A DNA stretch of 64,000 nt from an uncultured bacterium (lineage in GTDB: Bacteria; Patescibacteriota; JACMRA01): positions 704,001-768,000 of the forward strand of contig OY969926.1 in assembly GCA_963704645.1 (NCBI GenBank). The letters are read 5' to 3'. Positions within the stretch are counted from its first letter, which is position 1. Each line of letters starts with the position of its first letter. A program made the translations under genes and the position numbers. This document shows, piece after piece, positions 1 through 64,000 of this stretch. Under the pieces are notes generated by a model. The model saw only the letters and a list, made by a program, of their open reading frames with translations. It was not told the origin of the DNA and did no database searches.

Positions 1-1022
1 TCTTTTGAAATAGGGCCTAAGTTTTCATCATCTTCAAAATATTTAGTGTTTTCTACTGGAGCTGAACTTCTTTTTACAGTTTTATTAAATTCATCAAAAG
101 TTATAGCTTTGGCGGTACAATCAATTTGCACAGCAAAGCCAGGTCCGAAAGGTGCAGTTTTATATCTTAAAAATAAACTAGGCTGTTTCTCATAAGTATA
201 GCCCTCAGTAGATTTGCCACCATAAAGTATGTTTTTCTTTACTTTGCTCTGCAAATCACAACTATCTATAAGAATAACATCATTTTCCCCATCCGCAACA
301 AGAGGTTTAATCTCATTTTTAACTTCAACGCTAACCTGCTCAATTTTCTTAACAGAAACAAACTCGTAGTCTACCTTCTTACTGCCAGATTCACCTAATA
401 GCTTTACTTCTTGAGGCCTGTAAACCGATTCTCCAGTAATTTTAAATTGAAGTTTAAATTCTTCACCTTTTCCGCCTACAAGACTGATAGCCTTAAATAC
501 TTCATCACTTTCAGCAACATTTTTTAATAGGTATATTTTTTTGTCATATCCTTCAAAGAAGAAGCTGTACTTACCTCCATCAACAATGACGAAACCATCA
601 AATCTATAAATATCTAAACCTGTAGACTCCTCTTTTTTAACCTCTTCGCCAACAACCTCTTCCAAAGGTACAGCCGAATTTATTTTGGTTTCTGGTTTTT
701 TAGTAAGCCCAATAACATTAGAAGGTTTATATTCTTCTGGAGCAAATAACTGAGCAGCAGCTACAGAAACTGTACTTAGTGCTAGCAACATAATTAAAGT
801 TGCTGTTATCGAATGTTTGGTAATTGTATTTACAAAGTTTTTGTAAGATTCTTGAAAGGACATAATTGGGTTATTTTGGTAACTGGGTAGGAGTTTTAGG
901 TAGTTTTTAAATTCTAGTAGTTGCGAATTTTTGGAGTTTGAATAAAAAGTATCTTCTTTGAACCAACTGTTTAGGTTTTCTTCCTGCTCAAATGGGTTTT
1001 GAATATTTAATGTATTTGCCAT
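1..1022 (-). CDS. Putative anti-sigma factor / membrane-anchored protein, truncated by window edge
   Basis: Not in ORF track. Translated by hand from ATG 1022: MANTLNIQNPF...ITATLIMLLALSTVSVAAAQ (one TM), open to position 1; starts 11 nt after the ECF sigma stop. Confidence 0.6.
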   Translation of the reverse strand, partial: MANTLNIQNPFEQEENLNSWFKEDTFYSNSKNSQLLEFKNYLKLLPSYQNNPIMSFQESYKNFVNTITKHSITATLIMLLALSTVSVAAAQLFAPEEYKPSNVIGLTKKPETKINSAVPLEEVVGEEVKKEESTGLDIYRFDGFVIVDGGKYSFFFEGYDKKIYLLKNVAESDEVFKAISLVGGKGEEFKLQFKITGESVYRPQEVKLLGESGSKKVDYEFVSVKKIEQVSVEVKNEIKPLVADGENDVILIDSCDLQSKVKKNILYGGKSTEGYTYEKQPSLFLRYKTAPFGPGFAVQIDCTAKAITFDEFNKTVKRSSAPVENTKYFEDDENLGPISK

Positions 1023-1033
1023 ATTTATATTAT

Positions 1034-1576
1034 TTAACTTTGCCATACAGCTTTGCATTTATCTTTTAGTTTAGTTACAGATCTGCTTAATCTTTTTCTA
1101 ACATTTTCCGCTGTTAAACTAAGTATCTGGGCTACTTCAGGTGATTTTCTATCTTCAACTAAACTTAAATTAACAATATTGAAATCTACTCCGTTAAGGT
1201 TCTGCTTAATACAGTGAAGTAAGTTTTCAATTCTATGATTATAGTAAGAAGATTTTTCTAGTTCGGCTTTTTCATCTACTAGTTCAAAGTTATCATCCAA
1301 GCCTACAGTAATAATTTGTTTAGTTTTATTGTTAATAAATGCTACCAGTTGGTTATGGGCTATTTTCCATAAATAAGCGTTTTTGTTTAAAATTCTTACA
1401 CTTTTTTCTTCGTCTAAAATAATTTCTAAAAATTGAAATAAAACCAAACTGGTTAAATCTTCAACATCTAATCTGTTATCTATTCGGCGAAAGAAATAGC
1501 CGTAAACTTTTGGGTAGTAAAATTCCCATTCTGAGTTAATATTTGTATAAGACATGAAAAACTTGCAAGTGTTCAA
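1034..1576 (-). CDS. ECF (sigma-70 group 4) sigma factor
   Basis: Region 2 (DVEDLTSLVLFQ, AYLWKIAHN) and region 4 HTH (SPEVAQILSLTAENVRKRLSR). Confidence 0.85.
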   Translation of the reverse strand: MNTCKFFMSYTNINSEWEFYYPKVYGYFFRRIDNRLDVEDLTSLVLFQFLEIILDEEKSVRILNKNAYLWKIAHNQLVAFINNKTKQIITVGLDDNFELVDEKAELEKSSYYNHRIENLLHCIKQNLNGVDFNIVNLSLVEDRKSPEVAQILSLTAENVRKRLSRSVTKLKDKCKAVWQS

Positions 1577-1883
1577 TTAAGTAGTGTGTAAAAATTTCCA
1601 AACTGTGACAAAATTGTAACGTCTAAATATTTTTAAGTATTCTACTTGGTTATTTAGGTTTGAGCAATTTGTAGGCTTCTCCCAATAGTATTTTCAAGTA
1701 AAAGTTATAATTTTATTAGGAAAAATTTGGCTTACCCTTATTGATTTATTCTCAGAAAACAATATTATATTCAGAGAGATGCTTTGACTTTTAAAGAGTT
1801 TTATGCTTATTTAAGGGGTAAGGTTATATTTTAAACATTTATAACTTTACGCACATTGATTAATTAATTCAAGAGAAATAACA

Positions 1884-2294
1884 ATGAAAAATTTAGGAAT
1901 TGCGGCTTCTTTACCCCTTCTATTATTTTTTTCAATCGGTACTATTCCATCTGTCTCAGCACAGCAGGGTGTTACAAGTTTTAGTGCAACTCAGTTTACA
2001 CCAAGTGAACTTGGTAATCGACAGTTTAGTGGAGAGGTAACTAATACTGGTTTAGTTAGACAGGTAGTAGTTAAGCCGCTCTACCAAAATGGTGTACTTC
2101 GTGGAGTGGAAGCAAGGCTAAATGGTGCGGTTTTCCAAAGTGGAGTATCAACCTTTAGCGGAAGTGCAAATTTTCCTAACTCGACTTTTACAGGCTCAAC
2201 TTCAGTGCCACAGGGCAATCAGTTCAGTGTTACAGGCGACCCTAATATGGGGCTAATTCTAAGGAGTTTTCCTGGAGTCGGTGGATTAGAGTAA
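1884..2294 (+). CDS. Secreted hypothetical protein
   Basis: Signal peptide ending VSA-Q; Gly/Ser/Phe-rich body; own promoter motif at 1784-1812 and terminator at ~2303-2349. Confidence 0.6.
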   Translation: MKNLGIAASLPLLLFFSIGTIPSVSAQQGVTSFSATQFTPSELGNRQFSGEVTNTGLVRQVVVKPLYQNGVLRGVEARLNGAVFQSGVSTFSGSANFPNSTFTGSTSVPQGNQFSVTGDPNMGLILRSFPGVGGLE

Positions 2295-2436
2295 AACTCA
2301 AAGCAACTTGTACTAACTTTATTTCTTAAGTTAGCGAGTTGTTTTTTTTATTGTGGTAATTCTTGCTAGTGTACTAGTTTAATTTGTTCAATAAACTATA
2401 GACAATTTATAGCTTTAGTGTAATATATTATTTACT

Positions 2437-3297
2437 ATGGCCACCACCACTTTTACCCCTTCAGCTAGTAGTTTTTTTAAAGCTGTTTTTCGTAATGTTA
2501 CAGCTGTTGTAATTGTTATTTTAAGTATTATAATTTTACTAGATTCTGTAAGGGTTAATTCTCCAACTCAGGTCTCTGTTGTTACTACTCTTGGTAATAT
2601 AACTGGAGTTCAAAAATCTGGTTTGTACCTTAAATTCCCTATTATTTCAAGAACAGTAGGTTACGACACAACTGTGCAATCTATAGAATGTATTGATGCT
2701 GTGGGTAAAAATAATTGTACAACTTTGGATGGTGGAACAAAAGATTTGCAGTCAGTTAGAGTTGCAGTCCAAGTAAGTTATAGAATTGATGAAACTAAAA
2801 TTGAAGAATTGTATAAATTGGTTCAAGACCAAAGTACCTTTGACAATGTAATTGTTCCTGCTACAGTTCAAGAAGCTTTAAAAGTTTCTGCAGCAAAGTA
2901 CACTGGGGAAGAGTTGGTAACTAAGCGTCAATTAGTTAAGCAAGATATTGAAACAGAATTACAAACAAGATTAAATCAATTCTACTTAAAAGTTGTAGCT
3001 GTAAATATTGTTAACTTCGAATTTAGCCAATCTTTTCAAGATGAAATAGACAAAAAAGTTGCCACTCAACAACAGGTTCTACAAAAAACAGAAGAGCTAA
3101 AAAGAGTTGAAGCTGAGGCTAAAATTAAAATTACAACAGCCACCGCTGATGCTGAAGCAACAAGAATTCAAGGTTCAGCTTTGAAAGAAAATCCACAAAT
3201 TTTAGAGTTGGAAAAAATTAAAAAGTGGGATGGAAAACTACCTTCTGTAGTTAGCAGTTCTGATCCAATAATTTCCTTACCTGCCCAAAATAAGTAA
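2437..3297 (+). CDS. SPFH/prohibitin (band 7) family protein
   Basis: N-terminal TM, GLYLKFP, TKDLQSV, C-terminal coiled coil and KWDGKLP. Confidence 0.9.
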   Translation: MATTTFTPSASSFFKAVFRNVTAVVIVILSIIILLDSVRVNSPTQVSVVTTLGNITGVQKSGLYLKFPIISRTVGYDTTVQSIECIDAVGKNNCTTLDGGTKDLQSVRVAVQVSYRIDETKIEELYKLVQDQSTFDNVIVPATVQEALKVSAAKYTGEELVTKRQLVKQDIETELQTRLNQFYLKVVAVNIVNFEFSQSFQDEIDKKVATQQQVLQKTEELKRVEAEAKIKITTATADAEATRIQGSALKENPQILELEKIKKWDGKLPSVVSSSDPIISLPAQNK

Positions 3298-3305
3298 AAT
3301 AAACT

Positions 3306-4091
3306 ATGGTTGGGTTTTATGATAGCGGAGTAGGCGGGCTTACTATTTTGCAGGAAGTTTTAAAGCTACAGCCTAGCTTTTCTTATATTTATTTAGCTGA
3401 TACAAAAGCTTTGCCATTGGGAGATAAAACTGTAGAGTTTATAAGAAATCGCGTTAAAGAAGCTTGTATAAAATTGTTTAATTCAGGTTGTGATGTTGTA
3501 GTTTTAGCTTGTAATACAGCGAGTGTTACATCAATTAGATATATTCAACAGGTTTGGTTAAAAGAAAATTATCCTAATAAGCAGGTTTTAAGTATAACTA
3601 CGCCGTTGTTAGAATTAGTACAGGAAGAGTTATATTTACTGCAAAATAAGCCAGGTTTGTTACTGTCTACACTGGCCACTCATAATAGTGGTTTCTATCA
3701 GTACGAACTAATTAAAAAAGGTTTTGTAAATTGTCTGTCAGTTCCACTTTCTGGTCTGGCCGATGCTATTGAAAAAAGTAACGCTTTAAATGTAAAAAAT
3801 ATAGTCAGTAGCAAAACTATTAATTCAAATGTTAATGCAGAAACTATAGAATATGTTGTTTTGGCTTGTACGCATTACAAATGGGCAATAGAAGAAATTC
3901 AAAATATTTTCTCAAATGCTAAAATTGTAGAGCCAAGTGTAATTACTGCTGTAAAATTGCTAGATTATTTAAACAGACATCCAGAATATACTCTAAGTGA
4001 TTCTAAATCATCTAAGTTTATTATAACAGGAGAAGAGGGAAATTTTAAAAAGTTTTTAAACGAGCTTCAATTAAGCAGTGTTTGTCCGTAA
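3306..4091 (+). CDS. murI: Glutamate racemase
   Basis: DSGVGG, ACNTAS and LACTHY motifs. Confidence 0.93.
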   Translation: MVGFYDSGVGGLTILQEVLKLQPSFSYIYLADTKALPLGDKTVEFIRNRVKEACIKLFNSGCDVVVLACNTASVTSIRYIQQVWLKENYPNKQVLSITTPLLELVQEELYLLQNKPGLLLSTLATHNSGFYQYELIKKGFVNCLSVPLSGLADAIEKSNALNVKNIVSSKTINSNVNAETIEYVVLACTHYKWAIEEIQNIFSNAKIVEPSVITAVKLLDYLNRHPEYTLSDSKSSKFIITGEEGNFKKFLNELQLSSVCP

Positions 4092-4167
4092 AATATTTTA
4101 ATGAGTCGAACCCAATAAATGCCATATTATAGGGTTTAATTAGCTAATTTAGCATGTAAATATACCT

Positions 4168-4243
4168 TGGTGCATCTGGAGAGATTCGAACTCCCGGTCC
4201 TTTGTTCCGAAGACAAATGCTTTATCCACTAAGCTACAGATGC
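4168..4243 (-). tRNA. tRNA-Arg(TCG)
   Basis: GCATCTG/CAGATGC acceptor stem, anticodon loop CTTCGGA, GTTCGAAT T-loop, encoded CCA. Confidence 0.93.
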
Positions 4244-4332
4244 CTGCAATTTAATTCAGGTTTGTGCTTATTTTATTGTCAAAGTGGCAACTTTTGTGCC
4301 ATCAAATCAGGAGTAAGTATATTGTAACACTA

Positions 4333-4363
4333 AACTGTCACCCTGAACTTGTTTCAGGGTCTA
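4333..4363 (+). repeat. Palindromic REP/MITE-like element, TGTC family, copy 1
   Basis: AACTGTCACCCTGAACTTGTTTCAGGGTCTA, identical to 12353-12383. Confidence 0.85.
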
Positions 4364-4533
4364 TGCGGATGAATACAATAGAACAAAAAGTTTTTTTCAT
4401 TTTTGTGTGGGTGTGTCGAAGAGGGATAATCACGAAATCATAGTTATACAAACAGTGGGCCAAATCCAAGCTTGCATCTACAAACAAAATTCCAGAATTG
4501 TAAGTTGGATTGGTTTTATGATAAACTTGCCAT

Positions 4534-4938
4534 CTAAATGGAGGTTTGAAGCAAAATTATGAAATATGGGTAAAATTGCAAACTTAAAATTAGTAAACAA
4601 TAAAAAGCAGATATTAAAATTAAATTTCTAGTCCATCTGTATTTAGACGAAATAAAGAAATTTATACAATAAAATATAAAGAAACCTATTCCAGTTATTA
4701 ATAATATTGTGGGGTAAGGCAAAGCCGTTTCCAATCTATTAGCTAAAATTGGATCTTGATTAATATATTTAGGATTACTTAAAAACCAAATACAAAGTAT
4801 AGAAAGAGTTGCAAACCATCCCCAAACTAATATCCAAGGAGTTAGTAAAAAACCTATACCAAAGCGTTTTAAACTAGCTTGATTTAAGTTTTGCTTCCAG
4901 TAAGTTTGAACAGACTTAAGATATTGATTTTCGTCCAT
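4534..4938 (-). CDS. Hypothetical membrane protein
   Basis: Three hydrophobic segments; directly downstream of clpP. Confidence 0.6.
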   Translation of the reverse strand: MDENQYLKSVQTYWKQNLNQASLKRFGIGFLLTPWILVWGWFATLSILCIWFLSNPKYINQDPILANRLETALPYPTILLITGIGFFIFYCINFFISSKYRWTRNLILISAFYCLLILSLQFYPYFIILLQTSI

Positions 4939-4950
4939 GATGATTCTAAT

Positions 4951-5589
4951 CTAAGCTTTTTCAGTTCCAATAATTTTATCTACAATACCGTATTCCACAG
5001 CTTCTTTTGCGTCCATATAATAATCTCTGTCCATATCTTTTTCTAGCTTTTCTACAGTTTGACCAGTTTTTTCTGCCATAAATTTATGGCCTAAATCCTT
5101 AGTTTTTAATATATTTTTTGCTCTAATTGAAATATCGCTGGCCTGTCCTTCAGCACCTCCAAGTGGTTGGTGAATCATAACTTCTGCATGAGGTAAAATT
5201 AATCTTTTTCCTTTGGCTCCGTTGGCTAAAATCAAACTACCTGCCGAAGCTGCCATTCCAATACAAATTGTAGAAACGTCTGGTTTAATTAAATTCATTG
5301 TATCAATAATTGACCACATTGAAGTTACGCTTCCACCAGGGGTATTAATGTACATTGTAATGTCTTTAGTTGAATCTTCGCTTTGTAAATAAAGTAACTG
5401 TGCAACCACAATACTCGCCATTGCGTAATCAATTGGTTCTGTTACCATGATAATTCTTTCGTCTAACAATCTGGAAAACAAATCCATACTTCTTTCTCCA
5501 TCTGTGCTTCTTTTAATTACCATCGGCACTAAAGAGCTGGTGATATTGTTTTTAGAAATAGATGATATTTCTAGGTTATTAATGTTCAT
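4951..5589 (-). CDS. clpP: ATP-dependent Clp protease proteolytic subunit
   Basis: DLFSRLL, YINTPGG, GMAASAG, MIHQP, DRD motifs. Confidence 0.96.
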
Positions 5590-5719
5590 AATAAGTGTTA
5601 ATTAATTTAATTTAAATTTATTTTTTAAGGTTTTTATAACCCATTAAAACCAACCTAAAAGCCATACTTTATTTTGTCAAGCACTTGACAAGGTTGCCAA
5701 CTTGGCCAATAAATAAGGT

Positions 5720-6223
5720 GTGAAAAATATTGTAATTTACCCAAATCCAATACTAGATAAAAAAGCTGAAAAAGTTACTTTTCCCTTAAATGAAGAGACA
5801 AAACAAGACATAAAAGATATGTGGGAAGTTGTAAAAGCAGATGGTGTAGGGTTGGCAGCGCCACAAATTGGAGTGTCAAAACAAATTTGTATTATCCATC
5901 TTTCCGAAGTTGAAAAAGGTAAAAATGCTCAGGACATTTTGTTAATTAATCCAAAAATTGTTTTTTTCAGTCAGTTAGAAGCCTTAATGATTGAAGGTTG
6001 CCTAAGTTTTCCAGAACAATTTTACGAAATATGGCGACCTGCCAATGTGCACGTAGAATATTATAACGAATTAGGCCAAAAAAAGTTGTTAAAAGCCAAA
6101 GATCTAATTTCAAGGGTGGCTCAACATGAAGTTGACCATCTACAAGGCAATTTGTTTATTCACAAAGGAGGTAGAAAAGTAGAAGAAAGTGAATTTACAG
6201 ATGACACAGTTATTGCCGAATAA
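5720..6223 (+). CDS. def: Peptide deformylase
   Basis: GVGLAAPQIG, EGCLS, QHEVDHL. Confidence 0.96.
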   Translation: MKNIVIYPNPILDKKAEKVTFPLNEETKQDIKDMWEVVKADGVGLAAPQIGVSKQICIIHLSEVEKGKNAQDILLINPKIVFFSQLEALMIEGCLSFPEQFYEIWRPANVHVEYYNELGQKKLLKAKDLISRVAQHEVDHLQGNLFIHKGGRKVEESEFTDDTVIAE

Positions 6224-6250
6224 GACCTCCATATTTCAACATTATTCCAA

Positions 6251-7054
6251 ATGCCCAGAAAAAGTATTTCCGATCCAGAAACAAATTTAACTACCAGACA
6301 AAAAAACTTGTTGTTTGCAGTTATAAAAGAATATTGCGATAATAACGAAAGTATTGGCTCTAAGGAATTGAAAGAAAAATATGGGTTTAATTTTTCTTCA
6401 GCCACAATTAGAAACGAATTAGTAGAACTGCGTGATCTTGGCTACTTGTTTCAACCTTATACTAATTCAAGCAGTAAGCCAACCGAAAAAGCTTTTAAAC
6501 TGTTTGTAGGTCAGCTAATTTTGGGTCTGCAAGTAACATCAAGGCAACAAAAAGAGTTACAAATTCAGCTTCATGAAATGGAGAAAAAAGAAGCTAAACT
6601 TAGTAAAGAAATTTCCAGGCTGTTAGCTGTAACAACTGGTGGAGTTGGTTTTGTGGTTAATAAAGATGCAGAAAATATTACTGGCATTGGCAATTTATTA
6701 AATGCTTCAAGTGAAGGTAAGGTTTCAGAAATTTTAAACTTTTTAGACAACCTAGATAATTACAAAGGTTTTTTGTTGGAAGGTGGTGCAAGTTCTGGTC
6801 AGGAAAACCAAACAGCTAATATTAAAACTGTCTTTGGTGGCGAGAACCCAATTTTGCCTTTGGGTAAAGGTTACGCTATGGTGGCCACAGAAGTTTATAT
6901 GGAAGACGGCCAAAAATCTGTAGTAGGTTTGGTAACACCAGTGCATTTCTTAGCTAAGGAAAAAAACCTAGAACTTTTGAATGCTCTTAATAAAATGTTA
7001 GGCAAGCCGGAATCAAAACTAGATAATGGTTCTAGATCTATTGGAAAGAGATAA
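6251..7054 (+). CDS. hrcA: Heat-inducible transcription repressor (short form)
   Basis: N-terminal wHTH LTTRQ...IGSKEL...SSATIRNEL...QPYTNSS..PT; shorter than the usual ~340 aa. Confidence 0.82.
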   Translation: MPRKSISDPETNLTTRQKNLLFAVIKEYCDNNESIGSKELKEKYGFNFSSATIRNELVELRDLGYLFQPYTNSSSKPTEKAFKLFVGQLILGLQVTSRQQKELQIQLHEMEKKEAKLSKEISRLLAVTTGGVGFVVNKDAENITGIGNLLNASSEGKVSEILNFLDNLDNYKGFLLEGGASSGQENQTANIKTVFGGENPILPLGKGYAMVATEVYMEDGQKSVVGLVTPVHFLAKEKNLELLNALNKMLGKPESKLDNGSRSIGKR

Positions 7055-7079
7055 ATGTAAATTAAATAAGAACAATTAA

Positions 7080-7559
7080 ATGACTATAGTACTTTGGAAT
7101 ATTCGCTCAGCTTGGAATGTTGGCTCTATTATACGAAGTTGCGACGCTGTTGGTGCAGATTTAATTTTGGTTGGATATACTCCTAGACCAGAAGGTTTAA
7201 CCTTAAAAGCCGTGGTTAAAACTGCAATTGGAGCTGAAAAAAATGTTAAGTGGCAAGCCTTCGAACATTACCAAGAAGTTTTACAAGCACTACCAAGCCA
7301 TCAACATTGGGGAATTGAAATTAACGAAAAAAGCCAAGACATTTTAGATTTTTTAGAAAACCCATCTAACAAAGCTAGCTGGAATAATACTTGCTTATGG
7401 TTTGGTAACGAAATTAGCGGGTTAACAGAAGAAGTAGGGCAACATTTACACGGACAACTACACTTACCAATGTTCGGCAAAAAAGAGAGCTTAAATGTGG
7501 CTAATACAGTTACTTCTACAGCTTACTTGTGGATGTGGGGGAGTAGAGGGGAGAAATAG
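7080..7559 (+). CDS. TrmH/SpoU family RNA methyltransferase
   Basis: NIRSAWNVGSIIR, FGNEISGL, LPMFGKKESLNV. Confidence 0.9.
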   Translation: MTIVLWNIRSAWNVGSIIRSCDAVGADLILVGYTPRPEGLTLKAVVKTAIGAEKNVKWQAFEHYQEVLQALPSHQHWGIEINEKSQDILDFLENPSNKASWNNTCLWFGNEISGLTEEVGQHLHGQLHLPMFGKKESLNVANTVTSTAYLWMWGSRGEK

Positions 7560-7607
7560 GCTATATATCCAAATCGAAATAATCTTAGAATTGATTGTTA
7601 CTGAAAA

Positions 7608-8375
7608 CTAAATTGATTTACGTCTGTTAATTTCAGCGACAGAGTTTTGTATACTGAGAATGTGATTTTGATTGTATAAATCTCCCAAAACTACTTCTAA
7701 TATTTTATATATATTTAAAACCTGTTCTCTTGATATTTTGGTATCCCTATGACTTCCACTATTTCCAGCCCATTTTATAGCTTCTAGTTTTTCTCCTGTT
7801 TTAACGTCTAGTTGTTTATACCTCATAATTAAACTGTGTAGGGCTTCTCTGTCATTTGTTTTCTCTATACCTATCTCAAATAAAATTTCTTCAACTAAAA
7901 CTCTTAGCTTATTAACACAAGATTGTTTGTCTACCCAGAATAAACTATATGATTCTTCTAGAACATTCATTATACTTTTGGGTGTACTATCTGGAGTATA
8001 AATGATTGATGGTGGCCTTGAGAAGTATTTAATTAAATAAAATGTTTCGTATACCCACTTCTCCTCCAACTCCTCAAAACTATATTTATCAACAACATTC
8101 TCAAAATACCCCATAACAATTGTTGAACCTGATACAATGATTTCTTCATTGCATTTTGGATTAGTACATCTAATTTTTACCGAAAAGTATCCAGTTAAAC
8201 TTTCAGGCTCTCCAACTTCTTCGTATATTGCCTGACTTTCTTTTGTGTTAAAATGTTCAATTTCACTCGATTTTGTCATTATGCATTTTCTGCAATACGG
8301 ACATGTGAAATTTTCTATATCTGTTTCTGAAAGGGTTTCATTCTTAAACAAATTTAAATTATATGGTAGGTGCAT
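7608..8375 (-). CDS. DUF4145-like domain protein
   Basis: N-terminal CPYC / CTNPKC zinc ribbon; C-terminal LRVLVEEI...IKWAGNSGSH. Confidence 0.7.
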   Translation of the reverse strand: MHLPYNLNLFKNETLSETDIENFTCPYCRKCIMTKSSEIEHFNTKESQAIYEEVGEPESLTGYFSVKIRCTNPKCNEEIIVSGSTIVMGYFENVVDKYSFEELEEKWVYETFYLIKYFSRPPSIIYTPDSTPKSIMNVLEESYSLFWVDKQSCVNKLRVLVEEILFEIGIEKTNDREALHSLIMRYKQLDVKTGEKLEAIKWAGNSGSHRDTKISREQVLNIYKILEVVLGDLYNQNHILSIQNSVAEINRRKSI

Positions 8376-8455
8376 ATTTTTAATAATATTCTGATATTCT
8401 ATTTAGTAAAATATAAAAAAGAGGGGTTGCCCCCTCCGCTACTCAATTTTGAATC

Positions 8456-10153
8456 CTAGTATTTAGTAAATCTTTCGTAATCTATACTTGTTGCTTGGGC
8501 TTCAATTTGTTTCAAAGTTTCAATTGTTACTGAAACTAAAATTAACAAAGTTGTTCCTCCTACAATTCCGCTTAAAGTTCCATCGCCAAAGTTAATGTTT
8601 TGGGTGAACAGAATAGGTACAACCGCAATTAAAGCTAAGAATAAACTACCAGCTACGTTAATTCTGTTAGAAACGTAATCTAAATAGTCCTTGGTTTCTT
8701 GCCCTGGTTTGTAACCTGGAATATAAGCACCACTTTTTTGTAAGTTTTCAGATACATCCTCAGTTTTAAATGCAACTGTAGAAGTGAAGAAGTAAGTGAA
8801 GAATATTACAAGTAAGAAGTAGAAGAAAGTGTAAGCTAAAATACCGTTTGATCTAACTGTGTATTCAGGTAGGAAACCTAAGTTAGTGCTTGGTAATTCA
8901 AAACTAATAGGGGTTCCTTCAAAGAAAGAGTTTTTAATCTGGCTTTGGGTAGTTATTGTAAAACCAAATAATTCTTGTCCTGTTGTTGGATCGTAATTTT
9001 TAGCTGTATTAATTGCATCGGTATTCTTACTAAAGTACATGCCTAAATAGTTTCTTTCTGGTAAGCCTGATGGTCTAATTGCATCTTGCTTGTTTTGAGT
9101 AGAAAGGTAGCTTTCAACTTGACTTGCACCGGTGGCGATGCTTCCTACATTGGCTGTAGTAAAGAACCTGGAAATTATTGAAGGAAATACTATAAATGCT
9201 ACTGCAAAAATAATTGGAACTACACCAGCAATATTTACCTTAATTGGTAAGTCAGCAGTTACTTTGCCCAAAGTTCTTGAGTTACCTTCGCTGTGACCTC
9301 TTCTAGAGTAAATTACAACTAATTTTCTTACCGCATCATTTACGAATACAACAAGAAGCAAGGTTGTTGTGAATAGTACAAGCACTTCTAAAAACCCTCT
9401 TGCAGGAGCCCAAGTTGGGTTTCCCCACAAAAAGGCTTGCCAAACTTCCCAGTTGGTTGCTTTAGAGAAGTTGAACTTTTCAAATAATAACTGAAAATTA
9501 GGTTGAATAGTTGCCCAGTATTTACTTAATTGGTCTGGCAAACGCACTACTATTCCTGAAAGAATTAATAGTGAAATACCATTTCCCATTTTGTATTCTG
9601 TAATAATTTCTCCAATCCACATCATAATAACGCTTCCTGCTGTCATTGATAATATAACTAAAGCCCAATATCCAAAAGATGCTAAAGTAATGTCTGGCTG
9701 CTTTAGAACATCTGGTAAGTTAATAGATTGACCAGTAGAGCTGCTACCAGAGGCTAGGAACTGTAAAATTGCCCAACTTTGGAAAGCTGCAAGTGGAATG
9801 GTTAGCCAACGTGTCCAGCGGTTAATTTTTTGCTTACCTTGTTCGCCTTCTTCCTTTTGAATTTCGTTAATTTTAGGAACAATTACACCCAAAAGTTGCA
9901 TTACAATACTAGCTGTAATGTAAGGACCTACACCTAACATTACAAAAGATAATCTTCCGTAAGATCCTCCAGATATTGTATTTAGTAAACCAAATACTGC
10001 ATCTGAATCAATGATATTGGCTATTTCTTGAATTCCTAAAATTGGAATTGGGATGTGGGCAAGTAGTCTTGCACCAATTAATAAAAGAATAATCTTAATT
10101 AATTTGGTTCTTAGTTCTGCATCGGTGAAAACCAATAGTAGTCGTCTAAACAT
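8456..10153 (-). CDS. secY: Preprotein translocase SecY with loop insertions
   Basis: LGVGPYITASI, GNGISLLI, NIAGVVPIIFA, YIPGYKPG, GGTTLLILV. Confidence 0.95.
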   Translation of the reverse strand: MFRRLLLVFTDAELRTKLIKIILLLIGARLLAHIPIPILGIQEIANIIDSDAVFGLLNTISGGSYGRLSFVMLGVGPYITASIVMQLLGVIVPKINEIQKEEGEQGKQKINRWTRWLTIPLAAFQSWAILQFLASGSSSTGQSINLPDVLKQPDITLASFGYWALVILSMTAGSVIMMWIGEIITEYKMGNGISLLILSGIVVRLPDQLSKYWATIQPNFQLLFEKFNFSKATNWEVWQAFLWGNPTWAPARGFLEVLVLFTTTLLLVVFVNDAVRKLVVIYSRRGHSEGNSRTLGKVTADLPIKVNIAGVVPIIFAVAFIVFPSIISRFFTTANVGSIATGASQVESYLSTQNKQDAIRPSGLPERNYLGMYFSKNTDAINTAKNYDPTTGQELFGFTITTQSQIKNSFFEGTPISFELPSTNLGFLPEYTVRSNGILAYTFFYFLLVIFFTYFFTSTVAFKTEDVSENLQKSGAYIPGYKPGQETKDYLDYVSNRINVAGSLFLALIAVVPILFTQNINFGDGTLSGIVGGTTLLILVSVTIETLKQIEAQATSIDYERFTKY

Positions 10154-10495
10154 ATATATTTATTAAAGCCGAAGTGGCGATTAAATTAAGGTAAATGCTA
10201 GCTTTTAATTTCGTCAAGCAAATTTGTAATGTGCATATATTATTATTTGTGTTATCTAGTCTAGATTAACTTTATTAATACAACAAAATATACCTAATAA
10301 ATAGGCTAGTTATTTTTTGATTGAATATAAATAGTGTAACAAAACTTAGTATATTTGTATTAATTATCTTATATATTGACTTTTTATTATAAAATTTTTA
10401 TGTTTTTAAATTGTTTGAATTATAAAATATCTTTATTTTCAATGAAAATTTGCAGCTTTAAAAAACCTTGTTTAAGGTATTAAGTACAAATGTCT

Positions 10496-10594
10496 TGACA
10501 AAAACATAATTCATTTGTATACGAAGCCTAATTTAATTAAACCTACAAACTAGTTTAGCATTTTATACTAAATAAAGTAGGAGGTTTTAGTTAA
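10496..10594 (+). promoter_or_regulatory. Sigma-70 promoter and 5' hairpin of small peptide gene
   Basis: TTGACA at 10496 and TATACG -10-like box; imperfect inverted repeat TTAATTAAACCTAC...GTAGGAGGTTTTAGTTAA. Confidence 0.55.
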
Positions 10595-10611
10595 AGAATT
10601 TATTATCTATT

Positions 10612-10734
10612 ATGTTAGCTTTTTTCCCACGTTACGCCAGTTTTGAAATTGGTTCACAAAGCATCGGCTTATTAGCTGGTTCTATAATTGTTCTTGCTGG
10701 AATCTACACATTCCGCAAAGTAACAGTTAAGTAA
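10612..10734 (+). CDS. 40-aa single-TM small protein
   Basis: MLAFFPRYASFEIGSQSIGLLAGSIIVLAGIYTFRKVTVK; codons TTC/TAC/ATC/CGT as in the HU gene; flanked by promoter and terminator. Confidence 0.75.
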   Translation: MLAFFPRYASFEIGSQSIGLLAGSIIVLAGIYTFRKVTVK

Positions 10735-10757
10735 TTACATTAACTTTCCAAGTTATT

Positions 10758-10784
10758 CAATCGCCTTCGGGCGATTTGTTTTTC
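10758..10784 (+). terminator. Intrinsic terminator
   Basis: AATCGCC-TTCG-GGCGATT followed by TGTTTTT. Confidence 0.8.
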
Positions 10785-11054
10785 GGCTTTAAAATAATTT
10801 TCAATTTATCATGCTTATGTCAATAGTTTAAGTTACTTTAAAAAAAGAGGCGCACAGCCAGAAAGTGTTTAGTCATTATCTCAAATGCAAACAAGCACAT
10901 TGTAGAATATTGAAATTAGGTTGTTGTAGAGTCATCTTTCAGTTGATGGAATAACTTAATTAAACTTATTAAAATGTACTACGACCAGCTACAGGTTAAT
11001 ATTAAAGATTTTTCAGAATTATTTTTATATAAGAAATTTATCCACTAACTGTGG

Positions 11055-11195
11055 TTACTTGTAGTTCAAGGATTTATTTTGCTGTTCTTGGCTGGTTTTC
11101 AATAAAATGTTGATGTATACAACATAATATCCTCCAAGAATTACAACTAAACCAATTACTACTAAAATAAAATTAATTACGTCCTGCTTCCTCAT
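11055..11195 (-). CDS. 46-aa single-TM small protein
   Basis: Hand-translated MRKQDVINFILVVIGLVVILGGYYVVYINILLKTSQEQQNKSLNYK; divergent from the exonuclease. Confidence 0.5.
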   Translation of the reverse strand: MRKQDVINFILVVIGLVVILGGYYVVYINILLKTSQEQQNKSLNYK

Positions 11196-11251
11196 AAAAA
11201 ATGGTTAGATTTGCCTTCTTAAGTTAATTATTATACTCTTCAAATACACAT

Positions 11252-11845
11252 ATGTCAAAAAATGCTAAATATTTAATATTAGATACAGAAGCCACTGGAT
11301 TACACCCGCATTTAAGTTGCTTGCTTGAAGTAGGAATAATTATTACAGACCAAGAATTAAACATTTTAGATAAAAAAGTTTGGGAGATTCAGCCTGAAGA
11401 AAACGCTTTTATAGACCCAGAAGCTATGAAAGTTAATAATATAGATTTAAATAAAAGGCCAGATGCAATTTCGCAATTAGTTTTTTGCCAAGAATTCTAT
11501 ACGTTTTTAAATAAATATTTTATTGAACCGCCAATTGTAGTAGCTCAATTTTACCCTTTTGATTACGCTTATTTAGATACAACTTTTGTAAAAAATTCTT
11601 TCGGTTCAAGGTTAGCACGTGAAATGTTGGGGAATAATTTTATTGATACAAAGGCTTTGGCGTATTATTTCAACTTAAAAGCTGAACGGGCTGGTACAGA
11701 GCCACCATTTCCTATAACTTCACTTTCTAAAGATGGTGGTTTAGCTGATAAATTAGGCATTTCTAGGCTTAAAGCCCATACAGCTTTAGGAGATTGTGAG
11801 GCAACTTTGGAGGTTTTAAAAGCCTACTTAAAAGGCAATATTTAG
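11252..11845 (+). CDS. DEDDh 3'-5' exonuclease (DnaQ-like)
   Basis: LDTEATGL, FDYAYL, IDT, HTALGD. Confidence 0.9.
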   Translation: MSKNAKYLILDTEATGLHPHLSCLLEVGIIITDQELNILDKKVWEIQPEENAFIDPEAMKVNNIDLNKRPDAISQLVFCQEFYTFLNKYFIEPPIVVAQFYPFDYAYLDTTFVKNSFGSRLAREMLGNNFIDTKALAYYFNLKAERAGTEPPFPITSLSKDGGLADKLGISRLKAHTALGDCEATLEVLKAYLKGNI

Positions 11846-11915
11846 CATACTTGCTTGACAAAAAGCTAACTTCCTTTTAGCTTCGGCCTAATTACTTAGA
11901 AAGGGGGTGATATGA

Positions 11916-12221
11916 ATGGCTAAAAGTACAACTCAAAAAATGAACCGCACAGAATTGGTAGATTCCATCTCCATGAATCTTGGCGTTTCCAAAGCTCAAG
12001 GTGAAAAATTCTTGAACACTTTTGTTAGCGTGGTTACTGACTCTTTGGCTAAAGGAATTGAAGTTAACATTACTGGCTTCGGCGTTTTCCGTAAGGTCAC
12101 CCGCAGTCCTAGAAAAGGTGTTAACCCTAAAACTAGAGAACCAATGCAAATTGCTGCTTCCACTAGTGTAGCTTACAAAGTAGGTAAAACCTTAAAAGAA
12201 GCTGTTAAATCAGGAAAGTAG
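11916..12221 (+). CDS. hup: DNA-binding protein HU
   Basis: MNRTELV, ITGFGVF, RKGVNPKTRE, KVGKTLKEAV. Confidence 0.95.
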   Translation: MAKSTTQKMNRTELVDSISMNLGVSKAQGEKFLNTFVSVVTDSLAKGIEVNITGFGVFRKVTRSPRKGVNPKTREPMQIAASTSVAYKVGKTLKEAVKSGK

Positions 12222-12352
12222 TTTTTTATAAACTCACACTTTGATAACTAGGCCACCCTTCGGGGTGGTTTGGTATTGGGCGAAATTAAGAGATGGTAAT
12301 CAATTATACTGTGGAGTTTCAATTCCCAGTCCGTTATAGATCAATTGGGAGT

Positions 12353-12383
12353 AACTGTCACCCTGAACTTGTTTCAGGGTCTA
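12353..12383 (+). repeat. Palindromic REP/MITE-like element, TGTC family, copy 2
   Basis: Identical 31 nt to 4333-4363; flanks also resemble those of the 47601 copy. Confidence 0.85.
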
Positions 12384-12512
12384 AGTGGGGCAATACTCAA
12401 AAACTTTTTATAAATTGCTCAAAAAGAGGCTATCTTTGTGCAATACAAAAGATATAGCAATTCGAAAGGTGGTCTTTTTTCTGAATGAAATATGAAAGAT
12501 GCTGTGAATTTA

Positions 12513-13649
12513 TTATTTTTGAATACTCTTTTTAAACAATTCATCATATTTCCCAGCCATACTTTCCAGCTGAAAATTATTTAAAACAGTTTTCCTAATT
12601 TCTTGTTTAACTCCAGAACTTTGCCAGTAATCAATATTTTTTATAAATTCCTGAATTTGTTTTAGCAAAGATTGAACATCGTCTAAAATATGAACAAGTT
12701 TTTTCTCTAGAATGTTTTCTTGTAAACTTTTTAATTCTAAAAACACGTCTAAATTGGAACACAAAACCGGCACTCCGCGTTCCCAGCTTTCGGCTACAAC
12801 TAAACCGAAACTTTCACGTCTGCTTGGAAAAACAAACAAATCTAAGTTGTTGTAAAAATTAAGGGTGGGGGAAACGAAGCCTTCCCACAAAATGTTAGTA
12901 TTTGAGTTGAACTGTAAATCTCTCTCCAAAGCCTTCAAGCTCTCTAAATACTCTCCTTCACCCGCCAAATGCACAATTAGTTTTTTGTTCACCTCCAATT
13001 TACTTAAAGCTTTTAGTAAAACGTCTGCACCTTTTTCTTCGTGCATTCTTCCTAAAAACCCAATGTGAATTTCCTCTCGGTTACTCCAATTCGCAATATC
13101 AAGATTAGAAACAGGAATTCCGTGATGAATTACACTGCTGTTTTTAGCTATTTCTCCATCTTTACTCCATTCGGCTTTTTGGGCTTCAGACATAAAAACC
13201 ACAGGATATTTCTTCCACATCCATTTTAAAATTGGCAGAAGTGGGCTTTTTTGAATAGATTTTGGAAAACGGTTGTTCTGAATAATAAAAACCATGGGTT
13301 TATTCCACAAAATTCTTACGAAAGGAAGAACGAAAAATAATTCTGTGAATGATGTTGGGGAAACAATAATGTCAGCCTCTTTAAACTCGTTTCTAAACTT
13401 AAAAACATGTAGTAGCCCTAAAATAAAGCTAAAAGGGCTTAGAAGTAGGTTTTTTACTGTTACAGGTTCGAATCCAGCTGAAGCTAGGGTGGCTTTCATT
13501 CCTAATTTTTCAAAAACTTTGTACAAAGCCAAACTTCCACCTAAAAAACTATGTTCATGCTGCGGAAGGTTGGTAACCAAATTTTCAATAAATTTTTCTC
13601 CACCTCCGTAATTGCTTTTTAAAGGGGAAGAAACGTACAGGATGTTCAT
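12513..13649 (-). CDS. Glycosyltransferase family 4
   Basis: YGGGE, GRMHEEKG, PSRRESFGLVVAE. Confidence 0.92.
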   Translation of the reverse strand: MNILYVSSPLKSNYGGGEKFIENLVTNLPQHEHSFLGGSLALYKVFEKLGMKATLASAGFEPVTVKNLLLSPFSFILGLLHVFKFRNEFKEADIIVSPTSFTELFFVLPFVRILWNKPMVFIIQNNRFPKSIQKSPLLPILKWMWKKYPVVFMSEAQKAEWSKDGEIAKNSSVIHHGIPVSNLDIANWSNREEIHIGFLGRMHEEKGADVLLKALSKLEVNKKLIVHLAGEGEYLESLKALERDLQFNSNTNILWEGFVSPTLNFYNNLDLFVFPSRRESFGLVVAESWERGVPVLCSNLDVFLELKSLQENILEKKLVHILDDVQSLLKQIQEFIKNIDYWQSSGVKQEIRKTVLNNFQLESMAGKYDELFKKSIQK

Positions 13650-13773
13650 GGTTTAAGACTTTGAATATTTGGATTTTTAGTAAAGGGTGATTTGATTCTG
13701 GTATTCCAATAAATTTGGGCATGAAATAAAGCTGGGGTTTCCAGCTTGGTATATTTGAATTAGATAATAGTAT

Positions 13774-14112
13774 TTACACTACAAAACCATTAACCTCGGA
13801 GGTAGAGAGAATACAATCTCTAAAATCAGTTTCAGAAGTATAATCATTTGATAGAGTTCCAACAACTACACGAACCGCCTGGCCTTTTTTAGGCTTGTCA
13901 AAAGTAAGGTCTACCGCAAAAAAATAGACATTGCCATCTATTTGTTCTGGCTCGGCGAGATAATATCTTTCAAGCCAGACTCCTGCTCCATCAGGCTTAG
14001 AATCAAGATCAATTTCAAGTGTTGTTTCTTTTGTGACAGATGCTATCAGATTATTTGATCGAAATGAAATGGGCTGAGCTGAAACATTTATTGTTAAAAT
14101 ATTTCCGGGCAT
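13774..14112 (-). CDS. Orphan cassette protein (~112 aa)
   Basis: The ORF-track TTG at 14187 is the promoter -35 box; GGAG precedes ATG 14112; terminator hairpin at ~13728-13748. Confidence 0.55.
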   Translation of the reverse strand: MPGNILTINVSAQPISFRSNNLIASVTKETTLEIDLDSKPDGAGVWLERYYLAEPEQIDGNVYFFAVDLTFDKPKKGQAVRVVVGTLSNDYTSETDFRDCILSTSEVNGFVV

Positions 14113-14227
14113 TTTTTTGTAATTCTCCAAATAAATTTGTTTGCTTTTATACATTTCTTTTAAAGCACAATAATAATTTAATTGCAAGATTTTATGCTTT
14201 TGTGGATTCCAATGTTGGCTCGTAAAC

Positions 14228-14294
14228 TGCGCCGCTACTGGAACGGTGAGCGTTCCCCTACGTGTGGTGATGGCGCCGCGGTCGCCGCCGCTAC
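14228..14294 (-). repeat. Cluster of three GTAG-tagged REP-like palindromes
   Basis: Minus strand GTAGCGGCGGCGACCGCGGCGCC, GTAGGGGAACGCTCACCGTTCC, GTAGCGGCGCA; GC-rich island in AT-rich DNA. Confidence 0.6.
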
Positions 14295-14389
14295 GATTTT
14301 ATGTAAAAATTCTTTGTGAGGGTTGTTTTATTTAGAGGTTTGTGAATTTGTTTGACACGGCATGTTTAGCATGTTAACCTTTAACAATT

Positions 14390-16021
14390 ATGGTATTTTG
14401 GCGCAGATTTGAGAAAAACAAAATTGAAAGATCTATTCATGGTGAAAAATTTGATAAATACATGTATGTTATTAATAACACGGCAGTTCTAAAACTGATT
14501 TATGGAATTGGTATAATTACTTGGCTAATTGCGTTGTATGGCCATATTTTATTCTTGAATTTGAACATACTTTATCGGTTCATTTTTGGTCCTTTTATTT
14601 TTATTTTAAGCTGTTATTATCTAATAATATATTCAATAAACTTTTTTTATAAAACCCCAGACTTAAATTATCATAAAAAACTGGTTAATTTTTTTACTTC
14701 AAACAAATCTAATGCTCCAAGTGTTGATATATTTTTACCAGTTTGCGGCGAAAGCATGCAAATTATTAATAGAACTTGGCTTAGCGTAAGTAATATTAAT
14801 TATCCAAATTACCAGGTTTATGTGCTTGATGATAAGGGGGGGAATAGAGCTGGAGAACTTAGCTAAAGAATATGGTTTTAAATATTTATCCAGACCGAAT
14901 AAAGGGGAGATGAAAAAAGCAGGAAATTTGAAATATGGATTTGAAAGAAGTGAAGGGGAGTACATTGTGGTTTTTGACGCCGATTTTGCTCCGTTGCAGA
15001 ATTTTTAAATGAAACAGTTCCGTACATGACATTGGATAAAAATATTGGTATTTTGCAAACTCCGCAGTATTTTGAAATTCACAAAAACTTGCATAAAAAA
15101 AGTTGGTTGGAATATGGTGCAGCGGCTACTCAGGAAGATTTTTATAGAATTATTCAAGTGGCTAGAAATTCATTTGGGGCGGCAATTTGTGTAGGAACTA
15201 ACGCAGTTTATAGACGATCCAGTTTAGATAAATTTGGGGGTACCTATCAAATTGAACATTCAGAAGACGTGTGGACGGGAGTAATGATGCTGCAAAATAA
15301 ATTTAAGATAAAGTATATTCCATATATTCTTGCCCAAGGTTATTGCCCAGATGATTTTGTATCATTCTTCAAGCAACAATACAGATGGTGTAAAGGAAGT
15401 ATGAGCTTACTGTTTAGTACAACTTTTTGGAAACTTAAAATACCTTTTCAAACTAGACTTTCATACATTTCAGGTTTTCTTTATTATATTCATGCTGCTT
15501 TTCCTTCATTCTTATCAATAATTGGTTTTGTAGCCTTAGCATTTCATTTTGATAATATAACTATACTTTACTCTCTTCCCTTTCTTCCCTTTTTAATTTT
15601 TTCTTTATTTGTTCTCCCACTAATTAGATTGCATAAAACTAAAATTGGAATTTATGTAGCAAGCTTTGCCGCTCTTAGTGCCTATACACTTGCTTTATTC
15701 CACACTATTTTTAAAATTAATATGTCGTGGCAGCCCACAGGGCAAAGAAACCAGAGTAATTATTGGTTCAATTTTGTATATGTATTTAATGCAATTTTTA
15801 TTGGATCTTATTTATTTGCCATTGGTATATTTTTCGCTCAAGGTAAGATTGTTTTAAGTGATTATAAGTATTATGGAATATTAATTTGGATGGTGTATAA
15901 CATTATAATATTTAATTTGTATCTATTCGTAGCAGGGAAAGATGCCTATCTAAAAAATATTAAGATTGAATTGCCAGTGAGTATTTCCAAAGTGACAACT
16001 TCATTTCGGCAGCTGTTTTAG
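14390..16021 (+). pseudogene. Processive GT2 (cellulose synthase-like) glycosyltransferase, broken by two homopolymer frameshifts
   Basis: Three ORF pieces carry VLDD, KAGNL, FDADF, QTPQ, SEDV, QYRW in order; G7 at 14836-14842 and T5 at 15002-15006. Confidence 0.85.
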
Positions 16022-16112
16022 GCGTGGTGTTTAGTTGTTTGAGAGTGTAGATAGGGCGGGGTTTGTCGTGTTGCCTGTGGCGACGCAACATTGCTGCTGC
16101 GAATTTCCTTGA

Positions 16113-16150
16113 AAACAAAAAAACTCCCTGAAATGGGGTTAATTTTATTG
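16113..16150. repeat. 38-bp direct repeat of tRNA-Arg(CCT) 3' end and terminator
   Basis: AAACAAAAAAACTCCCTGAAATGGGGTTAATTTTATTG identical to 16931-16968. Confidence 0.85.
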
Positions 16151-16278
16151 ATGGTGTTTGTTCCTTTCGGGTTTGGCTGATGCAAAAAACTTTGTATCTG
16201 AAAAAAAGATGTGATGGAGAATAGAATTAAATAATTTACCCAACAAAAAAGCTGTTTTCCCAGCTGATAATTAAAGTT

Positions 16279-16785
16279 CTACACATACTGAGCGGTAGAA
16301 AAGGAACCATGAGTGATTCCAATTATTTTTGGATTACAACTACCATTAAGATGATAACACTTCCTTTTAATATTGTAACGAAAACGTTTCCACTTCCGGC
16401 TATATTTGTAGAAAAGGATATGACAATTTTTAGGTGTAAAACACGTTCCCCACAAAGCAACAATTGTTGCAGTAACGGAAAACTGGTGCGAATACACTGG
16501 CCAACCATCATCGTGGGTCGGGTGTCCGAACAAAGCCCGTACAGAGCCTCCAATAGTTGGATTAGAAGCCAATTCTAAAGGTAGACTAATTCCAAAAAGC
16601 GAAAAATCAAACAAACTTGACGAACTGCAATCAAATCTAATGACCTTACTATTTTTTAAATAAAAACTAGGATCTCCATCGCCGTAATAAGGTGCATTAT
16701 TAATGTTCAGATCGATCAATAGAATTTGATTAGGGTGAATTGTACCATTAATGTCTGGTGCTTCAACTAAAATTGCTGCATACAT
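16279..16785 (-). CDS. Orphan cassette protein
   Basis: 168-aa ORF with GAGG before ATG, promoter motif at 16865-16837 and terminator at ~16244-16267. Confidence 0.55.
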   Translation of the reverse strand: MYAAILVEAPDINGTIHPNQILLIDLNINNAPYYGDGDPSFYLKNSKVIRFDCSSSSLFDFSLFGISLPLELASNPTIGGSVRALFGHPTHDDGWPVYSHQFSVTATIVALWGTCFTPKNCHILFYKYSRKWKRFRYNIKRKCYHLNGSCNPKIIGITHGSFSTAQYV

Positions 16786-16966
16786 GGGTTTTCCCTCAGT
16801 TTTTATAAATTCAATAAGTAGCTTTTAAGCTCTTTAATATAAGCACAGAAATATACTTTATGCAAGAGTTAGTTGTATTTTTCAAACCACAAATGGTGAT
16901 ACACGCTAGTCGCTACAAATTCCCTCCAAGAAACAAAAAAACTCCCTGAAATGGGGTTAATTTTAT

Positions 16967-17043
16967 TGGTGGTCTCGGCGCGACTTGAACGCACAACCTT
17001 TTCCTTAGGACGGAACTGCTCTATCCAATTGAGCTACGAAACC
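16967..17043 (-). tRNA. tRNA-Arg(CCT)
   Basis: GGTTTCG/CGAGACC acceptor stem, anticodon loop GTCCTAA, GTTCAAGT T-loop, CCA. Confidence 0.88.
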
Positions 17044-17153
17044 ATAATTTAAGCAAGATAATAAATTTTGAAACGGTCAAATTAGCTGTGTCTTTCTTGC
17101 CTGAACATATTAGAAAATACACCTATATCTTTATATTTTTGTGAATGTACTTA

Positions 17154-17184
17154 ACTTAGACCCTGAAACAAGTTCTGGGTGCAG
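17154..17184 (-). repeat. TGTC-family palindromic element, degenerate copy 3
   Basis: ACTTAGACCCTGAAACAAGTTCTGGGTGCAG is the reverse complement of the family with 2 changes. Confidence 0.75.
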
Positions 17185-17265
17185 TACTTGGAATGCGCCT
17201 GCTTTGAATTTAGCTTGAAATTTAAAACATTTGACTGAATATAAATCTTAATTATAGCTATATGT

Positions 17266-18495
17266 ATGAACTATCCAGCAGATAAAATAAGAAACATTGC
17301 TATTATTGCACACGTTGACCATGGTAAAACTACTTTAATGGACGGTCTTATTCGTCAGACACTTGAAATTAGAAATGTAGAAAGCCTTGGAGATTTAATT
17401 ATGGATTCCATGGATCAGGAGCACGAACGTGGAATTACAATTAAAGCTAAAAACGCTAGTATTTATTATAAAGAATACAAATTAAACATTGTAGATACCC
17501 CTGGTCACGCCGATTTTGGTGGAGAAGTAGAAAGAGGACTTAGAATGGTAGACGGTGTTGTTTTGCTTGTAGATGCACAAGAAGGTCCAATGCCTCAAAC
17601 TAAGTTTGTACTTAAAAAAGCTATTCACCTTGGTTTAAAAGTTGTAGTAATTGTAAACAAAGTAGACAAGCCTGCAGCTGATCCTAAAAAAGCTTTGTCT
17701 AAAGTTGAAGATTTGTTCCTAGATTTGGGTGCCTCTGACGAACAAATGAATTTTCCAATTGTTTATGCTAGCGGTGTACAAGGTAAAGCTGGTAAATCTC
17801 CAGATAAATTAGAAGATAACCTATTTGGTTTATTAGATGTAATAATTGATAATGTCCCAGCTCCAACAGTGGCTCATCAAGATGTAACCGACGTTAATCC
17901 ACTTCAAATTATGGCTTTGGCTTTAAGCTATGATAACTTTAAGGGTAAAATTGCTGCTGGTAAAATTCTTTCTGGTAAAATTACTAAGAACATGCCAATT
18001 TCAGTTATTAAAGAAGATAGTACTGTAAAAGGAAGAGTTACAAGTCTACTTGTTTTTGATGGACTTAATATTAAAGAAATTGAAGAGGCTTCAGCTGGTG
18101 AAATTGTTATGGTTGCAGGTGTTGATACAATTCAAATTGGTGATACAATTACAACTGCAGAATTCAACCAGGCTCTTCCAAGAATTAAAGTTGACGAACC
18201 TACAATTAGAATGACTTTTGGCGTAAATACTTCACCTTTTGCTGGAAAAGAAGGAAAACTTGGAACTTCCAGACAAATTAGAGAAAGACTTTACAAAGAG
18301 TTAGAAACTAACGTAGCTTTACGTGTTTCCGACCATCCAGAATCTGCAGACAAATTTGTAGTTTCCGGTAGGGGTGAGCTTCATCTTGCTGTTTTAATTG
18401 AAACCATGAGAAGGGAAGGTTTTGAACTTGAAGTTTCCCGTCCTGAAGTTATTATGAAAACTAAGGAAGAGGTAGAAGCTATGGAAGCAGCGTAG
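17266..18495 (+). CDS. typA: TypA/BipA GTPase, N-terminal part (domains G, II, III)
   Basis: IAHVDHGKTT, ERGITI, DTPGHADFGGEVER, NKVD, GRGELHL; ends SRPEVIMK plus a short novel tail. Confidence 0.93.
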   Translation: MNYPADKIRNIAIIAHVDHGKTTLMDGLIRQTLEIRNVESLGDLIMDSMDQEHERGITIKAKNASIYYKEYKLNIVDTPGHADFGGEVERGLRMVDGVVLLVDAQEGPMPQTKFVLKKAIHLGLKVVVIVNKVDKPAADPKKALSKVEDLFLDLGASDEQMNFPIVYASGVQGKAGKSPDKLEDNLFGLLDVIIDNVPAPTVAHQDVTDVNPLQIMALALSYDNFKGKIAAGKILSGKITKNMPISVIKEDSTVKGRVTSLLVFDGLNIKEIEEASAGEIVMVAGVDTIQIGDTITTAEFNQALPRIKVDEPTIRMTFGVNTSPFAGKEGKLGTSRQIRERLYKELETNVALRVSDHPESADKFVVSGRGELHLAVLIETMRREGFELEVSRPEVIMKTKEEVEAMEAA

Positions 18496-18543
18496 AAAAA
18501 CTTCATGTAAAAAGAAAAGCCCCAGAAATGGGGTTATATTTAA

Positions 18544-19038
18544 TTAAAATAATGGTGAAAAATCTAAAGATTCTTGTTGATAGCAATATACCTTATTCGG
18601 TAATTTGTGAAAATCAATGGTAGGGTCTTCGCCAACTAGTCTTATATCTGGGACAAAGATAATAGTTTTTTCCAGCTCAATTAATACTCCGTACCTTGTA
18701 ATGAAACTGCTCTCCGACTCAGCTGTTTGGGGAGCTTTTAATAATGTAGAGCTCCAAGCAACAACTGTTTTATCTTTACTATTGTGTGTGGCAAAAAAGT
18801 CTATATATTTTACATTTCCAATTTTTGCCAATCCCATGATTGCATTGTATTCTGGGTGAATAGAATTTCTATGGTGTCTAATGATATTCATTATACTTAA
18901 AATTCTATCTTGAGCGAATACAAGCATGTGGTAATCTTTTGATAAAACAATATCCTTACTTGCTGCGCTATTTATATATATAAGATCTAGCTGTCCATCT
19001 GTTAACTCACTTTGCCAATCTATTTTAATGTGGCTCAT
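18544..19038 (-). CDS. Orphan protein inserted between the typA halves
   Basis: GGAG then ATG at 19038; shared terminator AAAAGCCCCAGAAATGGGGTT at ~18516-18536. Confidence 0.6.
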   Translation of the reverse strand: MSHIKIDWQSELTDGQLDLIYINSAASKDIVLSKDYHMLVFAQDRILSIMNIIRHHRNSIHPEYNAIMGLAKIGNVKYIDFFATHNSKDKTVVAWSSTLLKAPQTAESESSFITRYGVLIELEKTIIFVPDIRLVGEDPTIDFHKLPNKVYCYQQESLDFSPLF

Positions 19039-19076
19039 TGATTTCTCCAAATGATAATCAAATTTGTTCGAATAAT

Positions 19077-19100
19077 GGAGATGGCAAGCATCTCCGCTAC
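19077..19100 (-). repeat. GTAG-tagged REP-like palindrome
   Basis: GTAGCGGAGATGCTTGCCATCTCC, 22/24 identical to 56042-56065. Confidence 0.7.
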
Positions 19101-19178
19101 ACTAGAATAATTGTAAATTTTTAGTAGTTTTGGCAAATATTTGACTTGAAATGAAAAAATTGAGTTGATTTATTTAAT

Positions 19179-19814
19179 ATGAGTCAGATGTATGAACCTT
19201 TTGAATTAGTAGAAATAGACGTACCTTTAGATTACCAAGGCGTTGTTCTACAAGAGCTTGGCAAACGAAGTGCCGAGATTTTACAAATTAACCCAAACGA
19301 GTCTGGAACCGAAATTCATTTTGAGGCTAAAATGGCCACACGTGCTTTAATTGGTTTAAAAAGTTATCTTTTAACTTCCACTAAAGGAACCGTAGTTATT
19401 AACTCTGTATTCGATGAATATAAGCCAACAATTCAATTAACCGTAACAAAAGATCACGGTAGCTTAATTTCTATGGAAAGCGGCACTACAATGGCTTATT
19501 CCTTAAATAATGCCCAAGAACGTGGAACATTGTTCATAGGCGCCGCTGTAGACGTTTACGCAGGTATGGTTATTGGCGAAACTTCTAAAAATGAAGATTT
19601 GGAATTGAACCCAACTAAAGGTAAGCAGTTAAGCAACGTTCGTTCTAAAAGTAGTGATGACGCTTTAACCTTAACTCCACCAAGAGAAATGGGTCTTGAA
19701 AATGCTTTAGAATATATTGGAGACGACGAACTTGTAGAGGTAACTCCAATCAATATTCGTATTAGAAAAAAGTATTTAGATCCTAACGACAGAAAGAGGA
19801 ACAAAGCTAGGTAG
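19179..19814 (+). CDS. typA: TypA/BipA, C-terminal part (domain V + CTD)
   Basis: EPFELVEIDVP, AQERGTLFI, VYAGMVIG, KQLSNVRS, LENALEYIGDDELVEVTP..IRIRK. Confidence 0.93.
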   Translation: MSQMYEPFELVEIDVPLDYQGVVLQELGKRSAEILQINPNESGTEIHFEAKMATRALIGLKSYLLTSTKGTVVINSVFDEYKPTIQLTVTKDHGSLISMESGTTMAYSLNNAQERGTLFIGAAVDVYAGMVIGETSKNEDLELNPTKGKQLSNVRSKSSDDALTLTPPREMGLENALEYIGDDELVEVTPINIRIRKKYLDPNDRKRNKAR

Positions 19815-19871
19815 TAAGACTTAATTTAGTATAGCATTGGCGACCATTTTGGTCGTTTTTTTTATTCCAGA

Positions 19872-21869
19872 TTAATAACATCTATACTCCATTAACACAA
19901 TTTTGGTTGGTAAAGAATATTGGTTTTGGTCTGCAGTCCTTTGAAAGAATAGAAGTTGGAAAGTGTGAAGTTTTTTACTGTCTGGAATTGGATTAAATAA
20001 ATTGCTTAACTGATTGCTGTTTGGTTCAGCTAACTGTGAATTTCCTGTAAAAATATTGCTTAAATTGTTTACATTTCCATCATTCCATCTTCTGCATAAA
20101 TATCCACCAAAATTCTCTCTTGCTTTTTCGTTTGAAGGAATAGAATCTGTTAAATACTTTCTCCAGCCCTGTGAATTCATATCGGAAGGAAGCTGTCTTA
20201 CTTGTTCTTCGAAATTAAAATTTGAACCGTTGGTCTTATTTATATCTCTTAATTCAGACTGATACAAATATGGAGCATTAAAATTTTTGTTAAAGACATC
20301 AACTTTTGTTCCGTCTGCTAGCTTTCCAGGAATTACATACCACCCAGAGACTTTAAGTGGTGAAGGGGAAAACATATCCCAACGCTGATTCAAACCTAAA
20401 GTCCAGCCAACTTGGTTCAAAGGCTCTGCAATTTTGTATTCTTTAAAACTTTCACCTACATTCCAAAATAAAATATAAATCAGAAAAAAAGCCGCTAAAC
20501 CTTGCGTAATATACTCTGGAAAATTTAAATTAAACTTCTTATTTGGTTTTAGGGTTTTAATTTCATCTTTAGAAACACATTCATCATCCTTAACATTTAA
20601 TCTAGGGTTAATTGAATCAATGAAATTAGAAATCTTATGTCTGTTTTTAGCAATTATTTCGTACAATTTGTTTCCTAATTTGTATAAAAACCCTTGTTTA
20701 AATACCGGAACTAGCCAGCTAAATAGTGGCCAGCTTTTCCCAACTCTTAGAATAGCATCAAATTTATAGAAACGTTCACCGGTGTTATCTTCTACAATAA
20801 AAGAATCGTATTTCAACATTGCTTCTAAAGTGTCTTTCTTGCTTTGGCCAGAAATTATTACCAAACTGTTTTGTAAGGCACAGGCTGCTGTAGTACAAAA
20901 ACTACATTCTTGATCGTAATAAAATGTTAACTTTTCAGTTGGTTTCATTTTATTAGCTAGCCAATCCCAGAATTTTGAAGGCGTGAAAAGTAAAAAGGAA
21001 ACAACAAAAATATAAGGGAATAAAAATATCTGTAGCCCAAGACCGAAACTAACTAGCATCAAAATAATAATTGGTAAAATAACATTTCTAATTGCTTCAT
21101 TTTTGAAAGGGAAGAAAAGAAGTATTGGCGCAGAAAATTCTATCCAATAAAGCAGTGCCGTAGATAATTTAAGTAGTTCTGGGAAGTTTAATAACCACCT
21201 TCCGAAATCTGTACTTAAATAATTTACTTTCATGGCTATTGCTGAAGCTGTAAAATTAGGCCAAAGCCACTCATTACCAGTTTTTAAAATTGCCGCAAAT
21301 AACAATGTTAATGCTACTTGAACCAGAATTGCTAGGCTGGCAATATTAGATACATAATTTATTTTTTCATCTGAATTTTCTTCTAAAACATCCATTTTTT
21401 TGTTTTTGAATAGTGAATCTAAACTCCAAACTTGCCCTAAATTGAGGAACAAACTCCAAAACATAACTATATGAAATAAGTTGTCTCCGCCTTGCAAAAC
21501 TAGCTCATTTCTATTGTGCAAAGATAATAGTAAAACCCAAGAAATAAAAGTAAATAGTCTGGTCCTGTAACCTAGAACTAGAAACAAGGCGCTTACCAAA
21601 CTAATTAAAAATAACAAAGAAACAAACCAGAATTGACCATTAATATTGTACAACGAAAACCTATTTACATCGGAAAAATATTGCAGCAATGCAAATCTAG
21701 ATAAAATACCTTGATCTGTATAAAAGGCTATTAAATCTGGAATTCTTGAAATTAAATCTATTATAATTAACAACCCAATTCCAATTCTAAAAATGGCCAA
21801 TGATCTATAATCAATTTTGCTGATGTTGGTAAATATTCCCTGAATTCCATTATAAAACCTGCTTAACAT
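19872..21869 (-). CDS. HTTM-domain membrane protein with internal DCC1/DUF393-like thiol-disulfide domain
   Basis: IDYRSLAIFRI, LGYRTR, SLHNRN..GGD, YDQECSFC, QRWDMFSP. Confidence 0.8.
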   Translation of the reverse strand: MLSRFYNGIQGIFTNISKIDYRSLAIFRIGIGLLIIIDLISRIPDLIAFYTDQGILSRFALLQYFSDVNRFSLYNINGQFWFVSLLFLISLVSALFLVLGYRTRLFTFISWVLLLSLHNRNELVLQGGDNLFHIVMFWSLFLNLGQVWSLDSLFKNKKMDVLEENSDEKINYVSNIASLAILVQVALTLLFAAILKTGNEWLWPNFTASAIAMKVNYLSTDFGRWLLNFPELLKLSTALLYWIEFSAPILLFFPFKNEAIRNVILPIIILMLVSFGLGLQIFLFPYIFVVSFLLFTPSKFWDWLANKMKPTEKLTFYYDQECSFCTTAACALQNSLVIISGQSKKDTLEAMLKYDSFIVEDNTGERFYKFDAILRVGKSWPLFSWLVPVFKQGFLYKLGNKLYEIIAKNRHKISNFIDSINPRLNVKDDECVSKDEIKTLKPNKKFNLNFPEYITQGLAAFFLIYILFWNVGESFKEYKIAEPLNQVGWTLGLNQRWDMFSPSPLKVSGWYVIPGKLADGTKVDVFNKNFNAPYLYQSELRDINKTNGSNFNFEEQVRQLPSDMNSQGWRKYLTDSIPSNEKARENFGGYLCRRWNDGNVNNLSNIFTGNSQLAEPNSNQLSNLFNPIPDSKKLHTFQLLFFQRTADQNQYSLPTKIVLMEYRCY

Positions 21870-21916
21870 ACTTTCTTTTTGTTTATTTTTTGCTGCACTT
21901 TTTAATTATTTCTTTT

Positions 21917-21941
21917 TGGTGGTCTCGGTGCGAATTGAACG
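21917..21941 (-). repeat. tRNA-Arg(CCT) 3'-end remnant (att-like)
   Basis: TGGTGGTCTCGGTGCGAATTGAACG matches 16967-16991 at 23/25. Confidence 0.75.
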
Positions 21942-22191
21942 AGCTTCTTTTAGCCATTATACAGTACATTTCTAAGATGGTAAATAGAATAATTGATATA
22001 TTCTTTAGGTTACTATGTTTTCAAGAGTATATTTGGATGAGTTTATCATTGAAACCTTTAATACATCATTCTATTCATTTTTTTTATAAACTATTATCAG
22101 ATAAATGTCGTAAATGAACTATCGCATCTGTTGTTTTTAAATGCTAGTTTATGTTTGACAACATATTGCCCTGTATCCACCATTTAACATT

Positions 22192-23130
22192 ATGGATGCT
22201 TTATCAGCTAAACAAGTTGTAAAAAAATACGATAACGGTGTGCAGGCCTTAAAAGGGGTGGACTTAATAATTCCAGAGGGCTCGTTTTATGCATTATTGG
22301 GTGCAAATGGGGCAGGGAAGACTACTTTAATAAGTATTGCTTCTTCTCTACAACGTAAAACTAGCGGTGAAATTAGCATATTTGGAAACAATTTAGATAC
22401 CAATCCTAACAAAGCTAAACAATTTATTGGTTTAGTTCCTCAAGAATTTAATTTCAGTATTTTTGAAAAAGTAATAGATATTGTTGTTTGGCAAGCCGGA
22501 TATTTTGGAATTGAAAGAAAAGAAGCCTTAAAAAGAGCCGAAGAGGTTTTAACCCATCTAGAACTTTGGGATAAAAGAGAAGAATATTCTAGAAACTTGT
22601 CTGGGGGAATGAAGAGACGTTTACTAATTGCCCGGGCGTTAATGCACAAACCAAAACTTCTATTTTTAGACGAACCAACTGTGGGAGTAGATGTTCAGCT
22701 TAGAATTGGAATGTGGAATTATTTACGAAAACTTAACCAAGAAGAGGGTGTTTCTATTTTACTAACAACTCACTATCTAGAAGAAGTAGAGCAAATGTGT
22801 CAGCGTGCAGCAATTATAAAACAAGGCGAAATTATTCTTAACGATTCCGTTTCCAATTTATTAAAAACCTTAGACTCAGAAATTTATACAGTAGAACTGC
22901 AAGACGTAAACCAGAAAATAGATTTTAAAGATTTCAAAGTGCAGAATAATTCAACTGAAGTAGCTAGTTCTGTTTCAATGGCTAATCAAAATAATTTTGA
23001 AATTGTAATAGATAAAACTCATAACTTAAATCAGTTAATGCATTTATTTGATAGTCAAAACATTAAAATTGCTGGCATAAGACCAAAAGGTAACCGTTTG
23101 GAGGAATTATTTTTAAGCGTAACCAAATAA
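22192..23130 (+). CDS. ABC transporter ATP-binding protein (YadG-like)
   Basis: GANGAGKTT, LSGGMKRR, LFLDEPT, LTTH. Confidence 0.92.
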   Translation: MDALSAKQVVKKYDNGVQALKGVDLIIPEGSFYALLGANGAGKTTLISIASSLQRKTSGEISIFGNNLDTNPNKAKQFIGLVPQEFNFSIFEKVIDIVVWQAGYFGIERKEALKRAEEVLTHLELWDKREEYSRNLSGGMKRRLLIARALMHKPKLLFLDEPTVGVDVQLRIGMWNYLRKLNQEEGVSILLTTHYLEEVEQMCQRAAIIKQGEIILNDSVSNLLKTLDSEIYTVELQDVNQKIDFKDFKVQNNSTEVASSVSMANQNNFEIVIDKTHNLNQLMHLFDSQNIKIAGIRPKGNRLEELFLSVTK

Positions 23131-23145
23131 ACATTATACAAATTT

Positions 23146-23952
23146 ATGTCCGATAATTCAAATTCATCTTCTAGTATTAGCAAACCATCAATTTCTTGGG
23201 TGGCCTTCACCACAATTGTAAGAAAGGAAGTTGTGCGTTTTATGCGTATTTGGGGGCAAACAATTTTACCACCAGCAATTACTCAAAGTTTATATTTCTT
23301 AATTTTTGGAACAATTATTGGCTCTCAAATTAGTGCAATTAATGGCCTTTCCTATATGCAATTTGTGGTTCCAGGTATTATTATGATGTCTATTATTACC
23401 AATAGTTATGCAAATGTTTTAAGTTCGTTTTTCGGTGCTAAATTACAAAAATATGTTGAAGAAGTTTTGGTTTCGCCAACTCCTAATTGGGTTGTTATGT
23501 CTGGATATGTAGGCGGGGGAGTTTTACGTGGAATGTTGGTTGGCTTGGTTGTGTTTATTGTTTCATTCTTTTTCACTTTACCAAAGGTTGAAAACCCAGC
23601 TTTAGTAATATTTTTTAGTTTACTTACAGCTATAGTTTTTTCTTTAGCCGGTTTTATGAACGCTATTTTTGCCCAAAAGTTTGATGATCTTTCTATTATT
23701 CCAACTTTTATTTTAACACCATTAACTTATTTAGGAGGAGTATTTTATTCTATAAAAAGCCTTCCAAGCTTCTGGAGCGATGTAGCCAAGTTTAACCCAA
23801 TTGTTTACATGGTAGATGGTTTTAGAGCAGGTTTTTACGGAACCTCAGATTTCCAAATTTGGTACAGTGCCACACTTTTAATTATAGTAGCTGCAGTTCT
23901 ATCCTTCGCTAACTTATATTTAATGAGGAAAGGAATTGGAGTTAAGAATTAG
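23146..23952 (+). CDS. ABC-2 permease (YadH-like)
   Basis: RIWGQTILPP, SYMQFVVPG, PLTYLGGVFYS, NPIVYMVDGFR. Confidence 0.92.
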   Translation: MSDNSNSSSSISKPSISWVAFTTIVRKEVVRFMRIWGQTILPPAITQSLYFLIFGTIIGSQISAINGLSYMQFVVPGIIMMSIITNSYANVLSSFFGAKLQKYVEEVLVSPTPNWVVMSGYVGGGVLRGMLVGLVVFIVSFFFTLPKVENPALVIFFSLLTAIVFSLAGFMNAIFAQKFDDLSIIPTFILTPLTYLGGVFYSIKSLPSFWSDVAKFNPIVYMVDGFRAGFYGTSDFQIWYSATLLIIVAAVLSFANLYLMRKGIGVKN

Positions 23953-24071
23953 TCAAGAGTAGATTTGAACTAGCATTTTGATCTTACAGTAAACCAATTA
24001 AAATATACTTGCAAAACTTAAATTTTTATGCTTATATAAAAAAGGAAATTTTATTTTTTTGTGAGGTTACT

Positions 24072-24506
24072 GTGGCTAAGACTAAAACTAGATTGAGTTT
24101 TTCTGATTTACTAGTTGGTGAAGATTGCTCTATTACTGTTAAAGAAACAGAAAATAAAGTAAAAAGCACAACAATTGATGTTGTCGCCAAGGTTTTAAAT
24201 TGCGATTATTGGGATTTACGGCTTTGGGAAGAATTTTTAGATCATCAGGTAGCAGAAAATGGAATTATTTCCCATCCAGTTACTCTTGAAAAATATTATG
24301 TTAGTGGTGTTTATCTTGTTGGAATTATTCCATGCAAATACAACTTGCTAACTGAGTTGCGAAACAGCGAGATTTCTTTTCCAGACAAAGAATTTAAGGT
24401 AGAAGTTGGATTCCAGCTCTTCCTTAATACCAAGAAGCTAGAGCTAATGGAACAACGCTTCCAAATTGCTAATAAAGTTTTAGAAGCAGAAGAAGATTTC
24501 TATTAA
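24072..24506 (+). CDS. Orphan cassette protein (~144 aa)
   Basis: The track TTG at 24009 is the -35 box; GAGGT precedes GTG 24072; hairpin CCCTCGG-CTGA-CCGAGGG follows. Confidence 0.55.
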   Translation: MAKTKTRLSFSDLLVGEDCSITVKETENKVKSTTIDVVAKVLNCDYWDLRLWEEFLDHQVAENGIISHPVTLEKYYVSGVYLVGIIPCKYNLLTELRNSEISFPDKEFKVEVGFQLFLNTKKLELMEQRFQIANKVLEAEEDFY

Positions 24507-24562
24507 AAACAAACCCCTCGGCTGACCGAGGGAAATTTCTTTGTGAAATTAGTTTTGTTAAA

Positions 24563-24979
24563 CTATTTGGATTTTGGTTTTTTAGCACCGTATTTACTTC
24601 TACTACCCATTCTTTTCTGAACTCCTGCAGTGTCTAACTTACCACGTACAATATGATATCGTACACCAGGTAAATCTTTTACTCTACCACCTCTAATTAA
24701 AACAACGCTGTGTTCTTGTAAGTTGTGGCCAATACCAGGAATATAGGCAATTACTTCCATTTTATTAGAAAGCTTAACTTTAGCTACTTTTCTAACAGCA
24801 GAGTTAGGTTTCTTAGGTGTAGTTGTGTAAACTTTAGTACAAACTCCTCTTTTGAAAGGTGAGTTATTGTTTACAACAGACTTAGTGTTATTGTTCCAAG
24901 AAATACCCATTGCTGGAGACTTAGTTTTGGTAGTGGTTTTAAGTCTAGGTTTTCTAATTAATTGATTAATTGTAGGCAT
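24563..24979 (-). CDS. rpsL: 30S ribosomal protein S12
   Basis: [26 protein letters not shown]. Confidence 0.98.
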
Positions 24980-25001
24980 ATGAAATGTGTTTATTTTTAA
25001 T

Positions 25002-25454
25002 TTAGATTACTTCAATCATTTGTGCACCATTTGTAAAGTTATGATTAGCCTTAAAAATGTGAACTCTGTTGTTCATTCTAAGGTCTTGGTGTCTGTTTTT
25101 TGGTAACATTCCTTTAATAGCTTTGTACAAAGGTACGGTTGAATCTTTAGCCATTTGTTCTGGGAAAGATGTAATTTTTAAACTACCAATTCTGCCAGAG
25201 TGTCTGAAATAATTTTTCTTTATGGCTTTTTGACCGGTTAGAACAATTTTATCTGCATTTATTATAACTAGTATTCCACCCATGTCAACATCAGAGGCGT
25301 AGCTGGCTAAGTTTTTACCAGTTAATAAGTTAGCAGCCTTAGAAGCTAATCTTCCTAGGGGTTGTTTAGAGGCGTCTAAAATATACCAAGATCTTTGTAA
25401 TCCAGTTTTAGTTGGTCTTGTAGTTTTGGTTTTATTCATTAAAGCAATGGACAT
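25002..25454 (-). CDS. rplM: 50S ribosomal protein L13
   Basis: [27 protein letters not shown]. Confidence 0.96.
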
Positions 25455-25465
25455 ATAATTATAGT

Positions 25466-25831
25466 TTATTGGTTATCAGATACAATTTGTACAACACTTT
25501 GATCTAATGTGTGGAAGTTATCTGCAAGGTGAAATTGTCTTGTATATCCAGAATTTCTTGTTTGTAATTTAGGAATTACATCTTCTAACATTTTTCTACT
25601 TACAGCTTCGGAAAAGTATTGACGTAGGTATTTGAAAGCTAGTTCTTTATTTTCTCCTGCTTTTTTACAGTTGGTTACTAATCTATCAAATTTTGGTCTG
25701 AACCATTTGGCTCTGGTTGTAAAAGTTATAATTTGACCGCTTTGAATTAATCCAGATGAAAGATCTGTCCAAAGTCTTTTTCTTTCTTCAGTTGTTCTTT
25801 TAAATTTCTTGGTTGTTTTAAGATGGCGCAT
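25466..25831 (-). CDS. rplQ: 50S ribosomal protein L17
   Basis: MRH..., I.T...RAK, RNSGYTR. Confidence 0.9.
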   Translation of the reverse strand: MRHLKTTKKFKRTTEERKRLWTDLSSGLIQSGQIITFTTRAKWFRPKFDRLVTNCKKAGENKELAFKYLRQYFSEAVSRKMLEDVIPKLQTRNSGYTRQFHLADNFHTLDQSVVQIVSDNQ

Positions 25832-25857
25832 AGAATTTCTATAAAATTTTCTTTATA

Positions 25858-26319
25858 CTATTTAGTTTCACTAGTTTCAGCTTTTTTAACAGTTGTAGCC
25901 TTTTTAACTACAGCTTTCTTTTCAACTTTAACTGCTTTTTCTTTTACTTCTGCTGGTTTAACTGTTTTTGTAGCTTTTTTTTCTGGCTTTGTTTCTTCTA
26001 TATTAACTTCTTCTTTTACAGCCTTTTTGACTGGCTTAACAATTCCACCTTCAACTTGTAATTCAGTTAAATAACTCCTATGACCATACTGTCTATGATA
26101 GTTAGATTTAGATTTGAATTTAACAACTCTAATTTTTTCACCTTTTAAGTGTCTTAATACTGTGGCTTTTACAGCTTTTAAGCCTGCGTTTTCGCCATAA
26201 GCATGAATTAAATTTAACTCTACTGTAGAAGATAATTCTGCTTCTAATCTATCTACTAAAAATTTTTGACCTAATTCTAAAACATATTGCTTAGATCCTG
26301 ATTGTACAACTAGTGACAT
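25858..26319 (-). CDS. rplU: 50S ribosomal protein L21 with Lys-rich tail
   Basis: SGSKQY, KGEKIRVVKFK..Y.R..GHR..T. Confidence 0.93.
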   Translation of the reverse strand: MSLVVQSGSKQYVLELGQKFLVDRLEAELSSTVELNLIHAYGENAGLKAVKATVLRHLKGEKIRVVKFKSKSNYHRQYGHRSYLTELQVEGGIVKPVKKAVKEEVNIEETKPEKKATKTVKPAEVKEKAVKVEKKAVVKKATTVKKAETSETK

Positions 26320-26332
26320 ATATATAATTTGA

Positions 26333-26800
26333 TTAACTTATTTCTAATATTTTTACTTTATAAGTTTGTTTATTCTGATTAAAAGATATTTCTTGATTAA
26401 CGCTTTTACCAATAATGGCTTGTGCTAAAGGTGATTCATTGCTAATTTTATCGTCCAAAGCATCTGCTTCAGAAGAACCTACAATGTGTAAATTAAAATT
26501 TCTGTTAGTATCTAAGAAAGTAATTTTAACCTTACTCCCAATTCTTACAGTTGTACTTGAAGCTAAACTTTTTTCTTCAATTATTATGTAGTTAGCAAGA
26601 ACTTCTTCAATTTCATTTTTTCTTCCCATTAATTTATCATGCTCTTCTTTTGCTGAATCCAAAGAGGCATTTTCTGAAAGGTCACCCTCTGCAATAGCTT
26701 TATTTACTGCATCTAAAATTTGTGGGATCTTAGTTTCATTAAGAGTTAGTAGCTCTTTTTCTAGATCTTTTAATCCTTTTTTACTTAAGTAGTTAGACAT
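26333..26800 (-). CDS. greA: Transcription elongation factor GreA
   Basis: EGDLSENA, IVGSSEAD, ISNESPLAQAIIG. Confidence 0.95.
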   Translation of the reverse strand: MSNYLSKKGLKDLEKELLTLNETKIPQILDAVNKAIAEGDLSENASLDSAKEEHDKLMGRKNEIEEVLANYIIIEEKSLASSTTVRIGSKVKITFLDTNRNFNLHIVGSSEADALDDKISNESPLAQAIIGKSVNQEISFNQNKQTYKVKILEIS

Positions 26801-26870
26801 CCGCTCTGTTTATCAAAGAAAATGTACAGTGTCTTGTCAAGATAAAACAGATGTGGTAGTATGATAGAGC

Positions 26871-27938
26871 ATGACTAAAATTATTACAACACTAGGTCCT
26901 TCAAGTCAGACCGTAGATATACTAGATTATTTCGCAAAGCATTCAGTAAGTATTGCTAGACTTAACTTTTCACATAATGTAGCTAGCTGGCATATAGAAA
27001 TTGGAAAAATGGCTAGGGAAGCAGGGATGGAGCTTTTAGTAGACTTAGCTGGACCAAAAGTTTTGGTAGGAGACTTGGAAAGTCCTGTTGAACTTCAAAC
27101 TGGAAGTAGAGTTATTATTTACGAAGAAAAGCTAGAGAAAAACACCCAGTTTTGGTACAAACAAGAAGGCGCTGCTTTAACTACATTGCCTTGCATGTTT
27201 AGCATTCAAAAGTTTGTAGATCCAGAAAAAACTGTTCTTATTGATGATGGAAAAATTAAGCTGAAAGTAGACAAAATATATGAAGATCACATTGTATGCG
27301 ACGTTGAATTCGGAGGGTTTGTGAAAAACCACAAAGGTATTAACTTGCCAAGTAGTCACGTAGCTATTCCTTTCTTGGTTGATAGAGATATTCAGCTTTT
27401 AACAGAAGTACTGCCTGTTTTACAGCCTGAATACGTTGCTCCAAGTTTTGTTCAAAATGCAAGTCAGTTAGAAGAATTAAATAGTTTTATTAAACAGGTT
27501 TTAGATAAAGCTGGTGTGACAAATTATTTCCCTAAAATTTGTACTAAATTAGAAATGGCTAGTGCTGTGCATACCGATATGTTGTCTACAATAATTGATA
27601 TGTCAGACATGTTAATGATTGCCAGAGGAGATTTAGCATTAGAAGCTGAGCCTATTAACTTGGCAGTTCCATTTTACCAGGAAAAAATTAAACAAGTTTG
27701 CAGAAAAGCTGGTAAACCATTTATTGTGGCTACTCAAATTTTAGAAAGCATGATGAGCAACCCAGTTCCTACCAGGGCTGAAATAAGCGATTTATACAGG
27801 GCTGTAGTTATTGATGAAGCAGATTATGTAATGCTTTCAGGTGAAAGTGCTGCAGGCCAATTCCCAGTACAGTGTGTTAATTTAATGCATCAAATGATTA
27901 CTGAATCAGACGATGTTGCCAAGAAAATTTTGGAATAG
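26871..27938 (+). CDS. pyk: Pyruvate kinase (short, no C-terminal domain)
   Basis: TKIITTLGP, ARLNFSH, MIARGDL, ATQILESM, PTRAE, VMLSGESA. Confidence 0.93.
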   Translation: MTKIITTLGPSSQTVDILDYFAKHSVSIARLNFSHNVASWHIEIGKMAREAGMELLVDLAGPKVLVGDLESPVELQTGSRVIIYEEKLEKNTQFWYKQEGAALTTLPCMFSIQKFVDPEKTVLIDDGKIKLKVDKIYEDHIVCDVEFGGFVKNHKGINLPSSHVAIPFLVDRDIQLLTEVLPVLQPEYVAPSFVQNASQLEELNSFIKQVLDKAGVTNYFPKICTKLEMASAVHTDMLSTIIDMSDMLMIARGDLALEAEPINLAVPFYQEKIKQVCRKAGKPFIVATQILESMMSNPVPTRAEISDLYRAVVIDEADYVMLSGESAAGQFPVQCVNLMHQMITESDDVAKKILE

Positions 27939-28076
27939 TATTTTTGGAATAGTAAGTTTGATTTTAATAAGCATAAACTAAAGTACTAGTTTTAGGTTTA
28001 AGTATATTTTATTTGCTCCTTGTTTCTTAATATCATAAACTGAAATATCAATTACAAATATTCATTACAATTACAT

Positions 28077-28796
28077 ATGCCTAAATTACAGTTAAAATTA
28101 GTAGACAGACAGTTGGTAGGTGATCAAGTTTACTTAATAATTTTTCATACTCAGCAGTCTTTCGCATACAAACCAGGTCAGTTTCTTAGCTTTAAAATAG
28201 CTGAAGGTGTAGTTCGTTCTTACTCTATACTAGAGCTATCAAAACAATCATCCTTCTTTAATTCTAGTAATATTTCTTCTCATTCAGATTCTAGTTTTAT
28301 AAGCTTTATTATTAATACTAAACAGTCTGGGCTTGGCTCTAGTTTTATGGAACAGTCTGCAATTGGTACTGAAATTGAAGCAATAGGTCCTGCTGGTAGA
28401 TTTAGTATGCAAGACACGCCTTTAAATAAGGTTTTTGTTTGTACGGGAACAGGTCTAGCCCCTTTCGTGCCTATGATTAAGGTCTTGCTTTCAAATAAAG
28501 TTCCTTGTAAAATTGATTTGTATTTTGGAGCAAAAACCTCTAAAGATAAGTTTATTGACCGCTTTTTTTCACAGGAAGAACTTTCTAAAATTAGTGTTTA
28601 TACAAGTCTAAGTGCCGAAGAGCCTGGTATTGGAGAGTACAAAGGTTTTGTAAACGATGCTATTTCGTCCAATATTGAAGAATTTAAAACTCAAGAATTT
28701 TATTTATGTGGAAACCCACTCATGGTTGAATCGGTTAGAAATATGTTGGAAGAGAGAGGTGCTGATAAAATTTATTTAGAAAAATACAGCTTATAG
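28077..28796 (+). CDS. FAD/NAD(P)-binding oxidoreductase (FNR family)
   Basis: PGQF, RSYS, GP.G.F, GTGLAP, YLCGNP.MV. Confidence 0.88.
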   Translation: MPKLQLKLVDRQLVGDQVYLIIFHTQQSFAYKPGQFLSFKIAEGVVRSYSILELSKQSSFFNSSNISSHSDSSFISFIINTKQSGLGSSFMEQSAIGTEIEAIGPAGRFSMQDTPLNKVFVCTGTGLAPFVPMIKVLLSNKVPCKIDLYFGAKTSKDKFIDRFFSQEELSKISVYTSLSAEEPGIGEYKGFVNDAISSNIEEFKTQEFYLCGNPLMVESVRNMLEERGADKIYLEKYSL

Positions 28797-28833
28797 TAAA
28801 AAGCTAGATAATAAATTACAAATCTGTTGTACT

Positions 28834-29496
28834 TTATCCAACATCAATACTACTTACATCGCGTAACCTAATAGATTCCAAAGTGTCTGGATTGTAGGAG
28901 TTGTATATTAAAGCAATCAGTTGTTCTGTGCTTAAAATATCAACTTTCAAGTCAAGGCCTGCGAAAGATCCTGCAACTTTATCTACTCTAGACATCAGTA
29001 ACTTTCGGTTTCTAATAAAGTCTTCTTGTTTTTGTTTAATAATTCTTGTTGGGTTTAAGGCTCTGAAAAATCTTCCAAACAAACCGTCCTTCAAACTAAC
29101 AGGTTCGTAACCAACAATTACATAAAAATCTTTGTTCATAATGTTAATTGTAGACAACATTTCTTTAATGTATTCAATGTATTCCTGCATTTTTGCACGA
29201 AGTAAATCATTGGTTTGAGTATCTTCTAATTGCTTTAATTTCTCTATATAAGGGTTTAAATCAAGTTTTCTACTTTGAACTAAAATTTGTATTGGAAATT
29301 CTAAAGAGTTTAATACACCTTGGAAAGTGCCAATAATCATATCTTTTTCTTCTGAACTTTTTAAAGCAAAGTTGGCTGAAGATACCGCTAAAACAGCTCT
29401 CATCTGACCTTCTCTTAAAAGTATAGTTGCGTCTCTAATTTCGCTTACTTCCACAAAACCTAAGGTTGAACTTTTGGTAGTTTGATTATTTGCCAT
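28834..29496 (-). CDS. TraC/VirB4-associated conserved protein typical of Patescibacteria
   Basis: ST..FV.V.EIRD, RAVLAVSS.NFALKS.EE, LNSL.FPIQI..QSR.LD; family recognised from memory. Confidence 0.65.
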   Translation of the reverse strand: MANNQTTKSSTLGFVEVSEIRDATILLREGQMRAVLAVSSANFALKSSEEKDMIIGTFQGVLNSLEFPIQILVQSRKLDLNPYIEKLKQLEDTQTNDLLRAKMQEYIEYIKEMLSTINIMNKDFYVIVGYEPVSLKDGLFGRFFRALNPTRIIKQKQEDFIRNRKLLMSRVDKVAGSFAGLDLKVDILSTEQLIALIYNSYNPDTLESIRLRDVSSIDVG

Positions 29497-29589
29497 TCAC
29501 TATTATTTTAATAGTCAAAACAGTTTTTGACAAGCATATTTTTGTAAACTACACTGTGGTAGTATAATTACTTTGTAAATTATTTCTGT

Positions 29590-30741
29590 ATGCCTAACGA
29601 AGATTTAAATTCAACTCCAACAAACCAAACTCCAACACCTCCAGTAGACTATAATTCTGCTTATTACGATCCTAACAACAACACTATGCCGCAACAGCAG
29701 GTAGGTAGTTATGTAGATCAAGGTGTTCCAATGCCTCCCGCAGATGCAGGTTTTTATAATTCCGCTTCTCCAGCTTCGCCTTATGCAGATTACACTCAGC
29801 AACCTGCTTATCAAGACCCAGCCGCTTCAACCGTTTACGGAGATTATACACAAAGTAATAATTTAGAAACTGAAGCTCCTGTCTTCGAAGAAAAGAAGAG
29901 TGGAAATAAACTTGTTGTGTACGGAGCAGTTGGATTACTAGTAGTATTGGTTATAGCGGCAGGTGTTTTATTATGGTTAAACTTTGGTGGTCAAACAACC
30001 CCAACAGATACAGCTAATACTCCTCCGGCTTCAAGCAACAATTCTAATACTAACAATAGTACTAACACGCCTGCAACTACACCTAGTAATAATTCCAATT
30101 CTACAACCAGTACAACTCTAACAGGAGGTGCTAATACACCAGCCACTAAATCTAGAGTTTTTAACGAAACTAAGGCTCCAAAAACTTGGCTGAAGCAAAA
30201 ATTTACTACAGCTGTTGTAGATACTGATGGTAACTGTATTGTAACTAACATCTGTGGCGATTCTACAGATCCAGACAGTGACGGATTAACCAACATAGAA
30301 GAATATAACTTCCAAACTGATCCACAAAATGGTGACACTGATAACGATGGAATCTCTGATGGGGACGAAACTTATGTATATTATTCAGATCCAGTTAAAG
30401 ATGATTCAGACACCGATACTTATAAAGATGGTGCAGAATTAGCTAATTGCTATGATCCAATTTTAAATGAAACTGGAAAAATTGGTAGTGCAAAATTAAC
30501 CGATATTGCTACTCAGATTGGGTTACGTCCATTGCATGAAAAAACCAAGGCAACTTTAACTACTGCAGGTGCTACAGCAGTAGATCTTTCCAGTAAAGGT
30601 GTTTCTTCTGTAAAATGTGCCGCAGCTGCTTCCACTGCTTCTACAACACCAGCCACAACGTCATCAACTTCAGGTACAACTCCTACTTCACCTGCAACTA
30701 CTACTTCCCCAACAAGCACAAATCAAGCAGTTCAAAACTAA
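29590..30741 (+). CDS. Membrane-anchored protein with Ca-binding DxDxDG (thrombospondin-3-like) repeats
   Basis: Pro/Tyr-rich N-terminus, one TM, DPDSDGL, DTDNDGI, DSDTDTY, Thr/Ser linkers. Confidence 0.75.
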   Translation: MPNEDLNSTPTNQTPTPPVDYNSAYYDPNNNTMPQQQVGSYVDQGVPMPPADAGFYNSASPASPYADYTQQPAYQDPAASTVYGDYTQSNNLETEAPVFEEKKSGNKLVVYGAVGLLVVLVIAAGVLLWLNFGGQTTPTDTANTPPASSNNSNTNNSTNTPATTPSNNSNSTTSTTLTGGANTPATKSRVFNETKAPKTWLKQKFTTAVVDTDGNCIVTNICGDSTDPDSDGLTNIEEYNFQTDPQNGDTDNDGISDGDETYVYYSDPVKDDSDTDTYKDGAELANCYDPILNETGKIGSAKLTDIATQIGLRPLHEKTKATLTTAGATAVDLSSKGVSSVKCAAAASTASTTPATTSSTSGTTPTSPATTTSPTSTNQAVQN

Positions 30742-30777
30742 CATTTGACCTAAGTAGGCATATAATTTTGGTTAAAA

Positions 30778-31373
30778 GTGTGATTATAATTTATGGCCTT
30801 GGTAATGTGGGTGAACAATATGCTTTAAATAAGCACAATATTGGATGGATAGTACTAGATAAAATAGCTAATAAATTGGGTTTAAGTTGGCAAAAAGTTT
30901 CTGGCGGATTTTATTTCAAAATTAGTAACAATATTATTTGCTTTAAGTCTGACGGATTTATGAATAATTCTGGTGAAAGACTAAGTAAGTTTATTTCCTA
31001 CCAGAAGATTAATACTTCAAATATTCAAATTATTGTTGTTCAAGACGATAGCGACCAAATTGTTGGCTGCGCTAAGTTATTATTAGCAGGGGGAAGTGCA
31101 GGACATAAAGGAATTGCTGATATATATAAATATTCCTTAAGCCTGAAAATTGATACAAGCTCTATTTGGAGGCTTAAAATTGGTATTAGGCCAGAAGGAA
31201 ATAGATTAAAAAGTGAAACCTTTGTACTTACAAATGTATCTGAAGAAGAAAAAAATATTGCAACTTCAATTTCTAATTTAATAGTTTTAGATTTGCAAAA
31301 AAATAATTTGTCTAACCTTATTAATTTACAGCAAATAATTAATTCTGAATATGTACTTAGACAAGCTAAATAA
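30778..31373 (+). CDS. pth: Peptidyl-tRNA hydrolase
   Basis: GLGN..Y...HNIG, FMNNSG, QDD, GGSAGHKG, RLKIGI; GTG start chosen by homology. Confidence 0.9.
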
Positions 31374-32916
31374 AATAATACAGGAGGGTAAAAAAATAGC
31401 AGTAATAGGTCTTGGAAAAGAAAATCAGCAGTTTTTAAGTTGGCTAACGCAGGTTGTGAATTTTCCTGCTGAAAACATTATTCTTGCAGATAAATCTGAA
31501 AATTTAAATTTAGAGGAAGACTTAACCTCCGTTTTGGCAAAATCAGAGAAATTATTGGGCAGTAACTATTTAGATTGTTTACAAAATGAAGACTTGGAAT
31601 GGGTTTTTAAAGCCCCTGGCATTCATAGTTTAAAACCAGAGTTCTTGGCTTTTCGGCAAAAAAAAGGTAATTGGACAGTAACTTCTAGTTTAATTTTCTT
31701 CATAGAAAAATTTGGTCCAAACATAATTGGGGTAACTGGCACCAAGGGTAAAAGTACAACTTCAAGCTTAATTTTACACATATTAAACGGTTTGGGCTCG
31801 TTTAAAGCTGATTACTGTGGAAATACAACTGGTATTTCGCCGTATTCTTTTTGGAAAGAGTTAAATTTTGAATGTCCCGTAAATAATTTTTGGGTAATTG
31901 AACTGTCTTCTTTTCAGTTGCAAGATATTGGTTTGGCAGAACTTTCCCCATCTAGATCGGTAATTACCAATTACTATATAGATCATCTAGATCAGCATAG
32001 TAATGCGGAAGAATATTGGAATGCAAAAGATCAAATTTTCCTGTATAACAATTCTTTTTTGGTGGCTAACCAGCAAATTCAGGAAGTTAGTAAAAGTAGT
32101 TTGCCAAACTCCAAAATTTTAATTTCTTCCTTAGAAGCAACTGAATCTGTTCAAAAACTTCAGTTTAAGCTTCCTGGAGAGCACAATAAAATTAATTTAG
32201 CTTTAGCTTTGGCAATTGTTTCTAATGCTGTTAATTCCAATAATAAAAATTTGGATGACGTAAAAAGATGGGTGAGCCAGAACATAGATTTGCTAAATTC
32301 AATTTTGCCTAATTTCCAAGGATTGCCTCATAGATATGAAAAAGTAAGAGAGGTAAACCTAAAAATAGATATTTTAGAAAAACCAAAAAATTTAAATATT
32401 ATTTTTGTTGATGATGGCTACGCAACAGAACCAGACGCTGTGGCTGCTGCTATAAAATCTGTTCCTTCAACTTTTGGTAACTTTCTATGGCTATGGCTGG
32501 CTGGGGTAGATAAAGGCTCAGGTTTAAAATCTATTGTAGACGCTATTTTTGAAAAACAATTGCACTCTGAATTATATAGTGTAGAATATTGTGGAGCTGT
32601 AGGAAAAAGAGTTTTAACAGAACTGTATCACTCCGTGGGTTCACATCAGGAAATAGATGCTATAAAGTTTAGAGATAGTGTGGCACAGTTAACTGGGAAT
32701 TTAGATGAAATAGAAAATAACTTTAAAAATTGGTTGAACGATTTAATTGAAGAGCTAAAACAAACAGAACAAGATGAAGTATTAACCGAGCTAGAAAACT
32801 TGGAAGAAATTAATTTACATATAGTATTTTCACCAGGCGGCTCCTCTTTTGATGAATTTAAAAATGTAGGCCAGAGGGCAGAATGGTGGGTACAGTGGGT
32901 TAGGGGGTTGAAGTAG
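31351..32916 (+). CDS. murD: UDP-MurNAc-L-Ala:D-Glu ligase
   Basis: GVTGTKGKSTT, ELSSFQL, DHLD.H, GLPHR, SPGGSSFDEFKN. Confidence 0.9.
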   Translation: MYLDKLNKIIQEGKKIAVIGLGKENQQFLSWLTQVVNFPAENIILADKSENLNLEEDLTSVLAKSEKLLGSNYLDCLQNEDLEWVFKAPGIHSLKPEFLAFRQKKGNWTVTSSLIFFIEKFGPNIIGVTGTKGKSTTSSLILHILNGLGSFKADYCGNTTGISPYSFWKELNFECPVNNFWVIELSSFQLQDIGLAELSPSRSVITNYYIDHLDQHSNAEEYWNAKDQIFLYNNSFLVANQQIQEVSKSSLPNSKILISSLEATESVQKLQFKLPGEHNKINLALALAIVSNAVNSNNKNLDDVKRWVSQNIDLLNSILPNFQGLPHRYEKVREVNLKIDILEKPKNLNIIFVDDGYATEPDAVAAAIKSVPSTFGNFLWLWLAGVDKGSGLKSIVDAIFEKQLHSELYSVEYCGAVGKRVLTELYHSVGSHQEIDAIKFRDSVAQLTGNLDEIENNFKNWLNDLIEELKQTEQDEVLTELENLEEINLHIVFSPGGSSFDEFKNVGQRAEWWVQWVRGLK

Positions 32917-33060
32917 GAAGTTTTAGCAACCTTTATATCTAAGCCCAGGAAGCTGACCTTTTGAGGTTGGCTGCTTTTAAATTTCAGACAATTAAGTTTT
33001 CAACAGCAAAATCTTGGAAGAAAAAAAGCCTCAAGGATTACTTGAAGGCTCTTTTGAATA

Positions 33061-33523
33061 TTAATTTAAAGTATATTCAATATTAATGTGTTCAGGTGAA
33101 AAAGTTTTAACAAAACCGAATTGTACTTCAATTAAAGTGTTTGCAACCTCCATATCTTTTTCAAGGTCAAAAGTGTAATCATTATTAATTTCTTTAAAGA
33201 GATCTGCAATAGTAATTTTAACTGCTGAAGCATATCGGCTAATAACTACAATTTTCATCGTAAAGCCTGCCTCATATTCACCGCTAAAGATAATTTTTAC
33301 ACAGCCTTGTTCAATATTTTCCAAACTCCAAATGCTAAATTGCCAAACCATTTCGGTAAATCTTCTAATAATCACTACAACGTTCTAAATAGATATCTTC
33401 ATATGGAAATGAATCTTGAAGGTAAAAATTTTTCTCATCTCTCGACAAGTAGGGAATCACTACAACTGTATTTTTGTTAAAAATTGGATTGCCTTGTTCA
33501 AAAATTTTTTGTAAGGTTTGCAT
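33061..33523 (-). pseudogene. Frameshifted paralog of 36258-36734
   Basis: ATG 33523 gives MQTLQKIFEQG...YLERCSDY*, and the other frame continues IIRRFTEMVWQF...; both pieces align with MTTLQKIFNEG...LEKCETSFLMIRNFTETFW. Confidence 0.8.
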
Positions 33524-33620
33524 CTATTTCTCCATCAAATAAATTTTCAACATTTCTGTCTTTTTTAATGAAAGCACAAAGTTTAAGAAAGGTCAATCTT
33601 TCACACAAAATTATAATTAG

Positions 33621-33681
33621 ACTAAAAAATTTTTTAAAAACAAAACTCACCCCGTTAAGGGTGATTAATGATGGCTCCGAA
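33621..33681. repeat. Direct repeat of tRNA-Asn 3' end and terminator
   Basis: AAAACAAAACTCACCCCGTTAA(A)GGGTGATTAATGATGGCTCCGAA shared with 34437-34495. Confidence 0.85.
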
Positions 33682-33802
33682 CAGCGGACTTACTTCGAAC
33701 TTTTGACTGGAGTGAATTTGAGTTTTCTGGGAAGTTAAGTTTTGTTTAGGGGAAAATTTGGCAAGAAAAAAAGCCCCAAGAGTAGTAGGGGGCTTCTTTG
33801 GA

Positions 33803-34339
33803 TTAGTATTCTACATTGGCGAAGACTCTTTCTACAAAATCAGGTAGTGTATCTGCACTACTAATTGTTGAATAATTATGGACAACAGTCTGTCTAACCC
33901 TAGTCTGCAAATGGTGAAACTCAAAATTAAATTTAGCTTCATCTATAAAAGTTACATGAATGCTTACTTTTGCAATATAGTTTGTTGACAGGATGTGACA
34001 AAACAAAGTGCCATCAGTTTCGACTCCGACAAAGAAAGCAAATAGAACGCCTTCATAATTTTGTGAAAAAAACTGGCCTATAAGCATCTTGTCCAAAGAA
34101 GTACAGGCTTTATGACAATACAAACGACCTCCACAGAATGTTTCTATTACGTACTTACCATTTTTGTAAGTACCATCATAAAAACTGATTTCGCCTGAAT
34201 TAGCTTTAGCATGAAAATTTTGATTAATTATATATTCCCATCGTCCATTAACTAATTCATGCCAACTATCGTTGCTGTAAGCAACAAGATGACTAGCCAA
34301 ATGGGTCTCATAAAGCAACCAAGAGTAAAGCCTGCTCAT
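33803..34339 (-). CDS. Orphan cassette protein (~178 aa)
   Basis: GGAGG then ATG 34339; promoter motif at 34414-34386; terminator at ~33765-33797. Confidence 0.6.
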   Translation of the reverse strand: MSRLYSWLLYETHLASHLVAYSNDSWHELVNGRWEYIINQNFHAKANSGEISFYDGTYKNGKYVIETFCGGRLYCHKACTSLDKMLIGQFFSQNYEGVLFAFFVGVETDGTLFCHILSTNYIAKVSIHVTFIDEAKFNFEFHHLQTRVRQTVVHNYSTISSADTLPDFVERVFANVEY

Positions 34340-34485
34340 TAAAATCTTCCTCCAAAATAAATTTTCAGCATTACTTTCCTCTTTCATAAACGCATAAAAA
34401 TTTGTTAAGGTCAAACTCCAATTCAAATTTCATTGAACTAAAAAATTTTAAAACAAAACTCACCCCGTTAAAGGGTGATTAATGA

Positions 34486-34561
34486 TGGCTCCGAAGACAG
34501 GACTCGAACCTGTGACCTGGTGATTAACAGTCACTCGCTCTACCAACTGAGCTACTTCGGA
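34486..34561 (-). tRNA. tRNA-Asn(GTT)
   Basis: TCCGAAG/CTTCGGA acceptor stem, CTGTTAA loop, GGTTCGAGT, GCCA. Confidence 0.95.
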
Positions 34562-34664
34562 ATGCCTTTAATTTATAAAAATTTCTAGGGTTTTAGTCAA
34601 GTTAAAGGGTTTTTCTGCAGCTCTGAATCTAATTTATTTTGGAATAAGCTATTCAGAAACTAGC

Positions 34665-35414
34665 TTAATTTAAATACAAATAGTCTAAAATACCGTCTGA
34701 AAACCTGCTAATTTCCGCTAAATCTGGGTATCTTACGGTTTGATTGTAGACTTTAATTAAATAGTAATTATCTGCAGTTAAAGCCGTATAAATTTCATCA
34801 GACTGAACGTTGGGATTGGAATATTTAGTTAGCTTAATATCTTTAGGAAGAGTAATGCTGGTTTCTTGCTGCACCCAACCAGAGCCTAGTTTTTGAATAA
34901 CAGTTTTGTTATAATCTTCCGAAGTTAATTTATTGTCGTACTCGCTAACCACAATTTCTAAACCAGAAATTAATTCCCTGTTGTCTCGGTTTATTCTTGC
35001 CACATACCTTGTTGCGGAAGCAATTTTATTTGGAATGAACTCGAAAGGAACACTGCGTCTGTCTAATTTAAAAGCGTCTGGGGCAGGAGTTTTTAAAACC
35101 AAACTAAAACCGTCTGCACCTATAATTACTTTGTCATCACTTTCTTTTACGCCGGCAACCTGTTGATTTTTAAGAGCAGCAATTTGTTTTTCGGTGTTTT
35201 GTTTTTGGTATAAAGTAAATACACCAAGACCAATAACGCTAAGCATTAATACAGAAACTAAAAGCCACAGCTGGTTAGAAGCAGGGTTAGGTTTACTTTC
35301 TAGTTTATATTTTAAAGCCTCTTCTTGGTTATTTAAAAAACTATCAAAGTTGGAATTTTGAGCTTCCACGGCTTGTTTAAAATCAATATCAGGATTAGCT
35401 GAAGTGTTGGTCAT
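34665..35414 (-). CDS. Membrane-anchored hypothetical protein
   Basis: Single TM at aa ~49-68 followed by extracytoplasmic domain. Confidence 0.65.
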   Translation of the reverse strand: MTNTSANPDIDFKQAVEAQNSNFDSFLNNQEEALKYKLESKPNPASNQLWLLVSVLMLSVIGLGVFTLYQKQNTEKQIAALKNQQVAGVKESDDKVIIGADGFSLVLKTPAPDAFKLDRRSVPFEFIPNKIASATRYVARINRDNRELISGLEIVVSEYDNKLTSEDYNKTVIQKLGSGWVQQETSITLPKDIKLTKYSNPNVQSDEIYTALTADNYYLIKVYNQTVRYPDLAEISRFSDGILDYLYLN

Positions 35415-35613
35415 AATACTTATAAATTAGCTTTCAGGGTAGTTTTGTCAATTGCTTTAAGTCTTTTACGCTTTTTCTATAAAATTAGTAATATAGATAG
35501 GTTTGAATTTGTATATTTCTTAATAGAAAATAAATTATTGACCTAAGCAAAAATATATTCACCAATAAAAACAGTTGGAAATGTTGGAATTATATTAAAG
35601 GAAATCTTGAAAA

Positions 35614-36090
35614 ATGACTGATTTAGAAGATATTTTTAATGCAGGAAGCGAAGTATATGTACCTGGAAAAAAATTAGATAATGTAAAAATTGTTAGCTTA
35701 GTTCAATTTGATAATTTTCAGAATATCCAACCAATAGCTAACTCTGAGTTTGTTTACTTAATAAAACAAAGCAATTGTTGGGTTCTGGCTAATAAGTTTC
35801 AGTATAAAGATTGGAGTTTTCAATTTCTAGACAATGATAATTTACTTATAGGAAGAATTAGGGTTGCATTTAATGGCAGCCAAATGACTGTTTCTAAATT
35901 CTCATGTCTTCAAGATTACCCTATTATGTTAAATCTTATAATAAAAAAGGGTATGCCACATAGTTATAGAAATTTTGTTTTGCCTGTTTATCAAGATAGT
36001 ATAGTGCAAGAAATAGCTGATAGCGATAATCTAAAAAACACTTTAGGTATTCAACATTTTGAATTGTCACTTTCAGTTGGCGATAATTAG
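35614..36090 (+). CDS. Orphan protein, distant paralog of 36258-36734
   Basis: MTDLEDIFNAG vs MTTLQKIFNEG; W.F.......G...V.F pattern; same terminator tail. Confidence 0.6.
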   Translation: MTDLEDIFNAGSEVYVPGKKLDNVKIVSLVQFDNFQNIQPIANSEFVYLIKQSNCWVLANKFQYKDWSFQFLDNDNLLIGRIRVAFNGSQMTVSKFSCLQDYPIMLNLIIKKGMPHSYRNFVLPVYQDSIVQEIADSDNLKNTLGIQHFELSLSVGDN

Positions 36091-36257
36091 TTAAATTGTA
36101 AGATCAAGCTCTAGTAATTCTAAGAGCTTTTTTTCTTGCCAAATTTTCTCTGTATAAAGCAAATTTATAACTAAATCCAACATTGACTTTAACTAAATTT
36201 TATGTTTTTATAAAAGAAGACGGAAACATTGAAATTATACCTAGGATAAATAGAGAA

Positions 36258-36734
36258 ATGACAACTCTACAAAAAATTTTTAACGAAGGTCTATCGACTG
36301 AATTAAAAAATGACTGTGTGGTGATTCCTAAACTGTCCGCAGAGGAGAAAATTATCTACCTTAAAGATACATTTCCTTTTCAAAACATATATTTAGAGAA
36401 GTGCGAAACTTCTTTCTTAATGATCAGAAATTTCACTGAAACTTTTTGGTTGTTTACAATTTGGAGCCTAGATAGTGTTCATCTGGGGTCAGTTCAGATT
36501 AGTTTTCAGGGTGATTATGAAAGTGGTCTAAAAATGAAAATTATTTCTAAGAGTGAAAACGATTCCACAATTAGAATTTCTATAACTGATACACTAAATA
36601 ATAACTCAAACATTGATTTCATTGTTGATCTTGAAAAAGATGTTGAATCTATTGAACCTTTGCTTGAATTAACCTGGGCTTTTCATACTCTTTTCTCTCC
36701 TGCAAACGTTGACATTGCTTTGACCTTAAAATAA
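36258..36734 (+). CDS. Orphan cassette protein (~158 aa)
   Basis: The track TTG at 36183 is the -35 box; ATG 36258 aligns with the start of paralog 33523. Confidence 0.65.
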   Translation: MTTLQKIFNEGLSTELKNDCVVIPKLSAEEKIIYLKDTFPFQNIYLEKCETSFLMIRNFTETFWLFTIWSLDSVHLGSVQISFQGDYESGLKMKIISKSENDSTIRISITDTLNNNSNIDFIVDLEKDVESIEPLLELTWAFHTLFSPANVDIALTLK

Positions 36735-36811
36735 TTCTCCAAAAAAGTCCCATGTTTATGCTTGGGGCTTTTTTTCTTGCCAAATTTTGGTGTAGCACCT
36801 AGCTTTTAAAC

Positions 36812-38077
36812 ATGTCTTTCCAATATGATTTTGAAACTTTAAAACAGGCTATTTTGTTTAATACAGTGGAAGTTTTGCCAACTGAAGAAGCTCAGCTAGA
36901 TAGTGAAATTAAGGTTCTTGTTGAAGAAGCTAATAAATCTGGGCAGGTTATTAAGCATTATATTGGTTACGAAATTTCAGGAATTTTGCATTTTGGAAAT
37001 AATACTTATCAAATGTTGAAAGTGGCTAAGTTGCAGCAGGCAGGTGTACAATGCATGGTTTGGCTGGCAGATTATCATACTAAAATTAACAAAAAATTAG
37101 ATGGAAAAATGAGTACAATTAACAAAGTTGCTCATGAATATTTTGAACCAGTTATAAGAAAAGCTGTAGATATTTGTGGCGGAGATGGCTCCAAATTAGT
37201 AGTTTTGTATGCTAAAGACGAATATTTTAGAAAAAATGAAAACGATTTAAGCTTTTGGGATTTTGAATTTGAAGCTGAAGAGCATTTGTCGGTTAACCGT
37301 GTTCTGCGCTCCCTTTCTATTGCTGGTAAAGAGGCTGGTAGCGAAAGTGATTACAAATTAACCCGTTACCCTGGTATGCAAGCTGCGGATGTTTTTTGGC
37401 ATCAAACCCACTTGGTCCAATCGGGCTTAGATCAGCGTAAAATTTACGTTTCTTGTAGAGACATGGCTGAAAAGCTTGGTCCTGAGTTCCAGTTAAAAAT
37501 TGGTGAAAAAAGTGTGAAGCCAATTACAATGTTCACTAAACTTTTGCTAGGAATGTTGCCTCCGCAAGTTGCCACAACAGGAAGTACTCAGGAAGCTGTT
37601 TCTAAAATGTCTAAGTCAAGACCAGATTCAGCAATTTTTGAACACGATTCAGCAGAAGAAATTTCTAGGAAATTAAAGAAAGCTTATTGCCCAATGCCTA
37701 CTTATTATTTCCCAGGAAGCAGTGAAAGTATATCATTTGAATTTAATGGGGCAAACATCGATACAACTAAGGGCGAGACTTCTGCCAAGCTGAAAGAGCA
37801 AATGGTACAAGCTACTAATCCACTTCTTAACTGGTGTGAAAACTTAATTTTCCCTGCTGGCAAAACCGTTCAAATTAACCGTCCAGAAAAGTTCGGTGGT
37901 AACAAAACTTATACTCAATTCAACGAAATTTACACAGATTATTTAGAAGGAAATTTACATCCCTTAGATTTAAAAAACGGTGTAGCAATAACTTTGGCCG
38001 AATGGTTTGCTCCAATAAGAACTTGGGTAGAACAAAACCCTGAAGGGCTGGAGATTATTAAGAAGGTTAGGGGGTAG
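36812..38077 (+). CDS. tyrS: Tyrosyl-tRNA synthetase, archaeal/eukaryotic type
   Basis: YIGYEISG.LHFG, YP.MQAAD, GLDQRK, KMSKS, KKAYCP, RPEKFGG, LHPLDLK; no S4 domain. Confidence 0.9.
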   Translation: MSFQYDFETLKQAILFNTVEVLPTEEAQLDSEIKVLVEEANKSGQVIKHYIGYEISGILHFGNNTYQMLKVAKLQQAGVQCMVWLADYHTKINKKLDGKMSTINKVAHEYFEPVIRKAVDICGGDGSKLVVLYAKDEYFRKNENDLSFWDFEFEAEEHLSVNRVLRSLSIAGKEAGSESDYKLTRYPGMQAADVFWHQTHLVQSGLDQRKIYVSCRDMAEKLGPEFQLKIGEKSVKPITMFTKLLLGMLPPQVATTGSTQEAVSKMSKSRPDSAIFEHDSAEEISRKLKKAYCPMPTYYFPGSSESISFEFNGANIDTTKGETSAKLKEQMVQATNPLLNWCENLIFPAGKTVQINRPEKFGGNKTYTQFNEIYTDYLEGNLHPLDLKNGVAITLAEWFAPIRTWVEQNPEGLEIIKKVRG

Positions 38078-38092
38078 TAAAATTATTTACTT

Positions 38093-39058
38093 ATGACCTA
38101 TCCATTACAAAATATACATGAATTTATTGAAAGCAGAATAGATAACCCTATAAAAGTTAGTTTCGGAGAACTCTATAAGTTAAATATAGAAATTGCTAAT
38201 ATTATTAATATAATTAGAGATAATTTTGATTATTATAACGGCTATACATCGCAGATAGAAATGAAAGGTAATGTGTTTAAAGTTGCTCAAGAGTTAAGTA
38301 GTGAGTACAATCAACTAATTGAAGATTTCACAAAAGAAGAACCATGGTTTGATATAAATACATATGGTAGAGGCTATAATAGCGTTAATCCTAAAATTTC
38401 GTCATTTATCGAAAAATTTATTGTGTTTAGAGACAAGTTAATTCTTAGTCCAGTATATCCTCATGTAATAGGCATAGTACTAGCTAATAACCATTCTAAT
38501 TTAGAAACCAAAATAGAGACAACGCTAAGAGAAGTTGAAAAAAAACTAGAAAGTGCTAACAAAATTCTTAATCAGTCAATAAACAAGGAATATTCTACCT
38601 ATTTTGAGAAATATAGTAATCTTCAAAGAAACTGGTCTTTTGGATGGCTACTATTTATACTTATCTTGATAGTCTTGGTTATACTTGCTTTGTTTTCCTT
38701 CCTTCCTTTAAACCATTATCCACAAAATATTACAGAAAACAATGCTTTGATTGCGTATCTGTTACCTAGAATATCCATTGGTTTTACTTTGTTTTATATT
38801 TTATTTTTTGCAGTAAAAAACTATCGATCATTAAAACATATGCAATCAATCTATGCTCAAAAATCTAAATCAATTAGCACATACAAAGATTATATCTCCA
38901 CAATTGAAGATAAAGAAATAAGAGACACAGTTAGAAAAGAAGTTGCTAAAACTATTTTTGAAATTCATGAGACTGGTTATATAAAAGAAAACAAAGATAA
39001 AGACAATTTGGAAAATTTGAACATTGCTGATATTATTAGGGCGGCAAAGTCATCCTAA
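38093..39058 (+). CDS. Hypothetical protein with coiled coil and two TMs
   Basis: 321-aa ORF; ATA/AGA-rich codons suggest foreign origin. Confidence 0.65.
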   Translation: MTYPLQNIHEFIESRIDNPIKVSFGELYKLNIEIANIINIIRDNFDYYNGYTSQIEMKGNVFKVAQELSSEYNQLIEDFTKEEPWFDINTYGRGYNSVNPKISSFIEKFIVFRDKLILSPVYPHVIGIVLANNHSNLETKIETTLREVEKKLESANKILNQSINKEYSTYFEKYSNLQRNWSFGWLLFILILIVLVILALFSFLPLNHYPQNITENNALIAYLLPRISIGFTLFYILFFAVKNYRSLKHMQSIYAQKSKSISTYKDYISTIEDKEIRDTVRKEVAKTIFEIHETGYIKENKDKDNLENLNIADIIRAAKSS

Positions 39059-39076
39059 TTACTAAACCTTTTTCTT

Positions 39077-39367
39077 TTAATTAACGTTTCTTAACACTGT
39101 AATTACGGTGAACCCTAAAATACATAAAACAAACACTAACACTGAAACAGCTGTGGAAATCCAAGCGTACTTAGCAGCCTTACTTTTGTTGGCGGAAAAT
39201 ATTATTCCAATTATTAAACTGATAAATGTGGCTACTATGCTTATTGCGGCAACTATAAAAATTAAGAAGCTTATCACGTTTCCGGTTAAGCCTGCAATAT
39301 CATTTTTTGGTTGAATTGTTTCCAGTTGAATTGATGGTGCTAAACTTGGGTTATTGTTTTGGTTCAT
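39077..39367 (-). CDS. Small two-TM protein, possible VirB2/TrbC-like pilin
   Basis: NVISFLIFIVAAISIV...GIIFSA.K.KAAK.AWISTAV resembles the CPR T4SS-pilin pattern. Confidence 0.4.
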   Translation of the reverse strand: MNQNNNPSLAPSIQLETIQPKNDIAGLTGNVISFLIFIVAAISIVATFISLIIGIIFSANKSKAAKYAWISTAVSVLVFVLCILGFTVITVLRNVN

Positions 39368-39513
39368 ATTTTTAAGTATAAAGAATTTGTAGACTTTGTA
39401 CAGTTTATTTTTAACTAAAATGATAGGTTATACTTAATAGATTAATATTTTTAATTACTTTACAACTCAAAAAATATTGCTTCTGTTTATAAAGTACTTT
39501 TTGAGTTACATTT

Positions 39514-40038
39514 ATGACTTTGGATCGGTGCTATGTTTTATCTGCTGGAAGACAGGTTGAGTTGGAGCCTTTTTTTCAACAAATTGCTGGTGTTTGGGAT
39601 TGTGTTTCTACCCAGTATTTAAAAAGACCAAATTCCAACTTAGAAATTCAACTAGACTTCTGTAAAATCTTGCTCCATCAAGAAAATTATTACGGTATTC
39701 AGGTGTTTTTGTACTATGCCGATGGTAGAATTGATCGATCTAGTATTGATTTGCTTAATGGCAAATTTTACGATGATTGCTCTTTACCTGACAGATATGA
39801 TGACAATGGTTATAGGCACTTTGATTGTAGGATTGGTGATATTGATTGGTTTGAGTATTTTGGTAATATATTTCGCTTTTCAGTAACGCAGTCAGACTTG
39901 TCACAAAACACCAAAAGGACATGTGAGTTTTGTATTCAGCTGATGAATAATCAGTTAACTATAAGTTGCAATTACATTGTTGAATGTACTGAAACAAAAT
40001 TATTCACTTTTTTCTTAAAACCAAAAGAAAATTTTTAA
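39514..40038 (+). CDS. Orphan protein
   Basis: 174-aa ORF, monocistronic, hairpin at ~40045-40060. Confidence 0.55.
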   Translation: MTLDRCYVLSAGRQVELEPFFQQIAGVWDCVSTQYLKRPNSNLEIQLDFCKILLHQENYYGIQVFLYYADGRIDRSSIDLLNGKFYDDCSLPDRYDDNGYRHFDCRIGDIDWFEYFGNIFRFSVTQSDLSQNTKRTCEFCIQLMNNQLTISCNYIVECTETKLFTFFLKPKENF

Positions 40039-40080
40039 ACATATTCCCCGCCTTCGGGGATTTATTTTTTAGTAAAATTC

Positions 40081-40416
40081 CTACATCCAGCTACCAATTC
40101 CACCTTGTAAGTTATAAATATTTTTAAAGCCCAACTGGTCTAAAATTTGGCAAGCTGCGCTGCTTCTCCCTCCAGATCTACAATATACTAAGATTGTTTT
40201 ATCTAAGTTTAATTCTTTAATTCTAGCTTCAAAATATTGGTCTTGAACATTAATATTAATAGCATTTTGGTCTATTTTGCTATCTGCAAATTCTGCTGGA
40301 GTGCGTACATCTAAAATTACCAATTGGCTATCATTTTTATGTTTTAAAATAAGATCTTTAGCTTCTTTTGAAGTTATAGTTTTATAGTTTTTTTGTTGGT
40401 TTAGAAAGTTTAACAT
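40081..40416 (-). CDS. Rhodanese-like domain protein
   Basis: LDVRTPAEF, YCRSGGRS, YNLQGG. Confidence 0.92.
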   Translation of the reverse strand: MLNFLNQQKNYKTITSKEAKDLILKHKNDSQLVILDVRTPAEFADSKIDQNAININVQDQYFEARIKELNLDKTILVYCRSGGRSSAACQILDQLGFKNIYNLQGGIGSWM

Positions 40417-40453
40417 ATAGTTTATTTTATTTATTGAAATTGATGAATGACTT

Positions 40454-41068
40454 TTATTTGTTAAATTGTAGCTTAGAAAGACCTAAAACCTCGCCTGCTT
40501 TATCTGGACATTCGTTTTGAATACAATAATTTACTCTTTCTTTAATTTTGCCACCAGTGCTTTCTTCATCGTCAAAACCTTCTATAACCTCATCGCCAAT
40601 TACAATGTAAGGAACACCTTTGGCCTCTACGCCTAAAGCATCGGCAACCTTTTTTTGCTTGGCCTGGTTTTGGGTATCGTACCAAACTTCATAGTCGTAA
40701 ACCTCTAATTCTTTAAGTTCCCTGTCTAAATTTTTTAAGAATGGTGCAGCCTTTGCACAGTGAGGACAGCCATTTCCCCAAAATTCGTACAACCTAACTT
40801 TGGCTGCTGGGTCTACTACTCGATCTTCAATTTTAACTTTAGGTTTTAAAGAATTATAAACAAAGAAGCTGGCAAAAACTACTACAACTAGAATGATTAT
40901 CCATTCAAACAGACGTAGACTTTTCACAAATTTTACTAGTCCGTTTTCTTCCTTTTTACTATCTTTATAAATTAAGTTTTCATCGGCAGTTGTGTTTGTT
41001 TCTTCAGAAGAATCTAGCTGTTTTTTTTCTTTACTATCTTCTTGAATAATTTTATTATTTTTGGTCAT
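40454..41068 (-). CDS. Membrane-anchored thioredoxin/glutaredoxin-like protein
   Basis: One TM, GCPHC, GVP. Confidence 0.85.
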   Translation of the reverse strand: MTKNNKIIQEDSKEKKQLDSSEETNTTADENLIYKDSKKEENGLVKFVKSLRLFEWIIILVVVVFASFFVYNSLKPKVKIEDRVVDPAAKVRLYEFWGNGCPHCAKAAPFLKNLDRELKELEVYDYEVWYDTQNQAKQKKVADALGVEAKGVPYIVIGDEVIEGFDDEESTGGKIKERVNYCIQNECPDKAGEVLGLSKLQFNK

Positions 41069-41112
41069 ATTAATGTGATATTGGGTTGATATGTTGTTGA
41101 ATTTGTTGGGTT

Positions 41113-41490
41113 TTATTTCTTAAATATACTTGCTAAATTAGAAATAAAATTCTGTTTGGGTTGGTTAAATTTAAAGCTTGGGCTAGACCTATTATTTACT
41201 TCTAAATGTTTATCAATAATTTCAATTAACTCAGCTCTATTTTTTTCACCTTTAATTCTATTATATTCTTGCCCAGATTCATCTAAAAATATCATTATAG
41301 GTAGCACTGTTTGATTGTTTACTTTGTATTTCTCCATAAAGTTTATATTGTCCTTCCCTTGGCTATCTACGTCAATTTCCATAAAACTAATTTCAGTATC
41401 AAAATTTTTGTAATCTTTTACCAAAGAGTAAAAAGCTTTGTTGGTTAGCAAGCAACTGCTGCACCACCTTGCTGTAAATTTTATAATCAT
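41113..41490 (-). CDS. Thioredoxin family protein
   Basis: FTARWCSSC, LP.MIFLD..G.E..RI.G. Confidence 0.82.
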   Translation of the reverse strand: MIIKFTARWCSSCLLTNKAFYSLVKDYKNFDTEISFMEIDVDSQGKDNINFMEKYKVNNQTVLPIMIFLDESGQEYNRIKGEKNRAELIEIIDKHLEVNNRSSPSFKFNQPKQNFISNLASIFKK

Positions 41491-41515
41491 ATGTTTTTAA
41501 ATTGTTTTTAATATT

Positions 41516-42385
41516 TTATTCGCAACAACAGTCTACATTTTCTTTAAAAGTTTCGCCTAATTCACCAAATTTATAATCTGAATTGAATTTTGTAGCATTT
41601 TTAGAATTTGTTGTGGTTTTGGAATTTATAATGTTCATATTTAAACCCCAAAAGAGTAGGTACATTTTGTAAGCGTCTTCAAATAAATCAAAGGCTTTCT
41701 CATTTTTCCCTTGGCCAAGTTGTTTAGTTCCAACTTCCATTAGCCTCATTGAACTTGCTAATAAATGCTTGGAAATACACCAAACTTCACCCTCATATTC
41801 TGTAATAATCATTTTTAAAGCCCTTTTTCTTACCTCTCTTACTTCCTTCATTATTTCATAGTAACTATTGTTTTGGGTTTTATTGGCAGTGAAAAAAAGA
41901 TGTTCTTCAATACTAATTAAATTCATTATAGCAATGCTTAAGTCTTCGTCTGAAGATAAATCCAGGGGGTTGTCTTTTTTAATCTGGTTTGCCTTTTCTA
42001 CAAAATCAGCAATATCTTGTCTTTCATTAAGTTTTAATTTCTTTTCCAAATCAGGTAAATTAAAATTAATACTTGGGCTGTTAACTCCACTTGCTAGTAA
42101 CATTTTATCAATATTTTGAATTAATTCTTGCAAAGCTATTTTTCCTAAAAGTCTAGATATTTCGTTACCCTGAGAATCTAGAAAAATTAAACAAGGTAAT
42201 AAAGTTTGTTTTTGTATAATGCCAAATTTGGCCAATAGATTGGTATTTTTCTCCTCCGAAGTATTTATACTTTCAATTTTAATAGTAGTTTGATTCTGAA
42301 GATAAAGGTTTTCAACTGCGTCTACCAATGGCAGCATTTTTAAACATGAATCACAGTTGGTGGAGTAGAATTTAAGAATAGACAT
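41516..42385 (-). CDS. Thioredoxin domain fused to helical domain ending DCCCE
   Basis: FYSTNCDSC; DLSSDEDLSIAIMNLISIEEH, WCISKHLL. Confidence 0.7.
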   Translation of the reverse strand: MSILKFYSTNCDSCLKMLPLVDAVENLYLQNQTTIKIESINTSEEKNTNLLAKFGIIQKQTLLPCLIFLDSQGNEISRLLGKIALQELIQNIDKMLLASGVNSPSINFNLPDLEKKLKLNERQDIADFVEKANQIKKDNPLDLSSDEDLSIAIMNLISIEEHLFFTANKTQNNSYYEIMKEVREVRKRALKMIITEYEGEVWCISKHLLASSMRLMEVGTKQLGQGKNEKAFDLFEDAYKMYLLFWGLNMNIINSKTTTNSKNATKFNSDYKFGELGETFKENVDCCCE

Positions 42386-42448
42386 AGGTTATTTTAATTT
42401 AAGTTGTTTGATCATGTATGTTGATTTTTGGTTTTGGAATATATGCAG

Positions 42449-43318
42449 TTATAAAATATTGAAACCCTGCAAAACTTCTAGTCCAATCCAAAATGACAAT
42501 ACCAGCATAATTATACCGCTAATAAGTTTCACCCAGCTATTATATTTGTTTGTAATTCCAGTGGATTGCAGGGTTAGCATGGTAATTGCAAATATTGCTA
42601 AATCATCCAACATAAAAATTGTTACATAAAATATAAGATACCCAATTTTGGAAATCTCATTTAGGTTGCTGCCTGCCAAAATATTAGTGTAAGTTGCAGG
42701 CAAGGCGGCCGAACATAGCAGCTCGAATAAGTTTACCGAGAAGGCCAGTGCCGCAATACCAATTGTTGCAAAAAATAAGCTTTTTTGACCTAAAGCCTGC
42801 TTTACTTTGCTAAACATTTTTTTACTTTGCTCTTGCTCACTTACCTTGCAACCAGCATCTTGTTTTCTTTCCTCCCACCATTTGTTTAAAGTCCATGCCC
42901 CAACTATGAAAGCAGCTATAGCAATTAAAGCCCTTGTAGCTGGAATTAAACCTACAAATTCGTTAATTTTTAGCCAAGAAGTTAGGAATAAAAAATAGCT
43001 TAATGCAGAAGTAAATAAAAAAACTGATCCTAAATACCATTTTTTCCAGCTATCTTTAACATCAAGCAAAATTGAAATCAGAAAAAGTAGAATTGACATT
43101 GCGCATGGGTTAAAACCGTCTACTAAAGCTATTATTAAAGTAATTAAGGGTAGGGAGGCGCCCTGCATGTCAAAATTAGCTATATGTAAATTATATACAT
43201 CAATAGAGACTTTTTCAGCTGCAAAGATGTTAATAGGTGTTAAAAATAATACTGTTAACAATAAATAAGCCAAAGGAAGAATTATATTTAAATTGGTGTA
43301 AGGAAATAGTTTGGTCAT
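42449..43318 (-). CDS. DsbD/CcdA-like transmembrane electron transporter
   Basis: DGFNPCA and ELLCSAALP TM cysteine motifs; multiple TMs. Confidence 0.8.
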   Translation of the reverse strand: MTKLFPYTNLNIILPLAYLLLTVLFLTPINIFAAEKVSIDVYNLHIANFDMQGASLPLITLIIALVDGFNPCAMSILLFLISILLDVKDSWKKWYLGSVFLFTSALSYFLFLTSWLKINEFVGLIPATRALIAIAAFIVGAWTLNKWWEERKQDAGCKVSEQEQSKKMFSKVKQALGQKSLFFATIGIAALAFSVNLFELLCSAALPATYTNILAGSNLNEISKIGYLIFYVTIFMLDDLAIFAITMLTLQSTGITNKYNSWVKLISGIIMLVLSFWIGLEVLQGFNIL

Positions 43319-43384
43319 ATCTTGTTAATAATGATTGAGATTAAATTTGAAAAAAGTGGGTGAGGGTTTGATTCTTAATTAATT

Positions 43385-43750
43385 TTAGCAACCATCTAAA
43401 CCTTCTAATGCACATTTTTCGCATAAAAATAGATTTAAAATATGCCTGTAATCACAAATTTTTGATTCATTTAAACTATAAAAAATACTTAAGCCCTGTT
43501 TTCTAGATTGTAATAATCTAAAATTCTTTAAGGGTCTTAAATGAAAAGAAACTAGATTTAATGGTAAATTTAATTTCTCTTGAAGCTGGCCAACACTTAA
43601 TTCTCCTTTTTGTAATTCCGATAGAATCATGAGACGGTTTGGCTCGGCTATAATTTTTAAAAATTTGGTAAGATCGTTTAAAGTATCAAGATTTTTAATA
43701 TCTATGGCTGTTGGCTGCGTTTTCGGTAAAGTTTTAGTTTTTAAGTTCAT
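43385..43750 (-). CDS. ArsR/SmtB transcriptional repressor
   Basis: LKIIAEPNRLMIL, VSFHLRPL, RKQG..IFYSL; C-terminal CEKC...GC. Confidence 0.9.
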   Translation of the reverse strand: MNLKTKTLPKTQPTAIDIKNLDTLNDLTKFLKIIAEPNRLMILSELQKGELSVGQLQEKLNLPLNLVSFHLRPLKNFRLLQSRKQGLSIFYSLNESKICDYRHILNLFLCEKCALEGLDGC

Positions 43751-43787
43751 ATTTAAGAAGGGTTAATAGCTTATTAAAATAGTATAA

Positions 43788-43831
43788 ACTATTATAGCCT
43801 GCATTATAATAGTCTTAATTGAATATGTCAA
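43788..43831 (-). promoter_or_regulatory. Consensus sigma-70 promoter overlapped by inverted repeat (candidate ArsR operator)
   Basis: TTGACA (43831-43826), 17 nt, TATAAT (43808-43803); ACTATTATA-N8-TATAATAGT at 43788-43813. Confidence 0.75.
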
Positions 43832-44093
43832 AAATAATTATGAAAACAACTTAAAATAGATGAAAATATAAATAACTAATGTTAAACAAGCTCAACATTG
43901 AGAGGCTTACAAGCTTAATCTGGTTGAGCATAGTTCGCAATAGCATAACTCAGAATTTAAAGATACCCATATTTTTAAACCAATGTGAGCATTCTCAAAT
44001 GGAGCAATTATAATTTTCACACGTTGAATTTACCACTTTAGCTTGACATAAAATAGCTAAAATTGGCATATTTAATTTACCTGAGATCATACT

Positions 44094-44270
44094 ATGCCTG
44101 CATCATGTGCCATTACTGGAGTTACCTATAAAAAAGTTCATAAAAGAAGTAAATCAATGCAATCTACAATTACTAGAGTGCGTGCTAATTTACAAAGAAT
44201 TAAAATTGGAAACAAGAGAATTAAAATTTCCACCAGAGCTTTAAGAACCCTGAAAAAGAAAGTTGGGTAG
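44094..44270 (+). CDS. rpmB: 50S ribosomal protein L28
   Basis: Below track cutoff: MPASCAITG...RSKSMQST.....NLQ.......KISTRALRTL (58 aa). Confidence 0.88.
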   Translation: MPASCAITGVTYKKVHKRSKSMQSTITRVRANLQRIKIGNKRIKISTRALRTLKKKVG

Positions 44271-44281
44271 TAATACCAACA

Positions 44282-44680
44282 ATGAATTCTAAAATTTTAG
44301 AAAGAGCCGGCCTTACATTTTTGGCCGTTGTTCTTTTTTGCTTCGGTTTTTACCTTGGCATTAAATACGAACCCGTAGATTCAAATTCTACAAAAAATCA
44401 AGGCAAATCCATTTCGTCCAACTTAGATAATCAACCTAGTTCTTCAGCGCCTTCCGCAAATAATAAAATTGTTGGAAAAGAAGTATCTGAGGTTAGTTGG
44501 GTTAAAACAGGGGCTGAACCAGTTTGCCCAGAAAGCCACCCAATTAAAGGGCGTTTAACCGACGGCCAAAAATTATACTATCTTCCCGAAAACAAAACAG
44601 CCAGCAGAGTAAAGCCAGACATTTGTTTTTTAAATGAAGAATATGCTAAAAATACTGCAGGATTTATTAGAAAGTATTAA
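44282..44680 (+). CDS. Membrane-anchored small protein with IKG...YYLP...CF...A..AGF domain
   Basis: N-terminal TM, Ser/Asn linker, CPESHPIKG and PDICF..EEYA...GF. Confidence 0.6.
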   Translation: MNSKILERAGLTFLAVVLFCFGFYLGIKYEPVDSNSTKNQGKSISSNLDNQPSSSAPSANNKIVGKEVSEVSWVKTGAEPVCPESHPIKGRLTDGQKLYYLPENKTASRVKPDICFLNEEYAKNTAGFIRKY

Positions 44681-44681
44681 A

Positions 44682-45329
44682 TTACTTCTTTTCAGGAATT
44701 TTGTCCTTTAAACCGTTTAAACCTTCCCCATATGTTGAAAGCATTTCTTTAAAGAAGTTTGCATCTAAATCGTTGTTTAGACTGGTGTAATATTGAATTT
44801 TATTATTATATTCAGCCCAAAATTCTGTTTTGCTAATAGTTGGCCAGAAAAAAAATATTTTTAGCCAGAATGTTTCACGGTTTAGTTTCTTTTCTAAGTC
44901 TCTAATTTCTTGCTTAACTGAGGCTTGCAGATTATCTTTTTCCAAATTGAAACTTTGAACTAAACTTTGCACTCTGTCTTTTAAATTTGATAATACAATT
45001 TGTTGATCAACTGCAGATTTCTGGTATAGTTCAAGTTGATTATTAAGTTTCTCGGTGTCTTTGTAATACTTCGCAATTAACTCATCTTTTTCCAACTCGG
45101 CTAGTTCCTGGTTTACTACAGTAATTTTGTCATTTTTCGGAACAGCTTTTTCCAACTCATTCTTCAACAATACAAAGGCTTTCCTTAGGTTTACAAATTC
45201 AGTGTTGCTTCCACCCTGATCTGGGTGTTTCTCTTTGGCTAGACGTCTATAAATAGTTTTAAGCTCAGCCATTGTAACTTCGGTTGTGGTTGATAAACCA
45301 AAATAGTTTAAGGCGTCCTGAAGATCCAT
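44682..45329 (-). CDS. J-domain (DnaJ-like) protein
   Basis: YRRLAKEKHPDQGG; coiled-coil C-terminus. Confidence 0.85.
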   Translation of the reverse strand: MDLQDALNYFGLSTTTEVTMAELKTIYRRLAKEKHPDQGGSNTEFVNLRKAFVLLKNELEKAVPKNDKITVVNQELAELEKDELIAKYYKDTEKLNNQLELYQKSAVDQQIVLSNLKDRVQSLVQSFNLEKDNLQASVKQEIRDLEKKLNRETFWLKIFFFWPTISKTEFWAEYNNKIQYYTSLNNDLDANFFKEMLSTYGEGLNGLKDKIPEKK

Positions 45330-45573
45330 ATTTGCAGTTTAGGTTAGCTGGTTGTTTTGTCAAGCTTAGAGTTGGGTCAATAACCATTTTTAATTGTTTG
45401 CTATACTAAGATAAATTCCATATTAACTAAAGATTAAGTACAGATCTATTTTTAGCACTCTCAAATTAAGTCCATCAGTTAATTCTAAGTATGAACTATT
45501 AGAGTTTGGAATTAAATCTATGATGTGTTGACAAAAAGAGGGCTCTGTAACTTTATGGGTTTACCTTAATTAT

Positions 45574-46140
45574 ATGTCTGAAGAAATCAAAAAAACTACT
45601 ATAGAAGCAGAAATTGTAGAAAAACCGAAAAGTGAACACTCAAAAAAACATCATGAAAATCACTCTGAAAGCGAAAAACATTCTGAAGAAGCTTCTAAAA
45701 CAGAAGAATCTAAAAAAAGTGAAGATTTTAGTTTTTCAAAATTTACAGCTATCTTAGATAAGTTCTTTAATAAAGATGTACCTTCTTTGCCTTCTGATGT
45801 AAAAGAAATTCTAGTTAAAATTCTTCCATATCTTTCTATTGCTGGTTTAGTATTTTACGCTATTGGTATACTATTTATTTTAATTTCTTTACCAATTTTG
45901 TTGATAACATTGCAATATGGGGTAATTCTTGGCTCAATTATAAGCATTGGAACTTGCGTTCTTTCTGCTATGGCAATTCCTTACTTGTTAAAAAGAGAAA
46001 AGAAAGGCTGGACTTACACTTATTACGGTTTTCTAATTGGCTTGGTAGGTAACTTATTTTCAGCTGGTATTATTGGTTTCGCAATTGGGGGTTTTATTGG
46101 TGGATACTTTTTGTTCCAGCTAAAATCTTATTACAAATAA
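45574..46140 (+). CDS. Hypothetical membrane protein
   Basis: Charged N-terminus then 3-4 TMs; PSLP..VKE.LVK..P, FQLKSYYK. Confidence 0.7.
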   Translation: MSEEIKKTTIEAEIVEKPKSEHSKKHHENHSESEKHSEEASKTEESKKSEDFSFSKFTAILDKFFNKDVPSLPSDVKEILVKILPYLSIAGLVFYAIGILFILISLPILLITLQYGVILGSIISIGTCVLSAMAIPYLLKREKKGWTYTYYGFLIGLVGNLFSAGIIGFAIGGFIGGYFLFQLKSYYK

Positions 46141-46572
46141 ATGCTTGAGCAACAACTGTACGCCGTTAGTTATGTGCTGTTAGATACTTTTCATTCGCTA
46201 ATCTTTATACTATTCGGAATTTGTGCGGCTAGATTTTTTCTAGTAAAAGATGCTCCATATAGTTCAATGTATGTTGGAATTGTTGCCTTTATACAAGCAG
46301 TTTACAACGGCTGTCCGCTTACAGATGTAGTAAATTTATTTGCTGTAAAATCTGGCAATACAGCAATTGGTAACGAATTTTTGTTTGTATTTTTTGATTG
46401 GTATTGGTTTTCACGAATTTTAATTTTGTGTGTTTCTTTGCTTTTACTATATCATAGTTATGTAACTTGGAATAACCCTAGAACTATTGTTGATTTTAGT
46501 AGAGTGCTTAGGTTTTCAAACTTGACATCTTTCCTTACAAGAATGAAGACTTTACATATGTGGCGGGTATAG
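46141..46572 (+). CDS. Hypothetical membrane protein (GCPLT motif)
   Basis: Three TMs; stop codon lies inside tRNA-Gly. Confidence 0.6.
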   Translation: MLEQQLYAVSYVLLDTFHSLIFILFGICAARFFLVKDAPYSSMYVGIVAFIQAVYNGCPLTDVVNLFAVKSGNTAIGNEFLFVFFDWYWFSRILILCVSLLLLYHSYVTWNNPRTIVDFSRVLRFSNLTSFLTRMKTLHMWRV

Positions 46573-46636
46573 TTTAGTGGTAGAACTTAACCTTCCCAAG
46601 GTTGTGGTGTGGGTTCAATTCCCGCTACCCGCTCCA
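46563..46636 (+). tRNA. tRNA-Gly(CCC)
   Basis: GCGGGTA/TACCCGC stem, TTCCCAA loop, TCCA end. Confidence 0.93.
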
Positions 46637-46650
46637 GTATTTAAATGCAG

Positions 46651-46734
46651 GCGGTCGTGGTGGAACGGTATACACGCTACCTTGAGGTGGTAGTGCTGAA
46701 AAGCTTGGAGGTTCAAATCCTCTCGACCGCACCA
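46651..46734 (+). tRNA. tRNA-Leu(GAG)
   Basis: GCGGTCG/CGACCGC stem, TTGAGGT loop, long variable arm, ACCA. Confidence 0.93.
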
Positions 46735-46788
46735 TACAAAACACATTACAATTTGCTTATTTATAAATTCAAGAATTGTTAAACACAA

Positions 46789-46875
46789 GCCATTGTGGCG
46801 GAATTGGTAGACGCACTGGACTCAAAATCCAGCGAGAGCAATCTCATGAGGGTTCGATTCCCTCCGATGGCACCA
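46789..46875 (+). tRNA. tRNA-Leu(CAA)
   Basis: GCCATTG/CGATGGC stem, CTCAAAA loop, long variable arm, ACCA. Confidence 0.93.
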
Positions 46876-46923
46876 TAAACAAAAATAAAATAACCTAAAA
46901 TTATAAACGTCTAATTTTAAAAT

Positions 46924-47541
46924 ATGTTCACACTTCCTACATTAAAATTCAATCCAGAAAACTTATTACCAGCTATTTCTGCTGAAACTATTGGTTTTCA
47001 TCACGGGAAACACCATTTAACTTACGTTAACAATTTAAATAAATTGGTTGATGAAAATTCAGAACTGCAAAATTTATCTCTTGAACAATTAATTACAAAC
47101 TATAAAACATTTTCTTCTACAATTCAAACTGCAGTGTTAAATAATGCTGGGCAGGTTTTTAACCACAATTTATATTGGGAAAGTATTACAGATAAAGAAG
47201 AAGACAGACTAATCTCCACTAACTTTTTAGAAGTGATTAATAGCACTTTCGGCTCTATAGAAGAATTTAAAAAGCAGTTTGAACAACTAGGTTTAACTCA
47301 ATTTGGTAGTGGTTGGGCTTGGCTTTCTGTAGATAATCAAAGTAAGAAACTTGTTTTATCCAAAACTCCTAACGCCGAAAGTTCTTTGTTATTAGATCAA
47401 ACTCCTATTTTGACAATTGACGTTTGGGAACATGCCTACTATTTAGGTTATCAAAACCGCCGTGCTGATTATCTAAAAGATATGTGGAATATTGTTAATT
47501 GGTCTGAAGTTGAAAGAAAGTATCTAGCTGCATTAAGTTAG
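46924..47541 (+). CDS. sod: Fe/Mn superoxide dismutase
   Basis: HHGKHH..YV, NHNLYW, FGSGWAWL, DVWEHAYY. Confidence 0.96.
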   Translation: MFTLPTLKFNPENLLPAISAETIGFHHGKHHLTYVNNLNKLVDENSELQNLSLEQLITNYKTFSSTIQTAVLNNAGQVFNHNLYWESITDKEEDRLISTNFLEVINSTFGSIEEFKKQFEQLGLTQFGSGWAWLSVDNQSKKLVLSKTPNAESSLLLDQTPILTIDVWEHAYYLGYQNRRADYLKDMWNIVNWSEVERKYLAALS

Positions 47542-47600
47542 TTTTGGTACTTACGCTGAGAGTTGCTTCTAAACATAACAAGTAGTGAGTAGTATCTCCA

Positions 47601-47633
47601 CACTTAGACCCTGAAACAAGTTTAGGGTGACAG
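47601..47633 (-). repeat. TGTC-family palindromic element, copy 4
   Basis: CACTTAGACCCTGAAACAAGTTTAGGGTGACAG, one mismatch to copy 2. Confidence 0.8.
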
Positions 47634-47747
47634 CTACACAATGGCTCAGACTTTTAACGGACGATAGCTCCAAGGTACTCAACAAATTCTTGTTCAATGT
47701 AAAACCCCCTTTCGGGGGAATGTTGTTTTCTAATTAAATGCTATAAA

Positions 47748-49004
47748 CTATTTCTTTTTTTCTTTCTTATCGTCTGCAACTGTTTCAGATTTCCTCATTT
47801 CCTTGGCTGTTTTTTGCTGTTTCCAAACTAAGTATCCAACAGCACCTAGTAAACCTAGAATAATTACACCTCCTCCAATTCCAAGACCAATGAACAAAGC
47901 GTTGTTGTTATCTTTTGATTCTTCTTTCTTTGGCTCTACAATGGCTTCCTTAATAGTGTTTTCTTGGCCACTATTTGTTGGAGTGTTAGTATTTTGTACT
48001 GGGGTTGTAGATTTAGGACGATTAGCTTTTGTGGTTTCAAAATCACTCTTAATTTTGGCTAAATCAGCTTCTGTTAAGTTAAATTCTGTTGTATATGTTT
48101 TTGTTGAAGATACATCTTTCACATTTTCCTTGTTAAAGGTAATTATTGGGGGGTTAGTAAAATTAAATGTAGCCTTGTATTTTCCAACTGTCCACTTAGC
48201 TTTAGTTGCAAAAGCTGGAATAGAAATTGGATTATCTTGAGATGCGAAATCTCTGTCAAAATCTGATGTAACTTTACCTGATGGTGTTTCAATTTCAATG
48301 GTCCCTTTAATTTTTTGGAATACATTACCTGTGTTTTTAATTGTCATTCCTAAAAATACATTGTCATAAGGTTGCATAAAGTTAGACTTTACAAAGTCTT
48401 GATATCCAGATGAATTTGGTTGATTAAATTCAAATTTAGGTAGTTCAGCGCCTGTTTTTAAGTCTCCTGGTACGGAAATATATATTCTAGCTCCAACTCT
48501 GTTAATAACATTGAAACCTGAAGTTCCTGTAGTTGGTTTAATTTCTTGCACTGCTAATACACCAGCATATTCGCCTGAAGAAGTATTTTCTGGAACTTTA
48601 ATTGTAAACTTAACTTCAATAGCTTTCTGAGCAGGAATTACTACTTTATCTGTGCTAAGGCTAATCCAGGTTCCAACGTCTTTTAATTCTTCCTTATCGC
48701 TGAAAGTAAATTGATCGGTGTTCTTAATTCTGTCTTCTGGAGAAAGCATGATGGTTTTTTCCTTATCACTTAAATTTGAAACAAGGGCAATTCTTTCTAC
48801 AGATTCACCAGCTTTTAAACTTTGAATAAACCATGCTCTAGTTAAAGATTGGGCTGGGTCGCTTTGGGCAGGTTGAATTGCAATTCCGTCAATTGCTCTA
48901 ACACCAGCTGGTGTTTCTTGAGCTAAAACTGAAAAAAAGTTGATGGGGGAGGGAGTTAATAAAACTAATAAAAATAGTAAGGATGTGATTTTTTTGAGGG
49001 ACAT
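47748..49004 (-). CDS. DUF916/DUF3324-like WxL-interacting protein with C-terminal TM anchor
   Basis: Signal peptide, WF...LKAG, V.N.S, F.I.VP.....GEYAG, RVGARIYISVPG, IKNTGNV, TM plus basic tail. Confidence 0.75.
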   Translation of the reverse strand: MSLKKITSLLFLLVLLTPSPINFFSVLAQETPAGVRAIDGIAIQPAQSDPAQSLTRAWFIQSLKAGESVERIALVSNLSDKEKTIMLSPEDRIKNTDQFTFSDKEELKDVGTWISLSTDKVVIPAQKAIEVKFTIKVPENTSSGEYAGVLAVQEIKPTTGTSGFNVINRVGARIYISVPGDLKTGAELPKFEFNQPNSSGYQDFVKSNFMQPYDNVFLGMTIKNTGNVFQKIKGTIEIETPSGKVTSDFDRDFASQDNPISIPAFATKAKWTVGKYKATFNFTNPPIITFNKENVKDVSSTKTYTTEFNLTEADLAKIKSDFETTKANRPKSTTPVQNTNTPTNSGQENTIKEAIVEPKKEESKDNNNALFIGLGIGGGVIILGLLGAVGYLVWKQQKTAKEMRKSETVADDKKEKKK

Positions 49005-49105
49005 AATTGTACGAATCTGAGTTAAGGCAGTTTATAAACTTTGTAAAGGTAAAAGTCTATAAGCTACCGGCAGCCTCTGCAGAACTGCCAGTAATTTTGT
49101 GGAAA

Positions 49106-49750
49106 TTAACTTACTGAGTAAGTTGCAGTTCCTTGGTATTGTTGTGCTTTCAAACTGATACTGGTAGGCGCTGGGTATAAACCGTAAGCTGGGATATCAA
49201 TTTCAGCGTTAACATCAACAGTGTATGTACCATTTCCATTTCCTGAGGAAGCGGAGATAATACCGAAAGTATTACTTTCACCTGCTGCTGCAACAGTTGA
49301 TAATGCAGTGATTTCAACTTGAGAAGTAGGAGTTGTTAAACCTGCTGTGTTTCCAGAAACAGTTGTTTGACCGCTTGGAGTTACACGTAAGTATTTAGCA
49401 GCTGTACCGAAGTTGGCTGTAACGTCTGAAGCTAAAAGAATAATTTTAGTAGCATCAGTTTGACCAGTTAAGTTAGTAAACTTAACATCAGCAGACCATC
49501 CAGATAGAGAACCAGTGGTGTCAATAATAGTTGTGTCTAAAATGTCTCCAGTGGAGGTTTGTAATGTGTTTGCAATTGTGATTGCGCTTAAAGTAGCGGA
49601 AGCAGCAGCTGTGATAGTTCTTGTTCCACCATTAACAGTTAAGTTAAGAGTAGTGTTAGAGTTTCCTTGTGCGGAAGCAGGAACTACACCAGCAACAGCT
49701 AAAAGGCTACCTAAAAGAATAGCGGATTGAACTTTTTGAGACAATGTCAT
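49106..49750 (-). CDS. Small WxL-like secreted protein
   Basis: Signal peptide, TLNLTVNGG, DTTGSLSGWSA, terminal YQGTATYSV match the WxL domain layout with degenerate motifs. Confidence 0.65.
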   Translation of the reverse strand: MTLSQKVQSAILLGSLLAVAGVVPASAQGNSNTTLNLTVNGGTRTITAAASATLSAITIANTLQTSTGDILDTTIIDTTGSLSGWSADVKFTNLTGQTDATKIILLASDVTANFGTAAKYLRVTPSGQTTVSGNTAGLTTPTSQVEITALSTVAAAGESNTFGIISASSGNGNGTYTVDVNAEIDIPAYGLYPAPTSISLKAQQYQGTATYSVS

Positions 49751-49793
49751 ATAAATTTGTTTGTTTTTGTTGTTGTTAGTTTGGTTTGTTTAA

Positions 49794-49869
49794 AAAGTAC
49801 CGTCCTTAAAAGCTGCAGCTTTTTTTAGGTACTGCTATGCATTATAGTGTAGAGTTTAGTTATGGTCAA
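49794..49869 (-). promoter_or_regulatory. Promoter and 5' hairpin of WxL-like gene
   Basis: TTGACC (49869-49864), 17 nt, TATAAT (49846-49841); AGTACC...AAAAGCTGCAGCTTTT...GGTACT stem. Confidence 0.7.
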
Positions 49870-50168
49870 AAAATTTAGAATTGAACCTGTCTCCACACTC
49901 GTCACATATAAAATCTTACCTCCCAAAACATGTACTTGGATTGACTAAAGTCTCATACTTTACGCTTCAATCTCTATAGCCTAGCCAGTATACAAGCTTT
50001 CAGGGGTGGTGAATAAGGTTTTTGTCTAGAGTTAAATTTCGCTTGATTACTGTCAGCAACATGGTCACAGGCTTAATTTCAAATTTGCCAAAAAACTAAC
50101 AAAAGCCTACTCTTATAATAAATTTGAAATCTTCTTATAGATTTTAGAATATAAACAAAAACAAAATT

Positions 50169-53100
50169 ATGTTGCAGAAACAAAGCCAGTACTTTAAGCT
50201 TTTACACAAAAATAGAATATACTTATTCTTGTTTCTTATTTTTCTAACTATTGGTGCAACAGTTTCTTTAATTTATAATAATAATTTCAGAACAGCTTTT
50301 GCAGCTAATGAACCAATAATTAGTTTAGCTTTATCTCAAAAGTCTGGTACTGCTCCATTTACTGGGACTTGCACACCAGGAGGGAATACATATACACCAG
50401 GAGAAGATGCTTGTGATACTGATAATGTAGTTAGAACTTTAGATAATGTAGAGTTTAATTGGACTGTATCTGTAACTAGCGATCCTGCTAATAATGTTAC
50501 AATTACTCAAGTTTTGCCTAATGGTTTGACTTTTAATGGCGTAGTTTATAATCAGGGTGGTGGAACATCTGCAACTTTAAACTTACCTGTATTTTGTAAA
50601 ACTGGGGCAGGTTTTAATCCTCAATCTAGTATTACAGATAGTACTTTAGTTTGTAACCTTGGTTCATTCACAGCTGGTACTTCTACTACTACTAATTATA
50701 CTCAGATATTTGCTAAAGTTAAAGGAGATAATCCTAATGCAGCAAATATTTCTATTCCTTCTATTTCAGCGAATGCAGATTCAAACATTACAGCTGGAAC
50801 TAAGATTAGTAGTGTTAGCTCTAATGTTACCCCTAGTTTGATTGTTAGCGCCAGTCCTAAGTATGACGTGTTTTTAGCAAACAACATAGATACTTCAGTT
50901 CTTGAAAGTGTACTTAGTCCCACTGGCGAAGAAGGTGTATTAACAAGTGGGGTTGCAGTTAGTGCCAAATATGTTGGAATAAAAGGTGTGGAAATGATAC
51001 AGCAGCCGTTTAGTATTGATGTAACTTTGGAATATGTAAGCACTCCGGCCAGCGGTCAAACTTTTGAGGGAGCTAGATTTTACGATTGGGGTGATGTTTC
51101 AAAACTTGGGTGTACAGGTGCTGTAAGTATTGGAGGGTTTTTAAATAGCCCAAATGTAAATTGCAATCAGATATCCGGCCCTGGGAGTGCAGTAAGAGTA
51201 AATTTTAATAGTTTAGATTTATCTGGTACGCTTACAACAAATAAAATGTTTGCCAATACTCTCAACTCACCTGATCTTACTGTAGTTTCGCAGAAAGTAC
51301 GCTTTTGGATACCTAAAGCCGACTTTGATAAAATCTCAGGAACGTCTTTTCAATGGAGAGCTAGAGCTTCTAATTTTAATCTGGTAAGTATATCAGGAAC
51401 ACAAAATAATGGCACAGGCATTGAAACTAATACTGCAAACAATCTTGGAGCTACGAGTTCACTATTATATAATCCAGCCAATCCAGTTGGGGCAAGTATT
51501 CAATCTGGTTCTGGTGCTAACTTTGGATTGATTCAAAACTTGGTGATTGGAGGTGGATATGCCGCTGTGGGTGAAGCTACAGGTATTTCAGTTACAATTG
51601 GACAGCCTATAAATAGCTATTTTACAACTATCAATAATTTTTCAGTCTGTGCAGTGTTAGACACTAGTATTGCAAACCTACGGGGGCCTGCAGCTGGTTC
51701 AGCTGGATTTATTCCAGTTGCTGATCAGATAGACTTTTCAAGCGCAATATACGAATACGCAGCAATTCCAAACTTTGCTACAGCTAATTCTTGCGAGGAT
51801 ACCGATGGAACTTGGGTTACCTATGCAGATATTGGTAGTATTGGAGGCCTAGATGCAGTTACTAGAATTAGAGCAAGGAATGTTAACAATTTAAAACCAT
51901 TTTTGCCCTCTTCTTCAAATGCTCGTTTTGCGGTTCCTGTAAAAGTTAAAGACTTTCTCCCTACTTTAAATATAGCTTATTCACTACAAAAAGCATTCAC
52001 AAAATTTGGATCTGGATCTTGGGTAGGCGGGGGTGGGGGTGCCAACACATATGTTAATTTACTACCTAGAACATCTAAGGTTATTTTGGCAGACGGAACA
52101 AACAATAATACAAACACTGTTCTTTTAAACAATCCTGCAGGTAGTAGTAATACTATAAAATATGCTCTTCAATTTGGCTCATCCTCTGCTCTTACTGATC
52201 CTAGTAAACTTCATACCCTTAGTGTTAGAGAAAGGTTGCCAGTAGGCCAAAGATATTTAGTGGGTTCAGCACTCTTGGGTACTAGTGCAATTGAGCCCAC
52301 AAGCACTATTCTAAATGCCGATAATACTCAGGATTTGACTTGGGTATTTTCAGATATTCCATTTAATAGCCCCTTACGAACCATAACCTATAAAACAAAC
52401 GTTTCTGCCTTTACGCCAACAGGCACACCAATTTTAAATCAAACGGTAGCCACAAGTCCAGAATTTTTTAATGGAGATATACGGCCATTTTATACCAGTT
52501 ATACAGACTTTAATACTTTTAATACTGCGTTTAATTCTTCAACTAGTTGTAATAATACTACTATGTGTACCTCCTCCACAATAACCGTCCAAAACCTATC
52601 CTCCTTCGCGGTAGAACAAGTTCCAAATAATCCACTGATTGAAAAGAATAAAGATCTTGGTTTCACACTTCGTTATGGTAATTTGGATACACTTAACCCT
52701 GTAGCTTCCTCAACGCATATTAATGTATTTCCTTTTAGCGCTCAAACACCACCACGCTCTCCTGCCACCTCCTTTACAGGTAATCTTGTTTTCAAAGGTT
52801 TAGTTGTAGCTCCAAATAGTGCTAGTTCAGACCCTGCTGTGGTTAATACTAATGACAACATAACAGGTGGTGCTGGTACTGTTCAATATACTAAAGCAGT
52901 AAGTAGTAGTATAGCTTCTGATCCATGTGATGTTAGTAACAATCCTGCTGGCTCGCCCGTAAACACTAATCCAAGATGTGCTGGTGTAGATGGTTCTGTA
53001 ATTGGCACAGGAAGCACTATCTGGTGTGATGCTTCTCTAGATCCTGCTACTCCTAGTATTAAAAACTACTCAATCTTAAACAATGCTGGAGTTTATTCTG

Positions 53101-56012
53101 GAACCAATGGAGCAAACTCTTCAACTTGTCCTACTACTCTTTCTGAAGTAACGGCTTTTAGATTAGTTACAGGCTCTCTTCCTATTGCTTCTGGTTCTGG
53201 TGGAACTATCTATGAAGTTAAAGCTAACTTTGGTACTAATGGAAATACCAATAGTAATATCTACACTAACTTATCTCAAGCCAGAGCTGAAGGTATTGCT
53301 ACAGTTGCTACATCTAATAGTGCAGTAACCAGAGTAAGTAGTGGAAGTGTAAGTGGAAATATATTTAATGATAAAGACAGCAATGGAATAAAAGATATTC
53401 TAGCTACTATTCCTAATCCAAACTTTGATCCAGGCCTACCAACTGATCCTATCTCCAACCCTGAAACTATCACCAACCCAGAAAGTGACTTTGATCTTAG
53501 TGGGGTAAGCGTAGAACTAAGATACGGTACTGGTAATTTAGATGAAAACAACCTTCCAATTGCTGAGGGAAGTTTAATTACAACTGTAACTACTGATTCA
53601 ACTGGAAACTACACTTTCCCTAATATCTCAAGCGGTAACTACACCGTAGTTGTACTTCAAAACGGTATTCCTCTTTCTATTCAAACTACAGACAAAGACT
53701 TTGCATTAGACTTAGCTGCTAATCCAGGCTCTCCAAACAATACTCTTTTAGATAACTCAACGCCAATTACTTTAACATATACCAACGGAGTGGGTGTAAA
53801 CAATATTTCTAATGCAAACTTTGGATACAACCAATACAGCAGACTTACTGGTAAACTTTATGCTGATACAAATAACAATGGAATTCAAGATGATGGAAGT
53901 GTAAATGGTAACCCAGCTGAACCAGACTTTAACTCTACCACTAATCTAATTCCAACTGGTACCAGTGTAGTTATTACTTCTACAACAACACCAAGTATTA
54001 CTTACACTTTAACTACAGCAACATCTTCTACAGTTGTAAGTGGCTTTACTACAGGCAGCATTAACAACAGCGGTGTTGGTTCAAGTTTTGGATCCTTTTC
54101 TCAAGACTTACCTGTAGGAGAATATACCGTAACTGTTCTTACCGCCAATCCTAAATACATTGTTTCAGTTTCAACTCAGCTTGGTGATGCTGTTGGAGCT
54201 AACCCAAGTACACTAACTGTTAGCTTTGGTCAAACAAGAAGTTCTGGAAATGATGGATTACACCTTGTTCAAATTCAAAATACAGATATTGACTCTATTG
54301 CTTGTAACCCAACTACAACAAATGTTGATACAACCACAGATTGTACTGTTACTTTAGTAGCCGGTAGAAACTTTAATGCTTTAAGTGGAAGTATAGACTT
54401 TAGAATAGGCGATGGAATTGCAGGACAAGGTGGAACTGTTAAAACCTGCTCTATTCCTGTTACTGGTAATGGAGGAACTGGCAGTGATGGAACTATTACA
54501 GTTACAACTTTAACTTGTACGGGTATAACTGTAGGAAGTAATATTGGTATTTTCCCAGCAAGTTTTAAAACAAGCAACGATACAACTTTCATTACAGGAT
54601 CAAGCCCAACTAATATTACAGTAATTAATACAATTCAACCTAGTGATATTGACAGCATAGTTTGCCAAAGTCCTAAAGTAGTTAATGCAACTACAGACTG
54701 TGTTGTTACTCTAACTGCCAATGCCGTAAGTAGTAACAGAGCCTTTAACAATTTAACTGGTAGTATTGCTCTTAAAATATCTGATGGTATACTTTTAACT
54801 TGTCCTAACTTTGCATCGTCTACTTCACCTTTTAACACTCTAAATTGTAATGCAGTTTCTGTAGGAAGCTTAATAAGTTCTGGAAATGGATATACTGTGA
54901 ACTATGCTCTTAATGCTAGCACAACTACAACTGACGCACCTAATACTCCAAGTAAAAGCAATTATGTAGTGGTTAACAATACAATTCAACCTTCTAACCT
55001 ATCTAGTGTGGTTTGTGATAGTCCTAAACTAATTAACCAAACAACAGACTGTGTAGTTACTTTGGTAAGTGGAAATAGTTTTGCTAACTTATCTGGTGAC
55101 ATTAAAATTAAGATTAATGATGGACTTGAAACCTCATGCCCTGCCTTCTCTTCCTCAATTACTCCGTTTAACACCTTAACATGTACAGTAATTCCAGTAG
55201 GAACTTTAATTGGAACTTTCAAACCGGCCTATAGTTTAAGTAGTTCAGCAGCAATAGACACATTAAGTACTGATGTGGTTGTTTCTAATCCAGTTGATGA
55301 AACTATCTTGTCTAATCCATCAACTACAATTAATTGCCAAACAAATCAAATAAACTCTATTACAACTTGCACTTTCACTCTTCCTACAAATACTACTTTA
55401 GCCTCAGGATTAAAACTAGGTATTGGAGATTCTACACCAGCAGGAACTTGTATAGTAACTAATGCAACTACAGAAGAAGTAACTTGTACAGGTGTACCAA
55501 CAGGATCTTTAATAGGGCAACAAATTATTAAAGTGCAGATAGCCTCTGCAGCTGTGGTAGATACAACTAGTACTGCACTAGTAACAGACACTCCTTGTTC
55601 AACAACCAATCCTTGTGCTATTCTAGATTCTAGTCTAACCTACAACCCAACCCAAGCCCTAGCCAAAAGATATGGAGCTTCTGGTTCTACAAACTCAGAT
55701 AACCTAATACTAACTCTAAAAGATACAAGATTAGAACAATCTGGATTTACTACAACATGTTCCATAAAATATAAATTCAGAACAGATACAAGCTACAGAA
55801 TATTAACAACAAACTCTACCTACAATAATACTACAGGATGTACAGGAAACCTTCTTAAAGCAAATCAACTATTATTCAATGTAGACTTTGAAATAACTGC
55901 AATAACTACAAATACAACTACAAACACTACAAAGAACTATCTAATCTATTCCAACTACGATTTCAAAGCTGGTTCTATTGGAGTTACTTCTATTGGAGGA
56001 AGTGGGTTGTAG
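50169..56012 (+). CDS. Large secreted adhesin-like protein (DUF11-like, two SdrD-B-like domains, Cys-containing Ig-like repeats, shared C-terminal domain)
   Basis: Signal/TM; GSVSGNIFNDKDSNG...TDSTGNYTF; TGKLYADTNNNG; repeats IDSI.C....TTDC.VTL; ends GSIGVTSIGGSGL. Confidence 0.8.
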   Translation: MLQKQSQYFKLLHKNRIYLFLFLIFLTIGATVSLIYNNNFRTAFAANEPIISLALSQKSGTAPFTGTCTPGGNTYTPGEDACDTDNVVRTLDNVEFNWTVSVTSDPANNVTITQVLPNGLTFNGVVYNQGGGTSATLNLPVFCKTGAGFNPQSSITDSTLVCNLGSFTAGTSTTTNYTQIFAKVKGDNPNAANISIPSISANADSNITAGTKISSVSSNVTPSLIVSASPKYDVFLANNIDTSVLESVLSPTGEEGVLTSGVAVSAKYVGIKGVEMIQQPFSIDVTLEYVSTPASGQTFEGARFYDWGDVSKLGCTGAVSIGGFLNSPNVNCNQISGPGSAVRVNFNSLDLSGTLTTNKMFANTLNSPDLTVVSQKVRFWIPKADFDKISGTSFQWRARASNFNLVSISGTQNNGTGIETNTANNLGATSSLLYNPANPVGASIQSGSGANFGLIQNLVIGGGYAAVGEATGISVTIGQPINSYFTTINNFSVCAVLDTSIANLRGPAAGSAGFIPVADQIDFSSAIYEYAAIPNFATANSCEDTDGTWVTYADIGSIGGLDAVTRIRARNVNNLKPFLPSSSNARFAVPVKVKDFLPTLNIAYSLQKAFTKFGSGSWVGGGGGANTYVNLLPRTSKVILADGTNNNTNTVLLNNPAGSSNTIKYALQFGSSSALTDPSKLHTLSVRERLPVGQRYLVGSALLGTSAIEPTSTILNADNTQDLTWVFSDIPFNSPLRTITYKTNVSAFTPTGTPILNQTVATSPEFFNGDIRPFYTSYTDFNTFNTAFNSSTSCNNTTMCTSSTITVQNLSSFAVEQVPNNPLIEKNKDLGFTLRYGNLDTLNPVASSTHINVFPFSAQTPPRSPATSFTGNLVFKGLVVAPNSASSDPAVVNTNDNITGGAGTVQYTKAVSSSIASDPCDVSNNPAGSPVNTNPRCAGVDGSVIGTGSTIWCDASLDPATPSIKNYSILNNAGVYSGTNGANSSTCPTTLSEVTAFRLVTGSLPIASGSGGTIYEVKANFGTNGNTNSNIYTNLSQARAEGIATVATSNSAVTRVSSGSVSGNIFNDKDSNGIKDILATIPNPNFDPGLPTDPISNPETITNPESDFDLSGVSVELRYGTGNLDENNLPIAEGSLITTVTTDSTGNYTFPNISSGNYTVVVLQNGIPLSIQTTDKDFALDLAANPGSPNNTLLDNSTPITLTYTNGVGVNNISNANFGYNQYSRLTGKLYADTNNNGIQDDGSVNGNPAEPDFNSTTNLIPTGTSVVITSTTTPSITYTLTTATSSTVVSGFTTGSINNSGVGSSFGSFSQDLPVGEYTVTVLTANPKYIVSVSTQLGDAVGANPSTLTVSFGQTRSSGNDGLHLVQIQNTDIDSIACNPTTTNVDTTTDCTVTLVAGRNFNALSGSIDFRIGDGIAGQGGTVKTCSIPVTGNGGTGSDGTITVTTLTCTGITVGSNIGIFPASFKTSNDTTFITGSSPTNITVINTIQPSDIDSIVCQSPKVVNATTDCVVTLTANAVSSNRAFNNLTGSIALKISDGILLTCPNFASSTSPFNTLNCNAVSVGSLISSGNGYTVNYALNASTTTTDAPNTPSKSNYVVVNNTIQPSNLSSVVCDSPKLINQTTDCVVTLVSGNSFANLSGDIKIKINDGLETSCPAFSSSITPFNTLTCTVIPVGTLIGTFKPAYSLSSSAAIDTLSTDVVVSNPVDETILSNPSTTINCQTNQINSITTCTFTLPTNTTLASGLKLGIGDSTPAGTCIVTNATTEEVTCTGVPTGSLIGQQIIKVQIASAAVVDTTSTALVTDTPCSTTNPCAILDSSLTYNPTQALAKRYGASGSTNSDNLILTLKDTRLEQSGFTTTCSIKYKFRTDTSYRILTTNSTYNNTTGCTGNLLKANQLLFNVDFEITAITTNTTTNTTKNYLIYSNYDFKAGSIGVTSIGGSGL

Positions 56013-56175
56013 GGGGTAATCATTGAAATTCACAACACTATGTAGGGGAGATGCTTGTCATCTCCCAGGGGTAAGGGGATGGGGAGTGGACTTTAGTATG
56101 GGAATACTTTAACTCAACAACACCAAGTAGGGGAGATACCCTATCTCCCTGGGTAAACGAAGGGAAAGGAGGGAA
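55635..56175 (+). repeat. 541-bp perfect direct repeat, copy 1
   Basis: Identical by eye to 58051-58591; last 125 codons, stop and 163 nt downstream. Confidence 0.92.
56042..56149 (+). repeat. Two GTAG-tagged REP-like hairpins with G-tracts
   Basis: GTAG-GGGAGATG-CTTGT-CATCTCCC and GTAG-GGGAGATA-CCC-TATCTCCC; repeated at 58458-58565. Confidence 0.75.
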
Positions 56176-56247
56176 GGAAATCATCTCCAATCCCCTTTGC
56201 CCAAACCCAAAAAACAAAATACAATAAAACAAAACCAAAACAAAAAT

Positions 56248-58428
56248 ATGAATCAAAAATCATTTCCTAAAAAAGGTAATATTCTAAAATCATTCCTTCA
56301 ATCTAAAAAAGGACAATATTCTTTATTCTCTTTATTAACACTTTCTGTATTATTAATATCTGGATTATTTACTTTCTCTTTATTACAAAATACTGACACA
56401 GCATTAGCTGCTTTAAATTGTCCTGCTGGTTCTACTGTAAGTGGAAATACTTGTATATCTAATACTCCTTCTTCTTATACTTGTCCTGCTGGTCAGACTG
56501 TTAGTGGAACTAGTTGCATTACTACAAGTTGTCCTCAAGGTGGGGATTTAAGTGGTGGAAGTTGTGTAGCCAGTAATGCAAGTCCAGTGCAGACTAATGA
56601 TGCATGCCCAGTTTACACTTTTGGAGGAGCAACTCTTCAATCAGAAGCATTGGTTAGTGGTATTTCATTTTGTTTTACTGAGGGCGCAGAAGGTTCTAAT
56701 GCCAGTGTTACATATAATATAAATAATTGTAATTTAGGCTATGACTCTAATATTATACAGAATTACAATCAACCGACTTATGGAATTCCAGTAAATTATT
56801 TTGGAAGTACTGGGTCTTTTGTCTCCAGCTTTGGGGGGGCTGGTTCTACTTACCAATCTCCAAATGGTATTTGTGCTGGTGTAGTTCAATACGCACTAGG
56901 AGCAAATAATGAACCAGATATACAAAGAGTTTACGCTTACTGGAAAAAAGGACTATACACTTCTGTATATTCCTACACCGCCACAACCACCACCACAGGC
57001 TCAGCCACACCAGTCTACGGAACAGCAGTAACCCCAACTTCCTACACCCCAGAACCAGGCCAAATCACAGGTCTAACCTGTACACCTTCTAGCGTTGTAG
57101 CCTCAGGAACAGTAAACTGTAGCGGACAAGCCACAGGAGCACCAAGTGGAGTACCTTATGCAGGAAACATTACAGTAACAATAGACAACGGAGGAGGAAG
57201 TATAACAACTACAATAAACCCAGACGGAACTTTCACAGCTTCTTCAGTACCAGTAGGAACAACCACAGGAACTAAAGCAGCTACAACTAACTTAGGAGGA
57301 ACAACTTCTATTACAGTTACAGCAGCTTCTATCACAGTAGACCCAGACCTAGCTTCAGGCCCAGGAAGTTTATCTAACTCTACAGATTGTACAAGTGCAA
57401 AGAACGTAACTATTGGAACTGTCTACACTTGTTCTTTCCCAATCAACGGAACAGGCCCATTTGTATTACCAGCAGGAGGAATACAAGCTAGAACCAATCA
57501 AAGTGCAAACAACTCTACCCCAGTAAACACATGTACCATTGCAGCTTCAGTATTAACCTGTACAGGAATAACAACAGTAGGAACACCAAGTACATTAATA
57601 GCAGGAACTGGTAATGTACAATTAGGTAAGGGAACAACTCCAGCTACTTGGAACACTAAGGGAGTAGTTACCTTGGTAGCTGCCACCTCCCCCCTAACCA
57701 CAACCGACATCCCTTCCCTTACAGTAACATGTGGAGTAGGAGGAACTCCTGGAACAGTAAGAGTAAACACTACAACAACTTGTACCTTCACTCTTCCTAC
57801 AAACAAAACATTACCAAATAACTTCAAACTAGGAATAGGTAATGCAACCCCTGCAGGAACTTGTACTGTAGGAACAGGAATAAACTCTAGTCTAGTAACT
57901 TGTATTAACGTACCAACAGGAACACTTCTTGGAACACAACCTATTAACGGACAAATAGGAACTGAAACAATAACACCTACAGGAGAAACAGTAAATGTAA
58001 TAGATTCACTATGTTCCACAACTAACCCATGTGCCCTATTCGAAACAGCACTAACCTACAACCCAACCCAAGCCCTAGCCAAAAGATATGGAGCTTCTGG
58101 TTCTACAAACTCAGATAACCTAATACTAACTCTAAAAGATACAAGATTAGAACAATCTGGATTTACTACAACATGTTCCATAAAATATAAATTCAGAACA
58201 GATACAAGCTACAGAATATTAACAACAAACTCTACCTACAATAATACTACAGGATGTACAGGAAACCTTCTTAAAGCAAATCAACTATTATTCAATGTAG
58301 ACTTTGAAATAACTGCAATAACTACAAATACAACTACAAACACTACAAAGAACTATCTAATCTATTCCAACTACGATTTCAAAGCTGGTTCTATTGGAGT
58401 TACTTCTATTGGAGGAAGTGGGTTGTAG
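56248..58428 (+). CDS. Secreted Cys/Thr-rich adhesin-like protein with shared C-terminal domain
   Basis: ATG 56248 after A/C-rich leader; CPAG.T.SG..C repeats; Ig-like repeats homologous to the upstream gene; identical last 125 aa. Confidence 0.8.
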   Translation: MNQKSFPKKGNILKSFLQSKKGQYSLFSLLTLSVLLISGLFTFSLLQNTDTALAALNCPAGSTVSGNTCISNTPSSYTCPAGQTVSGTSCITTSCPQGGDLSGGSCVASNASPVQTNDACPVYTFGGATLQSEALVSGISFCFTEGAEGSNASVTYNINNCNLGYDSNIIQNYNQPTYGIPVNYFGSTGSFVSSFGGAGSTYQSPNGICAGVVQYALGANNEPDIQRVYAYWKKGLYTSVYSYTATTTTTGSATPVYGTAVTPTSYTPEPGQITGLTCTPSSVVASGTVNCSGQATGAPSGVPYAGNITVTIDNGGGSITTTINPDGTFTASSVPVGTTTGTKAATTNLGGTTSITVTAASITVDPDLASGPGSLSNSTDCTSAKNVTIGTVYTCSFPINGTGPFVLPAGGIQARTNQSANNSTPVNTCTIAASVLTCTGITTVGTPSTLIAGTGNVQLGKGTTPATWNTKGVVTLVAATSPLTTTDIPSLTVTCGVGGTPGTVRVNTTTTCTFTLPTNKTLPNNFKLGIGNATPAGTCTVGTGINSSLVTCINVPTGTLLGTQPINGQIGTETITPTGETVNVIDSLCSTTNPCALFETALTYNPTQALAKRYGASGSTNSDNLILTLKDTRLEQSGFTTTCSIKYKFRTDTSYRILTTNSTYNNTTGCTGNLLKANQLLFNVDFEITAITTNTTTNTTKNYLIYSNYDFKAGSIGVTSIGGSGL

Positions 58429-58591
58429 GGGGTAATCATTGAAATTCACAACACTATGTAGGGGAGATGCTTGTCATCTCCCAGGGGTAAGGGGATGGGG
58501 AGTGGACTTTAGTATGGGAATACTTTAACTCAACAACACCAAGTAGGGGAGATACCCTATCTCCCTGGGTAAACGAAGGGAAAGGAGGGAA
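58051..58591 (+). repeat. 541-bp perfect direct repeat, copy 2
   Basis: Identical to 55635-56175 (offset 2416). Confidence 0.92.
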
Positions 58592-58658
58592 TGGGTGTAT
58601 TTTGACGAAAAATTTATCTACAATAATTATTGTTTTAGAAACACATTTTATTATTTAT

Positions 58659-59660
58659 ATGTCCAAACCTACAATGTTAACAGGAGATAGGCCAACGGGG
58701 CCGCTACATATTGGCCACTATTTTGGCTCTTTGGTTAATAGGAAAAAATACCAGAATGAATATAAAACTTTCATAATGGTGGCTGATGTACAGGCTTTAA
58801 CTGATAATTGGGATAATCCTGAAAAAGTTAGGCAAAATGTTTTTGAAGTGGCTGTAGATAACATGGCTTTAGGCTTAGAAGCAGAAACTAAGTTGTTCAT
58901 TCAAAGCCAAATTCCCCAAATAGCCGAATTAACAGTATATTTTTCTAACCTTGTCACTATTAACCGTTTAAAAAGAAATCCAACGGTTAAAACTGAAATT
59001 GAACAAAAGAAAGATAAGTTTGGAAGCGAAGGTGAGAGTTTGACTTTTGGGTTTTTAGGTTACCCAATTTCACAAGCCGGAGATATTACTTTGGTTAGAG
59101 CTAATATTGTTCCAGTTGGTGAAGATCAGTTGCCAGTAGTAGAACAGACCCAAGAAATTGTGGAAAAATTTAACAGAATTTATAAGCAAAATGTTTTTCC
59201 TTACCCTAAAGCACTTTTGTCTGAATCGCCTAGAATTTTGGGTTTAGATGGAAATGCTAAAATGAGTAAAAGCTTAAACAACTGTATATATTTAAAGGAT
59301 GACGAAGACACTACAATTGCTAAAATTAAAGTAGCTAAAACAGATTCCATTTCCGAAATTTATTTTGACGAAGAAAACAGACCAGAAATTTCCAACTTAA
59401 TTAGAATGTATGGTCTAGTAAATAATATTTCAATAGAAAAGGCTGCAGAAGATTTGAAAGGGTTAAATAATTCAGCTTTTAAACAAAAGTTGGCCACAGA
59501 TATGAACCTATATTTTGCAGAATTTAGAGCCAGAAGACTTCAAATTGCTAACAATCCAAAGCTTGTATGGGAAAAGCTTGAAGAGGGCAGGCAGGCAGTG
59601 TTAAAAGAGGCTGAGCTAACCATGGCAGAGTTAAGGAAAGCTATGAGAGTGGATTATTAA
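58659..59660 (+). CDS. trpS: Tryptophanyl-tRNA synthetase
   Basis: TGDRPTGPLHIGH, YP.SQA.DI, VPVGEDQ, KMSKS. Confidence 0.96.
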   Translation: MSKPTMLTGDRPTGPLHIGHYFGSLVNRKKYQNEYKTFIMVADVQALTDNWDNPEKVRQNVFEVAVDNMALGLEAETKLFIQSQIPQIAELTVYFSNLVTINRLKRNPTVKTEIEQKKDKFGSEGESLTFGFLGYPISQAGDITLVRANIVPVGEDQLPVVEQTQEIVEKFNRIYKQNVFPYPKALLSESPRILGLDGNAKMSKSLNNCIYLKDDEDTTIAKIKVAKTDSISEIYFDEENRPEISNLIRMYGLVNNISIEKAAEDLKGLNNSAFKQKLATDMNLYFAEFRARRLQIANNPKLVWEKLEEGRQAVLKEAELTMAELRKAMRVDY

Positions 59661-59708
59661 GGCCCAATCAAATAATCTATAGAGATCAAGCTAATAAACA
59701 ATTGCAAG

Positions 59709-60203
59709 TTAACCAATTACTGGTGTTCCCACTATATATGGTGATAAACCCTCAGGATATCTTCTTAAAAGATTAGATAAGTTAGTTTTTACTGTGTCTG
59801 TATTCTTTTTTGCATCGTACCACTTTCTTACTGCACTTAAAATATCACTTACAAATATTTTGACATCTATGTTATACGCATCACCCATAATATTGTTATG
59901 AAATACATTCGATGTTACACCTGGTTCTAAAAAAATTATTCTTGAGTACCCGGATTCTCTGTGTATTGAAGTACCTTGATGAAGAAGTGAGCATCGAAAC
60001 CTATAAAAGTCAGCTGGATCTAACATTGGGTACTTTTGGCTAAGATTCTCAGTAATCCAGTTTATATATTTTGTTTTTGTTGTTTCTCCATTTTCTGACT
60101 CTGAAGCAGCGCATATGTCTGGCAAAGCCAAAGAGCAATAAAGTGCTAAATAGTACAAATTATTGTTTATTGCAATTTCTATTTGGTTTAATAAATCATC
60201 CAT
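59709..60203 (-). CDS. Conserved hypothetical protein with HEPN-like Rx4H motif
   Basis: YYLAL...LALPDICAA, FYRFRCSLLHQG. Confidence 0.6.
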   Translation of the reverse strand: MDDLLNQIEIAINNNLYYLALYCSLALPDICAASESENGETTKTKYINWITENLSQKYPMLDPADFYRFRCSLLHQGTSIHRESGYSRIIFLEPGVTSNVFHNNIMGDAYNIDVKIFVSDILSAVRKWYDAKKNTDTVKTNLSNLLRRYPEGLSPYIVGTPVIG

Positions 60204-60244
60204 AAGCCAGAAATTGAAAATATTATGGAGATTGTCAATAAACC

Positions 60245-61519
60245 TTAACTAAACGGCCAAAGTTTTTTTAGCATGTTTCCCATTGAATTTCCTGAGTCGT
60301 TGCTAGATGAACGTGTAGGGGAACTTCCTTTGTTTACTTTATAGCTGGCCATATCTTCTGAGTGATATAAAGAATAAGCTGCTAAAGCTATTACATTAAT
60401 AAAAGCCGGGTCGCCGTTGTAATCTGGTACAAATTCTACAACATTTCTATCGAAGGCATATTTAAAAATAGGAAGTTTTAATATATCTTTAGCTATTTCT
60501 TCAATGCCTTTTAAAGCAGAACCTCCTCCAACCAAAACTGCGCCTCCAGGTAGCTGAGAGTTCTTACCAATCTTTCTAAGCTCGCGGTTAATGAACATGA
60601 AAATTTCCTCTACACGGGCTTTGGCTACAGAATTTACTTCACTTATTTTAAAAGTTTCGTTAATTTGTAAGTCTGGGTTATACATTTCAATTTCATCAGC
60701 CTCTAAATTATTTTCTAAGTGAAAATTTACGTACTGCTTCTTAATTTCCTCAGACATTTCCATTGTAGTTTGAAGGCCAACGGCTAAATCTGCAGTAATG
60801 TGATCACTTCCAACTGGAATAACACCACTAGTAAAAATCTCTTCGTTTTCCCAAACTATGTAAGATGTAGAGGTGTAACCAATGTCAATTAAAACAGTTC
60901 CAGCCTTTTTTTGCCTAAGAGAAAGTAAAAAATCTCCAGAGGCAAGTGGAGTAAATATTTGGTTGGAAATTTCTACACCGGCTTGCTGAATTACTTTAGA
61001 AAAATTTCTTAAATAGCTGGTTTCAACACTAACAATTAAAGTTTTTGCTTCAAGTTTAGAGCCAATCATTCCAACAGGATATCTAATTCCTCCTTGATTA
61101 TCTATACTAAAATTTCTGGGTATAACGTGAATAATTTCGCTGTTATTTATACCAAAAGCTTTAGTTAAACTATCTTGAATTACACGGTCAACATCGCTAT
61201 CTAAAATTTCATTATCACTTCGGGAAACAATTATTAGACCATCTGAATTGGTGAAAGAAACAGCCATTCCGTTAATTCCAAACACTGCACGCTTAATTGG
61301 TAGGCCAATAATGCTTTCGGCTTGGTTAACGGTTTCAATTAAAGCTTCTGTGGCTTCGCTCATGTTTGTAACTATACCCTTTCTTATACCATTGCTAGTA
61401 CGCTCTACAAGAGCAAGAATTTGAACTTTATCTTGCTCGTCTAAGGCGTCTTTAGCAATGGCTAATTTAATTGAGTTAGACCCAATATCAATTGCAACTA
61501 AGTAAGGATCTCTAGCCAC
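60245..61519 (-). CDS. ftsA: Cell division protein FtsA
   Basis: AIDIGSNSIK, GIRKG.V, LIDIG, IPVGSDHITADL, VLVGGGS. Confidence 0.93.
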   Translation of the reverse strand: MARDPYLVAIDIGSNSIKLAIAKDALDEQDKVQILALVERTSNGIRKGIVTNMSEATEALIETVNQAESIIGLPIKRAVFGINGMAVSFTNSDGLIIVSRSDNEILDSDVDRVIQDSLTKAFGINNSEIIHVIPRNFSIDNQGGIRYPVGMIGSKLEAKTLIVSVETSYLRNFSKVIQQAGVEISNQIFTPLASGDFLLSLRQKKAGTVLIDIGYTSTSYIVWENEEIFTSGVIPVGSDHITADLAVGLQTTMEMSEEIKKQYVNFHLENNLEADEIEMYNPDLQINETFKISEVNSVAKARVEEIFMFINRELRKIGKNSQLPGGAVLVGGGSALKGIEEIAKDILKLPIFKYAFDRNVVEFVPDYNGDPAFINVIALAAYSLYHSEDMASYKVNKGSSPTRSSSNDSGNSMGNMLKKLWPFS

Positions 61520-61530
61520 AGAACTAATAA

Positions 61531-61743
61531 TTATTTTTTACTAAGCCTATCTAGAACGGTTTGGTTTTCAAGGTAATTAGCTTGGCGCATTGCCTTTCTC
61601 TTTTTTTCTAAGTCAGAAAGGGGTTTTTCTGTATGCTTAGTTTTTCTTTTGCGAGCAATCAAGTTGCTTTTTTTAACTCTTTTAAGGAATAAACTAACAA
61701 CTTTTTGGTTAGAGTCTTCGCGGTTTTTTTTAACAAAAATCAT
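61531..61743 (-). CDS. rpsU: 30S ribosomal protein S21
   Basis: V.K...S.......F.KRVK.S......K...EKP.S...K. Confidence 0.75.
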   Translation of the reverse strand: MIFVKKNREDSNQKVVSLFLKRVKKSNLIARKRKTKHTEKPLSDLEKKRKAMRQANYLENQTVLDRLSKK

Positions 61744-61814
61744 AATATATGGTATGGGAATAAAATTTTAACCTGTCAACGATGGTAAATAATTTGGAAA
61801 TTTTTGGTACCCAA

Positions 61815-62177
61815 TTATTTATCTTTATCTTCAAATTTAGTAAAGAAGATACCAACTAAGGTAATTGCTGGAATTAATAATGCTGTCCAGACAAGGCCAG
61901 ACTTGCTTGTGAAAGATAGCAAATAAGGTGTGAATGTTTGAATTATTGCTAAAACGAACAAACCTAAAATTACTATTTTTGTATTAACAACTTCAAGTTT
62001 TGGATATTGTTTTTCTTTGGAAAGAAGACTTAAAATTAAAGTTACTATTCCTACAATAACAAAGCTTAATTTTGCTGAAATACTGCTATCTGTGTCTACA
62101 AGCCATGGTAAAACTAAATTCAATAAACCTAAAACGTAGCTTAAGTATATGAAATAAGGGTAGGGTATTAGATTCAT
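61815..62177 (-). CDS. Four-TM membrane protein (SPW-repeat-like)
   Basis: Two hairpins with LPWL and TPYL. Confidence 0.6.
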   Translation of the reverse strand: MNLIPYPYFIYLSYVLGLLNLVLPWLVDTDSSISAKLSFVIVGIVTLILSLLSKEKQYPKLEVVNTKIVILGLFVLAIIQTFTPYLLSFTSKSGLVWTALLIPAITLVGIFFTKFEDKDK

Positions 62178-62190
62178 AAAAGGTAAAAAA

Positions 62191-62568
62191 TTATACTGCA
62201 GCTTTAACTGGTTTAGTTCTAACAGATTTAGCTGGATCTTTAATATCTCTTAGGTTGTAAAGTTTAGATCTTCTTCCTCTTTGTAAAGGTGTGGTTAATA
62301 CAACTTTTGAAATTAATGGAGAGTGTAATGGGAAAACCCTTTCAACTTTAATTCCTGCTGTGGCATTTTTTAGAACTGTGAAAGTTCCATCGGAACCCAT
62401 ACCATGCTTCATGCTGATTATAACTCCGCTGAAAACCTGGATTCTTTCTTTATCACCTTCAATAATTCTGTAGTGTACATCAACACTGCTTCCTGGCTTA
62501 AGTTGTGGTAGATCGTTTCTGAGTTGAGCCTTAACCACAGAACTATTCAAAATCTTTAAATTGGACAT
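62191..62568 (-). CDS. rplS: 50S ribosomal protein L19
   Basis: EGDKERIQVFSG, VERVFPLHSP, RRSKLY.LR. Confidence 0.96.
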   Translation of the reverse strand: MSNLKILNSSVVKAQLRNDLPQLKPGSSVDVHYRIIEGDKERIQVFSGVIISMKHGMGSDGTFTVLKNATAGIKVERVFPLHSPLISKVVLTTPLQRGRRSKLYNLRDIKDPAKSVRTKPVKAAV

Positions 62569-62686
62569 AGACTATTCATTTAAAAGAAAGAAAAGTTATT
62601 GCTTTAGTCAAGCCTATACTTGACACAACTTACGAATCGGGGAAGTTTTAATAGTTTTTCCGTTAAAATCAAATTAATATAAATAT

Positions 62687-63268
62687 ATGTATGTAGACCC
62701 TAAACAAGCCGAGTTCGTTGAGGCGAATACCTTTGCTAAGCAATTTTCGTTGCGTCATGTTTTTCGTGCTGGAGCCATAATTTGGTGCAAATATAGAGGA
62801 AAAGATTACTATGTAGTTTTTAAATCTATTACCAGACCTAATCGTGGCACGCAATTACCTGGTGGTAGAATAGAACGTAGCGAAAACTTTGCTGAAACAA
62901 TATTAAGAGAAGTTCAAGAAGAGAGTGGAATTCAAACCAGAATTATCTGTCCTTTGGGCTTTTTGTATTACGAAAATGCAGCCGATAATTATTCTAATAT
63001 GCAACTTTATTATATTGTTCGCCCGTTATTTAAAGTTGATGTTTTTAAGAAGTGGAAGCATGTCGATAAAGATTTAACCAAGCAAGAACTAGAATGTTGG
63101 TGTGTAGATGTGGAAGAGCCTACCAATTTTTTGGCTGCCGGCCAAGCTCAAGTTGTAGAAATGTTCAAAGTTTGGCTAAAAGACCATAAAAAGAAGACTG
63201 ATGGGCATAAAAAAGATAAAGGAAATGATAAAGTAACTAATGAAGTTATTAGTAAGATAGAAGTTTAG
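62687..63268 (+). CDS. NUDIX hydrolase
   Basis: PGGRIERSENFAETILREVQEESG Nudix box. Confidence 0.88.
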   Translation: MYVDPKQAEFVEANTFAKQFSLRHVFRAGAIIWCKYRGKDYYVVFKSITRPNRGTQLPGGRIERSENFAETILREVQEESGIQTRIICPLGFLYYENAADNYSNMQLYYIVRPLFKVDVFKKWKHVDKDLTKQELECWCVDVEEPTNFLAAGQAQVVEMFKVWLKDHKKKTDGHKKDKGNDKVTNEVISKIEV

Positions 63269-63462
63269 TTTCTATAAAAATGTATATTTTACCACCCGTA
63301 AGGGGTGGATTTTTAGTATTAGAATTTCTTTTTAAAAGGTTGCTGTAATTCCTATTAATCCCCACCACCACTAATCAGTCCAAAAATGAACACAAAATAT
63401 CTTGGACATATATAAGCTTTATCTGAAGAATTGATCATTCACAATTCAGATACAGACTATTT

Positions 63463-64000
63463 ATGAACAAAGATAAATTAAACTTTTTAAAACACAATTG
63501 GCAGAAAAGTCTCTCTCCATCAATTACTATCTTTCTAACAACATTAACCATCCTAACCCCAATACTCTCGCTAACAACAAGTGCTAAAACTACATTTAAT
63601 AACTATGATGAAAGTAAAATTAAATATGGAAGGGATAAAGCTAATTACAGTAATACAAAAACAGGAGAATCAACATCTTCCTCTACATCTAATGCCTCTG
63701 GAGACCAGGGTACACAGGAACCTATTGAGACTTCGCCGACTCTTCCGCCAAACAAACTAACCATCCAAAGCACAGGCTGTTATTACATTTCAAGAATAAG
63801 TAATGATGGAGCAGGAGGTAAACTTTACCTTGTAGGAAAAAACGATGATGGTTCAGATAAACTAATTTCAGATAATTACAATAACCTTACTACAAAATCA
63901 GATTCTATTCTTCTAGGAAACTTCCTTTCAGGCCAAGACCTAATTCTAAAAATAACTCCCTTCTACTCACAGTCTCCTAAAATAATTCTTTCTACAGATT
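63463..64000 (+). CDS. Secreted protein, N-terminal part (runs off window)
   Basis: Hand-translated MNKDKLNFLKHNWQKSLSPSITIFLTTLTILTPILSLTTSA..., open to the end; A/C-skewed like the adhesin constant regions. Confidence 0.65.
   Translation, partial: MNKDKLNFLKHNWQKSLSPSITIFLTTLTILTPILSLTTSAKTTFNNYDESKIKYGRDKANYSNTKTGESTSSSTSNASGDQGTQEPIETSPTLPPNKLTIQSTGCYYISRISNDGAGGKLYLVGKNDDGSDKLISDNYNNLTTKSDSILLGNFLSGQDLILKITPFYSQSPKIILSTD

Follow-up and report, generated by a model that had tools for sequence, protein, structure and literature searches.

The window, a 64,000-nt stretch of contig OY969926.1 from an uncultured patescibacterial genome, contains a series of genes whose coding ends are rich in G. 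Five of them, encoding a SpoU/TrmH-type methylase (trmH), the N-terminal part of TypA, a Mur ligase, TyrS and TrpS, had been singled out by a sequence-only reading, according to which housekeeping genes turn G-rich over their last 30-80 nt on the strand that enters a slot occupied by an accessory gene. The cited G-rich strings were all found in place, and the gene names, including that of the DUF4145 gene beyond trmH, hold. The five tails are indeed G-rich (Table 1), but the enrichment was found to span ~30-45 nt, not 80, and to be anchored at the stop codon. The examples were picked by eye: only 6 of the 33 strongly G-rich blocks within the window sit in gene tails, the rest lying elsewhere.

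Table 1. Gene tails and neighbouring features in the window (stop codons are given last where noted)
Feature	Position	Strand	Details
SpoU/TrmH-type methylase gene tail, last 15 codons	7515..7559	+	gene 7080-7559; 16 of last 30 coding nt are G; TAG
TypA N-terminal fragment (typA-N) tail	18451..18495	+	gene 17266-18495; 12 of 30 nt are G, purine-rich; TAG
Bidirectional hairpin terminator	18518..18535	.	between typA-N and a 168-aa minus-strand ORF
Mur ligase gene tail	32872..32916	+	gene 31351-32916; 16 of 30 nt are G; TAG
tyrS tail	38033..38077	+	gene 36812-38077; 14 of 30 nt are G; TAG
1947-aa surface-protein gene tail	55968..56012	+	12 of 30 nt are G; C-terminus KAGSIGVTSIGGSGL
743-aa paralog tail	58384..58428	+	C-terminus and 3' flank same as in the 1947-aa surface-protein gene
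trpS tail	59616..59660	+	gene 58602-59660; 10 of 30 nt are G; TAA
C-rich patch	63360..63371	+	intergenic; follows the hairpin terminator of the NUDIX gene, with the next large ORF ~90 nt further 3'; no gene tail

The trmH and DUF4145 genes are convergent and 48 nt apart, with no hairpin terminator between them. The trmH tail includes a REP-head-like 12-mer, and that of its ortholog in the congener G001 is likewise G-rich, with the last 3-4 residues differing. The last ~11 residues of the TypA fragment appear foreign to TypA. In the Mur ligase gene, 8 of the final 10 codons have G in third position and the tail encodes the tryptophan-rich peptide EWWVQWVRGLK; the tail of the G001 ortholog is less G-rich. 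The final 16 nt of tyrS are identical in the congener, and the ORF that begins 15 nt 3' of this gene is without an ortholog there. Facing trpS in convergent orientation is a 164-aa ORF without a Pfam match. The C-terminus KAGSIGVTSIGGSGL is common to 11 paralogs, and in the 1947-aa gene it is followed by two REP hairpins. The adhesin modules, said to show the same polarity, do have G-rich tails, but with 11 paralogs sharing a single C-terminus these do not count as independent cases. Of the C-rich patches said to follow slots, the sole one cited (63361) is intergenic, lies upstream of an ORF and fits a general depletion of G before start codons.

Behind these G-rich patches, which are its strongest cases, lies a genome-wide, stop-anchored ramp of G-ending codons. 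Genes were defined by longest-ORF calls made for this analysis, not by a trained gene finder. Third-position G (G3) was found to rise monotonically from 0.11 in gene bodies through 0.13 at about codon -15 to 0.254 at codon -1, and the third base of the stop codon is G (TAG) in 0.41 of genes; along the ramp, NNG takes the place of NNA and TAG that of TAA. Just 3' of the stop, G drops to 0.18 at +1 and 0.12 at +2, and mean G downstream of stops equals the background or is lower; in the most G-rich tails the excess continues for ~10 nt beyond the stop. The ramp is ~30-45 nt long (the last ~10-15 codons). At ends that are not operon-internal, the last 10 codons hold a mean of 1.85 G3 against 1.17 in bodies (paired tail-versus-body test, n=833, p=1.7e-28). 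At least 11 G were counted in the last 30 nt at 10.4% of 666 non-tight gene ends, compared with only 1.9% of random in-frame 30-nt body windows (mean 5.4 G), and sense-strand tails are 4.6-fold enriched among 30-nt blocks with at least 14 G (44 of 462 blocks). The ramp is real and lineage-specific in this tiny-genome bacterium: four sampled genomes, from three genera of the family, show it strongly, and the six others sampled show it weakly or not at all.

Amino-acid content, named beforehand as a possible explanation of the G enrichment, does not account for it, as the G3 rise is mostly synonymous (0.190 observed vs 0.129 expected from the amino acids). While G3 doubles in tails, C3 goes down from 0.133 to 0.114, the shift being mainly from A-ending to G-ending codons. 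Relative to gene bodies, the last 5 codons show rare G-ending codons at 1.88x, common G-ending codons at 1.69x, rare C-ending codons at 1.08x and A-ending codons at 0.83x; further from the stop, at -10 to -6, rare codons ending in C (1.34x) and in G (1.37x) are raised to a similar degree. The most enriched last codons are AGG, GGG, AAG and GAG, which are read by single-copy C34 tRNAs, and no single motif dominates the top 5-mers of tails, which are G-rich words of many kinds (2.4-4.8x). Replication strand was rejected as the cause, since the coding strand carries the ramp in both leading-strand (0.249) and lagging-strand genes (0.212). Ramps are weaker in genes with top codon-usage scores, and weaker in accessory than in core genes.

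The ramp depends on operon position. At tight co-directional junctions, G3 over the last 5 codons is 0.107 (n=131), without a rise, and the paired tail-versus-body difference at tight ends (n=155) was not significant; with gaps >60 nt or convergent neighbours the corresponding value is 0.22-0.255. Conserved co-directional neighbours 21-60 nt apart hold 1.26 G3 per 10 codons (n=53), against ~1.1 in bodies. Equal G enrichment inside conserved operons, which the sequence-only reading had named as evidence against itself, was thus not seen. Its restriction of the signal to housekeeping genes that precede accessory genes fails, however, as nearly all ends that are not operon-internal show the ramp, and conserved junctions >150 nt wide keep 1.76 G3 per 10 codons. 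Hairpin terminators are negatively associated with the ramp: ends with a hairpin-plus-T terminator hold 1.43 G3 per 10 codons and those without hold 1.93 (133 vs 720 ends, p=0.0005), with a regression coefficient of -0.78 to -1.0 when other factors are included, and the effect was repeated in G001 (1.52 vs 1.92, p=0.03). Hairpins that begin <15 nt past the stop bring no reduction (1.76, n=34), which counts against a simple anti-reinitiation reading.

Core genes whose downstream neighbour is non-syntenic in G001 were found to carry 2.33 G3 per 10 codons, compared with 1.55 at conserved ends (n=313 vs 153, p=2e-7), and 71 of the 82 core-gene tails with at least 10 G lie at junctions non-syntenic with the congener (base rate 60%; odds ratio 5.2). 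The earlier expectation that G-rich tails predict variable junctions therefore holds statistically, although junctions with variable adjacency are to a large extent also transcription-unit ends, which confounds the association with operon structure. Controlled for gap, orientation and terminators, variable adjacency retains an effect of b=0.85-0.9 overall and of b=0.52 (p=0.013) at gaps >60 nt; in convergent pairs only, it is borderline (variable vs conserved 2.34 vs 1.77, p=0.06, in G000 and 2.15 vs 1.64, p=0.06, in G001, the two genomes not being independent). Core-to-accessory and core-to-rearranged-core junctions do not differ (2.37 vs 2.26), and conserved junctions still show an excess of ~60% (1.76-1.77 vs 1.1-1.2). 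The first 10 codons beyond variable junctions showed no C or G shift, a test weakened by the promoters and leaders that separate these codons from the junction. G-rich tails are old: at the protein level their conservation is no lower than that of gene bodies, and 69% end at the same position as the ortholog. In both congeners G3 is high in orthologous tails (0.240 and 0.202, vs 0.095 and 0.098 in bodies), with no added conservation of individual sites, a pattern that suggests pressure sustained over the region as a whole.

In the 15 nt that precede 298 reliable starts, G amounts to 0.06-0.09, the reverse of what is seen in tails, and Shine-Dalgarno (SD)-like motifs occur at 7.3% of starts vs 10.1% mid-gene. 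The genome initiates translation without SD sites, on G-poor, A/U-rich leaders. Rho was not found in the closed genome, nor in 13 genomes searched of its order, and a search of this genome for an RNase R/RNB enzyme found none; PNPase is present, as are the ComEC and DprA genes, and the genome has few hairpin terminators.

Could known elements that overlap gene ends, such as SD sites, terminator stems, REP heads supplying the stop or a Chi-like motif, produce the ramp? SD sequences of downstream genes can be embedded in the end of the upstream gene, as reportedly described by Eyre-Walker in 1996, and they share with the ramp the purine- or G-rich synonymous choices in the last codons; sites binding the anti-SD tail at -6 kcal/mol or better increase from ~1.5% to 3.9% just before stops. 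The ramp, however, is not seen between closely spaced co-directional genes, the place where SD sites would be expected, and is strongest at convergent or isolated ends, in a genome without SD use. With strong anti-SD binders at only 0.0-0.9% of tight co-directional ends, downstream-gene SD sites were rejected. A terminator stem within the ORF end was also rejected, since the pairing of tails with downstream sequence is no stronger for the native sequence than for swapped ones (n=566); predicted pairing in tails is not raised, and an ORF-overlapping terminator is further contradicted by the weaker ramp at ends with a hairpin plus T run. The REP family comprises 125 GTAG-head matches, about 100 of them with hairpins, plus a RAYT. 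Some REP heads (GTAG...) lie at or inside gene ends, the trmH tail has the REP-head-like 12-mer noted above, and tails adjoining REP copies are somewhat G-richer (0.29 vs 0.228). REP/RAYT repeats were nevertheless rejected as the cause, because the 662 ends without a REP-like head (-60 to +200) keep 0.213 vs 0.115, the level of gene bodies, at codons -40 to -21. REP/REPIN elements with GTAG heads, mobilised by RAYT transposases, resemble the ramp in having G-rich heads after or overlapping stops at transcription-unit ends; the ramp differs in lying in conserved coding sequence, in having no palindrome and in persisting without a nearby REP, and its strength only correlates with GTAG-hairpin density (rho 0.68, p=0.03, over 10 sampled genomes that are kin and not independent). 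A Chi-like polar motif was rejected, the enriched 5-mers being diffuse. Known elements are largely refuted for the bulk of genes, for which they are a scarcely credible source, and hold for a minority (62 of 831 ends with a REP within -60 to +200).

A mutation or repair bias linked to junctions, which broadens the proposal of the sequence-only reading, is unlikely, but accounts for several of the observations. DNA at the borders of exchangeable slots would be repeatedly single-stranded, recombined or repaired, for example through natural transformation, break repair or REP/RAYT activity, and the strand running 5'-to-3' into the junction would gain A-to-G changes, mainly at synonymous sites. 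This is consistent with the concentration of G-rich tails at non-syntenic junctions, with the survival of this effect after controls (if borderline in convergent pairs, where operons are not the cause), with the ComEC and DprA genes, with the change from A-ending to G-ending codons that codon-adapted genes resist, with the G-richer REP-adjoining tails and the correlation with hairpin density, and with the excess that passes the stop in the most G-rich tails. The mean excess, however, stops short of the junction, ending precisely at the stop codon, and G alone rises while C falls; we know of no process that does this over only ~45 nt. The excess at conserved junctions, the equality of accessory and rearranged-core junctions, the unshifted codons beyond variable junctions, the age and conservation of G-rich tails and the persistence of the ramp away from REP heads also argue against it, and the directional bias that repeated homologous replacement had been proposed to leave is unsupported for the same reasons. 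Biased conversion in which G and C rise symmetrically on both flanks, whatever the gene orientation, was rejected on the fall of C3 and the unshifted first codons; the enrichment at gene-content-variable junctions that it predicts is seen, confounded with operon structure. GC-biased gene conversion and hotspot footprints share with the ramp a local GC3 rise by exchange sites and the non-syntenic association, whereas the ramp is G-only on the coding strand, stop-anchored over ~45 nt and also found at conserved junctions. Highly unlikely is an origin in translation-termination kinetics or in a general tendency of rare codons to gather at 3' ends. RF1 is the only release factor that reads TAG, and the stop codons, the single-copy C34 tRNAs and the parallel enrichment of rare C- and G-ending codons at -10 to -6 would agree with this. 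Every ORF terminates, yet the conserved co-directional neighbours 21-60 nt apart, beyond start-site constraint, are nearly rampless; the last 5 codons are G-specific rather than tied to rarity, and dependence on hairpins and junction variability is not predicted. In E. coli and other prokaryotes, rare codons are over-represented at the 3' termini of ORFs (Clarke and Clark, 2010; PMC2833160), likewise a genome-wide statistical tendency of position-dependent synonymous choice near the stop. Compared with that report, as far as its accessible text goes, the ramp is G-specific in the last 5 codons, includes the stop codon, depends on operon position, hairpin terminators and junction synteny, and occurs in only some genera of one family; operon position is not analysed in that text, where "operon" appears once, in the reference list.

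The most likely reading, held tentatively, is that mRNA-level selection on terminal cistrons produces the ramp. On this view the ramp would flag the last ~10-15 codons wherever a gene closes a translation or transcription unit, and G enrichment there would set the end of the message apart from the start region with its G-poor, SD-less leaders. In a setting with no Rho found and few hairpin terminators, the G-rich tail may supply part of a 3'-end function (insulation, stability) that elsewhere comes from a hairpin or the next cistron. Lying inside a conserved ORF, such a signal would persist when downstream DNA is exchanged, which we propose leaves the ramp strongest at order-variable junctions. 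In favour of selection are the shape and stop anchoring of the ramp, its dependence on operon position, its mostly synonymous, G-specific and coding-strand-bound character, the reversed composition of start regions, the weaker ramp beside hairpin terminators, the negative searches for Rho and RNase R/RNB, and the G3-rich orthologous tails. Against it stand the unraised predicted pairing of tails, the unreduced ramp at hairpins <15 nt past the stop, the lack of a mean G rise past stops, although a functional 3'-end element would be expected to reach into the 3' UTR, the effect that variable adjacency keeps after controls, and two SD-less genomes, G010 and G013, in which Rho was not found and which are yet without a ramp; the weaker ramps in codon-adapted and accessory genes would also be given by a weak mutation bias opposed by codon selection. 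A more specific form, a functional "end of message" signal in synonymous sites in which an ORF-embedded G-rich element would replace the terminator hairpin, insulate or stabilise the mRNA 3' end and tolerate downstream exchange, appears rather improbable.

The G-specific, context-dependent form of the ramp was not found in full-text literature searches, with subscription journals and supplementary files outside their reach; only the general report of 3' rare codons (PMC2833160) was. Patescibacteria are mostly uncultured, so their transcript ends and ribosome site choice are known almost only from sequence, and a ramp that separates terminal from internal cistrons would be a sequence-only marker of transcription-unit ends. 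If selection for an end-of-message signal is the cause, operon ends and plasticity zones would be readable from a single genome; if the cause is mutational, genome exchange would leave a strand-specific footprint of a new type. Relatives that carry the ramp and relatives that lack it form a clean natural contrast for asking what takes the place of Rho and terminator hairpins in a reduced genome. As a practical marker of order-changing junctions, a tail with at least 10 G has 87% precision, against the 60% base rate.

The window occupies 704,001-768,000 in a closed genome (G000; 1,272,640 bp, 33.4% G+C), which yielded 1,114 ORFs under a simple longest-ORF and codon-score rule, by which stops are exact and starts approximate. 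The sequence-only reading had proposed that housekeeping genes of the window turn G-rich just before variable slots, as the trace of a recombination-driven substitution bias. All the strings quoted for it were found at their positions, and Pfam agrees with the gene names (see the table). In-frame 30-nt windows of gene bodies contain a mean of 5.4 G, and at least 11 G in 1.9% of cases. Blocks of 30 nt with at least 14 G were observed to be 4.6-fold enriched in sense-strand tails (44/462). Thus, the G-rich gene ends are a real signal, but the examples had been picked by hand: the majority of such blocks lie outside tails, which hold 6 of the 33 in the window.

Features of the window, in window coordinates
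Feature	Coordinates	Strand	Assignment	G in last 30 coding nt
SpoU/TrmH-type methylase	7080-7559		Pfam	16
DUF4145	7608-8375	minus	Pfam	
secY	8456-10153	minus		
TypA N-terminal fragment	17266-18495		Pfam	12
Split typA/bipA	17266-19814			
Mur ligase	31351-32916		Pfam	16
TyrS	36812-38077		Pfam	14
TrpS	58602-59660		Pfam	10

Across the 797 genes that measure 450 nt or more, G at the third codon position (G3) stands at 0.108 overall and reaches 0.179 over the final 10 codons, with C falling. A single-codon profile of 831 deduplicated ends, from which tight co-directional junctions (gap of at most 20 nt) were left out, showed G3 of ~0.13 at codon -15 and then 0.206, 0.238 and 0.254 at -3, -2 and -1. 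G is also the last base of the stop codon at 0.41 of these ends, and downstream of the stop its frequency is 0.18 at +1 and 0.12 at +2. In a paired comparison, tails contained 1.854 G3 per 10 codons vs 1.166 in internal windows of the same genes (n=833, Wilcoxon p=1.7e-28), whereas the same test at tight junctions gave 1.09 vs 1.02 (n=155, p=0.71); equal enrichment at gene ends inside operons, which the sequence-only reading had set against its own proposal, is therefore not seen. At least 11 G occur in the last 30 nt at 10.4% of 666 non-tight ends. Such ends were counted in 82 genes of at least 300 nt, 11 of them paralogs with one common surface-protein C-terminus. Inflation by paralogs was rejected as the source, since the position profile, the REP and strand tests, the paired test and the codon-class test were all performed on deduplicated tails.

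At the C-terminus, W, K, R, M, E and V are more frequent and T, A, P and H less frequent. Amino-acid composition, also named beforehand as a possible explanation, was found to cover about one-quarter of the rise (0.129 expected, 0.190 observed, 0.107 in bodies) and was rejected as its cause. Among glycine codons, the share of GGG grows from 8.4% to 23% toward the gene end. Given the amino acids, rare and common G-ending codons are enriched 1.88-fold and 1.69-fold in the last five codons, where rare C-ending codons stand at 1.08-fold and A-ending codons at 0.83-fold. Because the rise in these five codons is confined to G-ending codons, both rare and common, it represents a switch from A to G rather than a general effect of rare codons; at codons -10 to -6, rare codons of both the C-ending and the G-ending kind are enriched ~1.35-fold. 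The ramp, as we call this rise over the last ~10-15 codons, goes with the coding strand whichever replication arm a gene lies on (0.249 and 0.212), and replication-strand skew was rejected on that account.

The position of a gene in its operon is reflected in G3 of the last five codons, which is 0.107 (n=131) at co-directional gaps of at most 20 nt, 0.165 (n=98) at 21-60 nt and 0.222 (n=265) above 60 nt, with 0.222 (n=108) and 0.255 (n=195) at convergent ends. TAG stops follow the same division: of the 584 ends whose gap exceeds 60 nt, 260 have TAG, vs 39 of 156 tight ends. TAG is unusually frequent for 33% GC, and TGA is scarce, closing 44 of 1,114 ORFs and 8 of 411 long ORFs; the pattern in the congener G001 is alike (TGA at 15 of 744 ends). 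The readings that RF2 was lost or TGA recoded were rejected, as G000 has an unframeshifted RF2-like gene and the read-through extensions of TGA-ended ORFs are short (median 8.5 codons).

Does the ramp mark variable junctions? The retrieved G001 sequence (891,593 bases in 30 contigs, from a genome rated 86% complete) gave 576 reciprocal-best orthologs with a median identity of 70%; some of the labels "variable" and "accessory" are false because this genome is incomplete. Core non-tight ends with a conserved neighbour contain 1.55 G3 per 10 codons (n=153) vs 2.33 (n=313) where the neighbour differs (p=2e-7). Of the 82 tails with at least 10 G, 71 are found at non-syntenic junctions, for which the base rate is 60% (odds ratio 5.2, p=3.5e-8), and within the window such tails occur in 4 of the 14 core genes that adjoin variable junctions vs 0 of 17 that adjoin conserved ones. 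The practical claim of the first reading, that the skew marks variable junctions, thus holds.

Conserved co-directional adjacency largely amounts to membership of the same operon, which is a confound. Conserved pairs showed 0.95, 1.26, 1.59 and 1.94 G3 per 10 codons at gaps of at most 20, 21-60, 61-150 and 151-400 nt; variable pairs were flat across gaps, at 1.9-2.8. Among convergent pairs, in which a shared operon is impossible, the values are 1.77 for conserved (n=43) vs 2.34 for variable (n=176; p=0.06), and at gaps above 150 nt they are 1.76 vs 2.17 (p=0.15). In a linear model, the coefficient for variable adjacency was 0.85-0.90 (p ~1e-8) for the full set and 0.52 (p=0.013) when the gap exceeded 60 nt. 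Whether an accessory gene or a relocated core gene comes next made no difference (2.37 vs 2.26, p=1.0). The first 10 codons beyond variable junctions showed no shift in C or G (p=0.6-0.9), in a comparison weakened by the intervening leaders. With G001 as the focus, the contrast was 1.59 vs 2.15 (p=0.0014), and 1.64 vs 2.15 (p=0.06) for convergent pairs, neither being independent of the G000 result.

That incoming DNA has recently replaced the C-termini was rejected, tails being conserved as well as bodies: 6.0 of the last 10 residues are identical between the two congeners, and identity in gene bodies is 0.68. Conservation is higher still where a tail has more than 10 G (6.9/10 identical, 69% co-terminal), and thus the G-rich tails are not pieces of newly arrived DNA. 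Where the two species share the amino acid, the last five codons have a G3 of 0.240 (G000) and 0.202 (G001), vs 0.095 and 0.098 in bodies, and codon identity in these codons is no higher than in bodies (0.523 vs 0.549). The tail region remains G-rich while single sites turn over. Of the window's examples, tyrS is identical in both species over its final 16 nt, the trmH tail is G-rich in both with differing endings, and the tails of the Mur ligase gene and of trpS hold more G in G000 than in G001.

Gene ends followed by a GC-rich hairpin and a T-run (133 of 853) showed a weaker ramp, 1.43 vs 1.93 G3 per 10 codons (p=0.0005), and the hairpin coefficient was -0.78 to -1.0 with other factors modelled. 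Our hairpin finder is conservative; a separate scan of positions 7000-26000 matched six of its seven calls and added two. The effect recurs in G001 (1.52 vs 1.92, p=0.03). In G000 it is carried by hairpins that start at least 15 nt past the stop (1.31, n=99; nearer ones 1.76, n=34), although these numbers are small. By the conservative scan, such terminators follow only ~16% of non-tight gene ends in G000. No Rho was detected in the closed G000 genome or in any of the 13 searched genomes of its order, and Rho is present in G014, G016 and G018. As a correlate of the ramp the absence of Rho was rejected, for Rho was found neither in ramp genomes nor in G010, G013 and G020, where the ramp is weak or absent. 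Genes for PNPase, RNase J and an RNase Y-like protein are present in G000; an RNase R/RNB enzyme was sought there without success.

Several sequence elements were rejected as a general cause. The 16S rRNA retains the canonical anti-SD tail (CACCTCCTTT; G000:C1:425820-425871), yet SD-like motifs precede 7.3% of starts vs 10.1% mid-gene, and G is just 0.06-0.09 in the 15 nt upstream of 298 starts co-terminal with those of G001, the leaders being A/T-rich. G000 thus initiates without Shine-Dalgarno sites despite its anti-SD tail; in such a genome, where strong anti-SD binders peak at 3.9% just before stops, SD/anti-SD pairing does not explain the ramp. Nor does a hairpin between the tail and downstream DNA, as pairing with a gene's own downstream sequence is no stronger than with swapped ones (n=566). 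Avoidance of start codons after stops is too weak (ATG at 48% of expectation at +1 to +15 vs 58-69% further on). A REP family of ~100 copies (GTAG[CGA]GG[CA]GA, loop, TC[GT]CC), forming a GC-rich hairpin, lies within -60 to +200 of 62 of 831 ends. Remnants of it were rejected because the 662 ends without a REP-like head keep the ramp, with G3 of 0.213, 0.168 and 0.153 at codons -1 to -3, -4 to -6 and -7 to -10. The eleven giant surface-protein paralogs carry the common C-terminus KAGSIGVTSIGGSGL, their first ~50 nt past the stop are nearly identical in most copies, and two REP heads lie within ~120 nt downstream in the copies inspected (window 56013-56196 and 58429-58601).

The same crude pipeline was applied to sampled DNA of ten genomes, comparing body G3 with G3 at codons -1 to -3. 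Samples of 70-160 ends carry standard errors of ~0.02-0.03.

Third-position G in gene bodies and at codons -1 to -3 in ten genomes
Genome	Relation	Body G3	Tail G3
G000	own genome	0.107	0.232
G001	same genus (891,593 bases)	0.116	0.212
G009	same family	0.129	0.249
G007	same family	0.165	0.255
G002	same family	0.144	0.179
G013	same order	0.148	0.185
G010	same family	0.121	0.138
G016	other family of phylum	0.163	0.188
G018	other family of phylum	0.149	0.157
G020	other family of phylum	0.236	0.220

A strong ramp was seen in G000, G001, G009 and G007, a weak one in G002 and G013, and virtually none in the other four. This variation in strength indicates a lineage-specific and patchy trait. SD-less initiation is common to the whole order, and neither it nor missing Rho alone predicts the ramp. 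Ramp strength was found to correlate with the density of GTAG hairpins (Spearman 0.68, p=0.03), a lead only, because the ten genomes are related.

What could maintain such a ramp? Readings based on translation termination only were rejected, since all ORFs terminate, yet roomy internal cistrons (conserved gaps of 21-60 nt, 1.26 G3 per 10 codons) are without the ramp. Because such readings fail and terminal cistrons differ, we tentatively favour mRNA-level selection specific to terminal cistrons, giving it somewhat less than an even chance. A strand-specific mutation or repair bias linked to junctions, which takes in the recombination proposal of the sequence-only reading and a possible REP/RAYT connection, is the main rival but rather unlikely: under it the G excess would not be expected to end sharply at the stop codon, to involve G and not C, or to appear at conserved junctions as well, although the variability effect that remains after controls, the weaker ramp of codon-adapted genes and of accessory genes, and the correlation with REP all speak in its favour.

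A terminal cistron is distinguished by having no translated sequence after it on the message, a 3' end to make and keep, and downstream DNA that is free to change. Its G-enriched coding end is the opposite of the A/U-rich, G-poor start regions, and may insulate or stabilise a message end lacking both hairpin and Rho. A signal within the ORF could persist through swaps of neighbours, which would yield the link with variable junctions. A published study describes 3' termini as enriched in rare codons (PMC2833160), and another treats anti-SD loss in CPR bacteria (PMC9297842). A G-specific, stop-anchored ramp tied to operon position, terminators and synteny was not found in the literature searched, supplements and subscription journals lying outside that search.

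Some further observations concern individual genes. secY adjoins DUF4145, away from any ribosomal-protein operon. Neither secY nor typA had a match in the 891,593 retrieved bases of G001, and the part of the window between ~7.6 and 24.5 kb may be absent from that assembly, or it may be genuinely variable. The typA/bipA gene is split into an N-part of 409 aa (GTPase, domain 2 and domain III) and a C-part of 211 aa (EFG_C and BipA_C), between which lie a minus-strand ORF of 168 aa, with no Pfam match, and a bidirectional hairpin. Judged against a TypA sequence, the break seems to lie in the inter-domain linker, and the N-part appears to finish with ~11 non-native residues. The 41 tRNA genes of G000 include tRNA-Ile(UAU) and only two tRNAs with a CAU anticodon, and therefore AUA is seemingly read without a lysidine tRNA.

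Follow-up and report, generated by a model that had tools for sequence, protein, structure and literature searches.

Two large genes in the analysed window (a stretch of 64,000 nucleotides, to whose positions all coordinates refer unless the genome is named) belong to a dispersed family of twelve genes, which has probably been reshaped by general homologous recombination, with the shared 3′ arm being overwritten and internal modules being moved between copies. A first, sequence-only reading had described the two as an adhesin pair ending in an identical 541-bp block. The block is exact, as positions 55635–56175 and 58051–58591 agree in 541 of 541 bases at an offset of 2416, but the pair turned out to be part of a family scattered over the genome. 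The following features of the two genes and their surroundings are relevant here:

50169–56012, forward strand: gene 1 (M06), 1947 amino acids, from the open reading frame and its translation
56248–58428, forward strand: gene 2 (M07), 726 amino acids from the ATG at 56248 (743 if started at the TTG at 56197)
58011–58428, forward strand: family C-terminal domain (CTD) of about 139 codons, an orphan beta-sandwich carried by twelve ORFs (AF2 pLDDT 78.8)
55635–56175, forward strand: exact block, copy 1 (CTD core of 125 codons, stop codon and REP array), 541/541 against copy 2
58051–58591, forward strand: exact block, copy 2, 541/541 against copy 1
56211–56247, forward strand: A-rich (AAAAC)n-like leader directly 5′ of the ATG of gene 2 (TRF)
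58602–59660, forward strand: unrelated class I Trp/Tyr tRNA synthetase gene (PF00579, E 2.8e-52), marking the end of the shared DNA

The block takes in 125 codons with their TAG stop, followed by 163 bases of non-coding DNA; on its 5′ side an identity of about 75–88% continues for a further ~280 nt (offset 2413) before the alignment turns into noise. Gene 1 begins with a hydrophobic leader at its N-terminus and ends in the family CTD; the long body between them is rich in Thr, Ser and Asn and contains Ig-like repeats. Gene 2, whose database representative also has 726 amino acids, encodes in order a leader, Cys-rich repeats, a unique core, a Thr-rich linker, three Ig-like domains and the CTD. 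No Shine-Dalgarno motif adjoins the start of gene 2, and leaders resembling its (AAAAC)n-like one precede all thirteen family genes, including the relative M13 described below. All Pfam matches of gene 1 (SdrD_B, CarboxypepD_reg and SpaA) were below threshold, and MSCRAMM or SdrD-type domains were not found above it: the matches, confined to gene 1, were SdrD_B with 27.9 bits, where 29.7 are required, and a second one with 18.1 bits, where 23.1 are required.

The genome is a single contig of 1.27 Mb and belongs to the Patescibacteria. The CTD was matched in 12 of its 1342 ORFs at E <= 5.7e-42, and eleven of the twelve genes are 93–100% identical in DNA across this domain, while the 541-bp block has eleven DNA copies that are 97–100% identical over 377–541 nt. 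A thirteenth relative, M13, carries in place of the CTD a C-terminus composed of LPRTG, a transmembrane segment and RARTKKLI; together with the twelve CTD genes it occupies 3.5% of the genome. The members are assembled from a few classes of 5′ leader (3–4), domain-sized internal modules and a common 3′ arm, formed by the CTD and usually followed by GTAG-headed REP hairpins. Gene 2 starts with MNQ, as do six further members (M02, M03, M04, M08, M09 and M11) and M13, with MNQK in five of these others. All twelve CTD genes have a leader and a start, and all except the frameshifted M10 are intact. Apart from short elements, no partial copies of the CTD or of the modules were found outside the family genes, and no accessory gene recurs within 7 kb of any family member.

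The CTD genes end in ...GSIGVTSIGGSGL and lack an LPXTG signal, M13 alone having an LPXTG-type end. Two sortase genes are present in the genome and, because they occur together with an LPXTG relative, the cell is probably monoderm. The family proteins are predicted from their sequences to be secreted and are probably located at the cell surface, where they probably act in attachment. The CTD itself has no match in Pfam or NCBIfam and no usable match in the Atlas; a Foldseek search against the PDB returned only generic Fn3/Ig-like sandwiches (E >= 0.03, the best being 0.03, and TM <= 0.43). The full-length AF2 model of gene 2 is poor (pLDDT 48); its better-predicted beta domains are separated at the module borders (residues 265, 480, and 589–602), which gives these borders weak support.

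Evidence for exchange comes from comparing the two genes with their paralogues elsewhere in the genome. Three blocks are shared with such paralogues:

52575–56021, forward strand: 3450-bp block, 99.9% identical to M12 (genome 1127704–1131153; blastn)
57041–58553, forward strand: 1513-bp block, 99.7% identical to M02 (genome 485559–487071)
57681–58553, forward strand: last Ig-like domain and CTD, 96.8–99.7% identical to M01, M02, M04 and M08, starting in the linker ATSPLTTTD

Downstream of the border between M06 and M12, 3438 of 3443 aligned columns are identical, compared to 1398 of 2599 upstream (99.85% vs 53.8%); the border is abrupt, and over the 2.4 kb on its 5′ side identity is only about 54%. 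For M07 and M02 the corresponding values are 1385 of 1390 columns within the block and 524 of 1136 upstream (99.64% vs 46.1%), with Fisher p <= 2e-256 for the contrast across these two borders. Between paralogues, identity thus steps from about 50% to more than 99.6% over a few bases, and the proposal of a mosaic of exchangeable modules with sharp borders is borne out. From 57681–57686 onward five paralogues become 96.8–99.7% identical; the position at about 57658–57720, previously likened to an empty slot between two Ig-like repeats, is therefore a real border, but it encodes the linker ATSPLTTTD and is no empty slot. Relative to the stop codon, borders are found repeatedly at -745, -450, -417 and -377 nt, and these too are abrupt. 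M09 and M11 share an identical 5′ arm of 660 nt and a 3′ arm of 980 nt that is 98.9% identical, with an unrelated centre of about 500 nt between them. M08 combines the leader of M09/M11 with a CTD of the M01/M02/M07 type, and M10 the leader of M12 with a CTD of the M09/M11 type. Within the CTD, 37 of 420 columns are variable, copy-specific sites among them, and the four-gamete test fails for 55 of the 378 pairs formed by informative sites with two alleles.

An identity of 99.7–100% over 0.5–3.45 kb is also what a mis-join would produce, and all comparisons within the genome depend on one assembly, in which repeats of up to 3.45 kb could hide errors. It could accordingly be argued that near-identical blocks were collapsed or pasted when this metagenome-derived assembly was made, as the short-read assembly of a congener indeed breaks at the family genes. 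We consider such an artefact highly improbable: the copies differ at the copy-specific sites mentioned above and have different flanks, and the blocks lie in frame within long intact ORFs at twelve places. In addition, contig ends from an independent run agree with the junctions between paralogues in the assembly. The Logan contigs of this single shallow DNA run, which contains 0.25 of the words and whose gaps are uninformative, comprise 15 short pieces with six loose ends, of which two are stubs of 18–22 nt and the four longer ones all correspond to paralogue or repeat junctions already in the assembly; no further junctions were seen in that run. No RNA run containing the stretch is listed.

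The comparison with the congener indicates how the copies came to be so alike. The loci M02, M03, M08 and M11 are common to both species as judged by their flanking genes, with one flank per locus, since the congener contigs break inside the family genes (their ends overlap one another by 127–200 nt at 98–100%). In a tree of the CTDs the eleven similar copies form one clade with a support of 100/100, and grouping by locus was rejected both for M11 with the congener copy G025 C25 (AU p 4e-52) and for M08 with G025 C33 (AU p 5e-40), the groups for these AU tests having been chosen after the first tree was seen. M03, which is not homogenised, groups with its syntenic orthologue. The CTDs are no more than 76% identical to those of the congener, compared to 77–81% for the DNA of the tRNA synthetase and FtsA. 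As the CTDs cluster by genome although several of their loci are shared with the sister species, their sequences point to concerted evolution by gene conversion. The CTDs of the congener are far less uniform (65–98%), and the family is therefore not always homogenised.

The likeness of the copies could alternatively reflect youth, if a CTD gene or its 3′ end had spread to many places not long ago, in a burst of duplications accompanied by domain accretion. The internal branches of the eleven-copy clade (<=0.044, against 0.32 for its stem) would agree with this, as would four identical IS copies that attest to recent mobility in the genome and at least one locus that is filled in the congener and apparently empty in this organism (genome 766571–766678). 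However, M02, M08 and M11 have conserved flanks and family genes in the congener, which means that these loci predate the split and their CTDs do not; moreover, the variants are reticulate and the groupings by leader and by CTD disagree. A burst is therefore unlikely to account for the family. Recombination between paralogues is the only reading that accounts at once for the jumps in identity, for the reticulate variants and for the grouping of the CTDs by genome.

The process that we infer is RecA-type gene conversion together with double crossovers between shared stretches, possibly including DNA taken up from relatives. Repeated overwriting of the 3′ arm would keep the eleven copies 93–100% identical, and the movement or replacement of whole domain modules would leave each gene with a different patchwork. 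The 541-bp block is probably the most recent tract converted between the two tandem neighbours, and it would simply end where their homology ends. At borders with unrelated upstream DNA, homologous exchange is impossible, and a second, distant arm or an older illegitimate event is needed. A RecA gene is present in the genome and general RecA-type recombination is enough. The idea of a recombination-driven surface diversification system can thus be retained as far as recombining mosaics are concerned, but not in the sense of a dedicated system; exchange may still be continuing.

Several known mechanisms of variation were considered and discarded. A diversity-generating retroelement does not apply, as reverse transcriptase (PF00078) had no match anywhere in the genome and the copies are near-identical, without variation specific to A positions. 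For site-specific inversion, a single weak inverted pair (31 nt, 77%) was found in 13 kb, and the Pfam scan of the neighbouring genes revealed no recombinase or reverse transcriptase, in agreement with what had been noted before. A silent-cassette system is not compatible with copies that each have their own leader and start, because there is then no expression site served by promoterless cassettes. With respect to phase variation, the region contains no long perfect repeat, and the only long homopolymers are a G7 inside M07 and an A9 before M12.

The non-coding part of the 3′ arm is G-rich and contains the following elements:

56009–56015, forward strand: GTAGGGG heptamer containing the TAG stop codon (56010–56012), from the sequence
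56042–56066, forward strand: GTAG-headed, REP-like hairpin 1, from DNA folding and sequence
56127–56149, forward strand: GTAG-headed, REP-like hairpin 2, from DNA folding and sequence
56045–56084, forward strand: four G-tracts with REP hairpin 1 as the first loop, a relaxed G4-like motif from a regex scan

The stop codon lies within GTAGGGG in nine of the twelve CTD genes and within GTAGGGA in one. GTAGGGG occurs at 77 + 61 sites in the genome (138), and GTAGGGGAGAT at 14 + 7. Short imperfect palindromes with a GTAG head and many copies, two of them folding into hairpins here, are characteristic of REP or BIME elements. Like other GTAG-headed REP elements, these are short, G-rich, multi-copy hairpins 3′ of genes, with a head that doubles as the TAG stop; here the array travels inside the conversion tract of a gene family. 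The family thus offers a case of REP elements that ride within conversion tracts and supply stop codons. An Rfam search of the window and two family loci gave tRNAs only, and the shared 3′ flank matched no RNA family.

C-rich starts and G-rich ends had been proposed as marks of the module borders. Among the 35 listed block starts, 22 reach or exceed the 94th percentile for C (24-nt windows of the family); these rows are not independent and reduce to about eleven distinct borders, of which six are always C-rich, two straddle the cut-off and three lack this enrichment (-450, -434 and the leader-internal starts). Of the four C-rich starts named in the first reading, three, at ~52571, at the start of the exact repeat and, roughly, at ~56978 (border 57041), do lie at or near the borders of paralogue blocks. 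The C-rich starts consist of codons for domain-initial motifs of the Thr/Pro/Ser type. The G-rich ends are real as well, but they correspond to REP hairpins and a G-rich spacer. Since motif codons and REP elements account for them, these marks need not be signals.

As an alternative, exchange could be programmed, with the leader and the CTD-REP block serving as dedicated arms and hairpin or G4-like DNA in the G-rich flank, or a REP-associated enzyme, stimulating a directed exchange of cassettes. In favour of this, the module borders are marked in composition, an element of four G-tracts with a hairpin loop follows seven of the twelve family genes, and the shared modules of both species carry an A-rich synonymous signature. 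However, the seven copies represent one repeated element and no independent enrichment, and canonical G4 motifs are absent from the block and from the gene ends (five occur genome-wide, of which one is near a family gene, M12, on the other strand). Furthermore, M04 and M10 have CTDs that are 96–99% identical although homology ends at the stop codon, that is without a REP block, and eleven of the twelve CTD genes are unbroken and have a leader of their own, which leaves no silent cassettes. No dedicated enzyme is encoded among the neighbours scanned with Pfam or recurs beside the family. Y1 transposase (PF01797) has no match in the genome at E <= 0.001, and a candidate RAYT-type ORF matches weakly, with 18.8 bits where 23 are required. 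Programmed variation is thus distinctly unlikely. The same low probability applies to a broader proposal, in which the leader and the CTD-REP flank would be kept as dedicated arms of an active, population-level system through which an ultra-small, epibiotic bacterium would reshuffle its modules for host attachment, with hairpin or G-tract DNA by the stop codon stimulating conversion like the pilE G4. If this were true, such a process would have left the A-rich synonymous signature, seen on the recombining subfamily of both species, as its footprint.

Under the preferred reading, general recombination among paralogues, the family fits the known opa/bab-like recombining surface families: twelve CTD genes and one relative have alike ends and variable interiors, with abrupt identity jumps and incongruent segments, and paralogues of one genome resemble each other more closely than positional orthologues of the two species do, the latter being assigned from one flank per locus. 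Opa proteins are small outer-membrane barrels with pentamer-repeat phase variation, the content of bab loci is swapped by gene conversion, MASP proteins carry a GPI anchor signal, and variation at pilE/pilS proceeds by gene conversion, which replaces segments with those of related copies. Neisseria opa (PMC13183285 and PMC2265424) resembles the family in its scattered, full-length and separately expressible loci with a conserved framework and inter-locus mosaics. In contrast to Opa, the family proteins are large, multi-domain and predicted to be secreted, and their 5′ regions carry imperfect AAAAC runs and no long perfect repeat or homopolymer except the A9 before M12. The babA/babB/babC genes and Hop paralogues of H. 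pylori (PMC4552749) likewise have alike 5′ and 3′ ends, a variable middle and fixed loci; these are, however, outer-membrane adhesins of a pathogen at three loci, whereas here there are twelve loci, an orphan CTD and homology that extends into non-coding REP DNA. The MASP family of Trypanosoma cruzi (PMC2691823) is similar in its sizeable share of the genome and differs in being eukaryotic and having hundreds of genes. The pilE/pilS system is comparable in the replacement of segments between related copies and in the G-rich DNA beside the recombining region, but here there is no expression site, no promoterless cassette and no canonical G4, and homogenised copies exist without the G-rich flank.

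The prevailing view of ultra-small Patescibacteria is that they live attached to other microbes, and little is known about how they recognise their hosts. PMC11809585, which cites Neisseria pilE/pilS with its G4 as ref. 75, deals with large surface proteins of Patescibacteria, suggests domain reshuffling via homologous recombination on the basis of a lack of full-length homologues, and asks whether antigenic variation is involved. The family described here is a different one, with no match to FhaB or DUF2341, and its reshuffling is seen directly among the paralogues of one genome. What was speculation there becomes measurable, with twelve loci, unique flanks, known borders and a conserved tail domain as a handle. 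By taking up such a share of a small genome, occurring in one order only and re-dealing its domains, the family is a strong candidate for an attachment repertoire.

Finally, base composition at four-fold sites varies along both genes, against genome means of A.36, C.12, G.07 and T.45 (4685 windows). Both had been described as having an A/C-skewed 3′ part, which suits gene 2 well and gene 1 at its end only. In gene 2, T reaches.73 in 56248–56519, above the 99th percentile (.68); 56521–56970 is mixed (A.40, T.44), and 56971–58050 has A at.62–.63, which is at the 99th percentile, with T at.22–.25 and G at 0. In gene 1, T is.61 in 50169–50850 and composition is mixed in 50850–52571; from 52572 to 55349 T remains high (.50) and G falls to.03, and only the last ~660 nt are A-rich (.48–.53). 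GC skew is below zero from ~52350. The A-rich signature is synonymous and is found on the shared modules of the recombining subfamily in both species, where it is unusual and unexplained. The replication strand could be ruled out as its source, as A-rich modules occur in genes of both strand kinds; with skew extremes at ~240 and 890 kb, ten of the twelve family genes lie on the leading strand.

The 541-bp block at the 3' ends of the two long window genes is an exact repeat, as the sequence-only reading had stated: 55635-56175 matches 58051-58591 at every one of its 541 positions, and each copy takes in 125 codons at the end of a long ORF, the TAG stop and then 163 non-coding bases. The two genes are:

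Gene 1 (M06): 50169-56012, plus strand, ORF of 1947 aa
Gene 2 (M07): 56197/56248-58428, plus strand, ORF

Immediately 5' of the block they are 75-88% alike for about 280 nt, corresponding to an Ig-like domain, the offset between the genes being shifted by 3; further upstream they are unrelated.

The genome is a single contig of 1,272,640 bp, of which the window represents positions 704001-768000, and it contains eleven copies of the block that match over 377-541 nt with 97-100% identity, and a twelfth at 70%. Among 1342 stop-to-stop ORFs of at least 100 aa, twelve (M01-M12) end in a common C-terminal domain (CTD; matches at E <= 5.7e-42), so that the proposed adhesin pair has to be replaced by a family of twelve genes and one relative, M13. 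The latter carries the family leader (the 5' part of these genes) and Ig-like modules, but its C-terminus consists of LPRTG, a hydrophobic stretch and a basic tail; two sortase genes are present in the genome. Two members have unusual structures:

M13: L028:1237-3753, minus strand; Ig-like modules duplicated; ends in LPRTG, a transmembrane stretch and RARTKKLI, a sortase-type anchor where other members have the CTD
M10: genome 971957-977729 (L028:8461-14230), minus strand; frameshift-split, a 193-aa leader ORF overlapping a 1735-aa body by 14 nt

No homopolymer was found at the M10 frameshift site, and the split gene may be either a pseudogene or a sequencing error. Of the twelve CTD genes, eleven are intact, each with a leader of its own. 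Together the thirteen family genes occupy 44.7 kb (3.5% of the genome), dispersed over 476-1131 kb and partly arranged as pairs, and no recurring neighbour gene was found within 7 kb of any member. All N-termini show a basic stretch, a hydrophobic helix and an Ala-X-Ala-like site, a layout that suggests a putative secretion signal. An A-rich (A4-7C)n run lies directly 5' of the ATG in all thirteen genes (in the window, 50150-50171 and 56211-56250), and no Shine-Dalgarno motif was found at these starts; the pattern AAAACAAAA-N1-12-ATG has six occurrences in the window where 1.7 would be expected.

As an orphan domain, the CTD matches no more than 14 cluster representatives at E <= 1e-30 in a set of 1.84 billion proteins, and it has no match in Pfam or NCBIfam. 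A profile search of the order recovered it in 9 of 27 genomes and 7 of 19 genera, in multiple copies in three of those genomes. Its AF2 model is a beta-sandwich (pLDDT 78.8) whose structural neighbours are generic Fn3/Ig-like folds only (E >= 0.03), while four Cys and a final G-x-I-G-x-x-x-I strand are conserved even at about 30% identity. Since the CTD stands at the position of the LPXTG of M13, and since the N-terminal signal is probably cleaved, we infer that it may serve in wall or envelope attachment, or in binding of a common partner.

Uniform divergence free of breakpoints, the outcome that would have told against the sequence-only reading, is not observed. Family genes switch from unalignable to identical within a few bases at the block starts. 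The last 3.44 kb of M06 and M12 are 99.85% identical (3438/3443 aligned columns) against 53.8% upstream (1398/2599), and the last 1.39 kb of M07 and M02 are 99.64% identical (1385/1390) against 46.1% upstream (524/1136; Fisher p <= 2e-256 for both contrasts). In M09 and M11 a centre of about 500 nt, unrelated between the two, is flanked by a 5' arm of 660 nt without any difference and a 3' arm of 980 nt at 98.9% identity, precisely the layout of a cassette set between conserved arms. Differing subsets of genes have block starts at the same distances from the stop, namely -745, -450, -417 and -377 nt. Three of the four C-rich module starts proposed from the sequence lie at or near such positions (~52571 at 52575, the repeat start at -377, and ~56978 roughly at 57041), and the presumed border at ~57658-57720 coincides with block starts at 57681-57686. 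In a poor full-length model of gene 2 (pLDDT 48) the borders appear to fall between better-predicted beta domains, which lends them weak support.

The generalization that modules start C-rich is only partly borne out. Measured over the 24 nt after each block start, with a cut-off at the 94th percentile of windows taken from the family itself, 22 of 35 listed starts are C-rich; these 35 represent about 11 distinct borders, of which six are always C-rich, two straddle the cut-off and three are not C-rich. The 24-nt stretches encode domain-initial motifs, such as ATSPLTTTD, TYTPEPGQ, LTYNPTQAL and D-x-L-D-x-T/N, and the C-richness arises from Thr/Pro/Ser codons, since these modules use codons ending in C or A.

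Concerted evolution of the tails is indicated by variation within the genome and by comparison with a congener (G025; 30 contigs, 86% complete). Of the 420 CTD columns, 37 are variable across the 11 near-identical copies, and most of these are third codon positions; 55 of 378 pairs of biallelic informative sites show all four combinations, and leader classes conflict with CTD subtypes, for example in M08 and M10. The congener has eight matches. Its CTDs have 65-98% identity to one another and do not exceed 76% to those of the window genome, whereas between the genomes tRNA-synthetase DNA reaches 77% and FtsA DNA 81%. Flanking genes place family genes at the M02, M03, M08 and M11 loci in the congener too, on one flank per locus because its contigs break inside family genes. 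IQ-TREE places the 11 copies in a single clade (support 100/100) and M03 with its own syntenic orthologue (82/89). Forcing M11 or M08 together with its positional orthologue costs 106 and 119 log-likelihood units, respectively (AU p 4e-52 and 5e-40, for groups chosen after sight of a first FastTree). Congener contig ends inside family genes overlap one another by 127-200 nt at 98-100%, and near-identical shared modules therefore exist there too. Module content differs even at a shared locus: the congener gene at the M08 locus encodes a 625-aa M07-like protein with one Ig domain fewer. For the stretch of gene 1 up to residue ~1660, the congener has almost nothing comparable.

Against genome means at four-fold degenerate sites of A.36, C.12, G.07 and T.45 (4685 windows), gene 2 runs from T.73 through a mixed part to A.62-.63 with G 0, and gene 1 from T.61 through a mixed part to a T-rich stretch after 52572 with G down to.03. 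The proposed succession of T-ending, mixed and A/C-skewed parts thus mostly holds, throughout in gene 2, but in gene 1 A-richness is confined to the final ~660 nt. In 9 of 11 genes, four-fold A is.55-.60 in the modules shared at >= 93%, against.36-.46 in unique segments. CTDs of the recombining sets are A-rich in both species (.47-.58; congener loci L010, L013, L021-L024), while M03/G025-C1, an orthologous pair without homogenisation, has ordinary values (.37/.34). Replication strand fails to account for the pattern.

The G-rich stretches taken for module ends are instead REP hairpins with a GTAG head after the stop. The TAG stop is embedded in a GTAGGGG heptamer in nine of the twelve CTD genes and in GTAGGGA in one, with two GTAG-headed hairpins 3' of the heptamer, and GTAGGGG sites are common genome-wide (77 + 61). 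No cognate Y1 transposase matched at E <= 0.001 in the genome, a previously suggested ORF being a weak match (18.8 bits, cut-off 23). In M01, M02, M08, M09, M11 and partly M12 the shared DNA extends to about +300 to +360 nt and includes, 3' of the hairpins, a conserved non-coding element of ~200 nt that ends in a terminator-like hairpin (for example L030, about 4720-5080), has a short form in M05 and M10, and matches no Rfam family. M04 and M10 have no DNA in common with other members past the stop codon, although in the CTD they match them at 96-99%; the flank is therefore unnecessary for homogenisation. A relaxed four-G-tract motif with a hairpin loop, 3' of 7 of the 12 CTD genes, represents a single repeated element and is non-canonical as a G4.

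General homologous recombination between shared stretches is the simplest account of the mosaics, and RecA is present. Conversion tracts would end where homology ends, as for the 541-bp block between tandem neighbours; a double exchange in leader and 3' arm would swap the centre, as in M09/M11; and borders with unrelated DNA upstream would be older illegitimate joins or imports. Relatives' DNA is a candidate source at these loci, its uptake being plausible in Patescibacteria (PMC11809585). The family does not qualify as a diversity-generating retroelement, an inversion system or silent-cassette antigenic variation. As first read, no reverse transcriptase is encoded, here in the whole genome, and no recombinase among the scanned neighbour genes; no usable inverted repeats were found in the region and no truncated donor copies of family genes in the genome. 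Four IS copies, identical over their N-terminal 150 residues, lie elsewhere:

IS ORFs of 357 aa each with an rve integrase core: genome 464115-465185, 652084-653154, 817390-818460 and 864557-865627 (L059:516-1586)

Each is 12-14 kb from a family locus, a proximity noticed post hoc.

The family probably works like the Neisseria opa and Helicobacter bab/Hop genes, which are likewise dispersed expressible paralogues with conserved ends, mosaic through recombination; T. cruzi MASP also has conserved ends and a variable centre. In titles and abstract openings of Patescibacteria literature on gene conversion, concerted evolution, antigenic variation and multigene families, no such family was found described. 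PMC11809585 speculates on domain reshuffling and antigenic variation in other large Patescibacteria proteins, and PMC12102498 mentions antigenic variation for T4SS pilins only. The present family stands out by its distribution across the whole genome, 11 of its tails being near-identical, by evidence from individual loci for concerted evolution, and by the stop codon embedded in a REP.

Some further features of the window were observed. At genome 766571-766678 (window 62571-62678) there is a 107-nt spacer where the congener (C23 end/C13 start) seems to hold a family gene between the same neighbours; its assembly graph branches there and the join is uncertain. Upstream of gene 1, in divergent orientation, lie two more putative surface-protein genes (47748-49004 and 49106-49750, minus strand), one with weak WxL-interacting/Fn3-like matches and the other resembling part of a 2606-aa protein at genome 788990-796807. 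Three tRNA genes are clustered on the plus strand at 46563-46872.
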